Virus record (IMG/VR): IMGVR_UViG_3300046507_000667
Span: 124,001-188,000 of that record
Length of the DNA: 64,000 nt
Direction: 5' to 3' (one strand)
The notes under the pieces: model-generated
Databases searched by the model: none
What the model was told of the DNA's origin: nothing
The model's input: the letters and a program-made list of their open reading frames with translations, nothing else
Position numbers and translations under genes: made by a program
In this document: one piece after another, positions 1 to 64,000 of the stretch
How positions within the stretch are numbered: position 1 is the stretch's first letter
Layout: every line of letters begins with the position of its first letter

Positions 1-3000
1 TAGCTGTAACGGCACCCTTAATACGCTGCTTAAAGCCCATTGTAAACTTACTAAATCTTGTACCCATTGGTCCAGTATACTGATAGGAACCAATCTTACC
101 ATCTACTACGTAAACATGTAGAGGACGACGACGAGTTAGATTAATAAGTTCTGAATGATTGCTTACATAAACAGCTTCACCACTCTTACCCATTTGGCCA
201 AAATGACCTACACCTAGTACTCTACCAGCTACTCTTGATGCAGTATTAACTACTCCACGTGCAGCAGTTAGACCAAATTTAGCTACAGAAGCAGCTAATT
301 TAAGGAGACCTACAGTAGCATGACCTAAACCCTTTACGAAGGTATTAATTACTGGAACTGCACTCTTAATAAGTGTAGTAGTAATTGATGCTAATCCCTT
401 AGCTAATGGGACAGCTACCTGTGACATAAAGTGTCCAGCAGCTTCAACGATAGATGAAATAGCTTTAGTTGCAGCCTTTAGTAATGAAGTAGCAACTTGA
501 CCTACAGATACAATCGCATGACCTAGAAGTTCAACACCAGCCTTAACTGCTTTACCTAATGCATTGGCAAGAGTAGGAATGATATTTAGAACACCCTTGG
601 TAATACTAATACCTGCTTGGAAAATAGCCTTACCTAATTGCTTAGGAATTTGCCATAGACCCTTTACTACACCACTAATCATACTAGTTGCAGTATTAAG
701 AAGCTTAAATGGAGCCTTAAGAATCCCCATTGTCATATCTTTCATCCAACGAAGTGGATTACTAAAGAATGATGTCTTGCTTCCTGCATATTTAGCTGGT
801 TTACCCTTTAGACGACGTAGAATATTTTCAACTCGTGTATCGAGTCTAGTCATATTTTTACGCATAAAGCCTAGAATGCTACCTGTATTTTGAGCAGTTA
901 GTCGTAGATCTGAACCATTTAGCGGAGTTAATGCTTTACCTGTTCTTGTCTTAGCAGCTTCAGCATGAACCTTTGGAGCAGTTTCTGCTGATAGATTAGC
1001 TACATCTACAGTATTACGATCATTATGCTCATGAATATTGGTACCTACTTGAGCGCCATGTGAAGAATGTGGCTTAAGAACTGTACCATCTTCAGCAATA
1101 TGACCACTTCTTTGTAGAGAAGAGATTTCAGCTGGAGTTACAGTACGTCCTGCAGCAGCCTGAGCAATCTTTACAGCACCTCTAGCACTACCATTAGCTG
1201 TACCTGATGGACCTAAATTAAGGAAGTTAAAGAACTTACCTGACTTATTTAGACCTTCTAGACGTGCTCTTTCAGCAGCACTAAAGTTTCCTCTACCAGA
1301 CTTTAACTGGTTAAACTTCATTGTATCCGTAACTCCCTTTAGGAAGTTAGTAGGAATACGAAGTAGGAATCTAAATACCTTAGAAAGACCATCTGTAAGC
1401 TTCTTAGTTAGACTATTTAGAGGATCAAGGATATTAGTACGTAGAATATCTACTAACTCATCACCAAAAATCTTCCTAAATAGACCTTTACCTACTGTCT
1501 GGAAGCCACCAAATAATGTAGTCTTTAATTGACCCCATTGATACTTAAGTTCTTCACCTAAAACTGAACGGAATTCCTTAAATACTGGACCAAATAATTC
1601 TTTTGCAGTTTCCTTTAATGGTTTGATGAATTTATCTTGAAATCCACCCCATACTGACTTAAGAAACTTGGAACTTTCTTCCTTTAGGTTAGCCATAAAG
1701 CCTTGCTTAGCTGCTTTATCCTGACCAAATAGAAGTTTATTGAAAAATGGTGAAAAAGTCTCACCTAGATTTCTAAAGAATCCATTCTTTCTCTTGTCTC
1801 CACCAAAAAGTAATGCATTTAACGGCTGAACTAGCTTTTCTTGGAATGCTACACTGATAGATTTGAAAAATGATGTCTTGAAAGCTTCCTTTCTAGAACG
1901 ACCACCTTCTTCACCGCCTAAAAGCCAGAACTTAATTGGAGTCATTAGGTTCTTATTTAAAGAATATCCTAATACTTGACCAAAAGTCATTCTCTTAGCA
2001 GATGCACCATTACCACCTAGCATCCATGTCTTTACTGGTAGAAGGACTGATTTCTCAAACCTTTGACCAAAAGCAGACATTAATGATGTATTTTTTAGAG
2101 TTTTTAGGTTTGTATCACTACCTAATAGAACTCTCTTCATTGGAATGAATACTGAACGTTCTAAACGATGTCCAATAGCCTTCCAAATAGTAAAACCTTT
2201 AGCTTTAGCTTCATTACCACCTAGTAAAGCCTTCTTTAATGGCATTAAAAGAGTACGATCAAATGCTAAACCAATTGATTTAAGAATCGGGGTATTAATT
2301 GCATCTTTTACTGATGTACCTTTACCTAGAAGAGCCATTTTTAGTGGCACTAGGATAGAACGATCGAATCTAAATTGTAAAGTCTGTAGAAAACTATACT
2401 CTCCTGCTCTGCCTTTAGCTTTTTTACCTAAAATTACTTCTTTTAAAGGCATTACAATAGATTTATCAAATCGAAACTTGATAGCATCTACTAGAGTCAT
2501 ATTCTTGTCATTAGTACCTACAGCAGATCCATTAACTGAGTTAACACCTGCACCACCTAGATGAGAAAGACCACGTTTTCCACTGTTTCTACCTGTAAGT
2601 AGCCCAATTAATGGTCCTGAGATCTTATCATGGAAAGCGTCAACGAAACTGGTACCAAAGTTACCTAGTGCGTCAGCAAACTTACCTACAAAACCACCAT
2701 TTCCACCACCGGGAATATTTACATGAGCACCTTGTGCAGATCCATCAGCATTTCTGCCAAAAAGATCCATAATTTGTGTCTTATTGACCTTACCGCCTTT
2801 AATATTTCTCCAAAGCCCGCCTAAACCACCTGCTCTTTGATTCTGTTCAGCACGTAGTGCATCAATTCTATTACGACGACGATTACGTAGTGGAGAATCA
2901 ATACCTTCTTCAGAAGTTAAACCTGGAGTCATACCCATTAGGATGGCAGAATGCTCTTCAGCAGAGCCTAGCTTATCACTAATTGACTTCATTTCATTCA

Positions 3001-4531
3001 AACGTGTATACTTATTACCATAAAATGCACGTTTTAGATCAGAAAGTCCACCTGTGCCTGCTTCTTTCTTAATTTGCTCCCATGCCGCCTGAACCATAGG
3101 ATCATGGTGACGAATATTCTCAAATTTAATCTTGTGAGAATCTTTTCTTAATGAAAGCTTAAGAAGGTGGTCACGCATTGCTTCACGTTGAGCAGTACTT
3201 AGACGTGAATTGACTTTATCATTGTAATTTAAGAACTGTAGCTCACGGCCAATACCACCATGATAGTTACCTTTATTAATTTCATCTACTTTACCAGTTA
3301 AACCAGCATATCCTTTCTTATCTGTAGTAAAACGACCTTTTTCATAATCATAAACTTCATGATGATCAGTCTTACTTACAGCTTTAAGGATCTTAGAAAG
3401 ATACATTGGAATGACATCAACGATAGCTTTTCGTGTCTTACCATCGAAGTCAACTGCTCCATCATGGTATCCACCTAACTTAACGTTAGATTGTCCTTCT
3501 CGATCAATCTTTAATAGATTGCCAATGCTTCTAAGTAAAGTATCTTTGAATCCTGAGCCTACTTTCTTAGACCAATTCTCAAAAGTTCCTTGTGCTCTAT
3601 AGGCTAATGAATTAAAAGTTGACTTAATAGTATCAATAGTGCCAGCAAACATCTTGGTTACGGCAGTAGAGATACCAAACTTTACAATCATGCCTAGAGG
3701 ATCTTGAGAAACTTCCTTAAAAAATCCTTTAAGTGGTGAAATCTCACCAAAAAGCATCTCAAAATTACCTTCAGTAAGCTTTTTAGCAATACGAGAAGGA
3801 TCAAAGAGCTTATCTTGGAAAGAAGATTCATTAGGATCTTTCTTAGCCCTAGCATCACGCTTATTCTTGAGGTCTATTAGGTGTTCCTGTAGAGGATCCA
3901 TAATTTCTTCAATTCTACTGGATAAACTGACGCCTACTTTAAGGGCATCTAGTGTATCTCTATAGAATGCAGAAGTCTGTTCCTCATGGAATCTACCAAT
4001 AGCTTCTAAGTGTCGATCAATAGAGGGTAAAGTTTCTCCAAGAATATTAGCCATTTGAGCATTTACTGCAATACCATAGCTCATTTTCTCAGAAATTATA
4101 GCTTCACCCTTAGTAAAGCCACCCTGTTTCTTGAGTTGCTTAGCTATTGGATTATCTACAATAATATTATTGACAACATTATGGTTTAATGTATCATGAC
4201 TATCGGCAGACATGGAAAAACTACTTCCATCTGTATCAAAGTCAAAATCCATCTTACCTAGCATGTCATCCATGCGGTCGTCTTCAGTAGTACCGAATTT
4301 ACCAGTCTTAAGTTGTTTATTAAGGTTCTTTGCCATAGCACTGAACCCTTCGAAACCACTGGTAGTATCTTTTATCTGCTTACTAGCTTTCTTAAAAATG
4401 TCTTTAGCATCATCTTGACGCTGCTTAAATTCACTCCATGCTGAAGTTTCATTAGGAAAAACTGATCTTCCTACTTCAGGGAGAGTCTTCTCCATGAGTG
4501 AATTAGCTAAACTTTTAAGGTACTTTGCCAT
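1..4531 (-). CDS. Very large virion protein, phiKZ gp181/tape-measure-like (3' end runs off the window)
   Basis: Not in ORF track. Segments I translated (MAKYLKSLANSLMEK..., FDGKTRKAIVDVIPMYLSKIL, ~34-aa helical repeats) read as protein; continuity of the whole frame was not checked codon by codon. Late promoter at 4559-4570. Confidence 0.75.
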   Translation of the reverse strand, partial: MAKYLKSLANSLMEKTLPEVGRSVFPNETSAWSEFKQRQDDAKDIFKKASKQIKDTTSGFEGFSAMAKNLNKQLKTGKFGTTEDDRMDDMLGKMDFDFDTDGSSFSMSADSHDTLNHNVVNNIIVDNPIAKQLKKQGGFTKGEAIISEKMSYGIAVNAQMANILGETLPSIDRHLEAIGRFHEEQTSAFYRDTLDALKVGVSLSSRIEEIMDPLQEHLIDLKNKRDARAKKDPNESSFQDKLFDPSRIAKKLTEGNFEMLFGEISPLKGFFKEVSQDPLGMIVKFGISTAVTKMFAGTIDTIKSTFNSLAYRAQGTFENWSKKVGSGFKDTLLRSIGNLLKIDREGQSNVKLGGYHDGAVDFDGKTRKAIVDVIPMYLSKILKAVSKTDHHEVYDYEKGRFTTDKKGYAGLTGKVDEINKGNYHGGIGRELQFLNYNDKVNSRLSTAQREAMRDHLLKLSLRKDSHKIKFENIRHHDPMVQAAWEQIKKEAGTGGLSDLKRAFYGNKYTRLNEMKSISDKLGSAEEHSAILMGMTPGLTSEEGIDSPLRNRRRNRIDALRAEQNQRAGGLGGLWRNIKGGKVNKTQIMDLFGRNADGSAQGAHVNIPGGGNGGFVGKFADALGNFGTSFVDAFHDKISGPLIGLLTGRNSGKRGLSHLGGAGVNSVNGSAVGTNDKNMTLVDAIKFRFDKSIVMPLKEVILGKKAKGRAGEYSFLQTLQFRFDRSILVPLKMALLGKGTSVKDAINTPILKSIGLAFDRTLLMPLKKALLGGNEAKAKGFTIWKAIGHRLERSVFIPMKRVLLGSDTNLKTLKNTSLMSAFGQRFEKSVLLPVKTWMLGGNGASAKRMTFGQVLGYSLNKNLMTPIKFWLLGGEEGGRSRKEAFKTSFFKSISVAFQEKLVQPLNALLFGGDKRKNGFFRNLGETFSPFFNKLLFGQDKAAKQGFMANLKEESSKFLKSVWGGFQDKFIKPLKETAKELFGPVFKEFRSVLGEELKYQWGQLKTTLFGGFQTVGKGLFRKIFGDELVDILRTNILDPLNSLTKKLTDGLSKVFRFLLRIPTNFLKGVTDTMKFNQLKSGRGNFSAAERARLEGLNKSGKFFNFLNLGPSGTANGSARGAVKIAQAAAGRTVTPAEISSLQRSGHIAEDGTVLKPHSSHGAQVGTNIHEHNDRNTVDVANLSAETAPKVHAEAAKTRTGKALTPLNGSDLRLTAQNTGSILGFMRKNMTRLDTRVENILRRLKGKPAKYAGSKTSFFSNPLRWMKDMTMGILKAPFKLLNTATSMISGVVKGLWQIPKQLGKAIFQAGISITKGVLNIIPTLANALGKAVKAGVELLGHAIVSVGQVATSLLKAATKAISSIVEAAGHFMSQVAVPLAKGLASITTTLIKSAVPVINTFVKGLGHATVGLLKLAASVAKFGLTAARGVVNTASRVAGRVLGVGHFGQMGKSGEAVYVSNHSELINLTRRRPLHVYVVDGKIGSYQYTGPMGTRFSKFTMGFKQRIKGAVTA

Positions 4532-4558
4532 AATAGTCTCGCCTTCTTGTTAAAAATC

Positions 4559-4570
4559 TATAATTCTGTT
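4559..4570 (-). promoter_or_regulatory. Late promoter AACA-N6-TA
   Basis: AACAGAATTATA, 28 nt upstream of ATG 4531. Confidence 0.65.
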
Positions 4571-4574
4571 ATGT

Positions 4575-4586
4575 AACATGAAAATA
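4575..4586 (+). promoter_or_regulatory. Late promoter AACA-N6-TA
   Basis: AACATGAAAATA, divergent partner of 4559-4570. Confidence 0.65.
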
Positions 4587-4615
4587 GTCAAGAATTTTCT
4601 ATAAGGAACCTAAAC

Positions 4616-5995
4616 GTGGTTACTTTAACTGATTTAAGCAAGAGAATTATTATCTCTGATAGTGTATCACAAACTACTGATACAATACTGGATTCTACTA
4701 GTCCTCCACACTTAAGACTAAATACAGACATCCTAGCACAGATTTCCACTACCCTATATGGTAAACAAGAGCTAATTGCTGAATCAATGGCTCTATCTAA
4801 GTATATGGCTCAAACTCTAAGAGAAGGGTTAGCAGATACTAACTACCATTTACAAGAAACTTTAGATGCCATTAATACCTTTAATGGGAAGACAGATATT
4901 CCATCGATTAATCTGTCTACTGTAGCTTCTCCATCAGTAATGTCAATGATGAGCTTTTTACCTACTACTGGTGTAGCTCCCGGCATTTCTGGTTATGTAA
5001 ATAATATAGTTGGATCAGCTTCTTCAGGTTTAGATAGAGCGGGTAATAGTATCATGGGAATGGCTTCTAAATTCTCACCTGATGCTTTACTTTCAAATCC
5101 ATTAGGTGCAATAGCTTCATTAGCTAAACTCTTACTTTGTCCTGAAAGAACTTTCCTTTCCGACATTACAAATGCTTTTAATAGTATTGCTTCAGGTTAC
5201 AATAATTTCAACCCTAGCAGTTTACTAAATACAGCTATGGGAGATCTATCTCAGTTCCTAAATAATTACGTACCGGGATTCTCTCCTTTAATGAGCTTCG
5301 TATCACTCCTTTCCAGATATCTAAAGACTGGAGGATCAGATATTGATTCAGCTATGTCAATGGTTGATCAGATTCTTAATGGTAATCAACTTGATCGCTC
5401 ATACTTACTGAATATTTCTCAGTTACAAGCATTAAAAGATCAGTTATCACCATCTAGCCCATATTATCAGTCTTCTACATCGAAGATTACTACTCCATTA
5501 GCCTTACCACAGGCTATAGATAGAACTAGGTGTTCAGAGCTAGCTAAAGTCATTAAACAACTCTTAGACACCTATAGAGCAGATAATAGATTTGAAGATG
5601 TACAGCTAAGAACCGACCTACTTTCTTCTATTAAGGATCCTGTACTAGCTAACAAAGTATCTAAATATATGGATGCTTCAGTTAAATGGTCACAAGATCA
5701 AAAGAAAAAAGACTTGGTAGATTCTATGGGTTATCAGAATACTACAGCCTTAAACTCAGCCCTAGCTGTATCGATGGTAAATGCTCAGACCATCAATAAT
5801 ACTAAGCAGGAACTAAAAGCTGTGAATGGTGATCCCGATAAACTATCTGTAGCTCAGGTTAACGCTAATAATAACTTACCCTACATACAGACAGTTAACA
5901 ATCAATCCATTCAAGATCTAAAATCATTCGAAGAGGGTATCGATTCAATAACTCGTACAGCTAATGTCTACAATATGAGCAAAGTATACGTTTAA
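4616..5995 (+). CDS. Hypothetical protein, probably virion-associated
   Basis: 459-aa ORF, AAGGA RBS, preceded by late promoter motif. Confidence 0.7.
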   Translation: MVTLTDLSKRIIISDSVSQTTDTILDSTSPPHLRLNTDILAQISTTLYGKQELIAESMALSKYMAQTLREGLADTNYHLQETLDAINTFNGKTDIPSINLSTVASPSVMSMMSFLPTTGVAPGISGYVNNIVGSASSGLDRAGNSIMGMASKFSPDALLSNPLGAIASLAKLLLCPERTFLSDITNAFNSIASGYNNFNPSSLLNTAMGDLSQFLNNYVPGFSPLMSFVSLLSRYLKTGGSDIDSAMSMVDQILNGNQLDRSYLLNISQLQALKDQLSPSSPYYQSSTSKITTPLALPQAIDRTRCSELAKVIKQLLDTYRADNRFEDVQLRTDLLSSIKDPVLANKVSKYMDASVKWSQDQKKKDLVDSMGYQNTTALNSALAVSMVNAQTINNTKQELKAVNGDPDKLSVAQVNANNNLPYIQTVNNQSIQDLKSFEEGIDSITRTANVYNMSKVYV

Positions 5996-6027
5996 TATTT
6001 TCACCATATAAATATCAAAACTACATT

Positions 6028-6349
6028 TTTAAAACCCTAGGGAGAAAAATCGTGATTTAATATTTTAATAGTACACTCACTATCACAAACTCAACTCCTT
6101 CAGATTTCCACTATGAGTAAGTCTCTCATATTTTCCGTAACCTAATAATGAAATATAAGCTAGAATCGCATCTATCCAGTTTAAAACCCTAGGGAGAAAA
6201 TTAGGTAGATATATTTCAATAGAGAAATTTTCTTGGGAAGGTAAGTCCTTGGGAAAACGTATAATCTGAAAGGTTGAGTAAAATATATTGTGGGTAATTT
6301 TATGCTATAAAAATATCGAATTTGATTTTTTAAAACCCTAGGGAGAAAA
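6028..6349. repeat. Three perfect 21-bp direct repeats TTTAAAACCCTAGGGAGAAAA (candidate iterons)
   Basis: Copies at 6028-6048, 6180-6200 and 6329-6349 in a 450-bp intergenic region; palindromic CCCTAGGG core. Confidence 0.85.
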
Positions 6350-6448
6350 ATAGGAGAATGATATTTTAATGGGAAATTGTATAGAATTAGTTTAATAGAG
6401 ATTTTGAATTAGAAACTTTTTACTGAAACTTCAAGGGAAAAATATATT

Positions 6449-7231
6449 GTGAAATATGATTTAGATACTTACACAACTCTATATTTAAATAAGAACTACC
6501 TAAAATATGACCAACTCCGTGACTTTTATTACAGTTTACGAGGTCAGACCTATCCTCTCGTTATTTCTATAGTAACAGATCTTTTCAGTAAACTTGGTTA
6601 CACTAACCTAAATTCCATCTTTTATCCTGACTCTCTAACTGAGCTCCAATCCAATAATCTATTAGATAAAAACTTCTTTGATGGATTATTTGAACAGCGA
6701 CTTGATGGTTTTATTGTAAATATTCCAAATAACTTTATTTCACCATTACTTTCAGGTAACTATTTACTAAGTGATCTTCTTACTTTAGACTCATCTAGTG
6801 AGTATGGTTTTATACTGAGTAGAAAGAATGACTTTGTGAGAGAAATAGCTAAGTCTCTAAGTGGTAATTCTAGTTTATTTAAGGATTACTGTAGTAGGCT
6901 GTATGCTAATCTCGTGGTCTCGAATAAGATTGATACTGACGTTTTGATTTTTATACTTTATTCTTTCCTGAGTGAGTGTAAGGAATCAACTAGGGATATT
7001 GAGATTATTCGTAGTATGTATAAAGGGTATTTGGATAGGTTTAGCTGGAGAGTGTTATCTGAATTGAAGTTTATTGGGATGACGCTAGATAACGTAGATA
7101 GTGACATTAAAATCATTAGTAGGTTTAGCTTGATGTCTATTACTAATCAGGGTAAATGGGTTAGGTTTCTTAGTGATCTAAGGGGTAGTGGAAAGATGAC
7201 TGACCTAGTTGATATGCTTGATATACTTTGA
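6449..7231 (+). CDS. Hypothetical protein
   Basis: 260-aa ORF, GTG start with AAGGG upstream; no motif recognised. Confidence 0.65.
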   Translation: MKYDLDTYTTLYLNKNYLKYDQLRDFYYSLRGQTYPLVISIVTDLFSKLGYTNLNSIFYPDSLTELQSNNLLDKNFFDGLFEQRLDGFIVNIPNNFISPLLSGNYLLSDLLTLDSSSEYGFILSRKNDFVREIAKSLSGNSSLFKDYCSRLYANLVVSNKIDTDVLIFILYSFLSECKESTRDIEIIRSMYKGYLDRFSWRVLSELKFIGMTLDNVDSDIKIISRFSLMSITNQGKWVRFLSDLRGSGKMTDLVDMLDIL

Positions 7232-7246
7232 TGATAGCTAGTGTAA

Positions 7247-7258
7247 AACATTGAAATA
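7247..7258 (+). promoter_or_regulatory. Late promoter AACA-N6-TA
   Basis: AACATTGAAATA upstream of the protease transcription unit. Confidence 0.6.
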
Positions 7259-7280
7259 ATTGTCATTTACTTTGAGGGAA

Positions 7281-7349
7281 ATGAAAATGAAAGATCTGTG
7301 GCCGATTCATAGTGAAGGGACTGGTTTATTTGAGGGCTGGGATCTATAA
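7281..7349 (+). CDS. Putative 22-aa micro-ORF MKMKDLWPIHSEGTGLFEGWDL
   Basis: GAGG RBS directly downstream of the late promoter. Confidence 0.35.
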   Translation: MKMKDLWPIHSEGTGLFEGWDL

Positions 7350-7398
7350 TGGATATTAGATCTCTAGATAAGCTACCAAAGGCTTAAAGGAATATAAA

Positions 7399-8205
7399 AT
7401 GGAAGAGAAAGTTATTGGTAGGATTTTCCTAGAGAGTCCTACTTTAGTTGAAGAAGATCTTAGGTCTATTAAGCGTATTAGTAGCACTAAGGTTGTAATG
7501 GAAGCTGTTCTTCAAGACGTTGATACTCTTAATCGTAATAAGCGAGTGTATCCTAAAAAGGTTATTGAAGAAGCACTTAAGCATCCATTCGTAGTAGAGA
7601 AGCTTAAAACTAAGAGCCTTCTTGGTGAATCTAACCATCCACCTCCCGGTTCTTCTATCCAACGTCAAATGAACGTTGATATGAATAACGTTTCACACGT
7701 AATCAAAGAAGTTTATTGGGATCCTAAGAATCCTAAAATCCTTCTAGGTCGTGTTGAGACAGCTGGTACCCAGATTGGTAAGAACCTTGCTGGTCTTATC
7801 CTTGAGAATGGTATGCAATGCTCATTCTCTATGCGTGGTGCTGGTGACGTTGTTCAAAAGAAGACTCACGTAGAAGTAAAAAGTCCTATGCGTCTTATTA
7901 CATGGGACAATGTGCATTATCCTAGCCATCAAACAGCTTATATGCGTTCGATTATCAATGAAGCCACTACTGAAGTAGCGGTTACTACTGATAAATTGGC
8001 CGAATATATTGCAAAAGAGTCTAGCAATGTACAGACTTTACAAGAAAGTATTCTCTGTTTCGATACTTCAGCTTTCAATTACAAAATTGATGATGGTAAA
8101 GTATTGATTCAAGAAGCTGGTACTGGTCGTAACCTAGGTTTTGCTTTAATGGAAGCTAAGCTCAAGGATGAATTTGAAGACGCAATGCGTTCATTCAATT
8201 TCTAA
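7399..8205 (+). CDS. Prohead maturation protease (T4 gp21-like)
   Basis: NRNKRVYP, GESNHP, NVSHVI, SFSMRGAG and WDNVHYPS motifs. Confidence 0.9.
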   Translation: MEEKVIGRIFLESPTLVEEDLRSIKRISSTKVVMEAVLQDVDTLNRNKRVYPKKVIEEALKHPFVVEKLKTKSLLGESNHPPPGSSIQRQMNVDMNNVSHVIKEVYWDPKNPKILLGRVETAGTQIGKNLAGLILENGMQCSFSMRGAGDVVQKKTHVEVKSPMRLITWDNVHYPSHQTAYMRSIINEATTEVAVTTDKLAEYIAKESSNVQTLQESILCFDTSAFNYKIDDGKVLIQEAGTGRNLGFALMEAKLKDEFEDAMRSFNF

Positions 8206-8225
8206 AAAAAAAAATGATGTAAATG

Positions 8226-8263
8226 AACTCCCTATACCTTTCGTAATGAAGGGTATAGGGGTT
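8226..8263. terminator. CCC(T/C)ATAC-family hairpin, bidirectional terminator
   Basis: CCCTATACC/GGTATAGGG stem between convergent genes. Confidence 0.75.
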
Positions 8264-8277
8264 TTAATTTAGAAGAA

Positions 8278-8637
8278 TTATTGATATAAATTTACTTTAA
8301 TACGATTTTTTGCATAATGCGCAAGTTCTCTTTCCTTCCAACCTTCTTTATAGTCTCGATTACAATATTCTTCAATGATTGGAATAGTCAATACTTTTTC
8401 ATCCATGATCTTACTAATACCATATTCACAGATTTGAATCTTTCTTTCTATACGACGAGCAGCGGCAAGTGCTGCATTTTCTGCATTACGACCTTCATAT
8501 TCTTCAAATTTGCCTGTAACAACACATTCAAAGATATCAATCGCAAGACTACTAAGAGTAACCTCACATACTCGCCATACTATTTCATTATTTTTCTTTT
8601 TAAAAGGGAAATAGGTAATTAAGTTATCAGCCGACAT
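8278..8637 (-). CDS. Hypothetical early protein
   Basis: 119 aa, AAGGA RBS, own early promoter. Confidence 0.7.
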   Translation of the reverse strand: MSADNLITYFPFKKKNNEIVWRVCEVTLSSLAIDIFECVVTGKFEEYEGRNAENAALAAARRIERKIQICEYGISKIMDEKVLTIPIIEEYCNRDYKEGWKERELAHYAKNRIKVNLYQ

Positions 8638-8679
8638 AATCTTTTCCTTTAAATATTAGAAGAATTATTAATTTCAATA

Positions 8680-8695
8680 CAATCGAATAATATAT
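8680..8695 (-). promoter_or_regulatory. Early promoter ATATATTAT-N5-TG
   Basis: ATATATTAT tcgat TG. Confidence 0.75.
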
Positions 8696-8720
8696 CAATA
8701 AAAAATGAAGTAATACGATA

Positions 8721-8753
8721 ATTCCTATATCCCTCTATGAAGGATATAGGAGT
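8721..8753. terminator. CCC(T/C)ATAC-family hairpin
   Basis: TCCTATATCC/GGATATAGGA stem just after the stop at 8758. Confidence 0.7.
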
Positions 8754-8757
8754 TTAC

Positions 8758-9090
8758 TCACCAATAAGTAGGATCATTTTCAACTACAATTGATCTCATT
8801 ATTGGCTTGACTATCTCTTGTTTAGGTGCAAAGACACCTTCACTGAAAAGATAATCAAGTATCATTCGATAGCCATCTTCTTCATATACATTACTGTATC
8901 CGTCAAACATGGCATGAAGATTTGTATTGGATTCAAGCTTCCAATACTCGAAATCACCATCAAAGCCAACTTGCTTTTTAGTAATCCCATGATTAATGCA
9001 AAATTCTTCAACAGATTGAGATACTTTAATGAAATAAATTCCCCGTTCATTACAGTACTCTTTTGCTGACAATGCATTTTCAAGACACAT
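8758..9090 (-). CDS. Hypothetical early protein
   Basis: 110 aa, between hairpin and early promoter. Confidence 0.7.
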   Translation of the reverse strand: MCLENALSAKEYCNERGIYFIKVSQSVEEFCINHGITKKQVGFDGDFEYWKLESNTNLHAMFDGYSNVYEEDGYRMILDYLFSEGVFAPKQEIVKPIMRSIVVENDPTYW

Positions 9091-9128
9091 TATATTTTCT
9101 CTTGTGCTAGAAGGTTATTATTGCTATT

Positions 9129-9144
9129 CACTCAAATAATATAT
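9129..9144 (-). promoter_or_regulatory. Early promoter ATATATTAT-N5-TG
   Basis: ATATATTAT ttgag TG. Confidence 0.75.
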
Positions 9145-9168
9145 CATTAAAAAATAAAGTGATACGAT

Positions 9169-9205
9169 AAACTCCCTATACCTTCCGAAGAAGATATAGG
9201 GGTTT
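9169..9205. terminator. CCC(T/C)ATAC-family hairpin
   Basis: CCCTATACCTTC/GAAGATATAGGG stem. Confidence 0.7.
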
Positions 9206-9243
9206 ATTCTTTACCACGCTCTCAGGTCTACCACGTCCTACCC

Positions 9244-9648
9244 TTACAGGTGATAGCCATTGATTAATAGGCGTTCACCAATTTCGAATAGTGTTTCATG
9301 ATTATCATCATAGACCGAATAAATCTTTTGACGGAGTTTGCCATTTGCTAAAGCATAGACATACTCATCACCAACCCATTGTTGGAGTTCGGTATCATAG
9401 CGAATATCCATGCGGAACTTAATGTCCACATCATTCTTTTCAAGACGAAAAGTTGCTTTGCTGGTGAAAGGTGCAAGAATCGTTTCATTCTTAACAGAAA
9501 TCAAATCATTTGCCCAAGTCATCAGGTCAGAAATAAATTCTGCTTTTTGTGAAGAATGTCGATCTTCTTCTTTGACTTTCTTTAGAAGACTTTCAGTAAT
9601 CTTAACGAAATCTACACCAAAACCCGGTTGTACTTGATCAGTACTCAT
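9244..9648 (-). CDS. Hypothetical early protein
   Basis: 134 aa, GAGGA RBS. Confidence 0.7.
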   Translation of the reverse strand: MSTDQVQPGFGVDFVKITESLLKKVKEEDRHSSQKAEFISDLMTWANDLISVKNETILAPFTSKATFRLEKNDVDIKFRMDIRYDTELQQWVGDEYVYALANGKLRQKIYSVYDDNHETLFEIGERLLINGYHL

Positions 9649-9687
9649 TTCTTTTCCTCTTTAATTAAAGATTTATGTAATACTTGT

Positions 9688-9703
9688 CAATGGTATAATA
9701 TAT
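9688..9703 (-). promoter_or_regulatory. Early promoter ATATATTAT-N5-TG
   Basis: ATATATTAT accat TG. Confidence 0.75.
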
Positions 9704-9730
9704 CACCAAAAAATAAAGAGATACGCTATA

Positions 9731-9760
9731 CCCCATACCTCCATCAAGGAAGGTATGGGG
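9731..9760. terminator. CCC(T/C)ATAC-family hairpin
   Basis: CCCCATACCT/AGGTATGGGG stem. Confidence 0.7.
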
Positions 9761-9770
9761 ATAATATAAG

Positions 9771-10076
9771 TTAGCTGTCAGCTATCCTATTGAGCAATGC
9801 TGCATAATACTCTTTTGTGTCATAACCATCAGACACTGACTTGTCTGCATCATCAATATAATTTCTTAAAGCAAAGATGAATGCATCCATATCTTCTTCA
9901 TACGATGTATCAGGATCATAGTACTTGAATTCAGTACCAATCAAAGCTGCTAACTTTGAAACCTGACCTATCGTAGCATCAGAAAATATCAAGTCATATT
10001 GTTCCTTCACGTCAAGAGAGCTTTCACGGATATTCTCACAAATACCATGAATGAGTTCTAACTTGAACAGCAGCAT
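9771..10076 (-). CDS. Hypothetical protein
   Basis: 101 aa, AAGGAG RBS. Confidence 0.7.
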   Translation of the reverse strand: MLLFKLELIHGICENIRESSLDVKEQYDLIFSDATIGQVSKLAALIGTEFKYYDPDTSYEEDMDAFIFALRNYIDDADKSVSDGYDTKEYYAALLNRIADS

Positions 10077-10085
10077 TATTTCTCC

Positions 10086-10604
10086 TTAATAATCTTTACC
10101 ACGTACATCATTAAGCTCTTTATCAAGCTTAACAGTACTTACTGATACACATTGAGAGCTAATACGATCTGTCTTTAATTTCTCACAGATATACTTACAA
10201 GCTTGCTCAGTAGTAAGCTTTCCCTCAGTGTACCAAATAGACAATCGGCGATTGCCACGCATACCGAAATCATGATCAAGTTCAATCTTAGTAATAGTAT
10301 TGGTAGATTTACTATCAAGATTGCCTTTAGCTGCAGCATCCTCATATGCTGATTCTTCAGAAGTAAAATACCCTTCTGAAAGTTTTTCAAGCTTGTCGTT
10401 GAACCAATACCACTTATTAGATGTCATCGCTTTAGAGGCAAAGTAACCTGCAGAGTTACAAATGTCTTTAAGCGTACCTTTTTCAGCATCCTTCTTAATC
10501 TGTTCAAGCAAATCAAGAATTTGCTTAACTGACATCGAGTCACTCTTCTTATATTCGCTGAAAACTGCGATTCTTTCTTCGATTGACTTAACCAACGAGT
10601 TCAT
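10086..10604 (-). CDS. Hypothetical protein
   Basis: 172 aa, AAGGA RBS, operon packing. Confidence 0.7.
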   Translation of the reverse strand: MNSLVKSIEERIAVFSEYKKSDSMSVKQILDLLEQIKKDAEKGTLKDICNSAGYFASKAMTSNKWYWFNDKLEKLSEGYFTSEESAYEDAAAKGNLDSKSTNTITKIELDHDFGMRGNRRLSIWYTEGKLTTEQACKYICEKLKTDRISSQCVSVSTVKLDKELNDVRGKDY

Positions 10605-10616
10605 TTTCTTCTTTCC

Positions 10617-11030
10617 TTAGATGATTTCTTGATAATTTTTATAGAAAATACACTGCATCAATTCAAAACAAGCTTCTTCTTTTGTCAAGAAGTATTTTTT
10701 GACAGTCAGTACTTGCTGAAGCTTCTCATTATCATATGCAAGTTCATAAAACTTGAATTGCTTACGAGAAGGACAAAAGTGAGCATAGGCATGATAGTCA
10801 ATCATACCTTCAGTCTTACGTGTCTCAACAATCTGAGTATTCAAGCAACCTAAAACATGCTCACGATTACGGTCAAGCTTTTTGAGAATAACCTTAATCT
10901 GATCAAGACCTCCTACAACTGGAGTTCCTTTCATAGAGATAGGCTTATTTTCATGAAGCTTTTTCGTTACTTCGGCAGCAGCTAAATCAACACCTTCCAA
11001 GGCGCAAGAAACATCAGCCATGGTAACCAT
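10617..11030 (-). CDS. Hypothetical protein
   Basis: 137 aa, AAGGA RBS. Confidence 0.7.
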   Translation of the reverse strand: MVTMADVSCALEGVDLAAAEVTKKLHENKPISMKGTPVVGGLDQIKVILKKLDRNREHVLGCLNTQIVETRKTEGMIDYHAYAHFCPSRKQFKFYELAYDNEKLQQVLTVKKYFLTKEEACFELMQCIFYKNYQEII

Positions 11031-11039
11031 TACTTTTCC

Positions 11040-11144
11040 TTAGTTTAAATAGTTATACCACAAATAAAGCAGTGATGCAACAACAGGTGTAACAAGATAC
11101 AGATAGTTGGATGCTACAAATTTCCTAGGTTTATCATCATCCAT
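11040..11144 (-). CDS. Putative 34-aa single-TM peptide MDDDKPRKFVASNYLYLVTPVVASLLYLWYNYLN
   Basis: Fills the gap; its stop overlaps the RBS of the next gene; below ORF-track cutoff. Confidence 0.45.
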   Translation of the reverse strand: MDDDKPRKFVASNYLYLVTPVVASLLYLWYNYLN

Positions 11145-11178
11145 ACAATCTTTTCTTGGAACACAGAAAAACAATGAT

Positions 11179-11216
11179 AATCCTATACTCTCCCTCGTAT
11201 GAAAGAGTATAGGATT
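11179..11216. terminator. CCC(T/C)ATAC-family hairpin
   Basis: AATCCTATACTCT/AGAGTATAGGATT stem. Confidence 0.7.
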
Positions 11217-11228
11217 CCATTACACTAT

Positions 11229-11438
11229 TTAATGTAAAGACATACTGGCCGCGTAATTATTTTCAAGTAGCATACCCATTTCCACTCGCTCTTTTGTTTC
11301 CAACATGTTCTTTCGAACTTCAGGAATCTCCAGATTGAGGAAGTTATGCGCTCCTACATCAAGCAAGTAGAGATGCTCCATGATAGTATTACGCATAACA
11401 AGCTGATGCAAGAATTCTGTTTCAGAGTCAAAGCACAT
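11229..11438 (-). CDS. Hypothetical protein (start moved to ATG 11438)
   Basis: AAAGGA RBS precedes MCFDSETEF; the longer track start overlaps the upstream gene. Confidence 0.6.
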   Translation of the reverse strand: MCFDSETEFLHQLVMRNTIMEHLYLLDVGAHNFLNLEIPEVRKNMLETKERVEMGMLLENNYAASMSLH

Positions 11439-11520
11439 GATTTTTCCTTTTGCAATTAGTAGAATTATTGATTTTATAGTTACAAAGATAAAATATATGT
11501 CTGATTGCTGCTTCAATACC

Positions 11521-11907
11521 CTATGGAAGTTGGGCGTTGATATCTTGCTGAACAAGCTCAGGCTTTTCTAATCGTTTCCAAATTAATAAGCTTGCCACAT
11601 ATGCAGATAATTGATGGAGAACAGTCTGCACCTCTATAAGATAGTGCATTTGATCATTCTTGTCGTCCATTAAGTATATACATATTGCCGTTATCTGATC
11701 TTCGTTATAACGTTGACAATCTAATAATTTTTTAAGCCGAGTAGTATAGTTTTTTGCAATCTTGATCTCTTGCAAGGTAACAAGACTTTTCATTTCTTCA
11801 ATCTTGTTAAAGTATGATTGGATATAAGATACATCATACTTCTTGCCATGTTGAGTGAACTTTTTGAGTTCAGACTTTAGAGACCTTAAAGATGGTAGTT
11901 GTGCCAC
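11521..11907 (-). CDS. Hypothetical early protein, probable paralog of 12110-12472
   Basis: 128 aa, AGGAG RBS, GTG start. Confidence 0.65.
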   Translation of the reverse strand: MAQLPSLRSLKSELKKFTQHGKKYDVSYIQSYFNKIEEMKSLVTLQEIKIAKNYTTRLKKLLDCQRYNEDQITAICIYLMDDKNDQMHYLIEVQTVLHQLSAYVASLLIWKRLEKPELVQQDINAQLP

Positions 11908-11944
11908 TTTTATCTCCTATAACTGTACTATACATCAGGTACGA

Positions 11945-11960
11945 CATAAAAATAATATAT
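11945..11960 (-). promoter_or_regulatory. Early promoter ATATATTAT-N5-TG
   Basis: ATATATTAT tttta TG. Confidence 0.75.
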
Positions 11961-12069
11961 ATTTAAACAAAAAATAAGTACAGTAGTAGTAAACCCTATC
12001 CTTCTAAATTAAAATAGTTATATATCGCTACACTCAAATACTATTTTAATAAAAACAAAGTTATCACAC

Positions 12070-12101
12070 CCCCTACTCCTTCTCTCAATAAGGAGTAGGG
12101 G
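12070..12101. terminator. CCC(T/C)ATAC-family hairpin (variant)
   Basis: CCCCTACTCCTT/AAGGAGTAGGGG stem. Confidence 0.7.
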
Positions 12102-12109
12102 ATTATACT

Positions 12110-12472
12110 TTATTCTATATGGGCTAGCTCCTGTTTAGGTTTGTCTAGCTCCAATCGTCGAGTATATAGAACTTTCTTAATCTCTTTAATAGTATTCATT
12201 CGTTTTTTGATGTCTAATACTTCTCTATTGAACATGTAGTCTACGAATTGAACTGCAATATTACCAAACCTCCTAGCAATTAATCGGTTCTCGCCATGAA
12301 TGCGACGAGTTTTCTGATAAAGGAGTTCTAACTGAAACATCACATCACTGTAGTGTTTTCGCTTTCTATTTATAGTACTTTTATCCATGCTTTTGAAGCC
12401 AGTTTTATAGTAATGGAGAGATGCTTCCAAATTAGCAAGACTTGGTATTTCAACCTTTACTGGTGCTGGCAT
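12110..12472 (-). CDS. Hypothetical basic early protein
   Basis: 120 aa, AAGGA RBS. Confidence 0.7.
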   Translation of the reverse strand: MPAPVKVEIPSLANLEASLHYYKTGFKSMDKSTINRKRKHYSDVMFQLELLYQKTRRIHGENRLIARRFGNIAVQFVDYMFNREVLDIKKRMNTIKEIKKVLYTRRLELDKPKQELAHIE

Positions 12473-12533
12473 TTCATCTTCCTTTCAAATATTAATATAT
12501 TGCTGACTACTTTTGCAACGGTACTACGTACAT

Positions 12534-12549
12534 CAAATATATAATATAT
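12534..12549 (-). promoter_or_regulatory. Early promoter ATATATTAT-N5-TG
   Basis: ATATATTAT atatt TG. Confidence 0.75.
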
Positions 12550-12578
12550 TTACAAAAAATAAGCAAGTACAAAAATAA

Positions 12579-12607
12579 CCCCATACCCTCTTTTCGAAGG
12601 TATGGGG
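12579..12607. terminator. CCC(T/C)ATAC-family hairpin
   Basis: CCCCATACC/GGTATGGGG stem. Confidence 0.7.
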
Positions 12608-12614
12608 AATTCAA

Positions 12615-13328
12615 TTACTCATCACGCTTATAGTTAACTTGACGGCTATCCATTACAGCACGCATATCTGCAAGAAGCTTTTCAAAGTTTGCAAGATCTG
12701 CAGCATTCGTTCTAATAAGATCATCAATTCGCTTATCAAACTTCTTATTCACATAAGCTAAGCCAACTGTTTCAATTGACGGATCTTCACTAGTGAGTCG
12801 ATGCAATTCAGCCATTTCTTCATGGCGTTCCTTGTTAATCTTATCAATAGCTTGACCATTCTCTTGCTTTAGTTGCTTAACCTGAACACGAAGACGCTCA
12901 TGAAGAGAAGTTAATGAACTATTGATAGTTTCATTTAATCCTTTACGAAACTCATCACTAGGTGCAATAAGTGCCTTAAACTTAACTTGAATCTCATCTT
13001 CACCATAAACAGCCAGCTTAACATCTTCAGTATTGGCAATACCAAGAAGTGCGAGATGATGATTCATCATTAAAATAAAATCATTAAACTTCTTAAGAGT
13101 ATTATATTCACGAGAATTATAAGACCTTAGATGTTTAACAAGTGCATCGATATTTTTATTATGCAAATTAACATAAGAGCCGGGATTATCAGTATTAATC
13201 TCAACTTCCTTAACGTTATTATTCATAGCTAGATGAATCTTAGTACGAATATTGCTAAAAGCTGTGATAAAATCAGCAAATAGATTAGCGTATTTACTTT
13301 GGGGAAGAGGATGAATTGTAGCAGTCAT
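12615..13328 (-). CDS. Hypothetical coiled-coil protein
   Basis: 237 aa, ATGA overlap with the upstream gene. Confidence 0.7.
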   Translation of the reverse strand: MTATIHPLPQSKYANLFADFITAFSNIRTKIHLAMNNNVKEVEINTDNPGSYVNLHNKNIDALVKHLRSYNSREYNTLKKFNDFILMMNHHLALLGIANTEDVKLAVYGEDEIQVKFKALIAPSDEFRKGLNETINSSLTSLHERLRVQVKQLKQENGQAIDKINKERHEEMAELHRLTSEDPSIETVGLAYVNKKFDKRIDDLIRTNAADLANFEKLLADMRAVMDSRQVNYKRDE

Positions 13329-13630
13329 TTGTTAACCTTTTGGGTGAGTTCTTTGAGATAATTGTACTGCTCGATAGGCTCTTTAGTAAAAGCAAGCATG
13401 ATTTCAGAATGCATTGCTTCTACTAAACGAATCATTTCTCTACTAACTTCAGATTTCTTGAAAGCATCAGCTTCAATCAATACTGGACCACTATTGTGGC
13501 GATATCCTACTCTACCATCCTCAAGTATGATTACATCATACAAGTTTCTTGCTGTCTCGTGAGTCAATCGAATAGCTTTAGTTGACTCTTTGGTCTTTTG
13601 GTTTACGAAGACATTGGTAGCAAAGTACAT
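13325..13630 (-). CDS. Hypothetical protein
   Basis: 101 aa, operon packing. Confidence 0.65.
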   Translation of the reverse strand: MYFATNVFVNQKTKESTKAIRLTHETARNLYDVIILEDGRVGYRHNSGPVLIEADAFKKSEVSREMIRLVEAMHSEIMLAFTKEPIEQYNYLKELTQKVNK

Positions 13631-13633
13631 AGA

Positions 13634-14221
13634 TTATCGCCGTGGTAGTTGAAATACAGGAGCCTTTGCAACTGCTGAAAGAGCAATTGATGAAGCTTCT
13701 TGATTAGCAAAATCAGGATTGCATTCAGGGCGATATACAACCTTGTAATTACGCGCACGCTGTTCAAAACTAACTACATGGCGTAGCTTAATAACTTCAA
13801 CATATGCCTCCCAATGACGTGGAAGACCATCTTTCTTTTCATAAAACTTTTGGAAAGATACTGCAAAGATCTTTTCAACCTTGAATGGATCTGGATGATC
13901 AACGAATGCACAAACTGAATGATTCTTAAGAAGTTCAGCAAGCTGTAGTTGTCGTTCAGCTAGAGTCGTGCCATCAGAAATAAGAGACTGGCGCATCCAA
14001 GCATTGACTTTAGTTGCAATGGCTGGATGAGGAAACTCATTATAACCGCCCATATTCAAATGCATTGCCATTGCTTCAAGAAGATTCCTCTTGGTACGCT
14101 CAATAAAATGATGCTTACCAGTCTTTTCATTGAAACTATAATGACTAATTGACTGTGGCATTGGCTTTACTTGCCGATCAAGAAGTTTACCATCTTTCTT
14201 AAGTTCAAATACGTTTGACAT
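13634..14221 (-). CDS. Hypothetical protein
   Basis: 195 aa, AAGGA RBS. Confidence 0.7.
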   Translation of the reverse strand: MSNVFELKKDGKLLDRQVKPMPQSISHYSFNEKTGKHHFIERTKRNLLEAMAMHLNMGGYNEFPHPAIATKVNAWMRQSLISDGTTLAERQLQLAELLKNHSVCAFVDHPDPFKVEKIFAVSFQKFYEKKDGLPRHWEAYVEVIKLRHVVSFEQRARNYKVVYRPECNPDFANQEASSIALSAVAKAPVFQLPRR

Positions 14222-14254
14222 GATACTTTCCTTAGTAGATTTATTAGTAAAAAA

Positions 14255-14551
14255 TTAAGCTGATACAGGGATTAAGTTATTAATATTACTGTAATCAAAT
14301 TCACTAGCTGTACAACGACCACGATCTGAGGCACGGTTATAGCGCCAACCTAGACCATTGGATGCACCATCATTTCCTTGGATACACTCATATGGAGTTC
14401 CTTCATTGGAAATTTTGATGATCTTAATCTTCTTACCACCGATTGTATAATAGATCTTACCTACTTTAAAAGGTACACTCTTATCAATCAATGCTTGAAA
14501 TTCTTCTTTCGTAAAACGACGATTCTTTTTGCTTTTAGCGTATGAAGGCAT
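14255..14551 (-). CDS. Hypothetical basic protein
   Basis: 98 aa. Confidence 0.65.
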   Translation of the reverse strand: MPSYAKSKKNRRFTKEEFQALIDKSVPFKVGKIYYTIGGKKIKIIKISNEGTPYECIQGNDGASNGLGWRYNRASDRGRCTASEFDYSNINNLIPVSA

Positions 14552-14616
14552 GGTAGCTCTTTTATTAGAAGAAAAAGAAAAAAGGAACCCATTTAGGATT
14601 CCTTCTCTGCAATTAT

Positions 14617-14859
14617 TTAAACTGCATTAAATGAGGTCTTTTGCGCCTCATCGGGATTTTCTATTATTTCTTTATAATTATTATATGCAATCACTGTAAA
14701 GAAGATGAAAGTGATTGCCATCGTTACAAGCGCAGCCTTGCGACCAGCAAACAGAAGTACGAAGAAGTTGATAGCTGTAAAGAACATTACAGCTACAGCT
14801 ATTTTCAATGATACCGCCACTTGCAAGGCAGGAATCATCGAAAGATCTATCGTATTCAT
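14617..14859 (-). CDS. Small two-TM membrane protein
   Basis: 80 aa, two hydrophobic stretches, AAGGA RBS. Confidence 0.65.
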   Translation of the reverse strand: MNTIDLSMIPALQVAVSLKIAVAVMFFTAINFFVLLFAGRKAALVTMAITFIFFTVIAYNNYKEIIENPDEAQKTSFNAV

Positions 14860-14897
14860 GTGTTTCTTTCCTTTCAGTCCGAAGACTCTAATTAGAT

Positions 14898-15116
14898 TTA
14901 TAGCGACTTACGATCAGTAACGATGCTACATAGTAATGCCATAGCAATTACAATCATAACCGACAGGCCTGCACCTACTTTACTAAATGCCTTAATATGC
15001 TCAAAAGGCATTGCCACCATATTCAAAATCATAAAGATAATGATTGGCAGTATAAGAATAACTGCAAGTACACTAAACAGTCCGGGCGTTTTGCCGTTGG
15101 CTTTATTATTAATCAT
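14898..15116 (-). CDS. Small two-TM membrane protein
   Basis: 72 aa, two hydrophobic stretches. Confidence 0.6.
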   Translation of the reverse strand: MINNKANGKTPGLFSVLAVILILPIIIFMILNMVAMPFEHIKAFSKVGAGLSVMIVIAMALLCSIVTDRKSL

Positions 15117-15174
15117 GACGTTATTTACTTTGGTTTGAATATTTATTGGTTTACCTGCAGCTACTCAAATTCAA

Positions 15175-15444
15175 TTAACGCTGATAATGGCTATAGTAAC
15201 GCTTGCCATTGAATTGCTTACGACGTGCCAGACTGATAGCCTGAATGATACGACCATCCATAATCAGCACATACAACGTTCCGAGAAGGAGAGCAATTAC
15301 AAAGAGCAAATTGAAAACGATGATATTTTCTTGAATGAACGGAATCGTTTTGAACTTCTCATAGATACGAGCAAGAAGATTCCAACCAAGAATGATCGTC
15401 GTAACAGTTGCAGCGAAAACAACAGAATTGATAAACTTTTTCAT
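15175..15444 (-). CDS. Small two-TM membrane protein
   Basis: 89 aa, two hydrophobic stretches. Confidence 0.6.
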   Translation of the reverse strand: MKKFINSVVFAATVTTIILGWNLLARIYEKFKTIPFIQENIIVFNLLFVIALLLGTLYVLIMDGRIIQAISLARRKQFNGKRYYSHYQR

Positions 15445-15472
15445 GATTCTTTATGATTAATTAGAATGAGAA

Positions 15473-16075
15473 TTAGATAGAATATGGCATTTCTGCCACT
15501 TCCTTTGCATCAACACATTGAAGATCCACTACATTCCAGAACTTATCGATCTGAGCTTTACGATTATTAATCGCATGATCAATCGCTGATTGCTGATCTG
15601 GAAAATCCTGCTGTACTATTGATACATAGTTATTTGCTGCACGAATATCTTTAAGACTTGCAGAGAGAACTGCATATGCATCATCATCATCACCCGTCAT
15701 ATTGCAATGATGAAGTAATTGCTCATCAAATCTCGATACAGCAAGATTATTTGATAAATCAACTACATGCGTCGTGTCTTTATCTTTTTCAGACGCCTTC
15801 TCGAACGCCAGAGGATTAGGGTTACTGTAAAGCGCATCATGGATGGTCTCACCAACAAGGCATTCTTCTTCGTCGCCAAGAGGGATGTGACGCCCAAAAT
15901 CTTCTTGGTAAAGGATTGCATTTGCCGCTCCGATCTTATTTCCGGGAAGACCTGCAACTTCTTTGATTACGAATGAATCCGGATGTTCCTCTGTATTATA
16001 GTGAACTTCAAATTCACCATCTGAATCATCTGTGACAAAACGAAACTTTTCACCTTGTTTAATACGGATTTCCAT
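15473..16075 (-). CDS. Hypothetical acidic protein
   Basis: 200 aa, TAAGGA RBS. Confidence 0.7.
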   Translation of the reverse strand: MEIRIKQGEKFRFVTDDSDGEFEVHYNTEEHPDSFVIKEVAGLPGNKIGAANAILYQEDFGRHIPLGDEEECLVGETIHDALYSNPNPLAFEKASEKDKDTTHVVDLSNNLAVSRFDEQLLHHCNMTGDDDDAYAVLSASLKDIRAANNYVSIVQQDFPDQQSAIDHAINNRKAQIDKFWNVVDLQCVDAKEVAEMPYSI

Positions 16076-16092
16076 TCTTTTCCTTAATTGGA

Positions 16093-16428
16093 TTAGATTT
16101 CTGGAGGTGCTACAGGAGCAAAGGGAAGAGGTTTATACTCTAATAGAGCCTCGATCCTTGCTATCAATTCTTGTGGTGCTGTAAGTTTAAGCCAAGGTAA
16201 TACTTCTTGGAATAATTGGTAGCAATCTGATTCACGAAAATGTTCTCCTCGTTTATCATATCCTCGCATTATGGCATTTGCAAACCATGAATGCATCCAT
16301 TCTTCATCAAGAGCAGCTACAGGTTCTTTTGTTTTAAGAATATCAACAAAACCTTTAGCCCAATCTCTAGCATCAAAAGAATGATACCAATCTGGTACCT
16401 TACTAGCCCCTTTATCTGAACTTGTCAT
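16093..16428 (-). CDS. Hypothetical protein, possibly leaderless
   Basis: 111 aa; ATG lies at the early-promoter start region. Confidence 0.65.
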   Translation of the reverse strand: MTSSDKGASKVPDWYHSFDARDWAKGFVDILKTKEPVAALDEEWMHSWFANAIMRGYDKRGEHFRESDCYQLFQEVLPWLKLTAPQELIARIEALLEYKPLPFAPVAPPEI

Positions 16429-16441
16429 GAAGATAATATAT
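16426..16441 (-). promoter_or_regulatory. Early promoter ATATATTAT-N5-TG
   Basis: ATATATTAT cttca TG. Confidence 0.7.
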
Positions 16442-16461
16442 CAATAAAGAAGATTTAAATA

Positions 16462-16489
16462 CCCTATACCCTCCGAAGAAGGTATAGGG
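16462..16489. terminator. CCC(T/C)ATAC-family hairpin
   Basis: CCCTATACC/GGTATAGGG stem. Confidence 0.7.
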
Positions 16490-16496
16490 ATTTTAA

Positions 16497-17066
16497 TTAA
16501 CGAAGCTTAAGCGGACCTGATTCTTTCTTACTATTAAAGACAGCTTGAGTCTTATCCGTAGTAACGATATCATATTCAGCAAGATCAATTTTTGGATAAC
16601 CTGCCATAGACAGCAGCTTACCCTTCCAGAAATAACCTAGATTTGTTTCATAGTTACGCTTTTGATCAAGAAGACGAGTCTGACCATTCTGGAATTCATC
16701 ACGACCTGCAATGATTACTTCTTGAATCTTACGATATAGAGTAGCATCTAGTGTAGGATTCTGTTCCTTAATAGCTTGAAAGACTGCCTTGGAACCATCC
16801 TTACCATAACGACCACTAATAGCCGCAGATGTTACCTTATTGATATCATCACGATACATTTCAGGTACTTGTGCAACCTCCATGACCTTTTGAGTATAGG
16901 TTGCATAGATATTTTGGTTATTCTTATAAGTTGCCTTGATGCCTTGTTCAGCCGAATTACCATAATTGCTTGCTGACACATATGACATAAAGAGAAATGC
17001 AAATACAACAAATAGTGCTACGATGATAACTACTGCGCTTGTTGCAATACCTTGTTGCTTTTTCAT
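16497..17066 (-). CDS. LemA-like membrane-anchored helical protein
   Basis: N-terminal TM, helical body (AQVPEMY, GRYGKDGSKA, KEQNP, AGYPK); family call from recall. Confidence 0.55.
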   Translation of the reverse strand: MKKQQGIATSAVVIIVALFVVFAFLFMSYVSASNYGNSAEQGIKATYKNNQNIYATYTQKVMEVAQVPEMYRDDINKVTSAAISGRYGKDGSKAVFQAIKEQNPTLDATLYRKIQEVIIAGRDEFQNGQTRLLDQKRNYETNLGYFWKGKLLSMAGYPKIDLAEYDIVTTDKTQAVFNSKKESGPLKLR

Positions 17067-17086
17067 GATTTTCTTTCCTATTAATA

Positions 17087-18133
17087 TTATTTACTACGAA
17101 CGTATATGAGATTGAGGAAAAATGCTACGGCAAGAATAATACCATCTACAATCCACACCCATACAGGGAATGACTCTTCTGACTCAAGATATTTAAAATC
17201 TTTCATATGCTTACGCTGAAAGCTTTCAATAATATTCTTTCGAATAGCTCGATCAATATCAATATATTTATTGATATCACCGATATCTTGAATTTCATCA
17301 GCTAATTTAGTCTTGAAAAGCTGATTATCAGTCCAACTGAGTATCTTTACCCAATTAATAGTTGAGTTGGTTGCGCTCATTACTACAATTACATCATTCT
17401 TCTTACCACCTAACCATGCATGTTTGAGTGCATAGAAATAATCACCATCTTTTACATCAGTGATATAGACAACGACATTCACCTGCTTTTGAGGACCAAT
17501 ATCGCTAAGAATAAATGAAATATCCTTAGCCCATTCACTTTGATTAGGTACACTTACACCTGAACCAAGTACCCGACTAATCTTATAATAATCATAAATT
17601 GAATCAGGATAAGGAATAATGGTCTTCTTATATTTTTCAAATGCAGCTTTTTCTGCTGAAGCATTGAATAGCGATTCAGGTGATGCCTTAATATAGTTAG
17701 TGTAATAATGATCACATGCAGCAGGTTCACCAATTACAATACGGTCATATCGTTTTGGTATACGACGTGGACTATCCGTTGTACCTACTTTAATATCACC
17801 AACTGTAGTATAAGCATGCCAATTATACTCATCAACATGCCGCCAACAAGTTTGGCAACTGCCTTTGCTATCACAATTACAAGGATATGACTCATCATAT
17901 GAATCATCTGTCATACCCTTGCTAGTTACTTCACCATTCCAAATCTCAATATCACGAGTTTGATACCCGAGACCAAAGACTAAGAATGCTACAGAAATCA
18001 TCATTACAAGTATATTTAATGCTATTGCTGCTCTTGGATCACGATAACGTCCAGTATTCTTTACTGACCATATCATGAACCCAACAATGATCAAAATATT
18101 GACCATGATGATGAAAAACTTAATGGCGTTCAT
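17087..18133 (-). CDS. Membrane protein with Cys-rich loop and TPM-like domain
   Basis: Two N-terminal TMs, CNC..CxxC, WLGGKKNDVIVV, C-terminal TM. Confidence 0.55.
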   Translation of the reverse strand: MNAIKFFIIMVNILIIVGFMIWSVKNTGRYRDPRAAIALNILVMMISVAFLVFGLGYQTRDIEIWNGEVTSKGMTDDSYDESYPCNCDSKGSCQTCWRHVDEYNWHAYTTVGDIKVGTTDSPRRIPKRYDRIVIGEPAACDHYYTNYIKASPESLFNASAEKAAFEKYKKTIIPYPDSIYDYYKISRVLGSGVSVPNQSEWAKDISFILSDIGPQKQVNVVVYITDVKDGDYFYALKHAWLGGKKNDVIVVMSATNSTINWVKILSWTDNQLFKTKLADEIQDIGDINKYIDIDRAIRKNIIESFQRKHMKDFKYLESEESFPVWVWIVDGIILAVAFFLNLIYVRSK

Positions 18134-18568
18134 TTACATTCCTTCATTAAGGAACCTGCTGATTTTTGTTAATTTTCTACAGAACCAATCAAGTTGTATA
18201 TCATCTATATCTGCAAGATTGCCCTTGTAAATATAGTAGCCAATCTTAAGATTGACATGAAACTTGTAACGCTCTTCAATTGGTACTGCTAGGGTTATTG
18301 TATGACCTTTAGAATAATCAAAGATTTTATCATGGTCATCAATAATTCTTAGATTAAATACTTTCTCATCCCTTAAAGCTTTCAAAAAGTCAAGATAGGC
18401 TAAGAATTCCAATTCTTTTTCACTATCATGCTCAGCCATAAAGAATAGCTCTATATAGTCATACTTAGAGATACGACTATATAGAATTTGGTTCAGAAAC
18501 CAACACCAATGACAAAACTTGAAAAGCTTTTTACCTGAAATCTTTTTTAGTTTATTTAAGTGGAACAT
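18134..18568 (-). CDS. Hypothetical protein
   Basis: 144 aa, operon packing. Confidence 0.6.
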   Translation of the reverse strand: MFHLNKLKKISGKKLFKFCHWCWFLNQILYSRISKYDYIELFFMAEHDSEKELEFLAYLDFLKALRDEKVFNLRIIDDHDKIFDYSKGHTITLAVPIEERYKFHVNLKIGYYIYKGNLADIDDIQLDWFCRKLTKISRFLNEGM

Positions 18569-18570
18569 GA

Positions 18571-18861
18571 TTAATTAAATGCAATACGTCCTTGGAAGGA
18601 ACGAGCTAGGAAAAGAACTAAATTAGCTTTAAGTTCTTTAATAGTCAAGAAACCATCAACAACTTGCCCTTTATTAACTTGAATAAGCAGTGAATCAATT
18701 TCCATTTTAAAAGCATCGTCACGTTGATAACTTCTAGGACAAAGATACATATGGCCTTCACGTTGCTCTTTAGGCTTCTTTGCATCCTCTAGAATTTCAA
18801 TGAAGAATTTTTGAATTGCTTCATATTCCATTGCTTCTTTTGCAATAGGCAACAAGCTCAT
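18571..18861 (-). CDS. Hypothetical protein
   Basis: 96 aa, AAGGA RBS, ATGA overlap. Confidence 0.65.
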   Translation of the reverse strand: MSLLPIAKEAMEYEAIQKFFIEILEDAKKPKEQREGHMYLCPRSYQRDDAFKMEIDSLLIQVNKGQVVDGFLTIKELKANLVLFLARSFQGRIAFN

Positions 18862-19187
18862 TTTAAAAGTTCCTTTAAATAAAGATTAACTGCAACAACG
18901 GTCTGTTTTGCACGACTAGGTCTCGGATATTCTTTAATAGTTTTATAGTGAATATCATCTATGAAGACTTGCCTAGGTTTATTACCATAAATTCTACCCG
19001 GATGAGTCTTTGTGCTAGTCTGTATAAAGATTTCATTACGTTTAAAACCACCACTAATAGGTGGTCTTTGCTTAGGATGTCCTTCATATTCAAGCATACT
19101 CATTGAATCGAGTACAATCTTTGGAATATCTGGATTACCCATAGATTCATTAACGATCTTGGCAAATTCTTCTACTGTGATATCCAT
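18858..19187 (-). CDS. Hypothetical protein
   Basis: 109 aa, AGGT RBS. Confidence 0.65.
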   Translation of the reverse strand: MDITVEEFAKIVNESMGNPDIPKIVLDSMSMLEYEGHPKQRPPISGGFKRNEIFIQTSTKTHPGRIYGNKPRQVFIDDIHYKTIKEYPRPSRAKQTVVAVNLYLKELLK

Positions 19188-19246
19188 AATTTACCTATAA
19201 AAATATCCGTAAGAATCACATAGACTCTTACGGATCATAGAAATAT

Positions 19247-22009
19247 TTAGAACTCGAAGACTACATCTTTATTATTCATAAAGAGTTCATCATCCTTATC
19301 TACCGTATTACCGGGAAGTAAAATTAATGCTGCTCGACTTGCCATAAATGCATCATTGTGAGTAATAATGAAACATTGCTCACTATCAAGAGAATCAAGC
19401 TGTCTATCAAGAATTTCTGTAAATGCTGCACGATTCTTTTTATCTAGCTCTGCATCAATTTCATCAAGACATGCAATATTATAACCATTGGTAGATGATT
19501 TAATAGCTTCACTCACAATACCTAGTGATAGTGAAGTCTTTACCATTGAAATTTCACCTTGTGAGCATTCTTTGATATCATCGCCATTCTTTACCCCATT
19601 CTTATAAACTGGAATAGAGAATTCTGTATCTGAAATAGCAAAATCAATAATAAAGTTACCCTTGAATGCCATATTCAATAGGCGATTAGTATTAGTCTTG
19701 ATAGCCTCAAGATATTGACCTACTAGTACTAGAGGAATACCAGACTTAATATCTAGTGAATCTTTAATCAATGATAGCTTTAGCTTGCGAGCATTCAATG
19801 AAGTCAAACGAGTTTCATATTCTTCAATACGACTTGCATCAAGACGAAGCTTAGCTAAAATTTTCTCAGCTTCTTCAAGAGCTTCAGTATAACTTTCTAG
19901 CTCTTCAGCAATTTCTGATCGATTACTTTTATATCCTTCAATTTCATCGATAAGCTTTTGATTCTGAGCAGCCTGAGCATCTAATTTTTTCTTTTCAGCC
20001 TTAGCTAAATTGATTTGATGTAGATGTTCCTGAAGGTTTTGAAGAGTTGTAACGACATCTTGAACACGAGTAATACGATGCTTTAACTCATCATGATCTG
20101 GAGCTAGTTCATCAATAATGACTTTTTGCTTATGGATCTTTTCATCAAGTGCTTTAATTTGTGCATTGATGAGAGTTACTGCAGCATCATTTTGGCTATA
20201 TTTAGCAATATCTAATTCTGCACGACTAATAGAATTCTTCCACTTATTGATTTCTTTAGTCTTATAAAGAGCATCTAGCACCTCTTGTTGAGGCTTGATA
20301 TAGTCTCTATCAATTACAGCCGAATTAGCTTCAATAGCTAGACGAGTAAAATCAATATCTTCAGAAGGTGGCTTATTATTCTCAATTCGCTTAAGATATT
20401 TGAGATATGATGCTACTTGAGTATATTGACTTTTAATAGTTCTTTTAGCTGCACGATTAGAGCTAATGATTTTATCATTTTCTTCAACTAACTCTCGTGC
20501 ATTATCACTCGATAGGCTATGAATATACTCAGTTACTTTACAATCTTCACCGAGATTACATTCTGGCATATCATCGATGATCTGAGAAACTGCTTGAGAT
20601 TTACCAAGTAATTCTGCATTTTGCTTGGTTAGCGCTTCAATCTGAGTATCTAAAGTTTCTAGTTCAGTATCCCATGTTTCTAAGAACTTTTCACAACGTT
20701 CAATAGCTCGCTTAACTATCAATGCCGAACGTGATTCATCAATATCATAATAGATATCATCAATCAATTCCTGATTCATATCAGGTCGTTCAATAGCTAC
20801 TAAAGATGATAGAGTATTTAATTCAGCAATAAGTTTACTCAGTGAAGTAATAGCATCTTCTAATTCATCTTCCTGTTCAAACTCAGGAATTTCATATTCA
20901 TTACTAATGAACCATTGAGTAACATTCTCCAGCTTAACTTTATATGAGTCTAGAAGCTCATTAAGCTTATGGAGTTCTCGTTGAGCATTATCTGGAGCCA
21001 ACTTTTTACGATCAGTATCAAGCTGCTTTTGTTCATTGACATGGGAGTTATAAACTTGCTGTGCAGTTTGAATCTTGACTGCTAGTTCAGATACTTTTTC
21101 TTTATACTTAGTAATATTTTCTGAACGAGTCTTAATTTCTTCAGCAAGCTGTTCTTTAGTTACTTCACCATCAGGAAAAAGCTTTTTATACTTGGTAATG
21201 ATAGCTTCAGCACCTGCCTCATGCTGATTAATAGTACTTGTAATATCAGCTAATGCTTCTTTTAGCTTATCAAACTCCTCACTTTTCTCATTGAACTCAG
21301 CAAGCTTTAGCTTAATAACTTCAAGCTTTGCAGCAATCCTTGCAATAGTAGCTTTATACTTCTTGATCGTAGTCTCTTGAATGATACTATTCTTTTCAAT
21401 TGTAGATTTATCTTCAAGCTTAGCACTCTCATCTACAATGAACTTGATATCACGAGTTACATCAGTTAGACGCTGAGACACATTCTTATATGCAACTAAG
21501 AATGGCTCTACATCTGGAGTAAAATTACCGATGAAAGATTTACGAGCAGTTGAGATAAGATCAATGAAATTATCTGATTGACTACCAATCTTTAGCAGCT
21601 TAAAGAAATCTTTCGATACACCAAGATGGTTTAGTACAGCTTCAACAAAGCCTGTTACATTACCTGCTGGATTTAGATCTTCTTCAGTACCATCAGAATA
21701 AACCTTCTTAATGAATGACTTATTCTTCTTTGGCATCATATGGTGATGAATCTTGTAAACTACATCATCATCAATAATATCGATCTCTTTCTCACCAGTT
21801 TTACCATCAATGATGATCTTTTTACGATCATCAAAGGTATCAATGAAAGGGGTCAGAGCCGACATAATAGTAGATTTTCCGCTACCATTTTGACCTAATA
21901 GCAGAATCTTACGGCATTCAGTCTTAGTAAAGTCGAGTTCAATCTCAAAACGACTCATACCACTGTAAATACCAATGTAATTCTTAAGCTTCATACGTCC
22001 AATGCGCAT
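19247..22009 (-). CDS. sbcC: SbcC/Rad50-like SMC-family ATPase
   Basis: Walker A GQNGSGKST, long coiled coil, central Cys pair (possible hook), signature CSQGE, Walker B LDEID; start set at MRIGRM after AAGGA. Confidence 0.9.
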   Translation of the reverse strand: MRIGRMKLKNYIGIYSGMSRFEIELDFTKTECRKILLLGQNGSGKSTIMSALTPFIDTFDDRKKIIIDGKTGEKEIDIIDDDVVYKIHHHMMPKKNKSFIKKVYSDGTEEDLNPAGNVTGFVEAVLNHLGVSKDFFKLLKIGSQSDNFIDLISTARKSFIGNFTPDVEPFLVAYKNVSQRLTDVTRDIKFIVDESAKLEDKSTIEKNSIIQETTIKKYKATIARIAAKLEVIKLKLAEFNEKSEEFDKLKEALADITSTINQHEAGAEAIITKYKKLFPDGEVTKEQLAEEIKTRSENITKYKEKVSELAVKIQTAQQVYNSHVNEQKQLDTDRKKLAPDNAQRELHKLNELLDSYKVKLENVTQWFISNEYEIPEFEQEDELEDAITSLSKLIAELNTLSSLVAIERPDMNQELIDDIYYDIDESRSALIVKRAIERCEKFLETWDTELETLDTQIEALTKQNAELLGKSQAVSQIIDDMPECNLGEDCKVTEYIHSLSSDNARELVEENDKIISSNRAAKRTIKSQYTQVASYLKYLKRIENNKPPSEDIDFTRLAIEANSAVIDRDYIKPQQEVLDALYKTKEINKWKNSISRAELDIAKYSQNDAAVTLINAQIKALDEKIHKQKVIIDELAPDHDELKHRITRVQDVVTTLQNLQEHLHQINLAKAEKKKLDAQAAQNQKLIDEIEGYKSNRSEIAEELESYTEALEEAEKILAKLRLDASRIEEYETRLTSLNARKLKLSLIKDSLDIKSGIPLVLVGQYLEAIKTNTNRLLNMAFKGNFIIDFAISDTEFSIPVYKNGVKNGDDIKECSQGEISMVKTSLSLGIVSEAIKSSTNGYNIACLDEIDAELDKKNRAAFTEILDRQLDSLDSEQCFIITHNDAFMASRAALILLPGNTVDKDDELFMNNKDVVFEF

Positions 22010-22041
22010 ATGCTTTCCTTTTAAAGTCATTGTACTTTTGT

Positions 22042-22057
22042 CAATATAATAATATAT
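22042..22057 (-). promoter_or_regulatory. Early promoter ATATATTAT-N5-TG
   Basis: ATATATTAT tatat TG upstream of sbcC. Confidence 0.75.
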
Positions 22058-22234
22058 TCCCGAAAATTCTTTAGTAATTGCTTTAAAATAATATCCAAGC
22101 TAAAATTGAATACTGAAAATTTTAAAGAAAATAAAGCAGATTTGTCACTTTCAAGTTGAAATTAACCATAGAATAGTCAAAAACTCGTTCTTAGAATGAG
22201 TCAAAAATAACTTAATTTTCTTGAAAGGAAAATC

Positions 22235-22792
22235 ATGTCAAAAAATAAGCTACTAGTCATTGGCGGTGCATCTGGTTCAGGTAAATCAACTCTTGAACGT
22301 AATCTTATCGAAGCTTATCCTGATCTATTTCATAAGCTTCAGCAAGCAACTACTCGTAAAAAGCGTGTAGGTGAACGTGATGGTGATCCATACATCTTCC
22401 TACAACCATCAGGCTTTGATCATATTCAAGATAAACTGATTGGCCGCCTTGGAGTACGTCCTAATTCACTCTTCAAAGATCGTTATGGTTCATTTCCTGA
22501 CTTTGTTGAAGGTAAGGTATCTACCATTATTCTAGCTGAAGAAGCTCTCTATGACCTTCGTGAGTCAATTGCAATAGGTGTAATTGATGCTGAAGTATAC
22601 GTACTAGGTCTTGATGTAGCTTATGAAGATTTAGCGGCTGATGCTAAACGTGAAGGTCGTGATGAATCATTCTTAGAAAAAGAACGTTCATTCTTAAAGC
22701 TTGCAAATACCGTTTATCGTAATACAAACGGTAAATATATTCAACCAAAGACAGTCGTTGCTCTTCTGCAAGACCACTTCTTCCTAGATTGA
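22235..22792 (+). CDS. Guanylate-kinase-like P-loop NMP kinase
   Basis: GGASGSGKST and TTRKKRVGERDGDPYIF motifs. Confidence 0.75.
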   Translation: MSKNKLLVIGGASGSGKSTLERNLIEAYPDLFHKLQQATTRKKRVGERDGDPYIFLQPSGFDHIQDKLIGRLGVRPNSLFKDRYGSFPDFVEGKVSTIILAEEALYDLRESIAIGVIDAEVYVLGLDVAYEDLAADAKREGRDESFLEKERSFLKLANTVYRNTNGKYIQPKTVVALLQDHFFLD

Positions 22793-22805
22793 ATTAAATG
22801 AAAAC

Positions 22806-22834
22806 TCCCATAGTCTCTATCTGAGGCTATGGGA
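22806..22834. terminator. Hairpin terminator (family variant)
   Basis: TCCCATAGTCTC/GAGGCTATGGGA followed by a T-rich tract. Confidence 0.7.
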
Positions 22835-22857
22835 TTATTTTCGTATTTTTGCCTTGG

Positions 22858-22869
22858 AACATTCATATA
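22858..22869 (+). promoter_or_regulatory. Late promoter AACA-N6-TA
   Basis: AACATTCATATA, same 12-mer as 40845-40856. Confidence 0.65.
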
Positions 22870-22933
22870 GTTTAAGTTTGTCTATATTTAAACTAAGTTC
22901 GGAAGTAATTCCTAATCTATGAAGGAGAGGTAT

Positions 22934-23239
22934 ATGTTAGGTGCTCTTAAGCAACTACTGGCTAAGATTTTTAAGCTCTTTGGCCGTAAACAGCCTCTCG
23001 AACCTGTCATTGATAGCACTGCCGATAAGGTAATTGCTGCCGTTGATAAGGTAGAGAAGGTTGTGGATGAAGCTGTAGCTACAGAAAAAGTTCTCGCTCC
23101 TGTTATTGGTACAATTTCACCAGTAGCTGGAAAGGTAGCTGATGCTGTTGTTGCTGCTGAACCTGTTGTAGATGCTGCTACTTCTAGTGTTAAATCTTTA
23201 GCTCAAGCAGTTAAAGATGCACCTGATGCAGTTGCATAA
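22934..23239 (+). CDS. Small Ala/Val-rich late protein
   Basis: GGAGAGG RBS before ATG 22934; amphipathic N-terminus. Confidence 0.7.
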   Translation: MLGALKQLLAKIFKLFGRKQPLEPVIDSTADKVIAAVDKVEKVVDEAVATEKVLAPVIGTISPVAGKVADAVVAAEPVVDAATSSVKSLAQAVKDAPDAVA

Positions 23240-23316
23240 GTAGTGAAGTAATCTAGGAGGGATAGAAATATCCCTTCTTTTCTCTTTTTGTTTTACCTTT
23301 TAATGTAGGTGATATC

Positions 23317-24108
23317 ATGGGCGCACGGGCAAAGCGGAGAACCAGAGGTAACGAAAACTTTGATGAACAAGGTGGATTTCAAAAATCACAGCGAGTTCAA
23401 CGAGGTCAGAAACAAACTTCCAATTCACAAGAGTATACTAATAGAGATCCTCGTGAAACAGACTTCCGTATTAAGTTTCAGCCTAAAACTGAACGTCAGC
23501 AAGATATGGTTGTTGGTATCGAAATGTCTACAGTTACAATTGGTATTGGTCCCGCTGGTACAGGTAAGACTGCAGTAGGTACATTTAAAGCTGCGGAATT
23601 TCTGCACAAGAGAAGAGTCAAACAGATTATTTTAACCCGTCCAATTGTTGAAATCGGTAAAACTATTGGTCACTTACCCGGAGATGTAAACGAGAAATAT
23701 GCGCCATATCTCGTGCCTTTCAAAGAACATCTTGTCCAAGCATTTGGTCCTAGCGGTTTCGAAGCCAGACTAGGTAAAACTATTCTACCTCTTGCAATCA
23801 ATTTCATCCAAGGTCATACTTGGGATGATGCTTTTGTATTGATTGATGAAGCACAAAACATGACTGAACAAGAAATGTATATGCTTCTTACTCGTATTGG
23901 TGTGAATACACATGTGGTTATCACAGGTGATACAAAACAGACAGCTACTGGTGCGCTTAAGCGTGACAATGGCCTTGCTGACCTAATGAGCCGACTTGGT
24001 AATTCAGGTCTATTTGATGAAAATGAAATTACAACTATTCGCTTCACAAGCGATGATATTGTACGTTCAGAATTTGTTAAAAAGATCGTCAAGATGTATG
24101 ATGAATAA
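23317..24108 (+). CDS. phoH: PhoH-family ATPase
   Basis: GPAGTGKT, LTRP, GHLPG, IDEAQN, LTRIG, TGD and DIVRS motifs. Confidence 0.95.
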   Translation: MGARAKRRTRGNENFDEQGGFQKSQRVQRGQKQTSNSQEYTNRDPRETDFRIKFQPKTERQQDMVVGIEMSTVTIGIGPAGTGKTAVGTFKAAEFLHKRRVKQIILTRPIVEIGKTIGHLPGDVNEKYAPYLVPFKEHLVQAFGPSGFEARLGKTILPLAINFIQGHTWDDAFVLIDEAQNMTEQEMYMLLTRIGVNTHVVITGDTKQTATGALKRDNGLADLMSRLGNSGLFDENEITTIRFTSDDIVRSEFVKKIVKMYDE

Positions 24109-24112
24109 AATA

Positions 24113-24142
24113 TCCCCATACCTCCTTTCGGGGGTATGGGGG
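24113..24142. terminator. CCC(T/C)ATAC-family hairpin, bidirectional
   Basis: Between convergent phoH and fibre operon. Confidence 0.75.
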
Positions 24143-24148
24143 ATTTTA

Positions 24149-25228
24149 TTAGTACTTAATCATAACAGGGAATGCAAGATTCTTAGGTACGTTCTGTGAA
24201 CCACCAGAAGCAGCAACATATACTACGTGATTATGTTGACCTGAAGCAGCTTGTCCAAGATTATGAGAATGAGCACCATCACCATAGATTGTAACATTGT
24301 GAGCATGACCACCTGCCCATGATGTCATAAATGCATAGTTGTCATAGTCAGACTTATTAGTACCCCATTGGTTTGGACCACTTGCTACACCAAATGGAGA
24401 AGCTGCATTTTCACCAAAGCCTGAATCATGTTGGTGATCGCCTACTCCACCAGCACTACCACTGTGTGTATGGTTATTTTGCCCATCAGTCCATGCACTA
24501 TGAGCATGTGAACCTTGAGCATCAGTACCACCACCATGATTATGTGAATAGAATGCTTGATCTTGCCATGAGCCTACGTTACGTGCTGGACCAACCGCAT
24601 TATTGTTGGTACCTGTAACAGTACAACGGATAAATTGACCACGACAATCTGGAAGATTGAATGTAGTTGATCCATCACCTGCACCATACATTGTACCAAT
24701 TAATGCAAAAAGTTTAGCATAAGTGGCTCGATTTACTGCTTGACCATTACAATATAACCATCCATCTGGAGCAGTTTTACCAGCATAAAACATCACCATT
24801 CCAGGAGTAATAGTAGATGATAATCTAGCCATTACCCATGCTGTAGTTGGAATCAGAGTACTATTATCACTAGGAGAAATAACCTGATTAGGATCTACAG
24901 TAGGAATACCAGTAAACTTAGGACTATCAATATTTGCTTTATTTGCAGGATTAAAATTACCTGCAGTCCAAACTACATCATTATTTACATAAAGTTGTTT
25001 GGTATTAAAGTCATAATGATAACCACCTTGAGTAGCATCTTGCCAACCGGCACCATTACTATCTTGATAATATTGTGGTGCTGGATTGAAAGGTACAATT
25101 ACTGCATTTGATAATTTATAATAACCGGTATAGTTATCTGTCTTATCAAAGAAGATCTCTCCAACTTGTACATCAGCATGGTTAGATGCAGCCGCCAAGA
25201 ATGGAGTAATAATAACACGTTCTGTCAT
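24149..25228 (-). CDS. Tail fibre with collar domain and HxH-rich tip (paralog 3)
   Basis: GWLYCNG..YAKLF..GAGDGSTTFNLPD collar motif; repeated HxH. Confidence 0.85.
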   Translation of the reverse strand: MTERVIITPFLAAASNHADVQVGEIFFDKTDNYTGYYKLSNAVIVPFNPAPQYYQDSNGAGWQDATQGGYHYDFNTKQLYVNNDVVWTAGNFNPANKANIDSPKFTGIPTVDPNQVISPSDNSTLIPTTAWVMARLSSTITPGMVMFYAGKTAPDGWLYCNGQAVNRATYAKLFALIGTMYGAGDGSTTFNLPDCRGQFIRCTVTGTNNNAVGPARNVGSWQDQAFYSHNHGGGTDAQGSHAHSAWTDGQNNHTHSGSAGGVGDHQHDSGFGENAASPFGVASGPNQWGTNKSDYDNYAFMTSWAGGHAHNVTIYGDGAHSHNLGQAASGQHNHVVYVAASGGSQNVPKNLAFPVMIKY

Positions 25229-25237
25229 TGTAACTCC

Positions 25238-26323
25238 TTAAGCTTTAATGCAGCACAGTAGTGCCATATTATATGGACGACTTTCATTTACACCTGCTGC
25301 GACAGCATTTCCATAGATAGATACATTGTGAGCATGATTACCTGCATCACCTAATCCAACATTGTGAGCATGATTACCTGCACCATTTAAACCAATACTA
25401 TGGGTATGTCCACCTGCAGCGCCAGTCCAAATCCATCCATCATCAGTATCTGATTTAGCTGAACCAAGATTATTCATTGATGGACGAATTGGAGAGTTAC
25501 CCCAAGGACCGGCACTATCTTTTTCACCCCATGCACTATCATGCTGGTGGTCACCTACACCATCGGTCCATCCATTATGAGCATGATAACCTTGTGTATC
25601 GGCATAGACAGCATGGCTATGATATGCTTGTTGATCTGAGCTACCATTGTGACTGTGTGAAATATATCCATCTGGTTGGTAAGAACCAAAACCACGGCTT
25701 GGATCAACACCACGACCATCATCCCAAGCTCTAGGAAAAATAGACCGCATATCTGGAATATTAAAGGTAGTAAATCCATCACCTGCACCATACGTTGTGC
25801 CAATCACATTAAAGAGATTGACGTAATTTGTACGGTTCAGTGCGCTACCATTAAGTTTTAACCAGCCTTGTGGCGGTACTGAACCCATGAAGAACATGAT
25901 TGACCCTGTAGGGAAAATCTTGTTTAGATTGGTTGTAATCCATGCTGTATTAGGAATTGTTTTATCATTGCTATTAATATCTGGAGTAGGTACTGTAGGA
26001 ATACCAGTAAATGTCTGTCCAGACACATTAGCTTTTTTAGTAGGATCGAAGGTAGATGCAGACCATGCAGCATCATTATTTACATAGAGTTTATGTGTTG
26101 AAAACTCATAGTAAAAACCTTGTCCTGATGCATCTTTCATTCCTGCACCACTGCTAGACTCATAAAAGTTCTTAGCTGCAGTGAAAGGAAGTACAGCGCC
26201 AGTAGGACTTAGATAGTATCCATACCCTGTAATTGGATCAAAAAAGATTTCACCTTTAGATACCTTTGTTACATTAGTAGGATCATCCGTTACTGGAAAA
26301 TAAGAAACACGATTCTTTGCCAT
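25238..26323 (-). CDS. Tail fibre with collar domain and HxH-rich tip (paralog 2)
   Basis: Same architecture; RAWDDGRGVD, ESRPYNMAL. Confidence 0.85.
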   Translation of the reverse strand: MAKNRVSYFPVTDDPTNVTKVSKGEIFFDPITGYGYYLSPTGAVLPFTAAKNFYESSSGAGMKDASGQGFYYEFSTHKLYVNNDAAWSASTFDPTKKANVSGQTFTGIPTVPTPDINSNDKTIPNTAWITTNLNKIFPTGSIMFFMGSVPPQGWLKLNGSALNRTNYVNLFNVIGTTYGAGDGFTTFNIPDMRSIFPRAWDDGRGVDPSRGFGSYQPDGYISHSHNGSSDQQAYHSHAVYADTQGYHAHNGWTDGVGDHQHDSAWGEKDSAGPWGNSPIRPSMNNLGSAKSDTDDGWIWTGAAGGHTHSIGLNGAGNHAHNVGLGDAGNHAHNVSIYGNAVAAGVNESRPYNMALLCCIKA

Positions 26324-26332
26324 AGAAGTCCT

Positions 26333-27421
26333 TTAATACTTAACAAAAGGTCTAAAAGCAATATTTACAGGTCTAAATTCTTCAGCACCTTGATAATCTA
26401 ATGCTACATTATGGGCATGATTACCTACTGCTGCAACTGTAATATTGTGACCATGAATACCTTGTGCATCAGTACCAATATTATGACTATGACCACCTGC
26501 GCCACTTGTCAAAAATGCATAGTTATCAAAGTCATCACTATTTGTACCTAAATGGGTATTACTTCCATCATAATAACCAAAGCGAGCATATGACTGATCA
26601 CGTTCACCCCAAGGATTAACGTGTTGATGTTGACCTTGGAAATCAGTAGTTCCACCATGACCATGCCAACCTTGAGTATCAGTCCATGTAGAGTGATTAT
26701 GTTGACCTGCAGCAGCCATTGATGCTATATGAGTATGTGAGATAATAGCTTGTGCTTGGAAGGTATTTAAAGCACGTCCAGCATCAACACCACGACCATC
26801 ATCCCAACCACGAATGAAGTATCCACCAGCATTAGGAAGATTGAATGTAGTCGTTCCATCACCTGCACCAAAACCAGTACCAATCATTGCAAATAATGTT
26901 GCATATTGAGTACGACTTACTGCTTGGCCATTCATCAGCAACCAGCCATCAATATTATTAGCTGGAGTTGCACTCCATAATACTGTACCTGTGGCAACTG
27001 CTGAACTAACTCTTGAATTTACCCATGAAGTATTTGGAATTGTACCATCTGCACTGTTAATTGATGGAGTGGGTACCCTACCATTACTTAAAACTGGACT
27101 ATTCAGATTTGCTTTAAGGCTAGGATTAAAATTACCTGCAGTCCATACTAAATCACCACTAAATGTACCATCTGCATTTTCTTTACCTTGTAGATAAAGC
27201 TGTTTGTCTGCAAAATGGTAATATATCGAATTTGTACCATCATCGAATCCAGCATCTTTAGATGTCTGAATCCAATGTGGCGCTGACGTAAATGCTACAA
27301 CCTTACCACCATTAGTTAGATAATAACCTCGTCCATTCGTATCAAAGAAGATTTCACCTGGCTTTGCTTGAGTTGGAGTTGGCGTATCAATTAATGGCTT
27401 ATAAATAAGCGTTCTATTCAT
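26333..27421 (-). CDS. Tail fibre with collar domain and HxH-rich tip (paralog 1)
   Basis: Same architecture; RGWDDGRGVD, EFRPVNIAF. Confidence 0.85.
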   Translation of the reverse strand: MNRTLIYKPLIDTPTPTQAKPGEIFFDTNGRGYYLTNGGKVVAFTSAPHWIQTSKDAGFDDGTNSIYYHFADKQLYLQGKENADGTFSGDLVWTAGNFNPSLKANLNSPVLSNGRVPTPSINSADGTIPNTSWVNSRVSSAVATGTVLWSATPANNIDGWLLMNGQAVSRTQYATLFAMIGTGFGAGDGTTTFNLPNAGGYFIRGWDDGRGVDAGRALNTFQAQAIISHTHIASMAAAGQHNHSTWTDTQGWHGHGGTTDFQGQHQHVNPWGERDQSYARFGYYDGSNTHLGTNSDDFDNYAFLTSGAGGHSHNIGTDAQGIHGHNITVAAVGNHAHNVALDYQGAEEFRPVNIAFRPFVKY

Positions 27422-27477
27422 AATTCATTTCTCTTATATAGAAATAGGATATCTACTTTCGTAGATACCCTATTCAA

Positions 27478-28908
27478 TTAAAATACAGATGGATCGATAT
27501 CGCCAAATGCATCCCACTCATTATCACTGCTAATCTTAATAAGAGTAATAACGGAGCCTGTGCCTGAAGTATGAAGTCCGCCAGAAATTGGAGGATAAAT
27601 GGTTACAACTTCATCTGGGAAGTCTGTATCTACGATACCAGTAATGGCTACTTTACCTGTATTAGCTTGACGAATGATAATCTTATCACCAACACTAAAG
27701 CGCGGTGTAGCATTGGTAGGATCGTCCCAAGGTAATGAGTAAGTTACATCATTTGTACCTGTGTGACGAAGATAAGATGAAGCATCATTTGAATCCAGAT
27801 TAATATCAGTGGTATTATTTTTTACTGGAAAGCGTAGTAATGCCTTAGCTTGCTGTACTGCTGCAAGTGCTGATTGATTTGATACTTCTGCAGCTTTAGC
27901 TGAAGCATCTGCTGCACTAGCTTTAGCATTAATAGTTGGAAGTATATTAGTTGATAGATCAGTATACTTTGTAGAGAAATCAGTATAACTGGAACCAAAT
28001 GAATTATACTTACTATTAAATGCATTAATAGTATCATTTACTGTTGCAGCTGCAGTATTAAATGCATCTAAATTAGCTTTCGTAGTATCTTGATAGCCTT
28101 TAATAGTTGACTGAATTGTAGTTACAGCAGTCTTTACACCATTAACTGTAGTAACTGCATCATTAACAGTTTGAATTGTACTATTTAGCTGATCAAGTTG
28201 CTGGGAAGCTTGTGTAGCTAACTGCTGTGACTGAGTAATCTGGTTGTTAATAGTAGTTACTTGTTGTGCAATATTATTTGCAGCTTGAGTAGCACTATTA
28301 GCTGCAGTAGTTGCATCTTGAAGCATTTGAGTAACTTGAGTTACTGTACTTGATAGACGATTAGCTGCAGCTTGTGCATCAGTTGTAATAGCAGTTGCAC
28401 TTTGAATTGTAGTCGCTAAACCAGCTAATGTAGAATTAACTGAACTAGCAGAGTCTGAAGCAGTCTTTGCATCACGAGCAGCTTGTGCTGCTAAATCTTT
28501 CATTGTAGAAAGATCAACAGTGATATCATTAAAAGACTGGTTCATTGTATCTAAAACTTTCTGTGCATTTAGCGCAGAAGTAGCTGAAGCTTGAGCAGAT
28601 TGTGCTGCAGCATCAGCTTTCTGAGAAATTGTAACAGCCTGATCTACCACCTCATCACGGATTTCAGTAACATTAGCTGTCAAAAGTACAAGATTATCTT
28701 GACTTTGAAGAATAACGTTTAGAAGACGCTTATATGATGGAACTGGACCACTGTCAACTTGAACAATGGTATTTTCATCGCCGTTAATGATCGCATAAAT
28801 CTTGGCTGTAGCAGTTTCTCCACGCTCTACTAATGCCTCGATACGAGCATAGTAGTCTGATAAATCTAGTGAATCACCACCAGTATCTGAGTAATCTGGA
28901 GTTGCCAT
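27478..28908 (-). CDS. Fibre-like protein with long A/T/Q-rich coiled coil
   Basis: N-terminal NGDENT..GPVPSY module shared with 43446-44699; C-terminal beta domain. Confidence 0.7.
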   Translation of the reverse strand: MATPDYSDTGGDSLDLSDYYARIEALVERGETATAKIYAIINGDENTIVQVDSGPVPSYKRLLNVILQSQDNLVLLTANVTEIRDEVVDQAVTISQKADAAAQSAQASATSALNAQKVLDTMNQSFNDITVDLSTMKDLAAQAARDAKTASDSASSVNSTLAGLATTIQSATAITTDAQAAANRLSSTVTQVTQMLQDATTAANSATQAANNIAQQVTTINNQITQSQQLATQASQQLDQLNSTIQTVNDAVTTVNGVKTAVTTIQSTIKGYQDTTKANLDAFNTAAATVNDTINAFNSKYNSFGSSYTDFSTKYTDLSTNILPTINAKASAADASAKAAEVSNQSALAAVQQAKALLRFPVKNNTTDINLDSNDASSYLRHTGTNDVTYSLPWDDPTNATPRFSVGDKIIIRQANTGKVAITGIVDTDFPDEVVTIYPPISGGLHTSGTGSVITLIKISSDNEWDAFGDIDPSVF

Positions 28909-28953
28909 ATTTTAGCCTTATAAACTTGAATAAGAATTCTTAAGCTTGTGAAC

Positions 28954-28965
28954 TATAAACATGTT
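28954..28965 (-). promoter_or_regulatory. Late promoter AACA-N6-TA
   Basis: AACATGTTTATA heading the fibre operon. Confidence 0.65.
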
Positions 28966-29014
28966 TGCAATAAAGCTATATATGCAAAAAGAAAAGTAAT
29001 TAAAGTGATAAAAC

Positions 29015-29044
29015 CCCTATACCCTCTTTTATAAGGGTATAGGG
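29015..29044. terminator. CCC(T/C)ATAC-family hairpin
   Basis: CCCTATACCCT/AGGGTATAGGG stem. Confidence 0.7.
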
Positions 29045-29069
29045 ATTCGACTTGCTTTTATTTTTATGC

Positions 29070-29675
29070 TTAGCTACTTGGAGTAGTCGTTGTATCTACT
29101 ACAGAAGCTACCGATTGTCTACGGATATTAATAAAGATACAGGCAGGTTCAGAGACTTGCCCATAAATATTAATGAATCGATAACTAAAGCTTTCACGAC
29201 CATCCTGATACTTTGGTAGATAAGCAATAGACTTTCTATCAGATCCAATTCGAGCAATACCTGCAGCTGGTCTGGAAAGAATTTCAGGATAGAATGGAAC
29301 ACCGATCTGAAATCCTGGACCTACTGATTCTTGAATTGGTGCTAGTGGAATGACAAATCTTTCAAATGCCATTACATCATACCATTTACGAAGAACGTAA
29401 TTACCAGCTGTGTTTACTGTAAGTTTACCATTGACAATATCAAAGTCACGTAGTTTACCATTCAGTAAAGTAGGATTAGTTAGAGGAACCCCATTAGCAA
29501 GAACATCAATCGACCCTAATGTATAACTACCATCAAAATTAATAGATGTAGTAAACGAGATATCCTCATATGCAGGAATCGGGGTCCAATCGTCTGGTGT
29601 CCATTCTAGAATAGCATCAACGTTGCCAGCAACGGGATCAGCATATCTAAAAATAGTATCAGATGTTACACCCAT
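29070..29675 (-). CDS. Virion protein with Ig/cadherin-like C-terminus
   Basis: IAYLP..GRESFSYRF pattern. Confidence 0.6.
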   Translation of the reverse strand: MGVTSDTIFRYADPVAGNVDAILEWTPDDWTPIPAYEDISFTTSINFDGSYTLGSIDVLANGVPLTNPTLLNGKLRDFDIVNGKLTVNTAGNYVLRKWYDVMAFERFVIPLAPIQESVGPGFQIGVPFYPEILSRPAAGIARIGSDRKSIAYLPKYQDGRESFSYRFINIYGQVSEPACIFINIRRQSVASVVDTTTTPSS

Positions 29676-29687
29676 GATTAATCCTTA

Positions 29688-32600
29688 TTAGTTAATCCAG
29701 AGACGTTGACCATTACTGTTATTTCTTGAGATAGGAATAATACTACAGACAATACCTGTTGCTACATCAGGAATAACGAGAAAGCCATAACGACCTTGTG
29801 AATCTTGGAAATACTGTACTTTACTTGGATCAAGACCCATTTCAGCTACATAGTTCTTAGCAACAGCCAAACTACCAAGTCCAGTAGTCTTTGCATCAAT
29901 ATTATAAGTTACAATAGATGTATCATATACCATATATTGTAAGAAATTAGCAATAGTCTTATCCACTGGACGACGTGAATAGGCTTTACTAATATCAATC
30001 TTGTATACTGTATTAGAAGACTTTAGACCATATGTAGGTGAAATTGCAAAGAACTTAGTTATTCCTCTTACCATAAAGGTAGGATTCTGTACAAATACTT
30101 TAGCTTGACCTGCTTGCTGATAGGTCATATCAGTATAAATAAATACAGCGCTTCTTGGTGGAGCAGTCTCTCTGTACACTCCTTCCATATGAATATCAGG
30201 ACGTATTACGACTGTTACATTTTGCCATAGGTTCAATGCAAAGTCTTGTGTACGTTGAGCATATGCTGAATCTACTTGCTGTTGACTACCATAAAGACTG
30301 TAATTATACTGTGCAAGTATATTATAGGAATTACTATCTGTACTAGATATACCATAATTAGCCGTGGCTACATTAATATTGGTAGGCTTAAGGCTAGTCA
30401 TACTATTTGTATAACTATATGAGCCATTAATACTTAATGTATTATAACTCATATTAAATGAAGGTCGATTAAAATCTCCATTATTAATAGGTATAAAGAC
30501 ACTATTTACACCAATTTTAACTGTAGCTACATTATATATAAACCTATCACCATAGCTAATAAAATATGGATCATGTGCTAAATGCACCTGATATCCTGTC
30601 ATATTGTACCACTTATCATATGAATATGCAGAATTAACTGCACTCAGGATATATCCAAAAGCTACAGCTTTTTTGATAGTTGATACATTGTAAATATAAT
30701 TTGCTTGAGTTAAATAGCTTGGCGCAGTATTTTGTACACCAATACTATAACCGCTATTAACCATTTGCATATTTAAGTTAGATGTATTTCCATAAGCAAC
30801 TCCAGCATAATACATAACTTCAAATACAACTGAATTATATGTATTAGATGTAGCTAGAATATTTGGTCTACTTAATGGATAACCATCTACTGTAGCAGCT
30901 ATTACTTTATTGATACCACTATCAAATTTATTAGCATCAATAGACTCAATATGTGTATCAATACCAAGATAACCATTTACTATACTAGATTGTAAATCAG
31001 TTCGTGTTACATCATATGTATTACCATAGACTGTCAATGTTGTTCGTCTTGGATCTGGTAATTCATAATTAACTGATTGTAGTTGAGTCGAATCATGTAC
31101 TAATATGGTTTGGTCCATACTAAATACTGGACGATCCAATACATCTGGAATTGGCTGATCTTGAGATAATACTGTTGTAGAATCCTTTAATTGATAATCA
31201 TAGTACTGATCTGGTTGAGTCCATCGACGAGTTACTAATGCATTATCAAAGAATGCAACTACTGAATCCTGAGTTGAACCTACACCTTGGACAATTTCAG
31301 TTGTTTCAGGTAATTTTGTAGGTTGTGAGTTTAGCATATAGATATTATCTTCTAATTGCTGTTCAACCTCATACTTAACTACACCCTGAATAGGAATTGG
31401 TAAAGCTTGTAGTGTTACAATATGATTACCATACGCATCGTCAATATAATGGTATGATCGAGTTTGAGCCATCATCTGCATTAGATAACGGATATCAATT
31501 GTATGACCATTACCTACTGTACCAGTATCAATGAAGTCAGCATCAGTACCAGTACCATTCTTATCAATAGCAAACTGAAGAATACCCGGTTCTTTTGTAG
31601 TTAATGTACAAGTAAACCCTTCAGTCATACCAGTAATAGTCTGTGAGTCAGTCTCAATCAAAGTACCTGGAAATACATCAGTTGCTGAAGGTAATGTAAT
31701 TGGATTTGGTACTAAATTTGGTATAGAACGGAATACAAATGTTATTGGCTCAAATTCACTTAAAAGTTGGAGCACCCTTGAGTCGTAGTAATTAGTAAAC
31801 GCTGGACATGTAATACTAAGAACTGCGCCGTTTTCGAGGTACCCTGACGTAAACGCTTGACCATTATATTGAACCGTAAAACCATCGATATTATCAAATT
31901 GCACAAACTGTGCTCGTGCAAAGCTTAATGTATACGAAATAGTTTTAGCTGTGTTTAAAGGAATATCAAGAGTCTGTACTACTACACCAACTTTTGGTTG
32001 ATAAACTAAAAATGGTGGAGTAATATCAGTATATAGTGATGTGATATAGAATTCTTTATTCAATGCTGTAGAAGCATATGCAAAGTTGACATCTGGCGCA
32101 GATTTAAGTACACCATTATCAAAATATTCATTATCTGAAAGTGATGCAATATATTCATCACTATTATCTGATGATACACCTGTTGCTAAGAATTTCGTTT
32201 CATATTCAATAGTGTAAGTATAATCAAGATTATTGAATGTAATTACACGGTTATTATATGCATCAACTACCCATACTTTAGAAGCAATAGTAGTATCAAT
32301 TTGATTATCTGATGCAATAGAAGTAAATACACTATTAGCTGTAGCAAATCTTGTTGTAAGATTGCCACTGAGCCAAGTATAAATACCTTTGTTATTAGTA
32401 ACCCAAATGACATCTTTAATATCAGTAAAGATAGCAGTTGGATTTAAATTAGTCATTGGATATGAATGAACTAATGAAATTACAGTACTAACGGCACTAT
32501 ATACATTAATCTTATCATCATATGCTACAATAATCTGACTTTGCTGATTAGATGTTGCATATCTAGCATTTGCTGGAATTGCAAATGCTGCAGCATTATT

Positions 32601-33188
32601 CAAAGAAAAATCAGCATTAACTGGAATAATACTGTTTTCAGTTACAATATAGTCATATGCTACAGCTGTATCATCCTGAGTCCATAATGGGGTATAGACT
32701 GATGCAATAGGCATCGATGTAAGTGTAGCTTTTTTGACTTCATTTGTAGCACTGAAAAACCACACATCTTTCTTTACATAGTCAAAAACTGTTGTAACGT
32801 CAGATGGTGTAAATGTTTGTGTAGGTGTATATGGAGTCTCAATGACTGCAGCTGTATCAGTATCAATACTGATAAACTTTCCATATGAAGTACCTGTCAT
32901 TTGACGAAGCTTTGAGGCATCATCAAGGTAATAATAACGTCCTGCTGCAGGTGGAGTTACAATACACCAGTCAAAAGTCTTTCCAAGATACGATACTGGA
33001 ATAGTCTTACTTGTTGTAGTACTGGTAGAGATCGTAAACGAATCATTTTGTTTGACATTGATGTCAGTATTTGGCTGATACGTTGTCCCATTGTAAGTAA
33101 CTGTAGCATTAACGTTTAATACCCCTGATAAATCGGCAGTCACTGTTGTAGAAACAGTACCACTGCCATAAGTAACTGGAATATACAT
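29688..33188 (-). CDS. Large beta-rich virion/tail protein
   Basis: 1166 aa; propeller-like N-half (VWVVDAYNNRVI), Y/N/S/T-rich C-half. Confidence 0.7.
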   Translation of the reverse strand: MYIPVTYGSGTVSTTVTADLSGVLNVNATVTYNGTTYQPNTDINVKQNDSFTISTSTTTSKTIPVSYLGKTFDWCIVTPPAAGRYYYLDDASKLRQMTGTSYGKFISIDTDTAAVIETPYTPTQTFTPSDVTTVFDYVKKDVWFFSATNEVKKATLTSMPIASVYTPLWTQDDTAVAYDYIVTENSIIPVNADFSLNNAAAFAIPANARYATSNQQSQIIVAYDDKINVYSAVSTVISLVHSYPMTNLNPTAIFTDIKDVIWVTNNKGIYTWLSGNLTTRFATANSVFTSIASDNQIDTTIASKVWVVDAYNNRVITFNNLDYTYTIEYETKFLATGVSSDNSDEYIASLSDNEYFDNGVLKSAPDVNFAYASTALNKEFYITSLYTDITPPFLVYQPKVGVVVQTLDIPLNTAKTISYTLSFARAQFVQFDNIDGFTVQYNGQAFTSGYLENGAVLSITCPAFTNYYDSRVLQLLSEFEPITFVFRSIPNLVPNPITLPSATDVFPGTLIETDSQTITGMTEGFTCTLTTKEPGILQFAIDKNGTGTDADFIDTGTVGNGHTIDIRYLMQMMAQTRSYHYIDDAYGNHIVTLQALPIPIQGVVKYEVEQQLEDNIYMLNSQPTKLPETTEIVQGVGSTQDSVVAFFDNALVTRRWTQPDQYYDYQLKDSTTVLSQDQPIPDVLDRPVFSMDQTILVHDSTQLQSVNYELPDPRRTTLTVYGNTYDVTRTDLQSSIVNGYLGIDTHIESIDANKFDSGINKVIAATVDGYPLSRPNILATSNTYNSVVFEVMYYAGVAYGNTSNLNMQMVNSGYSIGVQNTAPSYLTQANYIYNVSTIKKAVAFGYILSAVNSAYSYDKWYNMTGYQVHLAHDPYFISYGDRFIYNVATVKIGVNSVFIPINNGDFNRPSFNMSYNTLSINGSYSYTNSMTSLKPTNINVATANYGISSTDSNSYNILAQYNYSLYGSQQQVDSAYAQRTQDFALNLWQNVTVVIRPDIHMEGVYRETAPPRSAVFIYTDMTYQQAGQAKVFVQNPTFMVRGITKFFAISPTYGLKSSNTVYKIDISKAYSRRPVDKTIANFLQYMVYDTSIVTYNIDAKTTGLGSLAVAKNYVAEMGLDPSKVQYFQDSQGRYGFLVIPDVATGIVCSIIPISRNNSNGQRLWIN

Positions 33189-33263
33189 TTTACAGTCCTT
33201 TTTCTATAAGTATCATAGGATACTTCTGTCATGCATTAATTAACTAATAAAAGGTTAAAGAAA

Positions 33264-33293
33264 TCCCTATACTGGCATTGACCAGTATAGGGA
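33264..33293. terminator. CCC(T/C)ATAC-family hairpin
   Basis: Perfect 12-bp stem TCCCTATACTGG/CCAGTATAGGGA. Confidence 0.75.
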
Positions 33294-33316
33294 ATTAATA
33301 AGCTTTCATCAGTCAA

Positions 33317-34630
33317 CTAGGTAGTAAAACCTACTTCAAGGTTTGCTAAATCTGCCGCTCCAAATAATGTACCATCTTTACGAGCAGTAAATAAACCATT
33401 CATAGGATAGGCGGAACCTACTGGAACTGAATTAGGTGCAAAAGCAGTATCGATAGTTGTATTTGGATTTGAACTATTATAAGTACTAGCAGATAGACTC
33501 ATAGCTGAGTCACTAGAATTAAAGGAAGTAGCATTTACACCAATTCCAAAAATATTTTTTGGTACTTTTGAAAATGGAAATTTATAAGTATCTTTAATTC
33601 CAATAGTCGTTGCTGATACATATTCAGTGGCAGACATAGCTTCATAATAGTTCAATCTACCTGCATCAAAACGACTAAAATTAGAATTACTTCCATTGGC
33701 ATTTGGTGATACTCTACTAATATACTGCGGACCAATAGGAAATTGCATATTTGGATCAGCTGTACCAGTACTATAGATGATTAAATCATCCAACCAGAAT
33801 CCGCCACCCTTGGTATATCCATTCCAAGGACTACCAAATGCTACATATGGATAAGATTGAGCAGTAGTTGAGCCAGGATTACCTAATCCTTCATCAACAG
33901 GACCACCAAATTCCATATTACCATCAATATATGTTATTGAATATGATCGATGATATATTGTACTTGCTTGAGTCCATGTATATTGAAAACCAAGCATCTC
34001 AATCCAATGCCATTTATTGTCATTCAACTGAGTAGTTCCAGTCACTAATGGCTGAGTATAGATTGAATTAAAGCAAGGATTAGCAAAAACAATACTACCC
34101 TTATTATAATAAATATCCATCCAGCCAAGACTATCTGTGGATGACGATGCCATAGCTGCAAGAGAAGCTGGTCTTGTCATAAATCGGCAATAAGCAACAC
34201 CATTACCATACCACACATTAGGATCAAATCTAACCCAGAAACCAATAGCGGTTGTTATATTAACTGAAGGAGTTAATAAGCTTGGATCTGGTGCTGCAGA
34301 TAAGGTACCGAAATTTTTTCTATTACTCAATGCATTGCCAATTGGAGAAAATCCAACACAAGACATAAGAGGAAAATAGAGACTTGACGGACTAGATGGA
34401 ATTGCAGGATTTTGCCTATCTACTAAAGGTTTAACTGTCGTACTAATACCAATTGTCCATGTCGATGGAGTGCTAGAATTAGCTCTAGATCCACTATCAT
34501 ATACAGTAGCTGTATTATAACTAAATGCATTAAGTGCAGATGCTGCATTTGTAAATACATTACTAGCTGTTAATGCTGTAGCATGGGCTAAATTTGGATA
34601 ATCAAAACCTTCATAACGAAGGACAGCCAT
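33317..34630 (-). CDS. LamG/concanavalin-like adhesin paralog D
   Basis: YEGFDYP, GFWVR, DNKWHWIE, WLDDL, FPIG and terminal EVG. Confidence 0.75.
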   Translation of the reverse strand: MAVLRYEGFDYPNLAHATALTASNVFTNAASALNAFSYNTATVYDSGSRANSSTPSTWTIGISTTVKPLVDRQNPAIPSSPSSLYFPLMSCVGFSPIGNALSNRKNFGTLSAAPDPSLLTPSVNITTAIGFWVRFDPNVWYGNGVAYCRFMTRPASLAAMASSSTDSLGWMDIYYNKGSIVFANPCFNSIYTQPLVTGTTQLNDNKWHWIEMLGFQYTWTQASTIYHRSYSITYIDGNMEFGGPVDEGLGNPGSTTAQSYPYVAFGSPWNGYTKGGGFWLDDLIIYSTGTADPNMQFPIGPQYISRVSPNANGSNSNFSRFDAGRLNYYEAMSATEYVSATTIGIKDTYKFPFSKVPKNIFGIGVNATSFNSSDSAMSLSASTYNSSNPNTTIDTAFAPNSVPVGSAYPMNGLFTARKDGTLFGAADLANLEVGFTT

Positions 34631-34638
34631 AAATCCTC

Positions 34639-34905
34639 CTATGAGAGATTTTTAATTGCTTTTTTTGGACGTGAAATATTAGGCTTAGTTGCAGCAGAAT
34701 AAATAATATCATATGTAACATTATTTACTTGTAAGCCCTTTGCAAAACTACAAATGAAGTCAAAATACATATTGTTTATCGTAATTCGACGATCATCAAC
34801 ATTTGCCACAAAATCATATGACATATTATCAAATGTGATTTTGCGGTCATCAATATTTGTTATAAAGTCATAAGAAGTATTATCGAAGCCAAATTGATTA
34901 GCCAT
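34639..34905 (-). CDS. Small repeat protein B (four ~18-aa beta-strand repeats plus RPKKAIKNLS tail)
   Basis: TAAGGA RBS; FDNxSYDFxxNxDDR repeats. Confidence 0.8.
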   Translation of the reverse strand: MANQFGFDNTSYDFITNIDDRKITFDNMSYDFVANVDDRRITINNMYFDFICSFAKGLQVNNVTYDIIYSAATKPNISRPKKAIKNLS

Positions 34906-34914
34906 ATTATTTCC

Positions 34915-36243
34915 TTATGACTTATATATGCCAAATTCCATTTGACCTGTTGCTACATAGTTAGCTGGAATGAATGCAGTTTTTGCAGCATCACCTTCAG
35001 TATAAGTATCAATTAATGTTGTTATATTAGTAAATGATAATGTATTACTTAATGTAATTGCAGTAGTTGAACTCTTTAAATTATTAAAAGCCGTTCCCTG
35101 AGAATCATTTCTATTAGCAGCATAAATAGATGTATTAGACATCGTATTAATTGCTGAAATATTAATAGCAACTGCAAAAACTATATTAGGTGTAAAATCT
35201 AATGGTTGATGATGGTATGTTTCAGTTACCCCACTAGTAGTTGTAGATACATATGTTGCAGTATCAGTACTTGATGCAGCCTGCCAATTAGCTAAACTAC
35301 CATTACTAGATACCATTGAATTTTCAGAAGCTCGCATTGAAGGACCACTAGGAAATCTACGCTGAATTCTAGTACGTCCAATAGGCCAATATACTCTAGA
35401 ATCAATAGTCTTACCATGATAAAATAAAGTCATATCATCAATCCAAAAACCAGATGCATAACCAGTTGCCATAGTATTGGTAGTACCAAGTGATAGATAT
35501 GGATTAGGTGTTGCCACTGTATTTGGATTAACTAAGTTTGCTGATTGTATTGCTGCAATATCGACAAAATAGTCTACATATAGGCCGCTATATGTATACT
35601 GCCACATATTTGAACCATTGACATAATATTGCTGACTAATATATATTTCAACCCAATGCCAATTTCCATCTAAAATATTAGTAATACCTGTACCAACTCC
35701 AGCAGGAGCAAGAGAATGAACTCCTACACTACTAAATACTACTGTACCGTCCGCTTTCTTAGTAAGTGCTAATGCAGTAATTGCACCACCGCCAGCAGCA
35801 CCTCTTGCATTTATAGGACTATTTCCTTTAGATAAAAGCCTATATGTAGCAGCCGTAGCACCATTCCAAATAGCAGGATTTAGTTTAAACCAAAATCCAT
35901 AACTCCAACTAAATAGAGCAGCTGAAGGAGTTCCATTATTAGTACCGATAGCCACACTGGGCCAAAGTGTCATTGGTATAGCAGAAATACTTAATGCTGC
36001 TCCTTCTGGAAAATATACACTACATGGCGCAGTAGAAAATGGTTTTTCATTACGTTCTACTGTAGGTGCAGTAGCACTAATTCCAACTTGAGCAGGAGTG
36101 ATTGGAGTTTGATTGTTCGCTTGAATACTATTACCCCATAGAGTAGACATGCCATTGGTAAAAGCATTGTTTGCTGTCAATGCAGTACCATGTGGCATAG
36201 TACTTGCAGGATATTCAAATCCTTCATATAAGTATACACTCAT
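34915..36243 (-). CDS. LamG/concanavalin-like adhesin paralog C
   Basis: YEGFEYP, GFWFK, DGNWHWVE, WIDDM, WPIG and terminal EFG. Confidence 0.75.
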   Translation of the reverse strand: MSVYLYEGFEYPASTMPHGTALTANNAFTNGMSTLWGNSIQANNQTPITPAQVGISATAPTVERNEKPFSTAPCSVYFPEGAALSISAIPMTLWPSVAIGTNNGTPSAALFSWSYGFWFKLNPAIWNGATAATYRLLSKGNSPINARGAAGGGAITALALTKKADGTVVFSSVGVHSLAPAGVGTGITNILDGNWHWVEIYISQQYYVNGSNMWQYTYSGLYVDYFVDIAAIQSANLVNPNTVATPNPYLSLGTTNTMATGYASGFWIDDMTLFYHGKTIDSRVYWPIGRTRIQRRFPSGPSMRASENSMVSSNGSLANWQAASSTDTATYVSTTTSGVTETYHHQPLDFTPNIVFAVAINISAINTMSNTSIYAANRNDSQGTAFNNLKSSTTAITLSNTLSFTNITTLIDTYTEGDAAKTAFIPANYVATGQMEFGIYKS

Positions 36244-36253
36244 ATTAATTCCT

Positions 36254-36628
36254 TTAAGAAAGATTTTTAACAGCTTTCTTAGGCCGTAAAAAATTCACTT
36301 TTTGTTTTACTGAATGAATGACATCGATATAAAGATCGACAACATCTACTTCAGCACTGCGCATAGTACAAATAACATCTAAAGACATATCAAAAGCCTT
36401 TAGTGCTCTATCATTTGTACCCGCTACAGTATCAGTATATAAATCATAAACATTTGTAATTCTGTCATTAGTGCCACCTACAACATCTAATGAAGCGCTA
36501 TATACTCTTAGTTGTCTATCATTGGTACCAGCGATAGTATCTGCATATATATCATATATATTCATAACTCTATCATTGGTACCAGCGACAACATCTAAGC
36601 TAGCATTATACCAATTTAGGCTAGCCAT
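36254..36628 (-). CDS. Small repeat protein A (six ~18-aa beta-strand repeats plus RPKKAVKNLS tail)
   Basis: Four GTNDR-ended repeats plus two degenerate ones. Confidence 0.8.
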   Translation of the reverse strand: MASLNWYNASLDVVAGTNDRVMNIYDIYADTIAGTNDRQLRVYSASLDVVGGTNDRITNVYDLYTDTVAGTNDRALKAFDMSLDVICTMRSAEVDVVDLYIDVIHSVKQKVNFLRPKKAVKNLS

Positions 36629-36637
36629 AATATACCC

Positions 36638-37999
36638 TTACGGAGTCACATATTTAAAGCCAATTTCATACTTTGACCATTTAGTAGGATCAATATCATA
36701 ACGGGTAGTACCACCAGCATAAAGTTGATCAAAAATAAATGGGCTATATGTATAACCAGCATATGCAATATTGGTAGTCTGTGAAGTGTTTGATAAATTA
36801 GCTGTAACGTTAGCTAAAGTACTTGCACCTGCAGCAGCATCATCTGATGCTTTGACCATAGGGTATATTGCTTGTTGAGTCATAGTATTCGATGCTACAA
36901 GGACATATCCTACACCATTAATCTTATCAGGTATCCAATCTAATGGAGCAAATTTATATGTATCAACAGCACTTTGTGTAGTAGACACTGAATTACCAGT
37001 AGTTGTACCTTGTACTAATTGATAATTTGCCTTAGTATTATCACTTGGAGTAAATTGAGCATTGGAACCTGCAGCAATAGCACGTTTACGTGAAATTCGT
37101 TGACGCCCTAATGGAAATACTGTTTTCTGGCCAGCCGCATTAAAGTATACAATAATATCATCTAGAAAAATAGACATATTAGAAGAACCTGCTGCAGCTT
37201 CATTTCTAAAATAATTATAATATGTACCAGTAATTGCACTTGAAGACCATTGTACAATACCAGGAGTTATTTCAGAATAATCTATATATAAACGATAATA
37301 TTGCGCTGTAAGAGATGTAGAAAAGCCAGCTACAAGTTCAATCCAATGCCACTGATTATCAAATAAATTTATATTTGGTGTAGATATAGCTGGTGCTGCA
37401 TTAGTTCCACCAGCATATGCAGTTTGTATATAACCGTCAGTTCCACCAGAATTTCTTGATCCGCCATATGTAGGTGAAGATATTGCTAATAAAGTAGCTG
37501 GACCAGCATCTGAAGCTGTATTAAGTGCACTTGCATTTTTAATTAGTGGATAAGTAGTAAACGATGTAGTTTGCGCGGTTGATGAATATTTATTCCAACC
37601 AGTATCATACTTAATCCAAAAACCAAACCCAAAAGACATATTTGCTGAACTAGCTATAAAGTTATTATTATATGGACCAGTCGATGGTGATGCCCAAAAT
37701 GGATATACACTTAATAATGCTTGAGGAGCTAATTCTAAGCAAGATGATCCAGGATATAAAGCCTGTGATCTATTTACTTTGCAGTTAACTGTCTTTATAC
37801 TTGCTGCAAATGAATTTTCTGGACGTACATTTGGAGTATTCCCACCAGCACCAACTGGAATATTTGTACCAGTTGGAGTAACTGCATTAAAATTATTAAA
37901 TGGATGAAGATAGCTAGTCCAAACATTTGCCGATGTTAGTAATGTACCATCTGCTAAAGAACTAGGATAATCAAATCCTTCATATGCAACAATACTCAT
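36638..37999 (-). CDS. LamG/concanavalin-like adhesin paralog B
   Basis: YEGFDYP, GFWIK, DNQWHWIE, FLDDI, FPLG and terminal EIG. Confidence 0.75.
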   Translation of the reverse strand: MSIVAYEGFDYPSSLADGTLLTSANVWTSYLHPFNNFNAVTPTGTNIPVGAGGNTPNVRPENSFAASIKTVNCKVNRSQALYPGSSCLELAPQALLSVYPFWASPSTGPYNNNFIASSANMSFGFGFWIKYDTGWNKYSSTAQTTSFTTYPLIKNASALNTASDAGPATLLAISSPTYGGSRNSGGTDGYIQTAYAGGTNAAPAISTPNINLFDNQWHWIELVAGFSTSLTAQYYRLYIDYSEITPGIVQWSSSAITGTYYNYFRNEAAAGSSNMSIFLDDIIVYFNAAGQKTVFPLGRQRISRKRAIAAGSNAQFTPSDNTKANYQLVQGTTTGNSVSTTQSAVDTYKFAPLDWIPDKINGVGYVLVASNTMTQQAIYPMVKASDDAAAGASTLANVTANLSNTSQTTNIAYAGYTYSPFIFDQLYAGGTTRYDIDPTKWSKYEIGFKYVTP

Positions 38000-38011
38000 T
38001 ATTATTCTCCT

Positions 38012-39352
38012 TTAGATAGTAATACCAAATTCAGCATTAATATAATCTATTGGTCTAAGCTGTGTCATAATTGGAACTGCTACACCGCCATTTGAGCCAT
38101 TAATACCAGTATAATATTGATCAAATAACATTGTAACACCAGTTATTGTATTCGTTGATAATGTAGCATAAACTACTTCATTATTTAGCCCATTAGCTGC
38201 AATAGTTGCATTATCATAATTATTATATAATCCCATTACAGTACCTGCTTGGAATAATGCACCGGCTGGAGGAATTAAAAAGGGCGAAATTTTTGTAGTA
38301 GCTAAAGTATTAGCCATAGCTACATTAAAACCATAACCAATAATTTTATCTGGATTAAATGGTAAAGGCTGAAATTTAAATCCTTCATATTTACCTGTAA
38401 CTGGAGTATTAAGATTATCTACTCCATTATTTTGAGTTACAGTCTGATATGGTGCTAGACCTGTATTACTATTTATAAAATCTTGCTTTGTACCATTAGT
38501 AATTGGTTTTGTTCTAAAAATTCTTTGGCGTCCAATAGGGAATACTGCAGGGCCATTATATTGGCCTGCAGCAGTGCTACCAGTAAGGGCATTATTATTA
38601 TTATAAAAAATTATATCATCTATAAAAATTGAAAAATTTGTAGCTGCATCATTAAAAAAATACTTTGCAAGATATGTATCAACAGTACCACCACTAGCAA
38701 AAGATCCAGATGTATATGGAAAATAATCTACATAGTGTTGATAGTATGTAGTATTTGTAGTAAATGACATTGCTACTTCAAACCAATGCCATCTATTATC
38801 AAACCATGTAGTTGGTGTAGCTGTAGTTGCTGTACTAAAGCTACTAGTAGTATTAGTACGATTGGTAATACTACCATCACCATTTACAGACATTTCACCT
38901 ACTTTTAATGCTGTATTATCTGTACCATTAACAATACCTCTAGCCATAAACCATACTTGGGCGCTTGAAGCTAAACTAGTGGCATTTGGACCAAATTTAA
39001 TCCAAAAACCCATACCTACCCGTCTTTGGTTAGCAGATCCATAGTTTGTACCACCATTTGGCTGTCCATTGAATGTAGCAGTTGTAGCATCTCGCCATAA
39101 ATTTGCAACTGAAAAACCTGCTCCTGGAGGAAGTTCAATACAAGTTCCACCAAATTGAGATTGTGAACGATTTACTAAGCAGCCCCATGAATATGAAACA
39201 GGCGATCCACGATTTGTACCTTGACCATAGTTACCAGTTCCTACTCCTAAAGCACTATAGCTATTAGTCTGAATGGTTGAATTGGTAAGTAAAGTACCTT
39301 CAGCCATTGAATCAGGATAATCAAATCCTTCGTAACAAAATAAACTACCCAT
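38012..39352 (-). CDS. LamG/concanavalin-like adhesin paralog A
   Basis: YEGFDYP, GFWIK, DNRWHWFE, FIDDI, FPIG and terminal EFG. Confidence 0.75.
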   Translation of the reverse strand: MGSLFCYEGFDYPDSMAEGTLLTNSTIQTNSYSALGVGTGNYGQGTNRGSPVSYSWGCLVNRSQSQFGGTCIELPPGAGFSVANLWRDATTATFNGQPNGGTNYGSANQRRVGMGFWIKFGPNATSLASSAQVWFMARGIVNGTDNTALKVGEMSVNGDGSITNRTNTTSSFSTATTATPTTWFDNRWHWFEVAMSFTTNTTYYQHYVDYFPYTSGSFASGGTVDTYLAKYFFNDAATNFSIFIDDIIFYNNNNALTGSTAAGQYNGPAVFPIGRQRIFRTKPITNGTKQDFINSNTGLAPYQTVTQNNGVDNLNTPVTGKYEGFKFQPLPFNPDKIIGYGFNVAMANTLATTKISPFLIPPAGALFQAGTVMGLYNNYDNATIAANGLNNEVVYATLSTNTITGVTMLFDQYYTGINGSNGGVAVPIMTQLRPIDYINAEFGITI

Positions 39353-39451
39353 GATAAATTTCCTTTGTAAAAAGAAAACCCTCTAACTCCCTTTCGGAAG
39401 TTAGAGGATCTTTATATTGCTTAATACTTAACTAATAAATTGTATTATTAA

Positions 39452-40795
39452 TTAAGAAGTACCGCCAACCTGAACAAGTGTTAGCATACGAAGTAGTGTG
39501 TTATTCGAGCCTGAAGCTTGCATTGCACGATAAACACGAGCTACTGTTTCACCATATAGAGTTAGAGGAATTTCTGACTCTTGAGCAACGACATCAGCTG
39601 CAGTATATGCAATGAGGTCTAGCTCATGGGTATAAGCATAACGGTTTGTGTTAAGACGGTTAGGAATAGTAATTAGATACTTATTACCTGTAGCAATACC
39701 AACTTGCTGATTTGAGTTAATAATTGCTGAAGAAATTGGGCTATCTAGGTTAGCACGGACGCTTGGTGTTGGAACTGAAACGTCATCTTCATTAACTACA
39801 AACTTGTATAGAGCAGCAATAGGCTTAGTAGTTGTTGATGCTTGGTTAAGATCTGATTGTGAAACAATTGTAAGAGCGCCAACAGCAGCAATTGTATCAT
39901 TAACAGCCTTTGTAACCATAGCTTGTACATTATCTTTATAATATACTTGCTGTACTGTAGCATTATTAACGTTAGTAGTACTATTAACGTTAGTTACTGT
40001 GCCAGTATAGGCTGTTTGAGCAGGATTAGCTGTCATGATTGGATTAACAATGCTTGTAATCGATGTTAGTGGCATCGATTGATTAAGCTTTGTTGCCCAA
40101 TTGCCGTTAAGCTGTGTAATTAGTGTATCAATTGTACCTTGCTCATAGATAGCATCGATACGATTGTTTGGTGCATATACACAGAATACTGGTGAATGTG
40201 AATCTGTAAGTGGAGCACCAGTCTTATTATCTACTGGAGATTGAACAGTAACCCATGAGAACTGTGGAGTTTTTTCTTGTGCATCACCCCATACCCATAG
40301 ATAGAAACCATGATCTGATAGACCGATTTGATATGACATCGGGTTACCAGTAAGATCGCTGTACTGTGACTTAGCACGTACAATGAACATGCTACCTGGA
40401 TCCATATCAACAGAAGCTGTTGAAGCATCATCCCATTTACGACCAAGCATACCGGCAATATTAGATGCACGGAAAGCGGCTGTACCGGGATATGAAGCTA
40501 CAGTACCAGTATTGCTAATCTGTGTTGGGTTAGCAATTGCTACGCGTACTGATTCGTTCTTTTGAACTTCAATGTAAATACGATACTTTTGCTTTGTATT
40601 TACAGGGTTAACTGCAGCAGTTGATTCTAGAACAGCAATAAAGCTACCATCAGTACCGGGAGAAATAGCTGTGCTTGGGAATACTTTTGTAAAGTATGCG
40701 GTTGTATCGCTTGTAAGATCATTAATGATGGCAAGCATCAGTGATGATAGTGTAGTAAGCGCTGAACCAGTCTTTACTTTAATCGTAGTTGCCAT
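39452..40795 (-). CDS. Virion structural protein, tail-associated
   Basis: 447 aa, own late promoter and downstream hairpin, tail-module context. Confidence 0.65.
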   Translation of the reverse strand: MATTIKVKTGSALTTLSSLMLAIINDLTSDTTAYFTKVFPSTAISPGTDGSFIAVLESTAAVNPVNTKQKYRIYIEVQKNESVRVAIANPTQISNTGTVASYPGTAAFRASNIAGMLGRKWDDASTASVDMDPGSMFIVRAKSQYSDLTGNPMSYQIGLSDHGFYLWVWGDAQEKTPQFSWVTVQSPVDNKTGAPLTDSHSPVFCVYAPNNRIDAIYEQGTIDTLITQLNGNWATKLNQSMPLTSITSIVNPIMTANPAQTAYTGTVTNVNSTTNVNNATVQQVYYKDNVQAMVTKAVNDTIAAVGALTIVSQSDLNQASTTTKPIAALYKFVVNEDDVSVPTPSVRANLDSPISSAIINSNQQVGIATGNKYLITIPNRLNTNRYAYTHELDLIAYTAADVVAQESEIPLTLYGETVARVYRAMQASGSNNTLLRMLTLVQVGGTS

Positions 40796-40844
40796 TATCT
40801 TTTTCCTAAATTAATTAAAGAATAAGCTTGTAAAAACATGCGTC

Positions 40845-40856
40845 TATATGAATGTT
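40845..40856 (-). promoter_or_regulatory. Late promoter AACA-N6-TA
   Basis: AACATTCATATA. Confidence 0.65.
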
Positions 40857-40863
40857 ACTTTAC

Positions 40864-42000
40864 TTATTGGATATTACGTACTGCTTGGATCGAAATGAAA
40901 AGATTTATAGCAGCAGTCATTCCAGTAGTATCATTACCCGGTACTTCAATGTTATCTGGTGCAGTAATATAGAAGTTATCATTGCGACCAAGGTTTACAT
41001 CAGTATCAAGATTTAATGTACCACTAGAACTATTTGCAGGAAATAAAATAGTTCCTACATGAGTAGTATTAACGAATACATCAAATGTAAGATCATAGTT
41101 AGCTGCAAGATCAAATGAAAATAAATGATTTGCTTCAGCTTTCAAAATTGTTGTAGCTTTACCAGCAATATAGCGAAGTACTCGTGCTCCATTTTTGATA
41201 TCACGATCTGAAAAGTCAGATGCAATTTCAATAGGAATATTCTTTAAATCGCCATAGAGCAGATTTACATCTGGACCAGTATATCCATTAACTGTCTGAA
41301 TACCTGATTTTGGTAATTGAATAGCTACAGGTGTAGCTGGTACACCATCTGCAGTAATAGATAAAAGGAGTTTATTCGTCGCATTATCAACTACTGCACT
41401 GATACCAATTTTAGGTACTTTATCAGCAAGCTTACTAAGATCAATTGTACTATATTGACCGGGATTAGTAGACTTTGAATATAATAGAGAGAATGTAGCT
41501 GGATCAAATTTAAGGTCATTAACTGAATCAGTTACTAAATCCTTAAATAATGGTGCAAAATCTACAGACTTAATACTCCCATCCATGTGAGTAAAGTCAA
41601 GACCTTTAACACCAGTTGCTGTAGAAAGAGCTACTTCTTTGAATGCACCAGCATATGGCTTAAGTGCATCATCAAGAGCTTTCTTAATAAGATCTGAAGC
41701 CTTATCTACAATTTCTTGGTCAACTAAATCTGGAAGCGTCTTCTGTACATCTTCAATGATCTGTGAAATATATTGAGTAAGCGCATCAGAAATAGCCTTA
41801 GCTACTTCGGCATCTACAATAGTATTTACAGTATCTTCAGTAATACCTAGAGTTTTAATCAGATCAATAACTTGACCCATATTTGTGGCATGTGTATCCA
41901 CAATTGCGTCTGGAACTACTGCAGGAGTTTTGAACTCTGCATCATAGAACTTTTGAGTCATTGCTGGCGGAGTATACTCAGGTGTAGTTGTATCTGCCAT
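40864..42000 (-). CDS. Virion/tail-associated protein
   Basis: 378 aa; VNGYTGPDVNL fibre-type motif. Confidence 0.6.
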   Translation of the reverse strand: MADTTTPEYTPPAMTQKFYDAEFKTPAVVPDAIVDTHATNMGQVIDLIKTLGITEDTVNTIVDAEVAKAISDALTQYISQIIEDVQKTLPDLVDQEIVDKASDLIKKALDDALKPYAGAFKEVALSTATGVKGLDFTHMDGSIKSVDFAPLFKDLVTDSVNDLKFDPATFSLLYSKSTNPGQYSTIDLSKLADKVPKIGISAVVDNATNKLLLSITADGVPATPVAIQLPKSGIQTVNGYTGPDVNLLYGDLKNIPIEIASDFSDRDIKNGARVLRYIAGKATTILKAEANHLFSFDLAANYDLTFDVFVNTTHVGTILFPANSSSGTLNLDTDVNLGRNDNFYITAPDNIEVPGNDTTGMTAAINLFISIQAVRNIQ

Positions 42001-42120
42001 TTTGGATCTCTTTATATAGTGAGTGTTAATGCTTTAGACTATATAAAGGTTATGATTTTGTACAAAAAATAAAAGAATAAATAAACGGCTTATCACCCTT
42101 TCGGATGATAAGCCAATTTA

Positions 42121-42672
42121 TTAGATACTATATTTACCCCAAATATTACCAATCCATTTTGATGTGATAGCATCCCATCTAATTTCAATGATTGTTGGAG
42201 AAGTATCAAGAGTAATTGAACCTGAAGCTAAATTTAGGTTATCGATACTAAAAGTAGTACCACCACTAGCAGTTAGACGAAGGAAATAACTTGTATTATA
42301 TCCTACTGGAACTGATCCAGTGATACTAAAAGTGATATCACCTGTTGCATTACATATAATTTCAGTACAATCAGTGAAATCTAAACTAACTGCACCAACT
42401 ACATCACCTAAATTAATTACCTTGCCAAAGCTAGTCTTTGAAGCAAGAGTACCATCTAATGATTGAGCACCACTTTTCCCTAGTTTAGCAGCCAAGTAAG
42501 TTTGTAAATCAGTAGGTGTTACATTTAACTGAATTACATTCTCACCTGTTTCGTCTAACGTATAAATTGCTTTATCTGCTAGATTGACCGCTAAAACTCC
42601 TTCAGATAAAGATCCTACAGCAGGAATTCTACCCGGAACAATAGATCTTAGGATTTTAACGGTTGCTGTCAT
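42121..42672 (-). CDS. Short fibre/connector protein
   Basis: LRSIVPGRIP..EGVLAVNLADKAIYT resembles the T4 gp36/gp37 N-terminal module. Confidence 0.65.
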   Translation of the reverse strand: MTATVKILRSIVPGRIPAVGSLSEGVLAVNLADKAIYTLDETGENVIQLNVTPTDLQTYLAAKLGKSGAQSLDGTLASKTSFGKVINLGDVVGAVSLDFTDCTEIICNATGDITFSITGSVPVGYNTSYFLRLTASGGTTFSIDNLNLASGSITLDTSPTIIEIRWDAITSKWIGNIWGKYSI

Positions 42673-43352
42673 TAGAATGTACCTGAATCAACTGTATCTA
42701 CAGAAAGATTACCTGTACCATCTACTGCTAAACCTGAACCTGAAGCAACTTTAACACCGCCTAGAGTTGTATCTGTAGCTGCTTGAAGTAATGGTGCAAC
42801 ACTATTATCAATGTAATCCCATTTTGTACCATCTGATACCAGCCAATCACCAATAGCCCATTTTGAATGGCCATCAATAGCTGTTGTACCAGCTACACCT
42901 ACAATGTAATATTGACCTTTATTATCAGCTGCTGCTGCTGGAATTGCAGGAGTATTTGTAGATGCATCCCAAGTTGTTTGATAAACAACGGCACCTACTA
43001 GTGATGCAGGAATCTGTGCTGAAGTAAGTTTACCAGAACCATCTAGTGTTGCAACTCCATTATTAGCACCTTTAGCACTATTAGGAATAACACTTGAAAG
43101 ATCAGCAGAAAGTACACCTGTACCTGAATCAATAATTAGATTTGCACCAACCTTAACCCCACCAAGAACTGTATCACTTGCTGTCGGTAAAGAATAAGCT
43201 GGATCAATACCAAGTCCAATTACATCACCATTGCTATCCTTAGTAAAGATTTTACCATCTGCTAAGTTAATTGCAATTTGACCTTCAGCAACTTCAGCTG
43301 CTGAAGGAATGCGGCCTGGAACACTAGTACGTAAATGTTGATAGACTGCCAT
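42672..43352 (-). CDS. Short fibre/connector protein
   Basis: LRTSVPGRIP..EGQIAINLADGKIFTK; LGGVKV fibre repeats; GVATLDGSGKL. Confidence 0.7.
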   Translation of the reverse strand: MAVYQHLRTSVPGRIPSAAEVAEGQIAINLADGKIFTKDSNGDVIGLGIDPAYSLPTASDTVLGGVKVGANLIIDSGTGVLSADLSSVIPNSAKGANNGVATLDGSGKLTSAQIPASLVGAVVYQTTWDASTNTPAIPAAAADNKGQYYIVGVAGTTAIDGHSKWAIGDWLVSDGTKWDYIDNSVAPLLQAATDTTLGGVKVASGSGLAVDGTGNLSVDTVDSGTF

Positions 43353-43445
43353 TTTAATTTTCCTTAAGAAAGAAAAATGCGGAATCCACTATGAACTCCG
43401 CATACATCCCCATACGAAAAAAGTAAAGAGATACTATCTTAAGGT

Positions 43446-44699
43446 TTAATTAATCTTACCATAGATTGATACAATTCTTCCTACAGAATCATTAGATAGA
43501 CCAAACCATGCTCCGGAACTGATATTCGAAAAGACTGGATCGTTACGAACATCAGTAAAATTAATACTCTGCTTAGAGCCTGCAGAACTATCATTGAATT
43601 GCTGAGTAGTTAATAGACCGACTGAAGTAGCTCCATTAGCAATAACCATACGATCAAATGTGATTCTATATGAAAGATCCATATTAAAATCAAATTGAAC
43701 AGAGGTAGCCACAGTACTTTCTTCAGATGCATCTGGTTGTACTTGATCTTTAGATACAAGAGTAAATAGATTCAGGTTACTAATAGATGCAATAGCTGGA
43801 TGTTTAAATAGAGTTCTTGCTGAAACTCCAGGAGTTCTACCAATTGCAGTACCTGATAGATAATACTCGGTAGTATCGCCCTTATTTGTGTCAGGTAAAG
43901 TATCCATTAGATCAGTCTTTGTATTTGGTACAAATAACTGAAGAATTAGATCAGTATCATCAATTGGAGGCAAATGTGATACGGAAGAGCTTGCAATATT
44001 GCCAATAATAGCTACTCGTACTTTTACTTGAGCACTAGTACTATAAGTAACCTTTGCAAACTTCTGACTATCTAATTCAATTTTAAACGGAACTTGAATT
44101 GGTTCACCAGTATCAATATCAAAAAAGTAAGCTGTTGGCCAAGCCAAGAATTGCATTGAGAAGGAAGTACTTCTTACTCCATCCAAAGCTTCAGTTTCTT
44201 CAAAGATATCATTAAATGTAAATGGAACAGCATCTGACTTTGATACTAGATACCTACCAAGCCTATTTAAATAGGTTACTGCATCATTGGTTTCATCTAG
44301 ATCAGATTTAGTCTTATCTGCTTCTGCCTTTACATCATCAATTTGCCCTTGAAGATTTGCACCAACTCTACCAGCTAAATCATCAATTTCTCGTTGAATG
44401 GTATCAAGTCTATTAAGAATATCTACAATTGATTGATTTGTAGTATCCGAGCTACCTTGCCATTCAGCTAATGCATCTTGAATTTGCTTTAAATTAACTT
44501 TCTCTTGATCTGTAAGATACTTGATAATCTTTGCATATGATGGAACTAGGCCATTGTCAGTAGCAACGTCTGTATTCTCATCGCCATTAGCAACTTGCTT
44601 TAGAATATTTACTGCTTGATTGCCTTTAGAGACAATCGCTTTAATTTGTACTGCATAGTCAATTAGACTAACGATATCGGTACCGTCACCTGTAGCCAT
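43446..44699 (-). CDS. Fibre/baseplate-attached protein
   Basis: NGDENT..GLVPSY module plus coiled coil. Confidence 0.65.
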   Translation of the reverse strand: MATGDGTDIVSLIDYAVQIKAIVSKGNQAVNILKQVANGDENTDVATDNGLVPSYAKIIKYLTDQEKVNLKQIQDALAEWQGSSDTTNQSIVDILNRLDTIQREIDDLAGRVGANLQGQIDDVKAEADKTKSDLDETNDAVTYLNRLGRYLVSKSDAVPFTFNDIFEETEALDGVRSTSFSMQFLAWPTAYFFDIDTGEPIQVPFKIELDSQKFAKVTYSTSAQVKVRVAIIGNIASSSVSHLPPIDDTDLILQLFVPNTKTDLMDTLPDTNKGDTTEYYLSGTAIGRTPGVSARTLFKHPAIASISNLNLFTLVSKDQVQPDASEESTVATSVQFDFNMDLSYRITFDRMVIANGATSVGLLTTQQFNDSSAGSKQSINFTDVRNDPVFSNISSGAWFGLSNDSVGRIVSIYGKIN

Positions 44700-44709
44700 G
44701 ATTTACCCT

Positions 44710-45444
44710 TTAACTTTTTGGAAGATAGTTATAGAATGCACCTGTACCTTCAGGTAAAGTTACATTCGCAAGATTATACAGTTCATCAGTCCATTCCTCA
44801 GTGAAGTCAAAGATAGCAGCATAAATATCCTTGAATACTGGAGTCCAATTCATTGTAAAGTCATGATACATCGTTACATTAGCAAAGATGTATAGACGAT
44901 CCATACCTGAAGTATCCAGAGTGACATTACTCCAGCTTGAGCTTGGACGTAATGTATCGAATAGTGAGGTAGCTGACCAAGAATCATACTTATAGTCAAA
45001 GGAATCTCTGTCTGTAATAGTACGAGTTCTCTGATATGACAATGAAATGAATTTTTGAATCTTAGCTAAATCTTTAGCTGGAATGTACTTGATATTACTT
45101 AAATTAAACTGTGTAACTGAATAAATCTTATTACAGATCATAAGGATATACCATAGATCTGCATTATTATAGAGTCGTAGAGCTACCAATTCTGGACGAT
45201 ACATTTCTGAAGGATCAACATCAATTGTGTCAATGTATGGCTCAAAATAAAAGAACATATCCTTCAATGTGCATACAGGTTCCTGAATAGTATACTCATC
45301 TTTTTCAAATTCCACTAACACCCTATCAGAAAGATTATATAGCTGTAGCGGATTTGTTTTAGCATTATTAATTGATTCTGTAAACGTAGCATACGCAGAA
45401 GAATCATATTTAGCAAATGAAACATCTGTATTTAAGCTAGCCAT
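44710..45444 (-). CDS. Baseplate wedge protein, T4 gp53/LysM-like
   Basis: YRPELVALRLYNNADLWYILMICN motif. Confidence 0.7.
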   Translation of the reverse strand: MASLNTDVSFAKYDSSAYATFTESINNAKTNPLQLYNLSDRVLVEFEKDEYTIQEPVCTLKDMFFYFEPYIDTIDVDPSEMYRPELVALRLYNNADLWYILMICNKIYSVTQFNLSNIKYIPAKDLAKIQKFISLSYQRTRTITDRDSFDYKYDSWSATSLFDTLRPSSSWSNVTLDTSGMDRLYIFANVTMYHDFTMNWTPVFKDIYAAIFDFTEEWTDELYNLANVTLPEGTGAFYNYLPKS

Positions 45445-45489
45445 ATATACCTTCTTATAGATGCCATAAATTTAAAAAAAAGAATCGGT

Positions 45490-45523
45490 AAAAAAAAAAA
45501 GATCCCTCCTGCAGAGAGGGATC
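45490..45523 (-). terminator. Intrinsic terminator
   Basis: GATCCCTC-7nt-GAGGGATC followed by T11 on minus strand. Confidence 0.8.
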
Positions 45524-45664
45524 GAAAAATTCCGCGCTCGGATTAGCTCACAAGTCTGGAATTAAGGAAAACTAGCACAAAGCACTTATCTATATTGCGA
45601 GATATAGATGAGTACTTTATGAGTAACAACCTATAAGGAATATTGCTATTCTCTATAGGTTGTC
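45490..45664 (-). ncRNA. Candidate ~175-nt early small RNA
   Basis: Early promoter, two long hairpins, a UUUUCCUUAAUU single-stranded segment, terminator with U11; no ORF with RBS. Confidence 0.6.
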
Positions 45665-45679
45665 ATGAAAATAATATAT
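45664..45679 (-). promoter_or_regulatory. Early promoter ATATATTAT-N5-TG
   Basis: ATATATTAT tttca TG. Confidence 0.7.
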
Positions 45680-45702
45680 ACCTACCGGGCTATTTGTTAC
45701 GG

Positions 45703-46308
45703 TTATACACAGAACTTCTTTAATTGCTGTTTGAATGCCACTGGATCGAAATAAGTACGTTGTTTATACTTATATGGATAATCATAATTTAAATAATCAT
45801 CGATAAGTTTTTGACTATAACGCTTATAGTCAAAAATATCTTCCAGCCAATGTACACAGTCAATATAAGTGCCCATTCTTAATGTTTGTAATAATGGTGC
45901 AATGACTCTAGAAGCAAGAACACTATACATACGTTCATCTGGAATTCTTAACGAAAAGTCATCCTGAATAGCAATTACAATTGCATCTTGATAGAAAGAG
46001 TCAATATAAAAATTATCAATTAGACTACCAAGCCAAGGACTTCTATAGTTAAGCGGCGCTGCATTAAAAACTTCCCAATCATTCTGAATTTCATTTACAT
46101 AAAAATGAAATGGTACTTGATGAAGCTCTTGATTCTCCCTAAAGTAGTTAAATACTCTACGATAAGCATAATATGGTACATATCCTTCTAACTCTGGAGT
46201 TAGTGGATTAGTACGCAGAGAAAAATTACTAACCTGCGTTATAATAATATGCTTATTCACTCTACGTTTCTCAATTGAACGTAATGGATATAGTTTTGAT
46301 GGACCCAT
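45703..46308 (-). CDS. Hypothetical late protein (possibly degenerate amidase fold)
   Basis: Start moved to ATG 46308 because a late promoter lies at 46338-46349; HIIIT..VPFHFYV is only a weak amidase-like pattern. Confidence 0.55.
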   Translation of the reverse strand: MGPSKLYPLRSIEKRRVNKHIIITQVSNFSLRTNPLTPELEGYVPYYAYRRVFNYFRENQELHQVPFHFYVNEIQNDWEVFNAAPLNYRSPWLGSLIDNFYIDSFYQDAIVIAIQDDFSLRIPDERMYSVLASRVIAPLLQTLRMGTYIDCVHWLEDIFDYKRYSQKLIDDYLNYDYPYKYKQRTYFDPVAFKQQLKKFCV

Positions 46309-46337
46309 GAAATTTCTTTGAAGTTTGAGTGGAATAA

Positions 46338-46349
46338 TATCTATTTGTT
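46338..46349 (-). promoter_or_regulatory. Late promoter AACA-N6-TA
   Basis: AACAAATAGATA. Confidence 0.6.
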
Positions 46350-46362
46350 GAAAAGAATGCAA

Positions 46363-46374
46363 AACATGAAATTA
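46363..46374 (+). promoter_or_regulatory. Late promoter AACA-N6-TA
   Basis: AACATGAAATTA, divergent partner. Confidence 0.6.
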
Positions 46375-46400
46375 ATTAAAACTGATTAGGAAAGTATTAC

Positions 46401-47285
46401 ATGTTTTTATATCTTTCAGCTATATTACTCTTCTTATCAGGAGGATTGATTACACTTGTATCGATATTTTTCTCGATTCATGGTTTTCTTTCATTTGTAC
46501 CTGATCCGAATCTTTATTATGGTATTCTTGGTTTGGGTATTGGTTTTGAGATTGCAAAAGTAACAGTCTCTACATTCCTTTTCCATGCTTGGAATGATAA
46601 GGGATTTCCTTGGTTTATTAAAAGTTATATGCTGGTAGCTGTAGTATCACTCATTGCGTTTAGTAGTATTTTTACATTCGTTCACTTGAATTCTTCGATA
46701 TCAGGTGTAAGCGCAGATACTACATTGAATGATACTAAAGTTACACAACTACAGGAAAGAAATAAGACTATTCAAGCAGAAATTGATTCTCTTAATCAAC
46801 AGGTAGCAGCTATTCCTAGTAATATGAATAGTGCTAGAATGCGATTAATGGATAAGATTACTCCTAGAAAAGATAAACTTTCTAAAGAATTGGAAGACAA
46901 TAGTAAAACTATCTCTGAAGTACAGGTTCAAACTGTAAAAGACGATAAATTTGTATTCTTAACTAGTATCAGCAATATGACTGGTATGAGTCGAGAAAGT
47001 ATCGTTGTCAAGGTAATTTTATTTATTGTACTATCAATTGATCCTTTAGCAATCAGTCTTTTTCTTGCAGCGTCATTTATTCTATCTAAGCTTAAGCCTA
47101 AAATAGAAGAAATAAAGCCTATTGAGAAGATTGTATCAGAAGTAATTACTCCAATTAAAGAACCAGAGCCTATTATTGATCCAATAGTAGAAACTCTACC
47201 AGTACAAGAATTTGAAGAAGAACTTCCAATTGAGAAGCCTTTGAATAGTCGAATGGTGAAAATGATCAAAAAACAGAAAGATTAA
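46401..47285 (+). CDS. Membrane protein: three TMs, coiled coil, C-terminal TM
   Basis: GFEIAK and IVLSIDPLAI motifs; AGGA RBS. Confidence 0.7.
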   Translation: MFLYLSAILLFLSGGLITLVSIFFSIHGFLSFVPDPNLYYGILGLGIGFEIAKVTVSTFLFHAWNDKGFPWFIKSYMLVAVVSLIAFSSIFTFVHLNSSISGVSADTTLNDTKVTQLQERNKTIQAEIDSLNQQVAAIPSNMNSARMRLMDKITPRKDKLSKELEDNSKTISEVQVQTVKDDKFVFLTSISNMTGMSRESIVVKVILFIVLSIDPLAISLFLAASFILSKLKPKIEEIKPIEKIVSEVITPIKEPEPIIDPIVETLPVQEFEEELPIEKPLNSRMVKMIKKQKD

Positions 47286-47291
47286 AAGACT

Positions 47292-47319
47292 CCCTATACC
47301 CTCGAAAGAAGGTATAGGG
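47292..47319. terminator. CCC(T/C)ATAC-family hairpin, bidirectional
   Basis: Between convergent genes. Confidence 0.75.
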
Positions 47320-47324
47320 TTTCT

Positions 47325-47735
47325 TTATAATTCAAGATTAGTACGAATGCTATAAAATCCACTAGCAATATAACGTTTCCATAAGTTTTCTAAAAACTTT
47401 TCAAATTCTTCCACGTTACCAGTATCTGGTAATTTTGTAATTTTCTCCATTACTTCATAACCAAAAGCAATACTAGATCTATTCCTTCGTAGGTCTAATT
47501 CAATAGATCTATCGCCATATCTAAATATGATATGATGTACTTCCGCTACATTACCACCATTATGTCTATTGTATATAAATTCAATCTTTTGAGGAATTCC
47601 TAAAAGACTAGTGTATGCTCTAAGTTCTTTAAACTTCAGCGATTTCGTTATTGGTGGTACAGTTGTAGAGGATTTCAAATCCTTTTGTTCCTTGTAAATA
47701 GGAAACATCGGAGAAATCTCGAAGGAATTGCTCAT
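47325..47735 (-). CDS. Hypothetical protein, triplet paralog 3 (start uncertain)
   Basis: Shares pattern with the two upstream ORFs; overlaps 47629-48003. Confidence 0.5.
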   Translation of the reverse strand: MSNSFEISPMFPIYKEQKDLKSSTTVPPITKSLKFKELRAYTSLLGIPQKIEFIYNRHNGGNVAEVHHIIFRYGDRSIELDLRRNRSSIAFGYEVMEKITKLPDTGNVEEFEKFLENLWKRYIASGFYSIRTNLEL

Positions 47736-48003
47736 AATCGTGTTGTACCTTAGGCATCCAAGTAGTTTCTTCTGAAAAGACAATCTCAGTATACATATTA
47801 TCACCATAGCAAAATCTTACAGCTGCTATAGATATAATATCTCCCATATGTCTAATATCTCTTTTACCATGAATAAAATCTATGGATTCAGGCGGCATTA
47901 ATATTAGATAATTAAGTAACTGAGCTATCTCAGGATCTAATGGCATGCTTACATCTCCATCAAAATCTATACCTAAAAGATAACCACCACTAGCAGTCAT
48001 CAT
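47629..48003 (-). CDS. Hypothetical protein, triplet paralog 2
   Basis: 124 aa. Confidence 0.6.
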   Translation of the reverse strand: MMTASGGYLLGIDFDGDVSMPLDPEIAQLLNYLILMPPESIDFIHGKRDIRHMGDIISIAAVRFCYGDNMYTEIVFSEETTWMPKVQHDYEQFLRDFSDVSYLQGTKGFEILYNCTTNNEIAEV

Positions 48004-48006
48004 TAC

Positions 48007-48306
48007 TTAGACTAACCCATTGAACATAATGGTTCCAGAAATATTATCAAATTCTAAATATTGGTCTATACTTAGTAGAAATTTAACAAGATCGTCTTCA
48101 CTCTCATATCTAGCAAATGGTCTACCTGTAAAATGAATCAAGATATATTCTTCACCATAATACAATCTAATCATGGTAAGAAATCGTTCGCCTTTAACAC
48201 TAACAGAATTTTTATGGTCTTTATCTACGGATTCTCTAACTTCAGTAGGAGGACAGAGCTTTACAAAATTGATGAGTTTTTGAATATCTTTTCTTTCAAT
48301 AGACAT
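48007..48306 (-). CDS. Hypothetical protein, triplet paralog 1
   Basis: 99 aa. Confidence 0.6.
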   Translation of the reverse strand: MSIERKDIQKLINFVKLCPPTEVRESVDKDHKNSVSVKGERFLTMIRLYYGEEYILIHFTGRPFARYESEDDLVKFLLSIDQYLEFDNISGTIMFNGLV

Positions 48307-48313
48307 AGATTAA

Positions 48314-48340
48314 TCCCCATACCTTATTAGGGTATGGGGA
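48314..48340. terminator. CCC(T/C)ATAC-family hairpin
   Basis: TCCCCATACC/GGTATGGGGA after the dnaB stop. Confidence 0.7.
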
Positions 48341-48346
48341 ATTTAA

Positions 48347-49317
48347 TTATTCTTCTTCGCCGATTTCATCAGCTAGATTAATAGTCTTTACTCGGTTACG
48401 TGGTGCTGCAGATGGTTTCTTTTTAATTCCACCACCATTAATATAACCCTGTGAATCTTCATTCAATTCATCTTCTTCATCCTGATCTTCCATCACGAAT
48501 GAGCCAAGGGTATCAGCAATCTTATCTACAGATGCTGACTCTTTTAATTCATAATCTTCAACTAGACGCATACCATTATCAGGCTCAAATGGATGTGCAA
48601 AATAACCCGCTGTAATACGAGTTTGATTCTTATCTGCACGATTCTTTAAGTCTTTAAAAGTAAGCCACATACTCTTTGTACTTACAGCATATTCCCGATT
48701 AATACCGGCAACAAAGTCTGCATTTTCAAGAAGCATATTGGATTCAGAAATCATAGCTTGAGTAATTTTATTACCCACGTCCATTTTCTTTTTACCGTCT
48801 GCTGATGTCTCTTCAAGAACACGATAAGCTTCACGGTTAAGCTGATTAGCTGTAATCACTGGAATCTTACGTGCTTTCGAAAGAGTACTAAATTCATTAA
48901 TAGCTTCACCAATATCAATACGTAGATCACCTGTAGGAAAATCTGGCTTAATACGTTTAATATAGTCATGAATAATAATCTTTACTTCTACATTTTCTTC
49001 AGATTCAACTTCATTGATAATACCTTCAATATCACCAGTGGAAATTGAATTCTTTGGACGGTATTTAATCTGTAAGTCCCAACGTCCATCCCGTAGCTTT
49101 TCCCTTACCATATTGGCAAGGATTTCATTAGTACCTAGTGCTTTACCATCATCATTCAGCCCTTTAACATATGAAATGGTACGTTCAAGGGTTTCATGAT
49201 TATCATTTTCTTGTGATAGATATAAAACACAGGGTCTTTTTGATCTATCATTGCATACAATATCATCATTATATTTACAAGCCCAAAATGCTACATTAAG
49301 CAATAGGCCGGATTTCC
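48347..49317 (-). CDS. dnaB: DnaB-like replicative helicase, exon 2
   Basis: LYLSQEN, IIHDY, ITANQLNR, ISES and KNR motifs; spliced product 565 aa. Confidence 0.88.
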
Positions 49318-50482
49318 CATTTATGTTATCGGTGATCGTTAATCACCTTCTTATGTTTTCACATAAGATCAGACTATATCTTATTGAGAAATAAAATATT
49401 TCTCAATATCTATATTTCCAGAATCACTTGATTCCGTACTCTCACTATGGAGATAGTCGTTGAACATTATTTCTAATAATCTGCCAAGATTATCGAATTC
49501 CCAATAGGGAATTCTAACTAAACCAATTCCGTTATCAATACAAAATTTATTCTTATATTGATCAATTTCCTGCCTTTTTATAAATTCGACCTTATGCTTT
49601 TCTAAATTTAAAAATGCTTCATAATGAAAGCGACCATCATACTCAATAAAGAAATAGCCTTCAGGTAAATCTATTTTAAAATCATATTTAATAAATTTAC
49701 TACGTGTATTTGGTGGATTATACTGTTCTGAAAAACTAATATTATGCTTAGTTAACCATTGTCGTATAAATTCTTCACCTTTAGAAGATATGCAATTTGG
49801 ACAGCGATTTCCCTTCACAATAAAGTTATTTGGTCTCATAGTAAAAATAGTATTACATTCTTTATGAATGAATTTCTTTTTATCATGAGTATTAGTATAT
49901 TCATCTATAAATTCATACTCATTATTAGTAATAGTACTAATTTGAGATTTAAATTCATCAGTAGAATACCTATAACTTCTATGTGAACATTTAGGACATC
50001 TAGTACCACCACCTAAAAAACCTTTTGGTGTAACTTCAAATTCATTCCCACAAATATGACGTAAAATTACTTTTTCATTATAATTTGTATAATTACTTAA
50101 GCATATATAGCTATTTATATGAGATATTTTTTCTTCAAAAGATTCTTTAGTAACTTTCATAAATCCAGCACAAAAAGGGCATCTAGTACCTTTTCGTTTA
50201 CTTGATCCTCTGAAGTCACCACGTTTAGCACTAAAAGTTCTTTTACAAACTTCATGTCTAAATTCAATAGGTGTATGATACTTTTTATATTCGGATAGCA
50301 CCGTATATTCATCGCCAACCAAATCACGAACTTCTAAGAGAAATTCTTTGTGAGTTGTTTGTCGTGGCATACATATCCCTTAAAATTTCTTGGCAGAGAT
50401 GAAATAATGCTGCTGATTGCCCTCGTCTTAATACGTTAGGGGTTTCCAGCAATTAATAGATTTTATAGTGAACTGAAAGTTA
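49318..50482 (-). mobile_element. Group I intron in dnaB (1165 nt)
   Basis: P AATTGCTGGAAA, Q AATCAGCAG, R GTTCAACGACTA, S AAGATATAGTCT; P1 GUGGAU/GUUCAC with U.G pair; terminal G; splicing restores GTSSGWKS. Confidence 0.9.
49381..50370 (-). CDS. Intron-encoded homing endonuclease (Zn-ribbon repeats plus Vsr-like/EDxHD nuclease)
   Basis: Three H..C...RCPxC repeats; YDF..IEYDGRFHY. Confidence 0.85.
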   Translation of the reverse strand: MPRQTTHKEFLLEVRDLVGDEYTVLSEYKKYHTPIEFRHEVCKRTFSAKRGDFRGSSKRKGTRCPFCAGFMKVTKESFEEKISHINSYICLSNYTNYNEKVILRHICGNEFEVTPKGFLGGGTRCPKCSHRSYRYSTDEFKSQISTITNNEYEFIDEYTNTHDKKKFIHKECNTIFTMRPNNFIVKGNRCPNCISSKGEEFIRQWLTKHNISFSEQYNPPNTRSKFIKYDFKIDLPEGYFFIEYDGRFHYEAFLNLEKHKVEFIKRQEIDQYKNKFCIDNGIGLVRIPYWEFDNLGRLLEIMFNDYLHSESTESSDSGNIDIEKYFISQ

Positions 50483-51209
50483 ATCCACTTGAAGTGCCAC
50501 AAAACACATAGCAACGACCCGGTTGAAAACCACCATTAAGCATCTTATTTAGGCGCTTAATACCTGTCTTAATATAACGCTTTGAGTCATTCATATTACG
50601 TCGAACACCATCCAATGCATGAATAAAAGCATCATTGGAAAAACTCATATCTGGAATTGATAGAGAGGTGGTTGACTTAGAGATAATAGTACGATTAAGA
50701 CGTTTACACGCAGCACTCATTAGATTCACACCTTCTTGGAATGAATCAACTTCGTGATTTTCGAATGCTGAGATTGCTTCTTTTACTTCTTGAACCATTG
50801 GCATTGCTGTTACATAGTTCAGTCGAGAAATAATCTCATTTTCAATGAATACTGCTTTATTTGAATCAAATGGTTCATTTTCTAGTAATTCGCTAAGATC
50901 ATCTGTTAATTGATCATAGTCTTCTTTATTCTTTGGTGATTCAAGTAATGCTGTACAAATTAAACTTGTATCATCAATATTTTCATCAATTGCAATCTTT
51001 AAGAAATCACGAGCAAATCTATAATGTAATTCAATATCCGCATCTTCAAGGTAGATCTTTGTGTCTACTGTAAAAAAGAATAAATCGAGCTTGGTAAGGA
51101 AGATCCGACTTCTATACTCAGATAGAAGATACATACACAATTGCTCAAATAGATACTGAGGCATTGTAACTGTCGGCTTTGCCTTAGATGAAACTTTTCT
51201 TTTTTTCAT
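50483..51209 (-). CDS. dnaB: DnaB-like replicative helicase, exon 1
   Basis: IKTGIKRLNKMLNGGFQPGRCYVFCG leading into Walker A. Confidence 0.88.
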
Positions 51210-51394
51210 TCAAGTAGTACCTATTAAAATATTTATTAATTCTGTCACATACGAATATTCTTTCAAACTTCAAGAAAAAAAGTATTCGTATAAGTACATA
51301 TTACAAATATCGTCCTTTAGTATTTCTTTGTTGGTAGAGTGTGAAATTTCCCGTTATTCCACACTCTACTTCTTATTTACTATAGAACGCTATT

Positions 51395-51880
51395 TCAGAT
51401 AAGAGCTTTACGCATGATAAAGTTCAGATCTTCATCGCTTGCAGTATCAATAATATCTGCATGCTTACCATTAGTAATCTTATTAATAAAAGCACGAAGA
51501 CGATCTGCTGTAGCAATGGTCAAAGTGACAGGCTTAAAAGTTTCTTCTTTAACTTCAGTAACTACTTTAGCCTTCTTTGCTAGCTTCTTTTCTTTATGAT
51601 GGACACCATTGGAATGATCAAACTTTTCTTGATCAAAACGAATATTCTTAACTTCATTAAACCAGTATTCACCTTTACCATTATCACTAGCCATATTAGC
51701 ACGAACTAGATGACGAAGAATACGAATTACATTTGGTTTTGAAGTATTATGCTGACCATCAGCAATCTTCTTATCATGACGAATTTCATTGTACACTTCA
51801 TGTACAGAAACTGATTCATTCGAACGAAGAATTTTAACGATTGCTTCAGCAATATTGATAGTTTGTTGGGTCGATGCCAT
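51395..51880 (-). CDS. Putative winged-helix DNA-binding protein
   Basis: AIVKILR..SVHEVY..VIRILRHLV..GKGEYW pattern. Confidence 0.55.
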   Translation of the reverse strand: MASTQQTINIAEAIVKILRSNESVSVHEVYNEIRHDKKIADGQHNTSKPNVIRILRHLVRANMASDNGKGEYWFNEVKNIRFDQEKFDHSNGVHHKEKKLAKKAKVVTEVKEETFKPVTLTIATADRLRAFINKITNGKHADIIDTASDEDLNFIMRKALI

Positions 51881-51948
51881 GATAATACCTTTCTTTATTA
51901 AATTAGAATAAGAATACCACTACCTAATTTCTCAGGTAGTGGTTTCAT

Positions 51949-53208
51949 TTATTTTACAGCAGAGATTGATTCACGGATAAAATCAAGATCGACTTCGTCA
52001 AATCGATCTGTATGCTTCAATTTAATAAACTCTAAAACTTTTTCATCAAGCTGTAGTTCATTACCAAATAGAAATTCATAACGAGATTCAGCAACCGTTA
52101 CTTCTTCCTCTCCATTTTCATTAGTTTCAATATCACCACCGACTTCAATCATTTCGCCAGTCTTTAATACTAGACCAGCTGCTTCAATAACAATTGATCG
52201 CTTGCCATAATTATTGAAATAATTCTTAAGGAGTTCTACAATAGCTGGATTCTCTTCGATCGTATCTTTTTGAATCTTGACCTTAAGAAAATCAATACCT
52301 TTCTCTTTAGTTACCTTGATAGCTTTAATAGCAGTATCAAAGTTTAGTTCACCTTTTACAATCTTATCTAGAAATACTGTACGATAAGTTTGTGTAAGTT
52401 CATTTTCAATAAAATGAACTTGGTGTTCTTCATGATCCATCAAAGTAAGTAAGAAACCTTTCTTATCCTGATCACTATGGCAATTAGTTGAGAAAGAGCC
52501 ATTGTAGTATACTTGATCTTTATAGCTAGACCTGATATGATCATGGCCAAAAATAGTCAATCGTGAGATCTTGATAATTTCATCTTGATCAAAGATTGGC
52601 ATTTCAGGCATTGCTTTTTCTACTTCATTTTTATTGAAGCAATTATATTTGAAAAATCCATGCCCGAGGATCAGATCATATTTCTTGTTGAAATAAGGTG
52701 CATAAAATTCATCTTGATTCTTCATGTATTCTTCCGGAACACACAAAGTTTTGATGCCATTAAAATCTAATTCAGTGACATTATTGACAAGAATGAATCG
52801 ATCTTCAAACTCATGGGTAAATGGTTCAAAGATATTGATCTGTGAATAATCATGAGAATATGTACCACGAATAATAATAAGCTTCGCAGTTGGATGTCTC
52901 TTAATAACTACTTCAATCAATGCATGGATAAGATCCATTGCAAATTTTGCATGCTGACTATTTAATCCGATTTGATGTTCAAATAGATCACCACAGATTG
53001 CTAGTCCTGCAAAGTTCATACCTTCTTTCAAATATTCATCGATATAGAAAAGAAGCTTCGTAAAGAATCCATTATCTTCATCGAAGAATTCTTTGATATT
53101 CTGATGGACAGGTTGATGACCAATGTGAATATCACTAATCGTGAAAAAGAAAGAAGGCTGTAACAGTTGTTCTACTGCTTTAGTTACTGCCTTCTTCTTT
53201 GGAGCCAT
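51949..53208 (-). CDS. sbcD: SbcD/Mre11-like metallophosphoesterase nuclease
   Basis: SDIHIG, GDLF, GTYSHD, GHDH and YNGS motifs. Confidence 0.88.
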   Translation of the reverse strand: MAPKKKAVTKAVEQLLQPSFFFTISDIHIGHQPVHQNIKEFFDEDNGFFTKLLFYIDEYLKEGMNFAGLAICGDLFEHQIGLNSQHAKFAMDLIHALIEVVIKRHPTAKLIIIRGTYSHDYSQINIFEPFTHEFEDRFILVNNVTELDFNGIKTLCVPEEYMKNQDEFYAPYFNKKYDLILGHGFFKYNCFNKNEVEKAMPEMPIFDQDEIIKISRLTIFGHDHIRSSYKDQVYYNGSFSTNCHSDQDKKGFLLTLMDHEEHQVHFIENELTQTYRTVFLDKIVKGELNFDTAIKAIKVTKEKGIDFLKVKIQKDTIEENPAIVELLKNYFNNYGKRSIVIEAAGLVLKTGEMIEVGGDIETNENGEEEVTVAESRYEFLFGNELQLDEKVLEFIKLKHTDRFDEVDLDFIRESISAVK

Positions 53209-53209
53209 A

Positions 53210-54070
53210 TTAATCTAGCATTTGAAGAGAATGGCGGAGTTCATGTACTGCATTGACGTCCGCAAAGTTATCACCTTCTCGCATAAACTGATACTTCGTT
53301 ACCAAACGCTTAGTTTCGAAATCAATATATGTCGAGACATACAATACAAATACAAATGAGCCAGTGTCTGAATAGTTTGTATAATAGAAATTAGTACGAG
53401 CCGAATTAAGCTCAATACCATTCTTTACTGAACTAACGTGATATTCTGGCTTTACTTCCAGATTATAGTCTCGTTGTGAGAAAAGGATTGTATCCTTAAG
53501 CTGACGAAGACTTGGCGTAACTGGTGGTGTAAGCAGACGTGAAATAGTTGCAAAGAACTTATTGAAATACAAAAAGCTATGTGATAGGAACATTGCCTTT
53601 GCCGCTGCTGCAGCTTCTGGATTATCTGCAGGAGGATTCATGACAAATGCTTCAATAGCAGTACCATGAGTACGATTCAACAGCTTAAGAATTGGATTCT
53701 CACTGTGTTCATCTGCATCTGGAGCAATCTCAATAATTTCATTGAGTCGATTCCAGTTAATATAAATAATTAGATTAGTCGAGTTATCTTTGGGAGGATA
53801 AGCACGATTGACACATTCCCAGATAGCCTTTTTAACTTCTGGATCAGCTACATTAAGCGCATCAAATGGATTTGCATCACTAATAAACCATAGTGAAGTA
53901 CGAGCATCAGCACGATAGCAACCAAGAAGATTTACAAATACATTACCGAAAACAATTCCGGGATATGTAGCAAATTCTTTTGGAAATACAATAGTTGGAC
54001 GATTTGCACCTGGAGCTACTGCTACTTCAGCTTGAGCTGCACCATTGACAAAGCTATTAATATCAGCCAT
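53210..54070 (-). CDS. Hypothetical protein
   Basis: 286 aa, TAAGGA RBS. Confidence 0.7.
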   Translation of the reverse strand: MADINSFVNGAAQAEVAVAPGANRPTIVFPKEFATYPGIVFGNVFVNLLGCYRADARTSLWFISDANPFDALNVADPEVKKAIWECVNRAYPPKDNSTNLIIYINWNRLNEIIEIAPDADEHSENPILKLLNRTHGTAIEAFVMNPPADNPEAAAAAKAMFLSHSFLYFNKFFATISRLLTPPVTPSLRQLKDTILFSQRDYNLEVKPEYHVSSVKNGIELNSARTNFYYTNYSDTGSFVFVLYVSTYIDFETKRLVTKYQFMREGDNFADVNAVHELRHSLQMLD

Positions 54071-54093
54071 TGCTTTATTTTCCTTAAACGGAT

Positions 54094-54837
54094 TTATTGA
54101 TTGTAAGAATGAAGGGATTCAACTTTGATGTCATTTTCTAGCTTACGCTGATCAAATGAGAAATCATACGTCATATTAAGCGTAAGATCATCATAGTTGA
54201 TTAGCATATATGAGTAAAGCCTTGTTTGCACTGGATTAGAATGTACCATACGGCCATCATAATCCTTCACAAACATCGTGGGGGTCTGGGAAAGAAGACG
54301 AATTGGTTTATTTAGGAAATTACCAAACCATACTTCAAAATTGATACTGATTGGACTGTCAGTATTCGATTCTAATACTTCAGTAATATTCTTTCCATTA
54401 ATGGGTTCAGCATCCATTAGTTTCCATTTTTGGATGTCTACTGAATCCATTGCAATTTCATTGGTAGACCCTTTGATAAATTGTGCACGACCAAAGAAAC
54501 TATCAATGATACCAAAGATATCTAGTTCTCTAGAGTATCGAACTTTCAGTGATTCACGCTCAAAATTAAATCGAATGATGATGGTATAGATATCATCATC
54601 AATAAAGTGATTCATATCGATAAATTGTTTCCAAATCAGATCGGAATCTGCAGTATAGCTATCATTCCGAATAATATCGTAGCCGGTAATAATACGTACT
54701 TTTTCGGTACCTTCCAGTACAATAAATCGCTCTGTTACAGCAATATTAAAATTTTCATTGACTGGAAGAACAAAAGGCTTTAAAGCTTCTTTGTTAGCGA
54801 AATTATAGTTAATACCTTTATAGCCTAGATCAGACAT
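54094..54837 (-). CDS. Hypothetical protein
   Basis: 247 aa, AAGGA RBS. Confidence 0.7.
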   Translation of the reverse strand: MSDLGYKGINYNFANKEALKPFVLPVNENFNIAVTERFIVLEGTEKVRIITGYDIIRNDSYTADSDLIWKQFIDMNHFIDDDIYTIIIRFNFERESLKVRYSRELDIFGIIDSFFGRAQFIKGSTNEIAMDSVDIQKWKLMDAEPINGKNITEVLESNTDSPISINFEVWFGNFLNKPIRLLSQTPTMFVKDYDGRMVHSNPVQTRLYSYMLINYDDLTLNMTYDFSFDQRKLENDIKVESLHSYNQ

Positions 54838-54907
54838 TTAAACATTCCTTAGTTTAAGAATTTTCATTTGATAATCCCGCATAATGTCTAATTATTATTA
54901 TCTTATC

Positions 54908-54919
54908 AACAACTTTATA
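54908..54919 (+). promoter_or_regulatory. Late promoter AACA-N6-TA
   Basis: AACAACTTTATA upstream of the neck gene. Confidence 0.6.
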
Positions 54920-54925
54920 ATATAT
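54910..54925 (-). promoter_or_regulatory. Early promoter ATATATTAT-N5-TG
   Basis: ATATATTAT aaagt TG, heading the sbcD operon. Confidence 0.7.
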
Positions 54926-54944
54926 TTCTATAACGAGTTTTAAA

Positions 54945-55664
54945 ATGATCAACATTAACACTCTGGTTAACCATGTGAAAGCTCGTCTAGGTACACATGT
55001 CCGTCATCTAGAAATGGATGATGAAGCAATCATTAACTGTTTACAGCAAGAAACCCTTCCTACGCTTAGCATTTTCTTCCCTTATTACTGTCAGTATCTA
55101 CTGAATCTAAAGGAAGCAGAAGTGCAACCTGGAATGAATACATATTTCTTACCTACAGAGATTGAAGACTTCTCTGTAATGGGAGTTGAAGGTTTCTTAC
55201 CAGCTTATCGTGGATTAGCTTCACAGTCTTATTTCTTTGCACCAATGGGTAGTGATTTACAATCTATTATGGGTGCATTGAATAGTACTAAGCTTGCTAA
55301 TACACTGGCTTCAGCTATTATTAATCCATCAACATTTACTTGGATGCCACCTAATATGGTTAGACTTTCATCTAACTATAGTATGGAACAAGTAATCTTT
55401 TGTCTTAGAACTACTCATAAGAAAGATTTCTCTACATTTCCATATGGTGCAATGGAGACAATCAAGAAGTTAGCTCTATATGATGTAGCAATGGATATTT
55501 ATAGTATTCGAAAGCACTTTGCTCAAATTAATACTATCTTTGCTCAGATTAATCTTGATATGGATTTCTTTAATAGTATTCCTGATAAACGTGATGATCT
55601 GGTAGAAAGGCTGCGTAAAGAACAGCTTAAGTATAGCAACGCCAAAAAAATTTATATTTATTAA
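54945..55664 (+). CDS. Putative neck/head-completion protein (T4 gp13-like)
   Basis: LVNHVKARLG..LEMDDEAI N-terminus; late promoter. Confidence 0.55.
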   Translation: MININTLVNHVKARLGTHVRHLEMDDEAIINCLQQETLPTLSIFFPYYCQYLLNLKEAEVQPGMNTYFLPTEIEDFSVMGVEGFLPAYRGLASQSYFFAPMGSDLQSIMGALNSTKLANTLASAIINPSTFTWMPPNMVRLSSNYSMEQVIFCLRTTHKKDFSTFPYGAMETIKKLALYDVAMDIYSIRKHFAQINTIFAQINLDMDFFNSIPDKRDDLVERLRKEQLKYSNAKKIYIY

Positions 55665-55671
55665 AAATTAT

Positions 55672-55701
55672 CCCCTATACCTTCTTTTGAGGGTATAGGG
55701 G
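55672..55701. terminator. CCC(T/C)ATAC-family hairpin, bidirectional
   Basis: Between convergent genes. Confidence 0.75.
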
Positions 55702-55707
55702 TTTAAT

Positions 55708-56022
55708 TTAATAAGTCATAGTCAAATATGTCTTTCCATCTTTGAAATTCCAGAAGTAACGCAACGGGTCGGCATTAATATTGGAGCAATAACGAATAAA
55801 AACAGAAGGTGCCATTCTTAGATTTTTACCATCAATAGCATATGGTAATTTATATAAAATCAAATAATCTAATGAGCGCTTTGGAGGATTTGTAATAGTA
55901 CAACCAGCCACATCTGTATCATAGGTGCATGTACATGATCGTTGATTTGTATCTACATCTGCTGCAAAGGATGAGCCACTAAAAGCGAGAGACACAATAA
56001 GCGATAAGAGAAATTTTTTCAT
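55708..56022 (-). CDS. Small exported protein (signal peptide, four Cys)
   Basis: MKKFLLSLIVSLAFSGSSFA signal peptide. Confidence 0.7.
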   Translation of the reverse strand: MKKFLLSLIVSLAFSGSSFAADVDTNQRSCTCTYDTDVAGCTITNPPKRSLDYLILYKLPYAIDGKNLRMAPSVFIRYCSNINADPLRYFWNFKDGKTYLTMTY

Positions 56023-56160
56023 GATTATTATAGGTAATTATTATTAAAAAAAAAGAGATACAAAGGATAGAAATCGCATCACCATTTTTGACTTTATTAA
56101 GTCATTAATGGCAATGCGATCTCGGAACTTCGTTTCAGACTCTCTAACTAATAAGACAGA

Positions 56161-56493
56161 TTAATTTGCTGTCTTATTTTTGATGGTGGTACGACGTCGC
56201 AAATAATTGCTTCGCTTAGGACCATAACCAGCATAGTCGGTATCTCGTGACGAGTGACTGACAGCGCTGTTATGTCCACCTGCCATTGCCACAGATTGGT
56301 CAAAACCGAAATTACCGTTAAACGTATCTTGATGCAATGCTTTGATGCTATCAACGACACGCTGAATAGATGGGGTTTGCTGCTCTACTTCAAAGATATC
56401 CTGCCTGCTCTTTACGCTGTTTTGTTCAGCTGTCGCTACTACCGTTGCGTTGGTGCCGAATACTGCATTAAGAATGCGGTCTTTGAAAGACAT
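56161..56493 (-). CDS. Hypothetical protein embedded in structured RNA
   Basis: 110 aa, GAGGT RBS, about 45% GC by hand count. Confidence 0.55.
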   Translation of the reverse strand: MSFKDRILNAVFGTNATVVATAEQNSVKSRQDIFEVEQQTPSIQRVVDSIKALHQDTFNGNFGFDQSVAMAGGHNSAVSHSSRDTDYAGYGPKRSNYLRRRTTIKNKTAN

Positions 56494-56707
56494 GATTAAA
56501 TACCTCTAGAATGGCTCTGACGCTCTCCCAGTACTACCCACATCAGTGCCCATACAGTTATATATTTGACTACTTTTACCTGCAATACCATTGTGATGGT
56601 ATGAATTTTTGCGAGTTGGTTTTACATAATGGTAAAGCTTAATATTTTAATACATCTGTCTTATAGTGTTACACGCTTTAAATTCTCCTATAATGCGATT
56701 ACTTACT

Positions 56708-56723
56708 CATAGATATAATATAT
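56708..56723 (-). promoter_or_regulatory. Early promoter ATATATTAT-N5-TG
   Basis: ATATATTAT atcta TG. Confidence 0.7.
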
Positions 56724-56731
56724 ACTTATTA

Positions 56732-56864
56732 ATGTAGCAGGTTCGATTGCTTTAAAAGTCCCCCTATCAGTACAACGCAGTATCACTTAGGGGACGACCT
56801 TTATGATAGTCTTTCTGCATCTGATAGGGGAATGAAATTCAAAGCTCACTTACCTTTGCTACAT
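56732..56864 (-). ncRNA. Candidate ~130-nt rod-shaped ncRNA
   Basis: Nested stems AUGUAGCA/UGCUACAU, GCUUU/AAAGC, CCCCUAUCAG/CUGAUAGGGG, UGCAG/CUGCG, UAUCA/UGAUA; 5' end coincides with an early promoter. Confidence 0.6.
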
Positions 56865-56877
56865 CAAAATAATATAT
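56862..56877 (-). promoter_or_regulatory. Early promoter ATATATTAT-N5-TG
   Basis: ATATATTAT tttga TG. Confidence 0.7.
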
Positions 56878-56883
56878 TTGCAT

Positions 56884-59340
56884 TTATACCACAGTTACAT
56901 TTGCTACAGAGTCACCTTCTTCTAGTGTGATTAGACGATTTCCCTTAGCTTGACGGCTAAGTGAACTAAGTAGGCTATTATCTAGCTTAACTGACTTATT
57001 ATTGGCAGAATCAACAATAACTGATTGACCCTCAGTCACGATCTTACCTGCAATAAGATTGTCACCCTTATTTAGAGTTGCAATCTTTACAAGACCACCA
57101 CGACCACCATCACGACGACGATAAGCTACTTCAGTAAGTGCAACTGCTTTACCTTTACCTTGTGCTGTAACAATGACTGCTGCAGCATTTTCTGTAGCTG
57201 ATTCTGGTACAATATCCATTGAAACAACAACTTCACCTTCCCTCAATAGACAACGACCACGACCACTAGTAGGACGAAGCATTAGTTCAATATCACGTCC
57301 AGTTAACATCTTCTGGCATCGACCTTCTGAAGTAGTTACTAGTACAGTATCTTCTTCTGAATCTGAAAATGCTACTGCAACTAGATAATCACCTTCATTA
57401 ATCTTAATGGCAATATTACCACCCTTCATCCTACGTTCAGCTTTAAGATCAGTGATAGCTACACGCTTCATAAGAGAATCTGCAGTAATGAATACCACAG
57501 TCTCATTAGGATTGACCGGTTCTTTGATCTTCAAGACCGCAACCACAGCTTGACTACCGATATCTTCAATGGCATTACTAATATGCTTATGCCATAGATT
57601 CATCTGATAACCCTTTACATTGATCACCTTACCAGTATCCGTGAATACTAGAAGATCATCATGGCTATTTACAGTAAAGGTCTGCTCAAGCACCTTATTG
57701 TACTTTGGATCAATTACAGATTTACCCTTTCCTCCTCGAACAGCATAATCCTTCATTTCAGCTACTGGACGAGCATATACATACTTGTCCTTAGAAATAG
57801 CTACAAATAGATCTTCACTTTCAATAACATCACGGACATCAAAATCTCCGCCCTTATAGTTATTGGTAAGCTCAGTACGACGTTCTGTAGCAAACTTCTT
57901 AGCAATGTCAGTAAGCTGCTCTTTAATGATATCTAGAATCCGTTTTTCAGAAGATAGGATATCAACTCGGTTCTGTACTTCAATTTCAAGATTCTTAATT
58001 TCTTCCTTAAGCTTACCAACTTCAGTTGCCGAAATCTGATAAAGCTTAATATTAACAATATACTTTGCTTCTTTTTCAGTTAGATTAGCAAGTGCAGCAA
58101 CCTTTTGAATTGCATCTGCTTCACCTGTGGATTTCTTAATAAGATCAATAACCTTATCAATCATTCCCTGAATCTTTAACAAAGCACGACGGAAGAACAG
58201 AGTTTCTGTATACTTTGCAATCTCATAAGCATACTTACGTTGTAGAGTCTTGACCCGGAATTCGGTCCAGTGAGCTACAATCTGCTTAATATCAATATTG
58301 GCGGCTAGTTCTCCATCCTTCAACACATTACAGTTGTATGCAATATGATTACGAAGTTGAGTATGCTCAAGAAGCATATTCTGAAGTACTTCACAGGATA
58401 CATCTTTCTTAGGCCAAATTACCAGATTAACTTGTTGCTTCTTATCTGAATAATCATCCATATCTCCAACATATGCTTCTAGAAGACCAGGAGCCTTTGA
58501 CTTTGGATCAGGTTTACATAGAGAAGTAATCTGCTCCATAATAGCATTCGTAGTAACCTTATAAGGTAGATCCTTAACTACTAGTGCATCCTTACCACCA
58601 ATCTTTTCAAATTCAATACGTGATTGAATCCGAATGATACCTCGACCAGCTTTATAAATAGCTGGAAGATCAGCTTCATTAAGAATAATACCACCTGATG
58701 GAAAGTCAGGCCGGAAATTCTTAATTAGATCATCATGCTTGATATCTGGATTGGTAATGTACTTCTTTGTAATTTCACAAATATCCTGAACTCGATGAGG
58801 AAGAATATTTGTAGCAAACCCTGATGCAATACCAATTACACCAAGATTAAGAATCAATGGAAATGCAGATGGTAGATACTCTGGTTCTTGCATTGAAGCA
58901 TCATAGTTATCCTTAAAAGGAATATATGCTTCATTCAAATCACCAAGCAAAGTTTCACGAGAAAACTTTGAAAGACGAAGCTCAAGATATCGCATTGCTG
59001 CTTGACGATCACCTGAGATCTTACCATTATTACCTTCACTGTCTAGCAGTGGATTCAGACGGGTAAATGTCTGAGAGAGACCAACCATTGTGTCATAAAT
59101 TGACAAGTCACCATGAGGGTGATAATTTGCCATTACCTGACCAACGAACTTTGCAGCCTTCTTATATTTAAGTGCTGCAAGCTTCTCTTCATGAATAGCG
59201 TATAGAATACGACGGACTACAGGAGTTGCCGCATCTTCAATGGAAGGAATTGCTCGTGCTTTAACAGTTGCAACACCAAACTCAGACATTTTCTCGTTGA
59301 AAATATCTTCAATATCCATTCCTACAATAGCATCAGACAT
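56884..59340 (-). CDS. gyrA: DNA gyrase/type IIA topoisomerase subunit A
   Basis: RRILY, YHPHGD, AAMRY active-site Tyr, PDFPSGG, GyrA-box-like VRGGKG, beta-pinwheel repeats. Confidence 0.93.
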   Translation of the reverse strand: MSDAIVGMDIEDIFNEKMSEFGVATVKARAIPSIEDAATPVVRRILYAIHEEKLAALKYKKAAKFVGQVMANYHPHGDLSIYDTMVGLSQTFTRLNPLLDSEGNNGKISGDRQAAMRYLELRLSKFSRETLLGDLNEAYIPFKDNYDASMQEPEYLPSAFPLILNLGVIGIASGFATNILPHRVQDICEITKKYITNPDIKHDDLIKNFRPDFPSGGIILNEADLPAIYKAGRGIIRIQSRIEFEKIGGKDALVVKDLPYKVTTNAIMEQITSLCKPDPKSKAPGLLEAYVGDMDDYSDKKQQVNLVIWPKKDVSCEVLQNMLLEHTQLRNHIAYNCNVLKDGELAANIDIKQIVAHWTEFRVKTLQRKYAYEIAKYTETLFFRRALLKIQGMIDKVIDLIKKSTGEADAIQKVAALANLTEKEAKYIVNIKLYQISATEVGKLKEEIKNLEIEVQNRVDILSSEKRILDIIKEQLTDIAKKFATERRTELTNNYKGGDFDVRDVIESEDLFVAISKDKYVYARPVAEMKDYAVRGGKGKSVIDPKYNKVLEQTFTVNSHDDLLVFTDTGKVINVKGYQMNLWHKHISNAIEDIGSQAVVAVLKIKEPVNPNETVVFITADSLMKRVAITDLKAERRMKGGNIAIKINEGDYLVAVAFSDSEEDTVLVTTSEGRCQKMLTGRDIELMLRPTSGRGRCLLREGEVVVSMDIVPESATENAAAVIVTAQGKGKAVALTEVAYRRRDGGRGGLVKIATLNKGDNLIAGKIVTEGQSVIVDSANNKSVKLDNSLLSSLSRQAKGNRLITLEEGDSVANVTVV

Positions 59341-59369
59341 GAAACTTTTTCCTTTTTTAGTGGTACATC

Positions 59370-59381
59370 TATTTATTTGTT
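59370..59381 (-). promoter_or_regulatory. AACA-N6-TA promoter upstream of gyrA
   Basis: AACAAATAAATA. Confidence 0.55.
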
Positions 59382-59406
59382 GATATTATAATGACTTTCA
59401 GAATTC

Positions 59407-59913
59407 TTATGAAATGTGATCAGGAAAATCTTGAGCAAGTTTATTAAGCATATCGTTGAAATCACCAATTACCAAAGTACCTGAGAATGCAAGCATCAAA
59501 TTAACAGGAAGCTTAAAGTCTTCAATAATCCATCCTTTATGATCAACCAATGGACGTGAATCAGATTGAACTAGAATGTTATTATTAGCTTGCATGCGCT
59601 TCATATAAGTCTTCTCAAAGCCCTTGGAATAACCATAGACTTTCTTACCAAGACCAAATGCATAAGCATATTCCCATACTGTACCTGAATCTGGCTCAGT
59701 ACCACGGAAGTCAGATAGGTCAGCGATAATTACATTTGCTGCATGAATCTGAGCTAGATTAGCTTGATAAATCTCTTGTGCATCAATAAGGATTGCATCA
59801 AGAGGATGAAGAAGATCAATATTACGATTAGCTGCAATAAGCTTTCGTTCTTGTGCTTGACGACGAGCATTAGGAGCAAATACACCTGGACCTGCATCAT
59901 ATACTTTAAGCAT
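59407..59913 (-). CDS. Nucleoside 2-deoxyribosyltransferase family protein
   Basis: YDAGPGVF, DSGTVWEYAYAFGLGK and NLML motifs. Confidence 0.85.
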   Translation of the reverse strand: MLKVYDAGPGVFAPNARRQAQERKLIAANRNIDLLHPLDAILIDAQEIYQANLAQIHAANVIIADLSDFRGTEPDSGTVWEYAYAFGLGKKVYGYSKGFEKTYMKRMQANNNILVQSDSRPLVDHKGWIIEDFKLPVNLMLAFSGTLVIGDFNDMLNKLAQDFPDHIS

Positions 59914-60451
59914 TTTTCTTTCCTGAGATTAGATCGTCTTGTTTATTAATTAAAGTGAATGTCATTGCTGCATCGAAATCTGCAGCTAGTTTTGAATTAA
60001 AGTTTTCTGGTAATTCATCATCCAGTTCAATGAATACACCAAATTCTTGATGAGACTTTACCATGATCCACTCATTACCATGCTCTTTCGAGTGATCAGT
60101 TCCAATACGAGCTTTTAATCCAAAAAGACCAATCATATTAATCATGGTATCTTCTTGTAGTCTTCGTGGCATTGGTGCTACTGGCTGTCCAGTATTGACT
60201 AGATTAACTAATAGTCGTTGTGGATATATCTTATGTACTTCTGTAACAAAAGCAATTACATCAAATAAATCTACCGATTTATCAGAAAAGTCATATCGTA
60301 CATGCAACGTAGCATATACTGCCATATCACTTTCTTCTTTAATCGATTGGAGTAATGAAAGAGGAACTTGGGGTCTTTCTGAATTGTATTCAAGAATACA
60401 ATCGACACGAATTAATTGTGGTTTACGCTCAATTTGTACTGATTTAAACAT
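59906..60451 (-). CDS. Hypothetical protein (start moved to ATG 60451)
   Basis: The longer track ORF runs through the terminator hairpin. Confidence 0.65.
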   Translation of the reverse strand: MFKSVQIERKPQLIRVDCILEYNSERPQVPLSLLQSIKEESDMAVYATLHVRYDFSDKSVDLFDVIAFVTEVHKIYPQRLLVNLVNTGQPVAPMPRRLQEDTMINMIGLFGLKARIGTDHSKEHGNEWIMVKSHQEFGVFIELDDELPENFNSKLAADFDAAMTFTLINKQDDLISGKKNA

Positions 60452-60471
60452 TGTATACTCTTTAGAAAGAC

Positions 60472-60499
60472 TCCCTATACTCTTTTCAGAGTATAGGGA
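60472..60499. terminator. CCC(T/C)ATAC-family hairpin
   Basis: Perfect 12-bp stem after the gyrB stop. Confidence 0.75.
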
Positions 60500-60506
60500 A
60501 TTCATA

Positions 60507-61577
60507 TTACTCTAGAACATCACTTGTATCAGTGCTATTAAAGATATTGATTAGGAATTCCTTACGGAACTCTGCATCTTTGCCCATGAATCGCTTCATA
60601 GTGTCTTTCATATCTTTGCCTGGAAGTACTTGGATAAGTTGACGACGCTCAGGATCAAGAGTCGAGTTCCAAATATCTTCAGCAGAAGCTTCTCCCCATC
60701 CCTTGAATCGTGTCACAATAACAGACTTCTTGACATGATCTAGGAGGTTATTGAATACTTCAAAGTATGAGTCACCTTCGATCTGCTTGCCACGGCTTGT
60801 TGTTTCAAAGCTATAGTTTGCAATTTCAGCTAGTGCTTCATAGAGATCTGATACATCTTGTACAAATTGACCACCATCGACATTGACAATACAAACGAAA
60901 TCTTCTTGGATTGCTCCCTTATAGAATCCGATAATATTTACATTGTCGCCAGTAGTTTCAGTTACTTCGATACGATCACCAAAATCAATCTCACCACCTT
61001 CGGCATCGAAGTTTTGTACAAAGACTGATTCAAAGATACGTGGATTGATATTGTACTTCTTTGCAGCTAGTTTAAGAGCATGCAGATAGTTACGAATTTT
61101 TCCAATTACCTTTTCTTTTTCAGACTTCTTAGAAACTTCCTTTTCATCTACAGTAAATTTGAATGAACTTTCAATCTCATTAACGAGATATGCATTCAAG
61201 TCTTTCTCATTACGTAGATAAGATAGCTTGTGACCATCTTTAATTACCCGATAAAGAGGTGATACTGCAATATACAGACGACCTGCTTCAATCAATGGTG
61301 CAGTAAGTTCACCGAACATGGTTGTTGCAAGCATTTCGATGTGCTTACCATCGGAGTCTGCATCGGCAAGGATGATGATTTTGTTGAACTTGAGCTTTTC
61401 AAGATTAAAGCTACTACCAGTATCACACTTAAGGATAGTAACAATATCGTCAATTTCATCATTATTTCGCGCTTTATGCGGTTCAAGTCCGAAGACATTT
61501 TTCGGCTTTCCTTTCAGTTTATATACTGCCTGAAAACGCTTATCACGAGCATCCTTTACTGTACCGCCAGCCGAATC
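60507..61577 (-). CDS. gyrB: DNA gyrase subunit B, exon 2 (TOPRIM)
   Basis: DSAGG, LKGKPKN, DADSDG and RFKGWGE motifs; spliced product 802 aa. Confidence 0.92.
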   Translation of the reverse strand, partial: DSAGGTVKDARDKRFQAVYKLKGKPKNVFGLEPHKARNNDEIDDIVTILKCDTGSSFNLEKLKFNKIIILADADSDGKHIEMLATTMFGELTAPLIEAGRLYIAVSPLYRVIKDGHKLSYLRNEKDLNAYLVNEIESSFKFTVDEKEVSKKSEKEKVIGKIRNYLHALKLAAKKYNINPRIFESVFVQNFDAEGGEIDFGDRIEVTETTGDNVNIIGFYKGAIQEDFVCIVNVDGGQFVQDVSDLYEALAEIANYSFETTSRGKQIEGDSYFEVFNNLLDHVKKSVIVTRFKGWGEASAEDIWNSTLDPERRQLIQVLPGKDMKDTMKRFMGKDAEFRKEFLINIFNSTDTSDVLE

Positions 61578-61620
61578 CATATGTTAACCCTAGTATCGTT
61601 ATTACTAAAGTATGTATGAT

Positions 61621-62364
61621 TTAAATTTCTAAATCAATAATATCCCGCTCATATAATTGCTTAATGATAAAAGCAGATGTCATCATTCCATGTAGAGAAG
61701 GAACTCGAATTACTTCAATTCCATGCTCTTTGCAAAGTTTAAACTTAGTTTTGTCTCTATTCATTGTCTTTGGAAATTCAGCTTCTCTTCCTTGCTTGGA
61801 AATATAATGCTGTTCACCATCACATTCAATAGCTAAGTTGTACTCTGGTAGGAAGAAATCAATCCTAAGACCAAATTCTAGCTTAAGCCAGTCAAAAGTC
61901 TTTTCTTCTTCATATACAATTTCAACTTCATCCAGTACTTCTTTAACTGCAATTGAAGTCTTTGATTTAGTTTGATTACATGGACACCTAGTACCATTAT
62001 GAAATAAATCAGGACGAGTTTTCCAATCCTTTCCACAGGTCTTATGTCTAAGTAATACATGAGTTTTGTTATTCACATAGCTACTAATTAAAGTATATTC
62101 ATTTCCTGTCAAATCTTTTAGCTTTTGACTAAATTCTTCAGCAGTATAACTCCATGATCTATGTGTAGCACACTTGGGACAATTATTCGGTTTTGGTTTA
62201 AGAAAATCATAAGGAGACGTGGTTCCCCACTCATGCCCACACTTATTGTGTTTGAGCATAATAGGATCATGATTCCGAATATACTGTCCTAGAACTGTAT
62301 ACTCTTTACCATATCGATCGCTAACTCGTTTACAAAATTCATCATGTGTAAGTTGTTTTGGCAT
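61621..62364 (-). CDS. Intron-encoded homing endonuclease (Zn-ribbon repeats plus Vsr-like/EDxHD nuclease)
   Basis: Two H..CG..W..CP repeats; IDFFLP..IECDGEQHY. Confidence 0.85.
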   Translation of the reverse strand: MPKQLTHDEFCKRVSDRYGKEYTVLGQYIRNHDPIMLKHNKCGHEWGTTSPYDFLKPKPNNCPKCATHRSWSYTAEEFSQKLKDLTGNEYTLISSYVNNKTHVLLRHKTCGKDWKTRPDLFHNGTRCPCNQTKSKTSIAVKEVLDEVEIVYEEEKTFDWLKLEFGLRIDFFLPEYNLAIECDGEQHYISKQGREAEFPKTMNRDKTKFKLCKEHGIEVIRVPSLHGMMTSAFIIKQLYERDIIDLEI

Positions 62365-62386
62365 TACAATTCTCAGTAGTAGAAAC

Positions 62387-62398
62387 TAAGAATCTGTT
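62387..62398 (-). promoter_or_regulatory. Late promoter inside the intron, driving the endonuclease
   Basis: AACAGATTCTTA, 23 nt upstream of the HEG ATG. Confidence 0.65.
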
Positions 62399-62627
62399 AC
62401 ACAATCACCCTCTACCGATACATATCTCATGCTTTCACATGAGTTCAGATCATATCTTCATACTTAGTTTCAAGTATGTCTCCCGTTTCCCCTGCACTTG
62501 CAGAGTACGCCTTATGGCTGATCGTTGAACGTTCCTTTTTCAAGGCTTCGCTGCTGATTGTCCTCATCTTTACATGTTAGGAGTTTCCAGCAATTAGAGA
62601 GATTTAATGAGAGCAACTCGGCAGTTT

Positions 62628-63965
62628 ACCCTCAACGAGATATAGCTCTGTACGTACACCGTCTTTTTCTTGACAATCTACGAACTTTGAGATATTGGAA
62701 AGTGACGTTACAAATGAACCACTTTCTTTCTTCACATTCTCAAGAGCACGTTTCTGTGCTAGACGAGACTTAGCTGAAAGAGCAAACTTAGTCGCAAGGA
62801 TTTTCATTTCCTTTGGACTATTATTCATCCACTCATCTAGCTTTGCATTTGTATACGACAATACATGGCCCGCTACATCAGTATTGACAAGCTTCTGTTT
62901 AGTCTGTGATGAATATTTCGGATTGAATACGAATACTGATACTACTGCTTCAAGACCAACGAATACATCTTCATTGTCAATCTTTTCTTTCGTAAGATTC
63001 TTTTCACGAACGAATGCAGTTACTTTCTGACTCAATGACCGTTTGAAACCAGTCACATGAGTACCACCTTCAGTAGTCTTAATAGTATTGGTAAATGACG
63101 TAATATTGTCACTTGCAAAACTATCATTCCAAGTTAAAGCAATTTCAATCTTAGTATCATTAATAACTTCTGAGGCAAGAGATACAGGAGCAATGATACC
63201 TTTCTTACCTACTGCTTCGGCTAGGAAGTCAGCTACACCTTCCTTGAAGTTATGAATAATCGGCTTTTCTTGATGACAGCTATGATATTCAACTGTCAAG
63301 CCAGAATTAAGTTGTGCAACTTCACGGAGGAATTTGACAATTTCTTCTTCAATAGGTAAAGTACCTTCCTCAAAGAATTGAGGATTGAATTGGAAGTTGA
63401 CACGAGTTGAAGACTTCTTATAACGCTTATCAGCTGGTAAAGTAACATTTTTCGATACCTTTACCTTCTGCTCATAACCATTATTGAAGGTAATTTCACC
63501 CTTATCAGTTCCTCGTTGTGCTTCTACATAAAAGATTGCTGAAAGAGCATTAACACATGACGCACCAACACCATTTAGACCAGTAGAATATACTGTCTTC
63601 TTTTCAAAGTTACGACCAGCATGGAGCTTGCCAAAAATCTTTGATAGGGTATTGGAACCATCATCTTGCTTATCAAATGGAACACCTCGGCCATTATCAT
63701 AGACAGAGAAGCTATAGTCATCATGCCGTGTAACAATGATAGCCGTTGCAAAACCTGCAAGAAATTCATCAACTGAGTTATTGATGATTTCTCGAATAGC
63801 TGTCAAATAACCTGCAGAGTCATTTGGACCAATATACATCTGTGGACGTACTTGGACACATTCCGGAAATGGAAGTTCTTTAATGTCCTTACCAGTATAG
63901 TCATTTGCTACTTTAGTAGCTGCTGCAGCAATAGCCGTTTTTTCTACAGACTTAGTACGAGCCAT
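62628..63965 (-). CDS. gyrB: DNA gyrase subunit B, exon 1 (GHKL ATPase)
   Basis: RPQMYIG, EIINNSVDE, DNGRGVP, GLNGVGAS, EGGTH and LYLVEG motifs. Confidence 0.92.
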
Positions 63966-64000
63966 GAATTTCTACCTTTCAAATATTTATTTTAGCGAAT

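What the first reader, a model, noticed from the sequence alone, without database searches (positions are those of the whole stretch)
4559..62398. AR9-type late promoter motif suggests a non-virion RNAP and possibly uracil-DNA
Seen: AACA-N6-TA lies shortly upstream of 11 transcription units (4559-, 4575+, 7247+, 22858+, 28954-, 40845-, 46338-, 46363+, 54908+, 59370-, 62387-), mostly structural genes. Chance matches are common in AT-rich DNA (my estimate ~40 per strand here), so the signal is the position, not the count. Established: the AR9 non-virion RNAP reads template-strand 3'-UUGU-N6-AU-5' and needs deoxyuridine; AR9, PBS1 and phiR1-37 have U-DNA. Inference: this phage uses the same recognition and may carry dU in place of dT.
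Basis: partly seen in the sequence, partly recalled or inferred. Interest (0 to 1): 0.6.

Follow-up and report, generated by a model that had tools for sequence, protein, structure and literature searches.

The report
AR9-type late promoters, probable uracil-DNA phage
The short DNA word AACA-N6-TA really does mark the late-gene start signals of this uncultured 249-kb soil phage, which carries the matching phage RNA polymerase and uracil-DNA enzymes, so it is a new, well-behaved member of a known but rare phage group rather than a new kind of system.

Summary
Observation confirmed, interpretation supported. The window is bases 124001-188000 of a complete 249,347-bp jumbo phage from rhizosphere metagenomes. 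Its closest cultured relative is the dU-DNA phage phiR1-37.

All 11 reported sites exist. AACA-N6-TA is strongly depleted overall: 22 in the window against 72±9 expected. Yet 49 of 97 genomic copies lie in the 4% of oriented sequence just upstream of genes (p~1e-41). An unbiased scan of 49,152 gapped patterns ranks it first in this phage, in phiR1-37 and in AR9, the validated control. Spacing is strictly N6. The extended consensus is AAC(A/C)-N5-W-TA-G.

Outside the window the genome encodes all four split nvRNAP subunits. It also encodes a gp226 sigma-like subunit with the uracil-selecting valine (AR9 V206), which is invariant in 30 homologs. A second, AR9-type early promoter class (ATATATTAT-N5-TG) drives the nvRNAP and replication genes. 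Virion genes are late-only.

Uracil-DNA is likely but unproven. Orthologs of phiR1-37's characterised dCTP deaminase and dTTP pyrophosphatase are present in conserved gene order. ThyA, ThyX and dUTPase are absent.

Start sites could not be mapped. Verdict: new member of a known kind, moderate interest.

The parts
4559..4570 (-). Late promoter AACAGAATTATAg. It lies 27-28 nt upstream of the tape-measure-like gene (2-4531, which runs off the window; 2090 aa in the genome). It is one half of a divergent pair.
   Evidence: AR9 gp204 homolog; the AR9 ortholog also has the motif
4575..4586 (+). Late promoter AACATGAAAATAg, 29 nt upstream of gene 4616-5995 (459 aa, no family match).
   Evidence: The phiR1-37 ortholog carries the motif at the same 29-nt distance.
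7247..7258 (+). Late promoter AACATTGAAATAa. It lies 22 nt upstream of a 22-codon ORF (7281-7349) with a GAGGGAA Shine-Dalgarno sequence, followed by the head maturation protease gene 7399-8205.
   Evidence: phrog_3014, E = 1e-33
22858..22869 (+). Late promoter AACATTCATATAg, 49 nt upstream of 22919-23239 and the PhoH-like gene 23317-24108.
28954..28965 (-). Late promoter AACATGTTTATAg, 45 nt upstream of tail gene 27478-28908 and three paralogous tail-fibre/collar genes (26333-27421, 25238-26323, 24149-25228).
40845..40856 (-). Late promoter AACATTCATATAg, 49 nt upstream of 39452-40795 (phrog_12249, 'tail sheath'). It heads a run of ~440-aa genes on the same strand down to 33317; four of them (33317-39352) are paralogs of one another by BLASTP.
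46338..46349 (-). Probable late promoter AACAAATAGATAt, 29 nt upstream of ATG 46308 of the baseplate-region operon (45703-46308, baseplate wedge 44710-45444). It is the only candidate in this divergent intergenic region. It lacks the +2 G.
46363..46374 (+). Late promoter AACATGAAATTAa, 26 nt upstream of 46401-47285 (294 aa, unknown function).
54908..54919 (+). Late promoter AACAACTTTATAa, 25 nt upstream of virion structural protein gene 54945-55664.
   Evidence: phrog_18911, E = 1e-72. The phiR1-37 ortholog has the motif.
59370..59381 (-). Late-type promoter AACAAATAAATAg, 29 nt upstream of the GyrA/topoisomerase II gene 56884-59340. This is a non-structural gene carrying a late motif.
62387..62398 (-). 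Late promoter AACAGATTCTTAg, 23 nt upstream of the HNH homing endonuclease gene 61621-62364. It lies inside the gyrB group I intron.
51321..51332 (-). It is intergenic, 111 nt upstream of the DnaB-like fragment 50463-51209. It is a weak candidate because +2 is C.
22164..22175 (+). Variant late promoter AACCATAGAATAg (C at -8), 59 nt upstream of the guanylate-kinase-like gene 22235-22792.
33245..33256 (-). Variant late promoter AACCTTTTATTAg, 56 nt upstream of 29688-33188 (1166 aa).
42040..42051 (-). Variant late promoter AACCTTTATATAg, 39 nt upstream of 40864-42000. It follows a hairpin and T-run.
43435..43446 (-). Variant late promoter AACCTTAAGATAg, 82 nt upstream of 42672-43352.
8687..22056 (-). 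Early-gene cluster with seven AR9-type early (vRNAP) promoters, (A/G)ATATATTAT-N5-TG. Cores are at 8687-8694, 9136-9143, 9695-9702, 11952-11959, 12541-12548, 16433-16440 and 22049-22056 (the last for SbcC, 19247-22030). The cluster holds no promoter-like late motif.
54917..54924 (-). Early promoter core, 79 nt upstream of 54094-54837. It overlaps the 54908(+) late promoter in the divergent region.
62426..62653 (-). Group I intron core that splits gyrB (exons within 62604-63965 and 60507-61580).
   Evidence: RF00028, 77.8 bits, E = 4.7e-18

Best explanation
AACA-N6-TA is the late promoter of this phage. The fuller form is AAC(A/C)-N5-W-T-A-G.

Inferred mechanism, by homology with AR9:
- A phage-encoded, rifampicin-type-independent non-virion RNA polymerase reads the motif. 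It consists of four split beta/beta' polypeptides plus a gp226-like sigma-like subunit.
- The enzyme reads the complementary template strand, 3'-UUGU-5' at -11 to -8 and 3'-AU-5' at -1/+1.
- It starts RNA at the final A, usually followed by G.

The temporal programme matches AR9's:
- A virion-packaged vRNAP fires ATATATTAT-N5-TG early promoters. These drive the nvRNAP subunits, gp226, replication genes and the dU-DNA enzymes.
- The nvRNAP then fires the AACA promoters. These drive head, tail, baseplate, tape-measure and vRNAP-subunit genes.

The DNA most likely carries deoxyuridine in place of thymidine. An early dCTP deaminase (Dcd) would supply dUTP. A Ham1-type dTTP pyrophosphatase (Dtt), possibly helped by a Dtm-like nucleotidase, would remove thymidine nucleotides. 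The conserved valine in the gp226 helix would then make promoter recognition uracil-specific and therefore phage-specific.

Shown here: motif statistics, gene content, conserved residues, and the match between promoter class and gene function.
Inferred: start site, template-strand reading, uracil dependence, and dU in the DNA.
For: Motif statistics
- It ranks first of 49,152 patterns in this phage, in phiR1-37 and in the experimentally validated AR9.
- 49 of 97 copies lie in 4% of oriented sequence (p = 1e-41), and the gap is strictly N6.
- 31 of the 37 genomic copies of AACA-N5-W-TAG lie upstream of genes.
- Promoter-like copies carry +2 G in 34 of 54 cases, against 7 of 43 for the rest (p = 4e-6).

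Avoidance inside genes, against synonymous-codon shuffles
- Sense strand: 32 observed against 98 expected.
- Antisense strand: 6 observed against 55 expected.

Conservation
- Motif presence is conserved with phiR1-37 orthologs: 27 both, 12 and 8 one-sided, 55 neither (odds ratio 15.5, p = 7e-9).
- The motif also sits in gene-proximal intergenic positions in a relative sampled at 55% GC.

Polymerase
- All five nvRNAP components are present.
- The gp226 homolog matches only AR9 gp226 among solved structures.
- V206, Y210 and the surrounding helix are invariant in 30 homologs.

Programme logic
- All 22 AR9-virion orthologs with an assignable promoter are late-only. Non-virion orthologs split 14 early, 2 both and 7 late (p = 5e-7).
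- nvRNAP, gp226, Dcd and Dtt are early, and vRNAP subunits are late.

Uracil-DNA
- The Dcd ortholog (51% identity) keeps HAE...PCxxC. The Dtt ortholog is Ham1p_like (E = 2e-21). Both lie in phiR1-37's gene order.
- No ThyA, ThyX or dUTPase was found.

Published basis
- AR9 start sites and consensus: PMC5312081.
- Uracil dependence and template-strand reading: PMC5449584, PMC9209446.
- dU enzymes: PMC12697855.
Against: - No start site is mapped. The only RNA data are assembled contigs from a 92-97% identical relative in root metatranscriptomes. They cover two late-motif genes and stop 38 nt short of the predicted capsid +1. They cannot show a 5' end or rule out DNA carry-over.
- No UGI homolog was found.
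- Some replication genes carry the late motif: GyrA, GyrB, DNA polymerase, the nvRNAP beta-N gene and a helicase. The early/late split is therefore not absolute. AR9 also has continuously expressed genes.
- Co-occurrence of the motif with AR9 orthologs is not significant (odds ratio 1.7, p = 0.43).
- Two DNA-contacting gp226 positions differ: F261 to A and Y263 to F. Both are main-chain contacts.
- The phage reaches about 270x word depth in a metagenome whose library type is not on record. If that library had been amplified with a uracil-stalling polymerase, such depth would be hard to reconcile with dU-DNA.
- Gene starts come from my own crude ORF calling.
Confidence: 0.82

Rival explanations
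1. The motif is a genuine nvRNAP late promoter, but the genome contains ordinary thymidine or is only partly substituted. On this reading the Dcd and Dtt homologs serve general nucleotide-pool functions.
For: - No UGI homolog was found.
- No direct chemical evidence exists.
- The phage is deeply covered in shotgun metagenomes whose library method is unknown.
- dCMP-deaminase-fold and Ham1-fold enzymes also occur in T-DNA phages (general knowledge).
Against: - The valine that excludes thymine's methyl group in AR9 is invariant here and in all 30 homologs. In AR9, V206G is what allows thymine (PMC9209446).
- The Dcd and Dtt genes are reciprocal-best, syntenic orthologs of the phiR1-37 enzymes shown to be a dCTP deaminase and a dTTP pyrophosphatase.
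- ThyA, ThyX and dUTPase are absent.
- gp226 and capsid homologs occur only in the clade whose tested members have dU-DNA.
Confidence: 0.12
2. The motif is a real upstream signal but is read by something other than the gp226-type nvRNAP. Candidates are host RNA polymerase with a phage factor, a DNA-binding regulator, or an RNA-level element such as a processing or translation signal.
For: - No start sites are mapped.
- The phiR1-37 transcriptome study reported no late consensus and suggested weak sigma70-like promoters upstream of structural genes (PMC4848604).
Against: - The motif is identical in sequence and spacing to the AR9 promoter, which was defined by start-site mapping, in vitro transcription and structures.
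- The cognate enzyme is encoded here with its DNA-reading residues intact.
- Distance to the start codon ranges from 9 to 147 nt (median 35), which argues against a translation signal.
- The motif is avoided on both strands inside genes. That fits a DNA-level initiation signal.
Confidence: 0.04
3. The pattern is a chance by-product of AT-rich intergenic DNA.
For: - The motif has only six fixed bases.
- Intergenic DNA here is AT-rich.
- A naive k-mer enrichment is dominated by AT-rich words.
Against: - Binomial p = 1e-41 for position.
- Rank 1 of 49,152 patterns against antisense and reversed controls, in three genomes.
- Strict N6 spacing.
- AT-richer one-base variants such as AATA and AAAA-N6-TA show no strand bias.
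- Positions are conserved with phiR1-37.
Confidence: 0.01

Closest known systems
Bacillus phage AR9 / PBS1 late promoters read by the AR9 nvRNAP holoenzyme (gp105, gp089, gp270, gp154 and gp226)
   Same: - Same six fixed bases and the same N6 spacing.
- Same position upstream of virion genes.
- The same five polymerase components are encoded.
- Same early promoter core (ATATATTAT), with nvRNAP genes under early control.
- The uracil-selecting valine and its helix are conserved.
   Different: - Proteins are only 25-45% identical, and only 64 reciprocal-best orthologs are shared.
- This phage prefers G at +2 and W at -2. It does not use the AR9 TG alternative (1 sense, 1 antisense). It appears to tolerate C at -8.
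- The motif is strongly purged from coding sequence here, at 0.33x on the sense strand and 0.11x on the antisense strand. In AR9 it is barely purged (0.90x and 0.83x).
- No UGI homolog is present.
- The thymidine-removal enzyme is phiR1-37's Dtt type, alongside a Dtm-like gene.
Yersinia phage phiR1-37 (dU-DNA jumbo phage)
   Same: - It is the closest cultured relative: capsid 55%, gp226 homolog 43%, 102 reciprocal-best orthologs at a mean of 42% identity.
- Same AACA-N6-TAG motif, ranked first in the same scan.
- Promoter positions are conserved at 27 ortholog pairs.
- Syntenic Dcd and Dtt genes.
- Neither genome has a UGI homolog.
   Different: - This genome comes from rhizosphere metagenomes and its host is unknown.
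- It has 35% GC, against 32.5% for phiR1-37.
- Motif avoidance inside genes is about twice as strong.
- In the papers read here, no late consensus was reported for phiR1-37 (PMC4848604, PMC5312081). The shared motif is my computation, not a published fact that I could find.
phiKZ-type nvRNAP with gp68, which reads TATG late promoters on thymine DNA
   Same: - Split beta/beta' architecture plus a fifth specificity subunit.
- The fold search places phiKZ's fifth subunit as the next-best match (8QUE_B, E = 6e-7).
   Different: - The promoter differs: TATG at the start site, with no AACA element.
- phiKZ has thymine DNA.
- No sequence-level match to phiKZ proteins appeared in the gp226 or capsid searches.

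Membership tests
AR9-type nvRNAP late promoter | Non-template consensus AACA-(N6)-TA/G with fixed spacing | tested here: met
   The motif ranks first, the gap is N6 only, and all six positions are needed except -8 (A or C).
AR9-type nvRNAP late promoter | Located upstream of late (virion) genes; absent from early-only units | tested here: met
   22 of 22 virion orthologs are late-only (Fisher p = 5e-7). Searches cover the window genes.
AR9-type nvRNAP late promoter | Transcription starts at the final A/G of the motif | tested here: inconclusive
   Only RNA contigs from a 92-97% identical relative are available. They cover the capsid gene and reach 40 nt into its leader, stopping 38 nt short of the predicted +1. 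Contigs cannot define 5' ends.
AR9-type nvRNAP late promoter | Recognition in the template strand, requiring deoxyuridine at -11 and -10 | not testable with these tools
   This needs in vitro transcription on dU versus dT templates. Only the protein determinants could be checked.
AR9/phiR1-37-type non-virion RNAP holoenzyme | Four split beta/beta' subunit genes | tested here: met
   
- Genome 45927-47435, gp105-like, E = 3e-83.
- Genome 232420-234363, gp089-like, E = 4e-115.
- Genome 212431-213783, gp270-like, E = 8e-55.
- Genome 96766-98571, gp154-like, E = 6e-77.
One search adds the Pfam Rpb1/Rpb2 domains.
AR9/phiR1-37-type non-virion RNAP holoenzyme | gp226-family promoter-specificity subunit | tested here: met
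   The gene lies at genome 242577-244043.
- E = 1e-28 to AR9 gp226.
- 43% identical to phiR1-37 g245.
- the only PDB sequence match is 7S01_A.
- the best fold match is 7S01_A, E = 4e-17, over the full length.
AR9/phiR1-37-type non-virion RNAP holoenzyme | Uracil-selecting 2.1bis helix (YSD-V206-W-Y210-L) and the gp105 R363 pocket partner | tested here: met
- V, W, Y and L are invariant in 30 homologs.
- R363 is conserved.
- I207 to M and K375 to R are conservative changes.
dU-DNA phages (PBS1/AR9, phiR1-37, S6) | Phage dCTP deaminase (Dcd) supplying dUTP | tested here: met
- It is the reciprocal-best ortholog of phiR1-37 g103, at 51% identity.
- It matches dCMP_cyt_deam_1 (E = 5.5e-18).
- The HAE...PCxxC site is kept and the gene order is conserved.
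- Substrate specificity is inferred, not assayed.
dU-DNA phages (PBS1/AR9, phiR1-37, S6) | Enzyme that removes thymidine nucleotides (Dtt or Dtm) | tested here: met
- There is an ortholog of phiR1-37 g100 (Dtt): Ham1p_like, E = 2e-21, with an early promoter.
- There is also a weak homolog of AR9 gp151 (Dtm) at genome 40926-41765.
- Activity has not been assayed.
dU-DNA phages (PBS1/AR9, phiR1-37, S6) | No thymidylate synthase or dUTPase | tested here: met
   PF00303, PF02511 and PF00692 are absent from this genome, phiR1-37 and AR9, and are found in the control genomes. PF08761 (dimeric dUTPase) was not searched.
dU-DNA phages (PBS1/AR9, phiR1-37, S6) | Uracil-DNA glycosylase inhibitor (PBS2/AR9 UGI) | tested here: not met
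   There is no tblastn hit better than E = 17. phiR1-37, a proven dU phage, also has none, so this feature defines the PBS1 group and not the whole class.
dU-DNA phages (PBS1/AR9, phiR1-37, S6) | Deoxyuridine in place of thymidine in virion DNA | not testable with these tools
   Sequencing reads U as T. This needs LC-MS, UDG sensitivity or native-DNA signal analysis.

The most novel reading that the evidence does not exclude
The gp226-bearing jumbo phages may form a broad environmental clade that universally combines dU-DNA with uracil-dependent late promoters. Its members here come from soil, rhizosphere and other metagenomes, and the sampled loci span 28-55% GC.

In the lineage of this phage, the 6-8-base motif may be close to sufficient for initiation in vivo. 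Selection would then have purged it from coding DNA, down to 0.11x on the antisense strand. That purge is far stronger than in AR9, where internal and antisense late promoters are tolerated and active.

If so, the late promoter could be predicted from sequence alone across the clade. This would include phiR1-37, for which the transcriptome study reported no late consensus. Motif avoidance would then be a measurable force shaping these genomes.
Probability: 0.35. Interest if true: 0.6.

Novelty: new member of a known kind. Interest (0 to 1): 0.45.

Why it matters
- **A wider setting for a rare mechanism.** A sigma-like subunit reading uracils in the template strand is so far established only for AR9. 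These results extend it to a distant, uncultured rhizosphere relative and, by the same computation, to phiR1-37. In the papers I read, phiR1-37 had no late consensus.
- **A sequence-only recipe.** The combination is the AACA-N5-W-TAG motif, a gp226 with the conserved valine, Dcd plus Dtt or Dtm, and no ThyA, ThyX or dUTPase. It could flag probable dU-DNA phages in metagenomes. Such phages may be undercounted when libraries are amplified with uracil-stalling polymerases.
- **A new quantitative observation.** The strong purge of the motif from coding DNA bears on how a very short promoter stays specific.

Tried and rejected
- **Megablast of 20 kb of the window against phage records:** no match. 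Relatives were reachable only at the protein level.
- **Naive k-mer enrichment upstream of genes:** dominated by AT-rich words and the Shine-Dalgarno sequence, so uninformative. I replaced it with a gapped-dyad scan using antisense and reversed controls.
- **First synonymous-shuffle script:** timed out and was rewritten.
- **The search for related loci with the virion protein 54945-55664:** no relative in the viral contigs.
- **Motif co-occurrence with AR9 orthologs:** not significant. I do not claim positional conservation with AR9.
- **UGI search:** negative in both this phage and phiR1-37.
- **Laying reads to map start sites:** only assembled contigs were available, so there is no 5'-end information. 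I report this as consistent with the model, not as support.
- **AACA-N6-TG, the AR9 alternative:** not used here (1 sense, 1 antisense).
- **tRNA scan of the window:** none found.
- **Complex prediction:** not used. The gp226-core interaction is claimed by homology only.

Full report
**Context**

The window is bases 124001-188000 of a 249,347-bp virus record with direct terminal repeats, estimated complete. It has 35% GC. The stretch I searched with, 5.8 kb around the capsid gene, is held by rhizosphere metagenome runs. It has no nucleotide-level match among 50,697 phage records.

By protein, the closest cultured relative is Yersinia phage phiR1-37, with capsid 55% and gp226 homolog 43% identical. 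AR9/PBS1-like Bacillus phages follow at about 30%, then Listeria phage LPJP1 and the S6-like Staphylococcus jumbo phages. Both queries hit exactly the same 21 records. I called 313 genes with a crude longest-ORF procedure. All gene-relative statistics depend on that calling.

**Checking the observation**

All 11 sites are exact matches at the stated places. The window holds 22 matches on both strands. Dinucleotide-preserving shuffles give 72±9, and all 100 shuffles had at least 22. The whole genome has 97 copies, against 240 for the reversed pattern.

Of the 97 copies, 56 are intergenic, although only 9% of the genome is non-coding. Forty-nine lie in the 4.07% of oriented sequence that forms upstream regions (binomial p = 1e-41). 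The median distance from motif end to start codon is 35 nt, with an interquartile range of 26-61.

I ranked them by excess over both antisense and reversed controls. AACA-N6-TA came first (49 sense, 13 antisense, 18 reversed), ahead of the Shine-Dalgarno word AGGAAA. The same scan ranks it first in phiR1-37 (60, 17, 13). It also ranks first in AR9 (60, 22, 11), where the promoter is experimentally established, so AR9 acts as a positive control.

The gap is strictly six bases: 49 regions, against 5-15 for N2-N10. Every single-base substitution of the six fixed positions abolishes the strand bias, with one exception. That exception is AACC-N6-TA, at 11 sense and 2 antisense, and 8 of those 11 carry G at +2.

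The logo adds W at -2 (46 of 49) and G at +2 (31 of 49). Of the 37 genomic copies of AACA-N5-W-TAG, 31 are upstream of genes. The copies that are not promoter-like are degenerate. They carry +2 G in 7 of 43 cases, against 34 of 54 for promoter-like copies (p = 4e-6).

Site details:
- 46338(-) lies 29 nt upstream of an in-frame ATG at 46308. The PHROG profile alignment supports that ATG as the true start.
- 7247(+) precedes a 22-codon ORF with a Shine-Dalgarno sequence and then the head protease gene.
- 62387(-) precedes an HNH homing endonuclease inside a group I intron in gyrB.

**Avoidance inside genes**

I compared observed counts with shuffles that permute synonymous codons within each gene.

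| Genome | Sense strand | Antisense strand | AACA tetramer |
|---|---|---|---|
| This phage | 32 vs 98 expected (0.33x, z = -10.9) | 6 vs 55 expected (0.11x, z = -7.4) | 0.65x (sense) |
| phiR1-37 | 0.58x | 0.54x | 0.77x (sense) |
| AR9 | 0.90x | 0.83x | 1.0x |

The full motif is therefore purged well beyond the tetramer alone. In this phage AACA ranks 9th and TGTT 15th most depleted of 256 tetramers. Those ranked above them are mostly CpG-containing or Shine-Dalgarno-like words, plus C- and T-runs. In AR9 the two tetramers rank 132nd and 122nd.

This fits a short signal that is functionally potent on either strand. In AR9, 13 internal and 7 antisense late promoters are active (PMC5312081).

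**What reads the motif**

tblastn against the AR9 genome finds 73 shared proteins. The homologs, in genome coordinates, are:
- nvRNAP beta-N, 45927-47435, E = 3e-83.
- nvRNAP beta-C, 232420-234363, E = 4e-115.
- nvRNAP beta'-N, 212431-213783, E = 8e-55.
- nvRNAP beta'-C, 96766-98571, E = 6e-77.
- gp226, 242577-244043, E = 1e-28.
- The virion RNAP subunits.

Pfam confirms Rpb1/Rpb2 domains. The gp226 homolog's only sequence match among solved structures is AR9 gp226 (7S01/7UM0/7UM1, E = 2.8e-26). An AlphaFold2 model (pLDDT 82.5) matches 7S01_A best (E = 4e-17, full length). The phiKZ fifth subunit 8QUE_B comes next (E = 6e-7).

The AR9 structure paper names the determinants (PMC9209446):
- -10U sits between gp226 I207 and gp105 R363.
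- Its C5 atom is 3.9 Å from V206, and V206G lets the enzyme accept thymine.
- -9G stacks on Y210.

In this phage V206 is V, I207 is M, Y210 is Y, S245 is S and R363 is R. The helix reads YSDkVMWsYLKN, against AR9's YSDvVIWtYLKN. Across AR9, phiR1-37, this phage and 27 metagenomic homologs, Y202, S203, D204, V206, W208, Y210 and L211 are invariant.

**The programme as a whole**

A second motif, (A/G)ATATATTAT-N5-TG, occurs in 45 upstream regions. It matches AR9's annotated early promoters (AAATATATATTAT).

I assigned each gene to the nearest upstream promoter class along its operon:
- All 22 orthologs of AR9 virion genes with an assignment are late-only. Two of these are intron homing endonucleases that overlap spliced vRNAP coordinates.
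- Non-virion orthologs split 14 early, 2 both and 7 late (Fisher p = 5e-7).
- nvRNAP beta'-C, beta'-N, beta-C and gp226 are early, and beta-N has both classes.
- Four of the five vRNAP subunit genes are late, and one has no assigned promoter.
- Dcd, Dtt and the Dtm-like gene are early.

This is the logic of AR9: the packaged vRNAP makes the nvRNAP, and the nvRNAP makes virions, including new vRNAP.

Motif presence is conserved between orthologs of this phage and phiR1-37: 27 both, 12 and 8 one-sided, 55 neither (odds ratio 15.5, p = 7e-9). It is not conserved with AR9 (p = 0.43). In a 21-kb sample of a relative at 55% GC, 3 of 5 copies are intergenic and gene-proximal, including a divergent pair.

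**Uracil-DNA**

The 2025 study of dU-DNA biosynthesis showed two things (PMC12697855):
- phiR1-37 uses a dCTP deaminase (Dcd, annotated as dCMP deaminase) and a neighbouring Ham1-type dTTP pyrophosphatase (Dtt).
- PBS1 uses a Dcd and a dTMP phosphatase (Dtm).

In the phiR1-37 record these are g103 and g100, flanking the nvRNAP beta'-C gene g102. This phage has reciprocal-best orthologs of both, in the same order around its beta'-C gene:
- Dcd, genome 96190-96732, 51% identical. It keeps HAE...PCxxC and, like phiR1-37's enzyme, lacks the PBS1-type second metal-site insertion.
- Dtt, genome 100380-101441, 31% identical, Ham1p_like (E = 2e-21).

It also has a weak homolog of the PBS1/AR9 Dtm, at genome 40926-41765. 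ThyA, ThyX and the trimeric dUTPase family are absent from this genome, phiR1-37 and AR9, while the control genomes score. No UGI homolog exists here or in phiR1-37, so its absence tells us nothing.

Together with the invariant valine and the clade placement, this makes dU-DNA likely. I put it at about 0.8. It is not shown.

**Transcript evidence**

Two root metatranscriptome runs hold contigs 92-97% identical to the capsid region. They cover only the capsid gene and one other late-motif gene, and none of the early genes between them. One contig reaches 40 nt into the 77-nt capsid leader and ends 38 nt before the predicted +1. Contigs cannot define 5' ends or strand, and DNA carry-over is not excluded. 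This is compatible with the model, nothing more.

**Comparison with what is known, and novelty**

The system works like AR9's. It passes every membership test that sequence can address. It fails only the UGI test, which phiR1-37 also fails.

Differences from AR9:
- A preference for G at +2 and W at -2.
- No use of the TG variant.
- Apparent tolerance of C at -8, the position where AR9's enzyme is least selective.
- Far stronger motif avoidance inside genes.

In the papers I could read:
- The phiR1-37 transcriptome study found "no new conserved sequences" upstream of non-early start sites (PMC4848604).
- MEME did not recover a late motif in the MarsHill-type Staphylococcus phages (10.1101/2020.12.14.422802).
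- The structure paper did predict a common uracil-dependent mechanism for gp226-bearing phages (PMC9209446).

A specialist would therefore not be surprised by the result. The useful additions are the explicit motif for the phiR1-37 lineage, the sequence-only detectability, and the avoidance signal. I file this as a new member of a known kind, with interest 0.45.

Noticed in passing
window 60507-63965 (-): gyrB is split by a group I intron (Rfam RF00028, 62426-62653, 77.8 bits). The intron carries an HNH homing endonuclease gene (61621-62364) with its own late-type promoter (62387-62398). This recalls the late promoters of intron endonucleases in T4 (from my own knowledge).
   Followed up: partly
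window 48347-51209 (-): The DnaB-like helicase is in two pieces (48347-49303 and 50463-51209, both homologous to AR9 gp007). A homing-endonuclease gene (49381-50370) sits between them and is a paralog of the gyrB intron endonuclease. Rfam found no intron core here at gathering threshold.
   Followed up: partly
window 24149-27421 (-) and 33317-40795 (-): There are two tandem gene arrays in late operons. The first has three ~360-aa tail-fibre/collar paralogs, 41-43% identical. The second is a run of five ~440-aa genes. Four of them (33317-39352) are paralogs at 26-32% identity. The first gene in the run (39452-40795) matches phrog_12249, 'tail sheath'.
   Followed up: partly
whole genome (G000), coding regions: The late motif is purged from coding DNA to 0.33x on the sense strand and 0.11x on the antisense strand, relative to synonymous-shuffle expectation. 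This is much stronger than in phiR1-37 (about 0.55x) or AR9 (about 0.85x). AACA and TGTT are among the 15 most depleted tetramers here but unremarkable in AR9.
   Followed up: yes
phiR1-37 genome (W01; loci L019-L032): AACA-N6-TA(G) is the top-ranked strand-specific upstream pattern in phiR1-37, found in 60 upstream regions. Of its 61 genomic AACA-N5-W-TAG copies, 52 lie upstream of genes. The papers read here state that no late consensus was found for this phage.
   Followed up: partly
window 45671-45678 (-): A full early-type promoter match (TATATATTAT-N5-TG) sits between 45703-46308 and the baseplate wedge gene 44710-45444. That places an early-class signal inside a structural operon. I have no explanation for it.
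   Followed up: no
window 54908-54924: A late promoter on the + strand (54908-54919) and an early promoter core on the - strand (54917-54924) overlap by three bases in a divergent intergenic region.
   Followed up: no
L041 (263-kb JGI contig) and L042 (221-kb ENA contig): The gp226 family has at least 27 metagenomic members, on contigs of up to 263 kb. The sampled loci span 28-55% GC. The GroEL - x - gp226 gene order is conserved. In the 55% GC relative, 3 of 5 motif copies are gene-proximal and intergenic.
   Followed up: partly
L033 (genome 83600-89400): Root metatranscriptome runs contain contigs 92-97% identical to the capsid gene and one other late gene. A close relative of this phage was therefore present, and probably active, in plant-root samples from a different study.
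   Followed up: partly
window 7281-7349 (+): A 22-codon ORF with a strong Shine-Dalgarno sequence lies between the 7247 late promoter and the head protease gene. I did not test whether it is coding.
   Followed up: no

Follow-up and report, generated by a model that had tools for sequence, protein, structure and literature searches.

A widespread pairing of lectin-like phage tail proteins and small repeat-strand proteins, inferred to bind each other, in the tail gene cluster of an uncultured jumbo phage

Results

Organization of the six-gene block

When the 64,000-nucleotide window (positions 124,001 to 188,000 of IMG/VR record IMGVR_UViG_3300046507_000667) was analyzed, a tight block of six genes was found on the minus strand of this uncultured 249-kb jumbo myovirus. 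Four genes encode diverged paralogs of approximately 440 aa, P4 (38012..39352, 446 aa), P3 (36638..37999, 453 aa), P2 (34915..36243, 442 aa) and P1 (33317..34630, 437 aa), and two encode small proteins built of 18-aa repeats, S2 (36254..36628, 124 aa) and S1 (34639..34905, 88 aa). P4 is the first gene of the cluster and P1 the last, with S2 located between P3 and P2, and S1 between P2 and P1. All six ORFs have an AGGA-type ribosome-binding site and the gaps between genes are 8-12 nt. The block is bounded upstream by the tail sheath gene (39452..40795, minus strand; phrog_12249, E = 9e-74), whose product is 45 % identical to the PaBG sheath, and downstream by a gene for a 1166-aa homologue of PaBG gp224 (29688..33188, minus strand; BLASTP 29 % identity, E = 6e-65). 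In PaBG the gp224 gene directly follows the sheath gene, so the P/S cluster is an insertion.

The four paralogs are 25-35 % identical to each other, P4 being closest to P3 (35 %), and their invariant columns include Y-E-G-F-x-Y-P, G-F-W, D-x-x-W-H-W-x-E, D-D and P-x-G. All four end 3-6 residues after E(V/F/I)G. S2 contains six 18-aa units arranged as a 36-aa super-repeat, 3 x (A+B), followed by a basic tail, and Tandem Repeats Finder gave a 108-nt period with 79 % matches and a score of 265. Four canonical units ending in GTNDR occupy S2 residues 4-75 (36404..36619, minus strand) and alternate between type A (..YxASLDVV..) and type B (..YDxYxDT[IV]..). S1 contains four units and a basic tail. 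S1 and S2 are homologous (BLASTP E = 2e-13, 34 % identity) and share their C-terminal tail, RPKKAVKNLS in S2 (36257..36286, minus strand) and RPKKAIKNLS in S1 (34642..34671, minus strand). In the 10 tail codons, 6 differ synonymously and 1 non-synonymously, so the peptide itself is under purifying selection rather than recently copied. Moreover, an independent metagenome contig (L004) carries a P2 orthologue (P0005, 38 % identity) followed 13 nt later by an S1-like repeat ORF. These findings confirm what the initial annotation had observed: the four paralogs with their shared motifs and common ending, and the two interleaved repeat proteins with six and four units and a common tag, are all present.

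P1-P4 are distant members of the PHROG 2448 family with a predicted lectin-like fold

No Pfam or NCBIfam hit was found for P1-P4, including Laminin_G_3 (PF13385), against which the family member P0007 also remained below the gathering threshold (21.1 bits compared to a cut-off of 27.6). The only direct PHROG hit was a weak one, of P1 to phrog_2448 (E = 3.8e-4). In contrast, a profile of P1-P4 found 223 cluster representatives at E<=1e-3 and 62 at E<=1e-10. Of the ten hits scanned, seven, including five of the six at 357-370 aa, matched phrog_2448 at 1e-23 to 1e-31 over their full length. This family, catalogued with unknown function, includes phiCbK gp315, Brevundimonas phage Delta gp31 and AchV4 gp25/gp26/gp27, which the profile search linked to the paralogs at E down to 1e-23. 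They share the two-domain architecture, the family motifs (DGFDxY, GFWxK, WHWIE, DDxI, ...NAAEFG) and the position at the distal end of tail modules. The window paralogs differ in being approximately 90 aa longer, with long variable loop insertions, and in occurring as four tandem copies.

The AlphaFold2 (AF2) model of P2 had a pTM of 0.78 and a pLDDT of 70.5. Residues 1-~291 of the model form a ConA-like jelly roll, matched by VIA-align with Z of 13.6-10.4 to GH131, PL-14, Emp47p, ERGIC-53 and peanut lectin, and Foldseek returned hits to legume lectins. A conserved beta domain follows at the C-terminus. Whole-length BFVD matches to phiCbK-like, Brevundimonas Delta and AchV4 proteins were found with TM up to 0.72. 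For P3, ESM Atlas structure matches to viral proteins of ~330 aa covered residues 1-451, and matches to Laminin_G_3 clusters were also found. Two family members, AchV4_0025 and AchV4_0026, were detected by LC-MS/MS in CsCl-purified virions of Achromobacter phage AchV4 (PMC7996906).

The repeat protein S2 has no confident predicted fold alone

The AF2 monomer model of S2 gave a pLDDT of 45.8 and a pTM of 0.28, i.e., no confident fold. The ESM Atlas model of S2 (pLDDT 0.55) resembled pentapeptide-repeat, bactofilin and beta-helix models at TM 0.8, which would be consistent with a small beta-solenoid that folds on its own. However, this is a low-confidence model, and in related modules (see below) the unit spacing ranges from 15 to 24 residues and 62 % of the linkers contain Pro, in contrast to the near-constant coil length of a solenoid. 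That S1 and S2 are decaying remnants of fibre genes with no role is opposed by the intact ORFs with ribosome-binding sites, the selection on the tail, the conserved orthologue on L004 and the presence of the free form in phiCbK, where the neighbouring LamG gene recurs across the Caulobacter phage records. Either of these readings is considered very unlikely.

Nucleotide and protein searches of the annotated phage collection with the cluster, P3 and S2 found nothing, and a word-indexed search of 5.8 billion proteins returned only the query itself for P3 and nothing for S2. PDB sequence searches with the P and S profiles, and with a repeat-bearing fibre, gave nothing useful. Two metagenome scans were empty, and a viral scan with the S alignment found only the source contig.

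Repeat modules of the same design are encoded next to LamG-family genes in unrelated phages

To determine whether the pairing occurs elsewhere, loci carrying LamG-family genes (given L numbers here) were scanned for tandem units of the same kind, consisting of a 10-residue core almost free of Gly and Pro (generic consensus R-V-T-Q-x-x-V-E-V-L) and Gly/Pro-rich linkers. Iterating a 13-residue HMM of the unit lost sensitivity, and it was replaced with a hand-made position score calibrated on reversed decoys. Across all scanned ORFs, reversed decoys gave 1 chain of three or more units at score 9 compared to 33 real chains. At the permissive setting the score has an appreciable chance rate, about 10 of the 58 hits possibly being false, and therefore we rely on the strict figures. 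By the strict scan, repeat chains lie on the family strand in 42 of 79 loci, and 38 of those 42 lie within -1000 to +1600 nt of the family gene, most starting 27-72 nt after its stop codon. The scan also flagged window positions 51949-53208, which encode an Mre11/SbcD-type phosphoesterase and are a false positive. In the reverse search, starting from the repeat, one to three LamG-family ORFs were found immediately upstream in 8 of 8 testable tandem-repeat loci.

The module occurs as a free small protein (phiCbK gp316, and L003, L013, L018, L019, L034 and L074) or, more often, fused to the adjacent tail fibre or spike, at the N-terminus (L031, L036, L056 and L058, and L044, which also has a Peptidase_S74 domain) or the C-terminus (L005, Brevundimonas Delta, L047 and L086); internal modules were also found. 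Of the linkers, 86 % contain Gly or Pro, and spacing varies within single proteins. The cores are strand-like, with alternating hydrophobic residues and a near-invariant acidic residue. phiCbK gp316 matched phrog_13560, another family of unknown function, at E = 1e-46, and L013, L018, L047 and L077 matched it weakly. Like S1 and S2, the PHROG 13560 proteins are tiny, with 2-4 tandem strand units in which an acidic residue is followed by V-(L/I), and are encoded next to a LamG-family gene. S1 and S2, however, had no PHROG hit. Their unit is xYxxSLDVV plus an NDR turn rather than RVTQxxVEVL plus a Pro/Gly linker, they have 4-6 units, and their tail is basic instead of hydrophobic and Cys-containing. 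Their link to the generic module rests on shared period, core pattern, gene position and a MAFFT register, so convergence is not excluded.

Repeat number tracked paralog number only weakly (rho = 0.25, p = 0.06). Natural single chains fusing a LamG-family domain with the repeats were looked for, and none were found among 150 representatives. Literature searches for the motif, phiCbK gp315/gp316, Casjensviridae tail tips and LamG with tandem repeats found no description of the pairing. The view of the initial annotation that nothing of this kind is described in phages thus needs qualifying, since both families are catalogued as PHROGs and the pairing is widespread.

Discussion

The gene arrangement supports the proposal in the initial annotation that the repeat proteins and the LamG-like paralogs work together, but its specific mechanism remains hypothetical on present evidence, and its interpretation is only partly supported. 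We propose that the block is a receptor-binding cassette inserted into the tail module of a PaBG-like jumbo myovirus. In this view, P1-P4 would be virion proteins, each with a jelly roll with variable loops as the likely glycan-binding head. S1 and S2 would be free-standing versions of a portable tandem-strand module, which in most phages is fused to the tail fibre or spike encoded right after the LamG genes. Each 10-residue core would be a binding site for a LamG-family protein, probably through its conserved C-terminal domain, so that a carrier would display several lectin-like heads, and the last two degenerate units plus the basic tail of S1 and S2 would fix the adaptor to a common site on the tail. 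The genes, the repeats, the homology to the family, the gene linkage in both directions, the virion presence of family members in another phage and the selection on the tail were demonstrated here or in the cited data. In contrast, physical binding, the domain that binds, the stoichiometry, the addition of a beta-strand and the location on the virion are inferred. We hold this explanation to be about as likely as not. Gene linkage could reflect co-transfer within receptor-binding cassettes rather than contact, AchV4_0028, the repeat-bearing protein, is not in the AchV4 virion mass spectrometry table, and phiCbK gp315/gp316 are not flagged as virion-associated in the phiCbK record.

The initial annotation had suggested donor-strand complementation as in chaperone-usher pili, each repeat supplying the missing last strand of an adhesin C-terminal beta-sandwich. 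The strand-like cores separated by flexible linkers, the lack of an autonomous fold in the S2 model and the C-terminal strand N-A-A-E-F-G being the most conserved motif of the LamG family are consistent with a short strand completing or extending a sheet of another polypeptide. However, the P2 model contains its own C-terminal strand (residues 435-441; 10-residue block means 81 and 90) within the best-modelled domain, and the E-F-G strand is the family-wide C-terminal strand rather than a sign of a missing one. No PapD-like chaperone or usher genes were found among the neighbours by Pfam or PHROGs, and the cellular context is different. This strict form is considered unlikely. A broader form, also doubtful but not excluded, is that the cores form a portable docking code across sipho-, myo- and jumbo phages, each core recruiting one LamG-like adhesin by beta-strand addition to its conserved C-terminal domain and core variants, such as the A and B units of S2, specifying which paralog docks. 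A 124-aa adaptor could then assemble a defined hetero-multivalent lectin array on the tail.

Alternatively, the module may be a self-assembling trimeric shaft or anchor segment (for example beta-spiral-like) attaching its carrier to the virion, with the LamG proteins as independent receptor-binding proteins that merely travel in the same cassette. Most modules sit at the N-terminus of fibres or spikes, the usual virion-proximal end, one carrier has the Peptidase_S74 trimer chaperone, and a period of 15-20 residues with Gly/Pro turns recalls the shaft repeats of adenovirus and reovirus. A monomer prediction would fail for such a fold. In contrast, the module also occurs at C-termini, internally and as free proteins of 50-124 aa, which fits a portable docking element better than a virion anchor, and adjacency to LamG genes is near-obligate across siphoviruses, myoviruses and jumbo phages, whose baseplates differ. 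We regard this possibility as doubtful. It is less likely still that the LamG-family proteins are assembly factors or chaperones for the repeat-bearing proteins, which may stay attached afterwards. The two gene types are tightly coupled and always separate polypeptides among the 150 representatives, and in AchV4 two LamG proteins but not the repeat protein were detected in virions. Fibre chaperones, however, are usually encoded downstream of the fibre and act on its C-terminus, the paralogs differ mainly in jelly-roll loops, as expected for ligand-binding heads, and three or four diverged paralogs per genome are hard to explain for a chaperone.

Host recognition modules set phage host range, and this analysis links PHROG 2448, PHROG 13560 and the unannotated N-terminal repeats of many fibres and spikes into a single module that can be recognised from sequence alone. 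If the repeats are docking sites, this would be a simple, modular way to mount several lectin-like heads on one carrier, and it would improve the annotation of tail modules, including those of phiCbK and of Casjensviridae. By analogy, in the branched receptor-binding complexes of Ackermannviridae/CBA120 tailspikes, the K1-5/SP6 adaptor and G7C gp66-gp63.1, one carrier holds several different receptor-binding proteins, giving a multivalent or multi-specific tail. Those systems use folded N-terminal docking domains, while the candidate docking element here is a string of 10-residue linear cores. A lyase or hydrolase role for the paralogs, which is not excluded, was also considered because of fold matches to PL-14, PL-7 and GH16, but it was not adopted because the conserved WHWxE and DDxI motifs look like LamG_3 framework motifs.

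Genomic context of the six-gene block

The stretch examined is part of the IMG/VR contig UViG_3300046507_000667 (249,347 bp), whose tail sheath protein is about 45% identical to that of the Pseudomonas jumbo phage PaBG. On the minus strand, the transcription order was found to be baseplate-wedge-like and fibre-like genes, the sheath gene (39452-40795), the LamG-family paralogs P4 and P3, the small repeat protein S2, the paralog P2, the small repeat protein S1, the paralog P1, a gene for a 1166-aa protein, a tape-measure-like gene, and three collar-fibre paralogs. The 1166-aa protein is the homologue of PaBG gp224 (29% identity, E = 6e-65). In PaBG, the gp224 gene directly follows the sheath gene, and the six-gene P/S block is thus an insertion relative to PaBG. 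The three tandem tail-collar-fibre paralogs of approximately 360 aa (24149-27421, minus strand) carry 12-aa His-rich repeats near the C-terminus, for example GNHAHNVGLGDA. In addition, two short adjacent proteins of 183 and 226 aa (42121-43352, minus strand) share an N-terminal segment that matches the N-terminus of long-tail-fibre distal subunits.

Outside the tail genes, a DnaB-like replicative helicase (48347-51209, minus strand) appears split into two ORFs (50463-51209 and 48347-49303) by an HNH homing-endonuclease gene (49381-50370). The topoisomerase II large subunit (60507-63965, minus strand) is likewise in two pieces (62604-63965 and 60507-61580), separated by an HNH homing-endonuclease ORF (61621-62364). 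An Mre11/SbcD-type phosphoesterase with DIHIGH, GDLFEH and GHDH motifs (51949-53208, minus strand) and an SbcC-like ATPase (19247-22030, minus strand) are encoded about 30 kb apart.

The paralogs and the repeat proteins

The observation made in the initial annotation was confirmed, as every element described there, namely the four paralogs with their shared motifs and the two interleaved small proteins of 18-aa repeats ending in a common tag, is present. The paralogs are old duplicates that are 25-35% identical, with P3 and P4 being the closest pair. S2 consists of three copies of a 36-aa double unit (A+B). S1 and S2 share their last two degenerate units and the tail RPKKA(V/I)KNLS, in which six of the ten codons differ synonymously and one non-synonymously. 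This indicates that the tail is conserved as a peptide. Moreover, an unrelated 904-bp metagenome contig (L004) carries a P2 orthologue ending in GFGVGLYKG, and 13 nucleotides later an ORF starting with MANQ and containing the same 18-aa units.

No match to the paralogs was found in Pfam or NCBIfam. In contrast, a profile built from the four paralogs found 223 cluster representatives at E<=1e-3, mostly of 330-370 aa, and most of the hits that were scanned matched PHROG 2448, a family of no known function. The AlphaFold model of P2, which was based on an alignment of 71 sequences (pTM 0.78, pLDDT 70.5), has two parts. The N-terminal part, residues 1 to approximately 291, is predicted to be a ConA/LamG-type jelly roll, with Z scores of up to 13.6 against lectins, GH131 and alginate lyases. 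The C-terminal beta domain is better defined, and its last strand (residues 435-441) is modelled. Whole-length matches among predicted viral structures included proteins of phiCbK-like phages, Brevundimonas phage Delta, Achromobacter phage AchV4 and several enterobacterial siphoviruses. AchV4_0025, AchV4_0026 and AchV4_0027 are three tandem PHROG 2448 members, and AchV4_0025 and AchV4_0026 were detected in CsCl-purified virions by LC-MS/MS (PMC7996906). In phiCbK and Delta, the family gene sits at the distal end of the tail module.

Repeat modules are a widespread probable partner of the LamG family

Units of the same design were found beside family genes in other phages. In phiCbK, gp316 is a 69-aa protein encoded directly upstream of the family member gp315; it consists of three 17-18-aa units (VTQETVEVISTSPKPVRL) and is the type of PHROG 13560. 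In another locus with a family gene, L003, a 74-aa ORF with 20-aa units follows that gene. In locus L005 and in Brevundimonas phage Delta, the same units end the neighboring tail proteins of 731 aa and 460 aa, respectively. In 79 further IMG/VR loci carrying family members, the gene directly after the last family gene very often opens with 2-4 such units, for example MSVRLTRQYSDVLTSGGNGTTRLTRQYGEVLASGGDGKVRLTRQYVEVLTP, followed by a body of 200-740 aa. Some of the carrier bodies are recognizable fibres or spikes, with a Peptidase_S74 domain in locus L044, a discoidin domain in locus L077 and a glycine-rich fibre domain in Delta.

To determine the strength of this linkage, a strict scan for repeat chains was carried out, and chains were found in 42 of the 79 loci. 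All of them were on the family strand, and 38 of the 42 lay within -1000 to +1600 nt of the family gene. Across all scanned ORFs, reversed decoys gave 1 chain of three or more units at score 9 compared to 33 real chains. In the reverse direction, a scan of the viral collection for back-translated TRQYVEV(L/F) gave 10 loci, of which one was a lone chance match and one was cut off by the locus end. All 8 others, five of them on new contigs, had one to three LamG-family ORFs immediately upstream. No chain among 150 representatives was found to fuse the two parts.

Anatomy of the repeat module

Across 46 distinct modules the core is R-V-T-Q-Q-x-V-E-V-L, with 1.2% Gly and 0.3% Pro. In contrast, the linkers are 13% Gly and 10% Pro, and 86% of them contain one or the other. 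Spacing runs from 15 to 24 residues (mode 17) and is non-constant in 13 of 34 modules with three or more units. This looks like strand cores on flexible or turn linkers rather than a compact solenoid. AlphaFold2 gave no confident fold for S2 (pLDDT 45.8), although a low-confidence ESM Atlas model looks solenoid-like. The units of S1 and S2 (x-Y-x-x-S-L-D-V-V plus an NDR turn) fall into register with the generic cores in a MAFFT alignment, but they do not hit PHROG 13560, and homology with the generic module is therefore likely but not proven. A variant unit, AQFAQVL, is used by the repeat-bearing protein AchV4_0028 (19255-20991 of the AchV4 locus, L089), in which the otherwise near-invariant acidic residue is Gln; this protein also has further units near its C-terminus.

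Proposed role of the repeat module

The two-way, near-obligate adjacency spans siphoviruses, myoviruses and jumbo phages, the module appears free, N-terminal, C-terminal or internal, and the two parts are always separate polypeptides. Together, these findings are best explained by direct partnership, with the repeat module recruiting LamG-family proteins to a carrier. The gene linkage, the repeats, the conservation of the tail peptide and the presence of two family members in AchV4 virions come from the data, while binding between the two parts, recruitment to a carrier and anchoring by the tail are inferred without binding evidence. Evidence that weakens this view is that the AchV4 repeat protein is absent from the virion mass spectrometry table (PMC7996906), that phiCbK gp315 and gp316 are not flagged as virion-associated, and that the correlation between repeat number and paralog number is weak. 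The interpretation in the initial annotation, that each repeat donates a missing last strand to an adhesin so that one adaptor holds several heads, is only partly supported, since the partnership is favored by the gene linkage but the strict donor-strand idea is not supported by the P2 model, though it is not excluded. In the window the carrier would be reduced to a small adaptor, whose conserved tail would provide the anchor. By gene order, P4 and P3 precede S2, which has alternating A and B units, and P2 precedes S1. This suggests unit-type specificity, but that is speculation.

Both families are catalogued only as PHROGs of unknown function, and neither a curated name nor a paper describing the motif or the pairing was found in the database and literature searches. 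Functionally, the pairing would be a new variation on the already known theme of branched, adaptor-mediated receptor-binding complexes.

Variation at the ends of the repeat-bearing proteins

The free-standing small repeat proteins of other phages, in loci L003 (10676-10900), L018 (7017-7169), L019 (7055-7276) and L013 (7032-7247), end in short hydrophobic tails, three of them Cys-containing (IVMVCT, VVIIVCG, PVICVCT and ARVMIMP), whereas the tails of S1 and S2 are basic (RPKKAxKNLS). Many of the proteins with N-terminal repeats, encoded downstream of the family genes in loci L021, L028, L031, L033, L036, L039, L051, L055 and L058, share an unannotated C-terminal domain ending in DWEGRTW+G+I+NPD...FEFEGEL, for which no match was found in Pfam, PHROG or PDB.

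What the first reader, a model, noticed from the sequence alone, without database searches (positions are those of the whole stretch)
45490..45679. Early small RNA carrying an anti-Shine-Dalgarno segment
Seen: a perfect early promoter sits inside a late structural region and is followed by no usable ORF. The predicted +1 G opens a ~18-bp imperfect hairpin with a GCAA loop (45624-45665), followed by a second hairpin (45579-45618), an unpaired UUUUCCUUAAUU stretch and a strong U11 terminator. That stretch is complementary to UAAGGAAAA, the RBS used upstream of 11030, 16075 (12-nt match AAUUAAGGAAAA), 34905, 43352 and 54070. Inference: a trans-acting sRNA that blocks or titrates ribosome-binding sites of phage or host mRNAs.
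Basis: partly seen in the sequence, partly recalled or inferred. Interest (0 to 1): 0.72.

Follow-up and report, generated by a model that had tools for sequence, protein, structure and literature searches.

The report
Orphan early structured RNA in jumbo phage
An uncultivated AR9/phiR1-37-type giant phage carries, wedged between two tail-baseplate genes, a promoter-to-terminator unit that should make a ~175-nt tightly folded non-coding RNA early in infection. Its one exposed stretch is complementary to the phage's own typical ribosome-binding site, but no expression or comparative data could test what it does.

Summary
The sequence features are real. On the minus strand there is a perfect core of the experimentally defined AR9 virion-RNA-polymerase early promoter (ATATATTAT-N6-G, +1 = 45664), one of 55 in this 249-kb metagenomic phage. 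It is followed by three stem-loops and the strongest intrinsic terminator in the genome (9-bp stem, U11). No ORF in the unit has a ribosome-binding site.

The predicted 175-nt RNA folds at -63.5 kcal/mol (z = -8.4), the most structured start of any early transcript. A 7-nt linker, UUUCCUU, is predicted fully unpaired. It complements the phage's consensus ribosome-binding site (U)AAGGAAA.

In phiR1-37, AR9 and four metagenomic relatives the two flanking genes abut or overlap, so the unit is a lineage-specific insertion.

It has no Rfam match, no similar sequence in the phage, viral-contig, metagenome or genome collections searched, and no paralogue. Only near-identical strains exist, so covariation cannot be tested, and no RNA-seq run was listed.

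Verdict: a credible new early non-coding RNA candidate, of the kind now reported in phiKZ, 201phi2-1 and phiR1-37. The anti-Shine-Dalgarno mechanism is plausible, with modest statistical support, but unproven. A leader/attenuator or a functionless recombination remnant remain serious rivals.

The parts
45703..46308 (-). Upstream late gene, homologue of phiR1-37 virion protein g046 and AR9 g011. This is the 201-aa model. A TTG at 46362 would give 219 aa, but it lies upstream of the late start site.
   Evidence: late-promoter motif AACA-N6-TA at 46349-46338
45694..45702 (-). Upstream element of the early promoter (CCGTAACAA; genome consensus GTATTAA at -36 to -30).
   Evidence: AR9 Table S2 shows CCGTATTAAAA in the same register
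45664..45679 (-). Early (virion RNA polymerase type) promoter core ATATATTAT-N6-G; predicted +1 G at 45664.
45625..45664 (-). Hairpin H1, starting at +1: 12 + 5 bp, one A/C mismatch, GCAA tetraloop. Its 3' arm holds a second, sequestered UUCCUUA.
45571..45624 (-). Hairpin H2, about 22 bp with bulges and a 6-nt loop.
45564..45570 (-). Unpaired linker UUUCCUU, the candidate seed. With its neighbours it reads GUUUUCCUUAAUU, complementary to AAUUAAGGAAAAC.
   Evidence: (opening energy 0.01 kcal/mol)
45528..45563 (-). The only strain SNP (45539, G to A in the RNA) turns a U.G pair into U-A.
45490..45523 (-). Intrinsic terminator: 9-bp GC-rich stem, 5-nt loop, U11 (9-11 U among strains). It has the longest U-run of the roughly 13 intergenic terminator-like hairpins in the genome.
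45443..45452 (-). Right copy of a 10-nt direct repeat AGGTATATAT (left copy at 45683-45674, inside the promoter). The two copies bracket the 231-nt cassette. This copy overlaps the ATG of the downstream gene and the region just upstream of it.
   Evidence: D2; chance of such a repeat in 281 nt is about 0.1 (own estimate)
44710..45444 (-). Downstream late gene. Its N-terminal 147 aa are homologous to phiR1-37 g047 (T4 gp53-like baseplate wedge). It has its own RBS, AAGAAGG.

Best explanation
A 231-258-bp cassette, inserted in this phage lineage between two otherwise adjacent late virion genes, is a stand-alone gene for an early non-coding RNA of about 170-175 nt.

Shown from sequence:
- Both elements of an AR9-type early promoter are present.
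- A G at +1 opens a 5'-terminal hairpin.
- Three stem-loops are followed by a canonical terminator.
- There is no coding potential.
- A fully accessible 7-nt linker, UUUCCUU(A), lies between H2 and H3.

Inferred:
- The injected virion RNA polymerase transcribes the unit from the first minutes of infection.
- The 5' hairpin and the terminator hairpin make the RNA stable, so it accumulates.
- The linker pairs with AAGGAAA-type ribosome-binding sites (9-12 bp at the best sites). That is more than the 6 bp the end of 16S rRNA could offer such sites, assuming an E. coli-type ...CCUCCUUA-3' tail, because the host is unknown.
- Pairing occludes 30S binding on a subset of phage mRNAs, and perhaps host mRNAs.
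- Sites matching 7 nt or more are about twice as frequent among genes behind early promoters, so the likeliest role is delayed down-tuning of early-gene translation.
- As a by-product, the terminator also stops early transcription from entering the baseplate genes.
For: Promoter:
- The core is identical to the mapped AR9 consensus, and the genome holds 55 copies.
- The genome encodes homologues of the phiR1-37 virion RNA polymerase subunit g099 and an Rpb2-domain protein.

Transcription unit:
- It is the only one of 55 early promoters with T-runs of 7 or more, or a terminator, before the next gene.
- The terminator is the strongest in the genome.

Structure:
- z = -8.4.
- It is the most structured of all 55 early transcript starts: z = -7.35, against a median of -0.95.
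- The minus-strand RNA folds 6 kcal/mol better than the plus strand, owing to 6 G.U pairs.
- The only SNP among strains converts a U.G pair to U-A in H3.

Coding potential and seed:
- No ORF has an RBS.
- The linker is unpaired, with opening energy 0.01 kcal/mol.
- The phage RBS consensus is (T)AAGGAAA: 103 of 307 genes carry AAGGA and 40 carry AAGGAAA.
- TTTTCCTTA occurs 13 times in the genome. Eleven copies are the reverse of RBSs, and the only sense-intergenic copy is this one.
- The seed window has the best mean duplex energy of all windows of the RNA against the 307 initiation regions. Only 6 of 200 shuffles equal it.
- Matches of 7 nt or more are found at 38 of 130 early-class genes and 19 of 126 late-class genes, p = 0.007.

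Insertion:
- The flanking genes overlap or abut in phiR1-37, AR9 and four metagenomic relatives.

Precedent:
- Intergenic and 5'UTR-derived small RNAs have been detected in phiR1-37, phiKZ and 201phi2-1 (PMC4848604, PMC10914365, PMC11512511).
Against: - There is no transcript evidence; no RNA run was listed.
- There are no homologues, so neither covariation nor seed conservation can be assessed.
- Strain-level data are uninformative. The flanking genes are just as invariant as the RNA.
- The seed is short and complements a motif carried by a third of all genes. Stoichiometric repression of so many targets seems implausible, and the statistics are post hoc (p roughly 0.005-0.03).
- The early/late gene classes were assigned by a crude nearest-promoter rule with a home-made gene caller. 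That caller mis-set at least one start.
- The predicted best targets have no annotation.
- No phage Hfq, CsrA or RegA homologue was found. The RegA control search matched nothing anywhere, so that result is uninformative.
- No consensus late promoter lies between the terminator and the baseplate gene. Late polymerase must therefore read through the terminator, which raises doubt about how efficient it is.
Confidence: 0.38

Rival explanations
1. It is a cis-acting leader or attenuator. The promoter and terminator form a premature-termination unit in the 5' region of the baseplate-wedge gene. This is like the '5'UTR-derived ncRNA' units mapped in phiKZ and 201phi2-1, one of which lies upstream of a tail gene. 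The terminator sets how much transcription, early or late, enters the downstream tail genes. The short RNA is a by-product, or a secondary regulator.
For: - The architecture, a start site followed closely by a terminator just upstream of a gene, matches the units described in PMC10914365 and PMC11512511.
- Late transcripts from the motif at 46349-46338 must cross this terminator to reach the genes at 45444 and 44699. No consensus late promoter lies in between.
- In relatives the two genes are translationally coupled. Here the terminator could reset their ratio.
Against: - An early promoter in front of a baseplate gene has no obvious purpose.
- No riboswitch or leader family matches.
- No convincing alternative antiterminator pairing was seen by eye, and the minimum-free-energy and centroid structures are identical.
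- The exposed linker does not complement this gene's own RBS, AAGAAGG (sequence).
Confidence: 0.25
2. It is a functionless footprint of recombination. An early promoter, a leader and a terminator from a lost or relocated early gene (a moron) were inserted by microhomology between the promoter core and the start region of the baseplate gene. The RNA may be made but does nothing. This resembles the promoter/stem-loop shuffling cassettes described for T4-type phages (recalled from memory; not checked here).
For: - A 10-nt direct repeat, AGGTATATAT, brackets the cassette exactly.
- The cassette is absent from all relatives.
- The promoter shares 18 identical nt with another early promoter in the genome.
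- The neighbourhood is mosaic among strains, with contig breaks at 47289-47322 and 48343-48376.
- The RNA has no homologue anywhere.
Against: - A decayed leader or ORF would not be expected to be the most structured early transcript start in the genome.
- Nor would it be expected to pair the longest U-run terminator with a 5' hairpin starting exactly at +1.
- The single SNP preserves pairing.
- The repeat alone has about a 0.1 probability of arising by chance.
Confidence: 0.2
3. It is a protein-binding or decoy RNA, for example a sponge for a host or phage RNA-binding protein, an RNase substrate, or an anti-defence RNA. The hairpins, not the linker, would be the active part.
For: - The RNA is very stable and multi-hairpin, with a GNRA loop and long near-perfect stems. 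It would be expressed from the first minutes of infection.
- The U-rich linker next to stems, together with the long U tail, resembles Hfq-binding modules (established knowledge; not tested here).
Against: - There are no tandem repeats of the ToxI or CRISPR-repeat type.
- There are no GGA motifs in loops, as a CsrA sponge would have (sequence).
- There is no Rfam match and no tRNA or tmRNA.
- There is no adjacent partner gene.
Confidence: 0.1
4. It is an intercistronic processing or stability element of the late polycistronic mRNA, with RNase III-type hairpins between two cistrons. The early-promoter match would be incidental.
For: - Long stems of 17-22 bp lie between two late cistrons that must be co-transcribed.
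Against: - The promoter motif is strongly non-random. It has 55 copies, almost all in front of genes, and here it carries the upstream element too.
- Relatives manage without any spacer between the two genes.
Confidence: 0.05

Closest known systems
5'UTR-derived and intergenic ncRNA candidates of jumbo phages phiKZ and 201phi2-1 (ONT-cappable-seq; PMC10914365, PMC11512511)
   Same: These are phages with their own multisubunit RNA polymerases. The units are short, structured and non-coding, defined by a phage promoter followed closely by a terminator, and often sit just upstream of a gene. One conserved example lies upstream of a tail gene. Their function is unknown.
   Different: No sequence relationship was tested or is expected, because they belong to a different phage clade. 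Those RNAs were detected experimentally, whereas this one is only predicted. Here the promoter is of the early class while the downstream gene is late and structural.
phiR1-37 misc_4 intergenic sRNA (61,640-61,936; PMC4848604)
   Same: phiR1-37 is the closest characterised relative of this phage. misc_4 is an intergenic, ORF-free, strongly structured RNA (z = -7.4). It also carries a UUUCCUU heptamer in a stretch that is unpaired in the predicted centroid structure, near its 3' end.
   Different: - It shows no sequence or covariance-model similarity.
- Its location is different, between g099 and g100.
- The g046/g047 junction of phiR1-37 has no spacer at all.
- The shared heptamer has roughly a 0.03-0.04 chance expectation and may be coincidence.
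C/U-rich-seed sRNAs that pair with Shine-Dalgarno sequences (e.g. RsaE/RoxS with UCCC motifs; recalled from established literature, not searched here)
   Same: An exposed pyrimidine-rich motif is complementary to the SD, in an RNA made of stem-loops plus an intrinsic terminator. The proposed mechanism, RBS occlusion, is the same.
   Different: - The motif here is UUUCCUU in an inter-helix linker, not UCCC in hairpin loops.
- There is a single exposed copy.
- The RNA is phage-encoded and driven by an early promoter.
- There is no homology: no Rfam match.
AR9 early transcription units (PMC5312081)
   Same: The two-part promoter (CCGTA...ATATATTAT-N6-G+1) is identical, and a virion RNA polymerase would be presumed to use it. 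AR9 also has some long early leaders of 160-340 nt.
   Different: All 41 AR9 early start sites were assigned to genes, and none was described as an RNA-only unit ending at a terminator. AR9 has 11 nt between its homologues of the two flanking genes.

Membership tests
AR9-type virion-RNA-polymerase early promoter | Core AAATATATATTAT-N6-G(+1) | tested here: met
   ATATATTAT-N6-G is exact at 45679-45664. The three bases before it (GGT) fall within the variation seen among this genome's 55 copies.
AR9-type virion-RNA-polymerase early promoter | Upstream CCGTAT(T/C)AA element near -36 | tested here: met
   CCGTAACAA is in the same register, matching 5 of 7 consensus positions.
AR9-type virion-RNA-polymerase early promoter | Genome encodes the multisubunit phage RNA polymerases | tested here: met
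   There is a homologue of the phiR1-37 virion RNA polymerase subunit g099 (E = 1.4e-43) and an Rpb2_6 domain protein. The late motif AACA-N6-TR is also enriched upstream of genes.
AR9-type virion-RNA-polymerase early promoter | Transcription starts at the G early in infection | not testable with these tools
   No RNA run was listed. The phage is uncultivated and comes from a rhizosphere metagenome.
Trans-acting base-pairing sRNA | Discrete, abundant transcript with defined ends | not testable with these tools
   Only the promoter and terminator predict it.
Trans-acting base-pairing sRNA | Non-coding | tested here: met
   No ORF of 20 aa or more has a spaced SD.
Trans-acting base-pairing sRNA | Accessible seed complementary to targets beyond chance | tested here: inconclusive
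   Accessibility is met. The complementarity is rarer than chance, but it is short, post hoc, and directed at a very common motif.
Trans-acting base-pairing sRNA | Conservation of seed and covariation in stems | tested here: inconclusive
   Only near-identical strains exist. The one SNP turns U.G into U-A. No relative is closer than about 41% protein identity.
Any Rfam 15 family (riboswitch, leader, sRNA, tRNA-like) | Covariance-model score at or above the gathering threshold | tested here: not met
   The best hit scores 23 bits against a threshold of 65. All hits are below threshold. No tRNA or tmRNA was found.
Homologue of phiR1-37 misc_4 sRNA | Sequence or structure similarity, or synteny | tested here: not met
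   The alignment shows no real similarity. Covariance model R1 finds nothing in phiR1-37, AR9, LY01 or LPJP1. The neighbouring genes differ.
Premature-termination 5'UTR-derived ncRNA (phiKZ / 201phi2-1 type) | Start site followed within 250 nt by a terminator, upstream of a gene on the same strand | tested here: met
   This holds in silico only: the distance from the start site to the end of the U-run is 175 nt, and the gene starts 46 nt further on.
Premature-termination 5'UTR-derived ncRNA (phiKZ / 201phi2-1 type) | Homology to the conserved sRNA005 / gp182-leader RNA | not tested
   Those sequences were not fetched. The downstream protein gives no phiKZ hit at E <= 1e-5.
Mobile promoter/stem-loop cassette (T4 PeSL-like) | Repeated cassette copies that mediate shuffling | tested here: not met
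   Only the promoter itself recurs, and the RNA body is unique in the genome. A bracketing 10-nt repeat is present, but it is weak evidence.

The most novel reading that the evidence does not exclude
The RNA mimics the 3' tail of 16S rRNA and is tuned to the phage's own A-extended Shine-Dalgarno sequence, UAAGGAAAA. It would be made by the injected polymerase and stabilised by its terminal hairpins. It would accumulate and progressively out-compete ribosomes on early-gene start sites. That would make it an RNA timer for the early-to-late translational switch, doing with RNA what T4 does with the RegA protein. The closest characterised relative's only known intergenic small RNA, phiR1-37 misc_4, also carries a UUUCCUU heptamer that is unpaired in the predicted centroid fold. 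This hints that the strategy could be shared across this phage group without sequence homology.
Probability: 0.12. Interest if true: 0.8.

Novelty: new member of a known kind. Interest (0 to 1): 0.48.

Why it matters
Small RNAs of strictly lytic phages are only now being catalogued, and almost none has a known mechanism.

This candidate is unusually clean. It has a promoter class with an experimentally defined consensus, a textbook terminator, no ORF and a single exposed motif. It also makes a sharp, testable prediction: occlusion of AAGGAAA-type ribosome-binding sites.

If confirmed, it would be the first mechanistic small RNA in the AR9/phiR1-37 group of uracil-DNA giant phages. It would also be an example of a phage regulating its own translation programme with an anti-Shine-Dalgarno RNA.

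If it is merely a recombination footprint, it still documents how early-promoter microhomology can drop regulatory cassettes between coupled structural genes.

Tried and rejected
- Rfam at gathering and at permissive thresholds gave nothing for this locus. ARAGORN found no tRNA or tmRNA.
- Megablast and blastn of the locus, and of the RNA alone, against 50,697 phage records gave only a phiR1-37 coding match and a chance 32-nt hit.
- The search for related loci with both flanking proteins and with a two-sequence alignment, in viral and metagenome contigs, found only phiR1-37 itself.
- The word-index protein search found only the query's own cluster.
- The exhaustive HMMER search gave 93 relatives, the best at 39-41% identity. 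Their contigs show no spacer between the two genes.
- A gapped DNA pattern (H1 arm ... seed) found no match in viral, metagenome or genome contigs.
- A covariance model of the RNA found no hit in phiR1-37, AR9, Staphylococcus phage LY01 or Listeria phage LPJP1, and no paralogue in the phage's own genome.
- The RNA-run search listed none.
- Laying contigs of four DNA runs showed that the RNA and both flanking genes are invariant apart from homopolymer lengths. It therefore gives no signal of selection.
- Small-protein reading: rejected, because no ORF has an RBS.
- Plus-strand gene using the complementary TAAGGAAAA as its RBS: rejected. There is no start codon at a workable distance, and the 26-aa TTG ORF has a 3-nt spacer.
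- Cis sequestration of the downstream gene's RBS by the linker: rejected. Only about 4 bp are possible with AAGAAGG (sequence).
- Replication origin: no GC-skew inflection at the locus.
- ToxI-like or CRISPR-repeat-like decoy: no tandem repeats.
- Phage-encoded Hfq or CsrA: absent. The RegA search was uninformative because its control failed.
- The other 'orphan' early promoters from my crude gene caller were partly artefacts. The one at genome 101508 precedes a mis-started homologue of phiR1-37 g100.

Full report
**What the window is.** The window is bases 124,001-188,000 of a 249,347-bp single-contig virus record with direct terminal repeats. It was assembled from a rhizosphere metagenome. 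The two genes flanking the finding are homologues of phiR1-37 virion proteins g046 and g047 (42-45% identity). They are more distant homologues of AR9/PBS1 g011 and g010 (baseplate wedge, T4 gp53-like) and of proteins from Staphylococcus and Listeria jumbo phages. The genome encodes a homologue of the phiR1-37 virion RNA polymerase subunit g099 and an Rpb2-domain protein. It is therefore an uncultivated member of the AR9/phiR1-37 group of giant phages, which carry two multisubunit RNA polymerases.

**The promoter.**
- On the minus strand, ATATATTAT (45679-45671) is followed after six bases by G at 45664.
- ATATATTAT occurs 56 times in the genome, and 55 copies have the form ATATATTAT-N6-G. T at -1 is invariant.
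- This is the experimentally mapped early promoter of AR9, AAATATATATTAT-N6-G(+1). In AR9 it works without protein synthesis, so it is attributed to the injected virion polymerase (PMC5312081).
- AR9's Table S2 also shows an upstream CCGTATTAAAA element in many early promoters. This genome's promoters have the same element at -36 to -30.
- The locus carries CCGTAACAA in that register. On non-core positions it ranks 34th of 55, which is ordinary.
- The AR9 late motif AACA-N6-T(A/G) also applies here. It is present in 44 of 154 upstream regions against 5.8 expected. It is three-fold depleted in the window as a whole, 40 against 121 expected.

**What follows the promoter.**
- The 175 nt from 45664 to 45490 fold into H1 (45664-45625, GCAA loop), H2 (45624-45571), a linker UUUCCUU (45570-45564), H3 (45563-45528), and a terminator (45523-45501) followed by U11.
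- The minimum free energy is -63.5 kcal/mol, identical to the centroid. The z-score is -8.4, and none of 200 shuffles is as stable.
- The linker costs 0.01 kcal/mol to keep open.
- The minus-strand RNA folds 6 kcal/mol better than the plus strand, reflecting six G.U pairs.
- No ORF of 20 aa or more in the region has a usable RBS.
- Among all 55 early start sites, the first 175 nt of this one are by far the most structured: z = -7.35, next best -5.2, median -0.95.
- It is the only early promoter with T-runs of 7 or more, or a terminator, before the next gene. Typical leaders are 20-80 nt.
- The terminator has the longest U-run of the roughly 13 intergenic terminator-like hairpins in the genome.

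**The anti-Shine-Dalgarno stretch.**
- With a simple gene caller (307 genes), the phage's RBS consensus is (T)AAGGAAA. AAGGA is present upstream of 103 genes, AAGGAAA upstream of 40, and TAAGGAAAA upstream of 11.
- TTTTCCTTA occurs 13 times in the genome. Eleven copies are the reverse of such RBSs, and the only sense-orientation intergenic copy is this one. TTTCCTTA has two such copies in 38.5 kb of intergenic sequence. The chance that a given 175-nt unit carries one is about 0.005-0.01.
- The 19-nt window 85-103 pairs better with the 307 initiation regions than any other window of the RNA: mean -8.8 kcal/mol, with 95 regions at -10 or below. For the window 90-108, only 6 of 200 composition-matched shuffles do as well.
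- Matches of 7 nt or more are about twice as frequent among genes assigned to early promoters as among late ones: 38 of 130 against 19 of 126, p = 0.007. The class assignment is crude, however.

The complementarity is real and moderately unlikely by chance. It is also short, noticed after the fact, and directed at a motif that a third of the genes share.

**Comparative evidence.**
- The g046 and g047 homologues overlap or abut in phiR1-37 (4-nt overlap) and in four metagenomic relatives. They lie 11 nt apart in AR9. The 258-nt spacer is therefore a lineage-specific insertion.
- A 10-nt direct repeat, AGGTATATAT, brackets it. One copy lies in the promoter. The other overlaps the ATG of the downstream gene and the region just upstream of it. 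This suggests insertion by microhomology, although such a repeat has about a 0.1 chance expectation.
- An exhaustive HMMER search of 1.84 billion cluster representatives found no relative of the upstream protein above 41% identity.
- The RNA has no match in Rfam, in 50,697 phage records, or in viral, metagenome and genome contigs by pattern.
- A covariance model finds nothing in phiR1-37, AR9, LY01, LPJP1 or elsewhere in the phage's own genome.
- Six contigs from sibling samples are near-identical. The only substitution (45539) turns a U.G pair in H3 into U-A. The U-run varies between 9 and 11.
- The flanking genes are equally invariant, so this says nothing about selection.
- No RNA run was listed.

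**A complication.** The only consensus late promoter upstream on this strand is at 46349-46338, in front of the g046 homologue. None lies between the terminator and the baseplate-wedge gene or the next gene. Late transcripts must therefore read through this terminator, or use a non-consensus promoter. AR9 has 24 non-consensus late promoters among 118. This keeps a leader/attenuator reading alive.

**Known context.**
- phiR1-37 RNA-seq revealed one intergenic ORF-free small RNA, misc_4 (PMC4848604).
  - It is unrelated in sequence and location.
  - It is likewise strongly structured, and it carries UUUCCUU in a stretch that is unpaired in the predicted centroid fold, near its 3' end.
  - This is a lead, not evidence.
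  - They are defined by a start site followed closely by a terminator.
  - One lies upstream of a conserved tail gene.
  - Two were confirmed by northern blot (PMC10914365, PMC11512511).

The present unit belongs to that emerging kind. It differs in pairing an early-class promoter with a late structural neighbourhood, and in having one clear candidate seed.

**Verdict.**
- The best reading is a stand-alone early non-coding RNA that acts by pairing its UUUCCUU linker with AAGGAAA-type ribosome-binding sites (confidence about 0.4).
- The rivals are a cis-acting leader/attenuator of the baseplate genes (0.25), a functionless recombination footprint (0.2), a protein-binding decoy (0.1), and a late-mRNA processing element (0.05).
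- It is a new, orphan member of a known kind. Interest is moderate, because everything beyond the anatomy remains untested and, for an uncultivated phage, hard to test.

Noticed in passing
window 56734-56862 (- strand), with a second early promoter whose TSS is at 56708: This is another early start site followed by a non-coding structured stretch. Nucleotides 1-129 form one long irregular hairpin. A second early promoter follows immediately, then a 215-nt leader before the ATG near 56493. It is the second most structured early transcript start (z = -5.2).
   Followed up: partly
window 62426-62653 (- strand): A group I intron matches Rfam RF00028 (77.8 bits, full-length model). An HNH/homing-endonuclease-like gene lies at 49381-50370.
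   Followed up: no
whole window: The AR9-type late-promoter motif AACA-N6-T(A/G) is three-fold depleted overall (40 against about 121 expected) yet enriched upstream of genes (44 of 154 against 5.8 expected). This suggests selection against spurious late promoters.
   Followed up: partly
window 45443-45452 and 45674-45683: A 10-nt direct repeat (AGGTATATAT on the minus strand) brackets the promoter-RNA-terminator cassette. This is consistent with insertion by microhomology between an early promoter and the start of the baseplate gene.
   Followed up: partly
window 43409-44001 and 46784-47276; contig breaks at 47289-47322 and 48343-48376: Strains in sibling metagenomes show dense SNP clusters in the 417-aa gene and in the plus-strand 294-aa gene. 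They carry alternative sequence at two junctions. In contrast, 44047-46783 is invariant. The neighbourhood is mosaic.
   Followed up: no
L014:1024-1030 (phiR1-37 record 61,923-61,929): The published phiR1-37 intergenic sRNA misc_4 carries the same UUUCCUU heptamer near its 3' end, in a stretch that is unpaired in the predicted centroid structure. It shares no other similarity with the RNA studied here.
   Followed up: partly
window 45473-45500: Homopolymer lengths differ among strains. The terminator U-run has 9, 10 or 11 U, and the following T-run has 8, 9 or 10 T.
   Followed up: yes
G000:C1:100380-102168 (outside the window): The homologues of phiR1-37 g100 and g099 are divergently arranged, as in phiR1-37, where misc_4 lies between them. 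The early promoter there (TSS 101508) shares 18 identical nt with the promoter of this finding. About 660 nt of spacer before the g099 homologue were not examined.
   Followed up: partly
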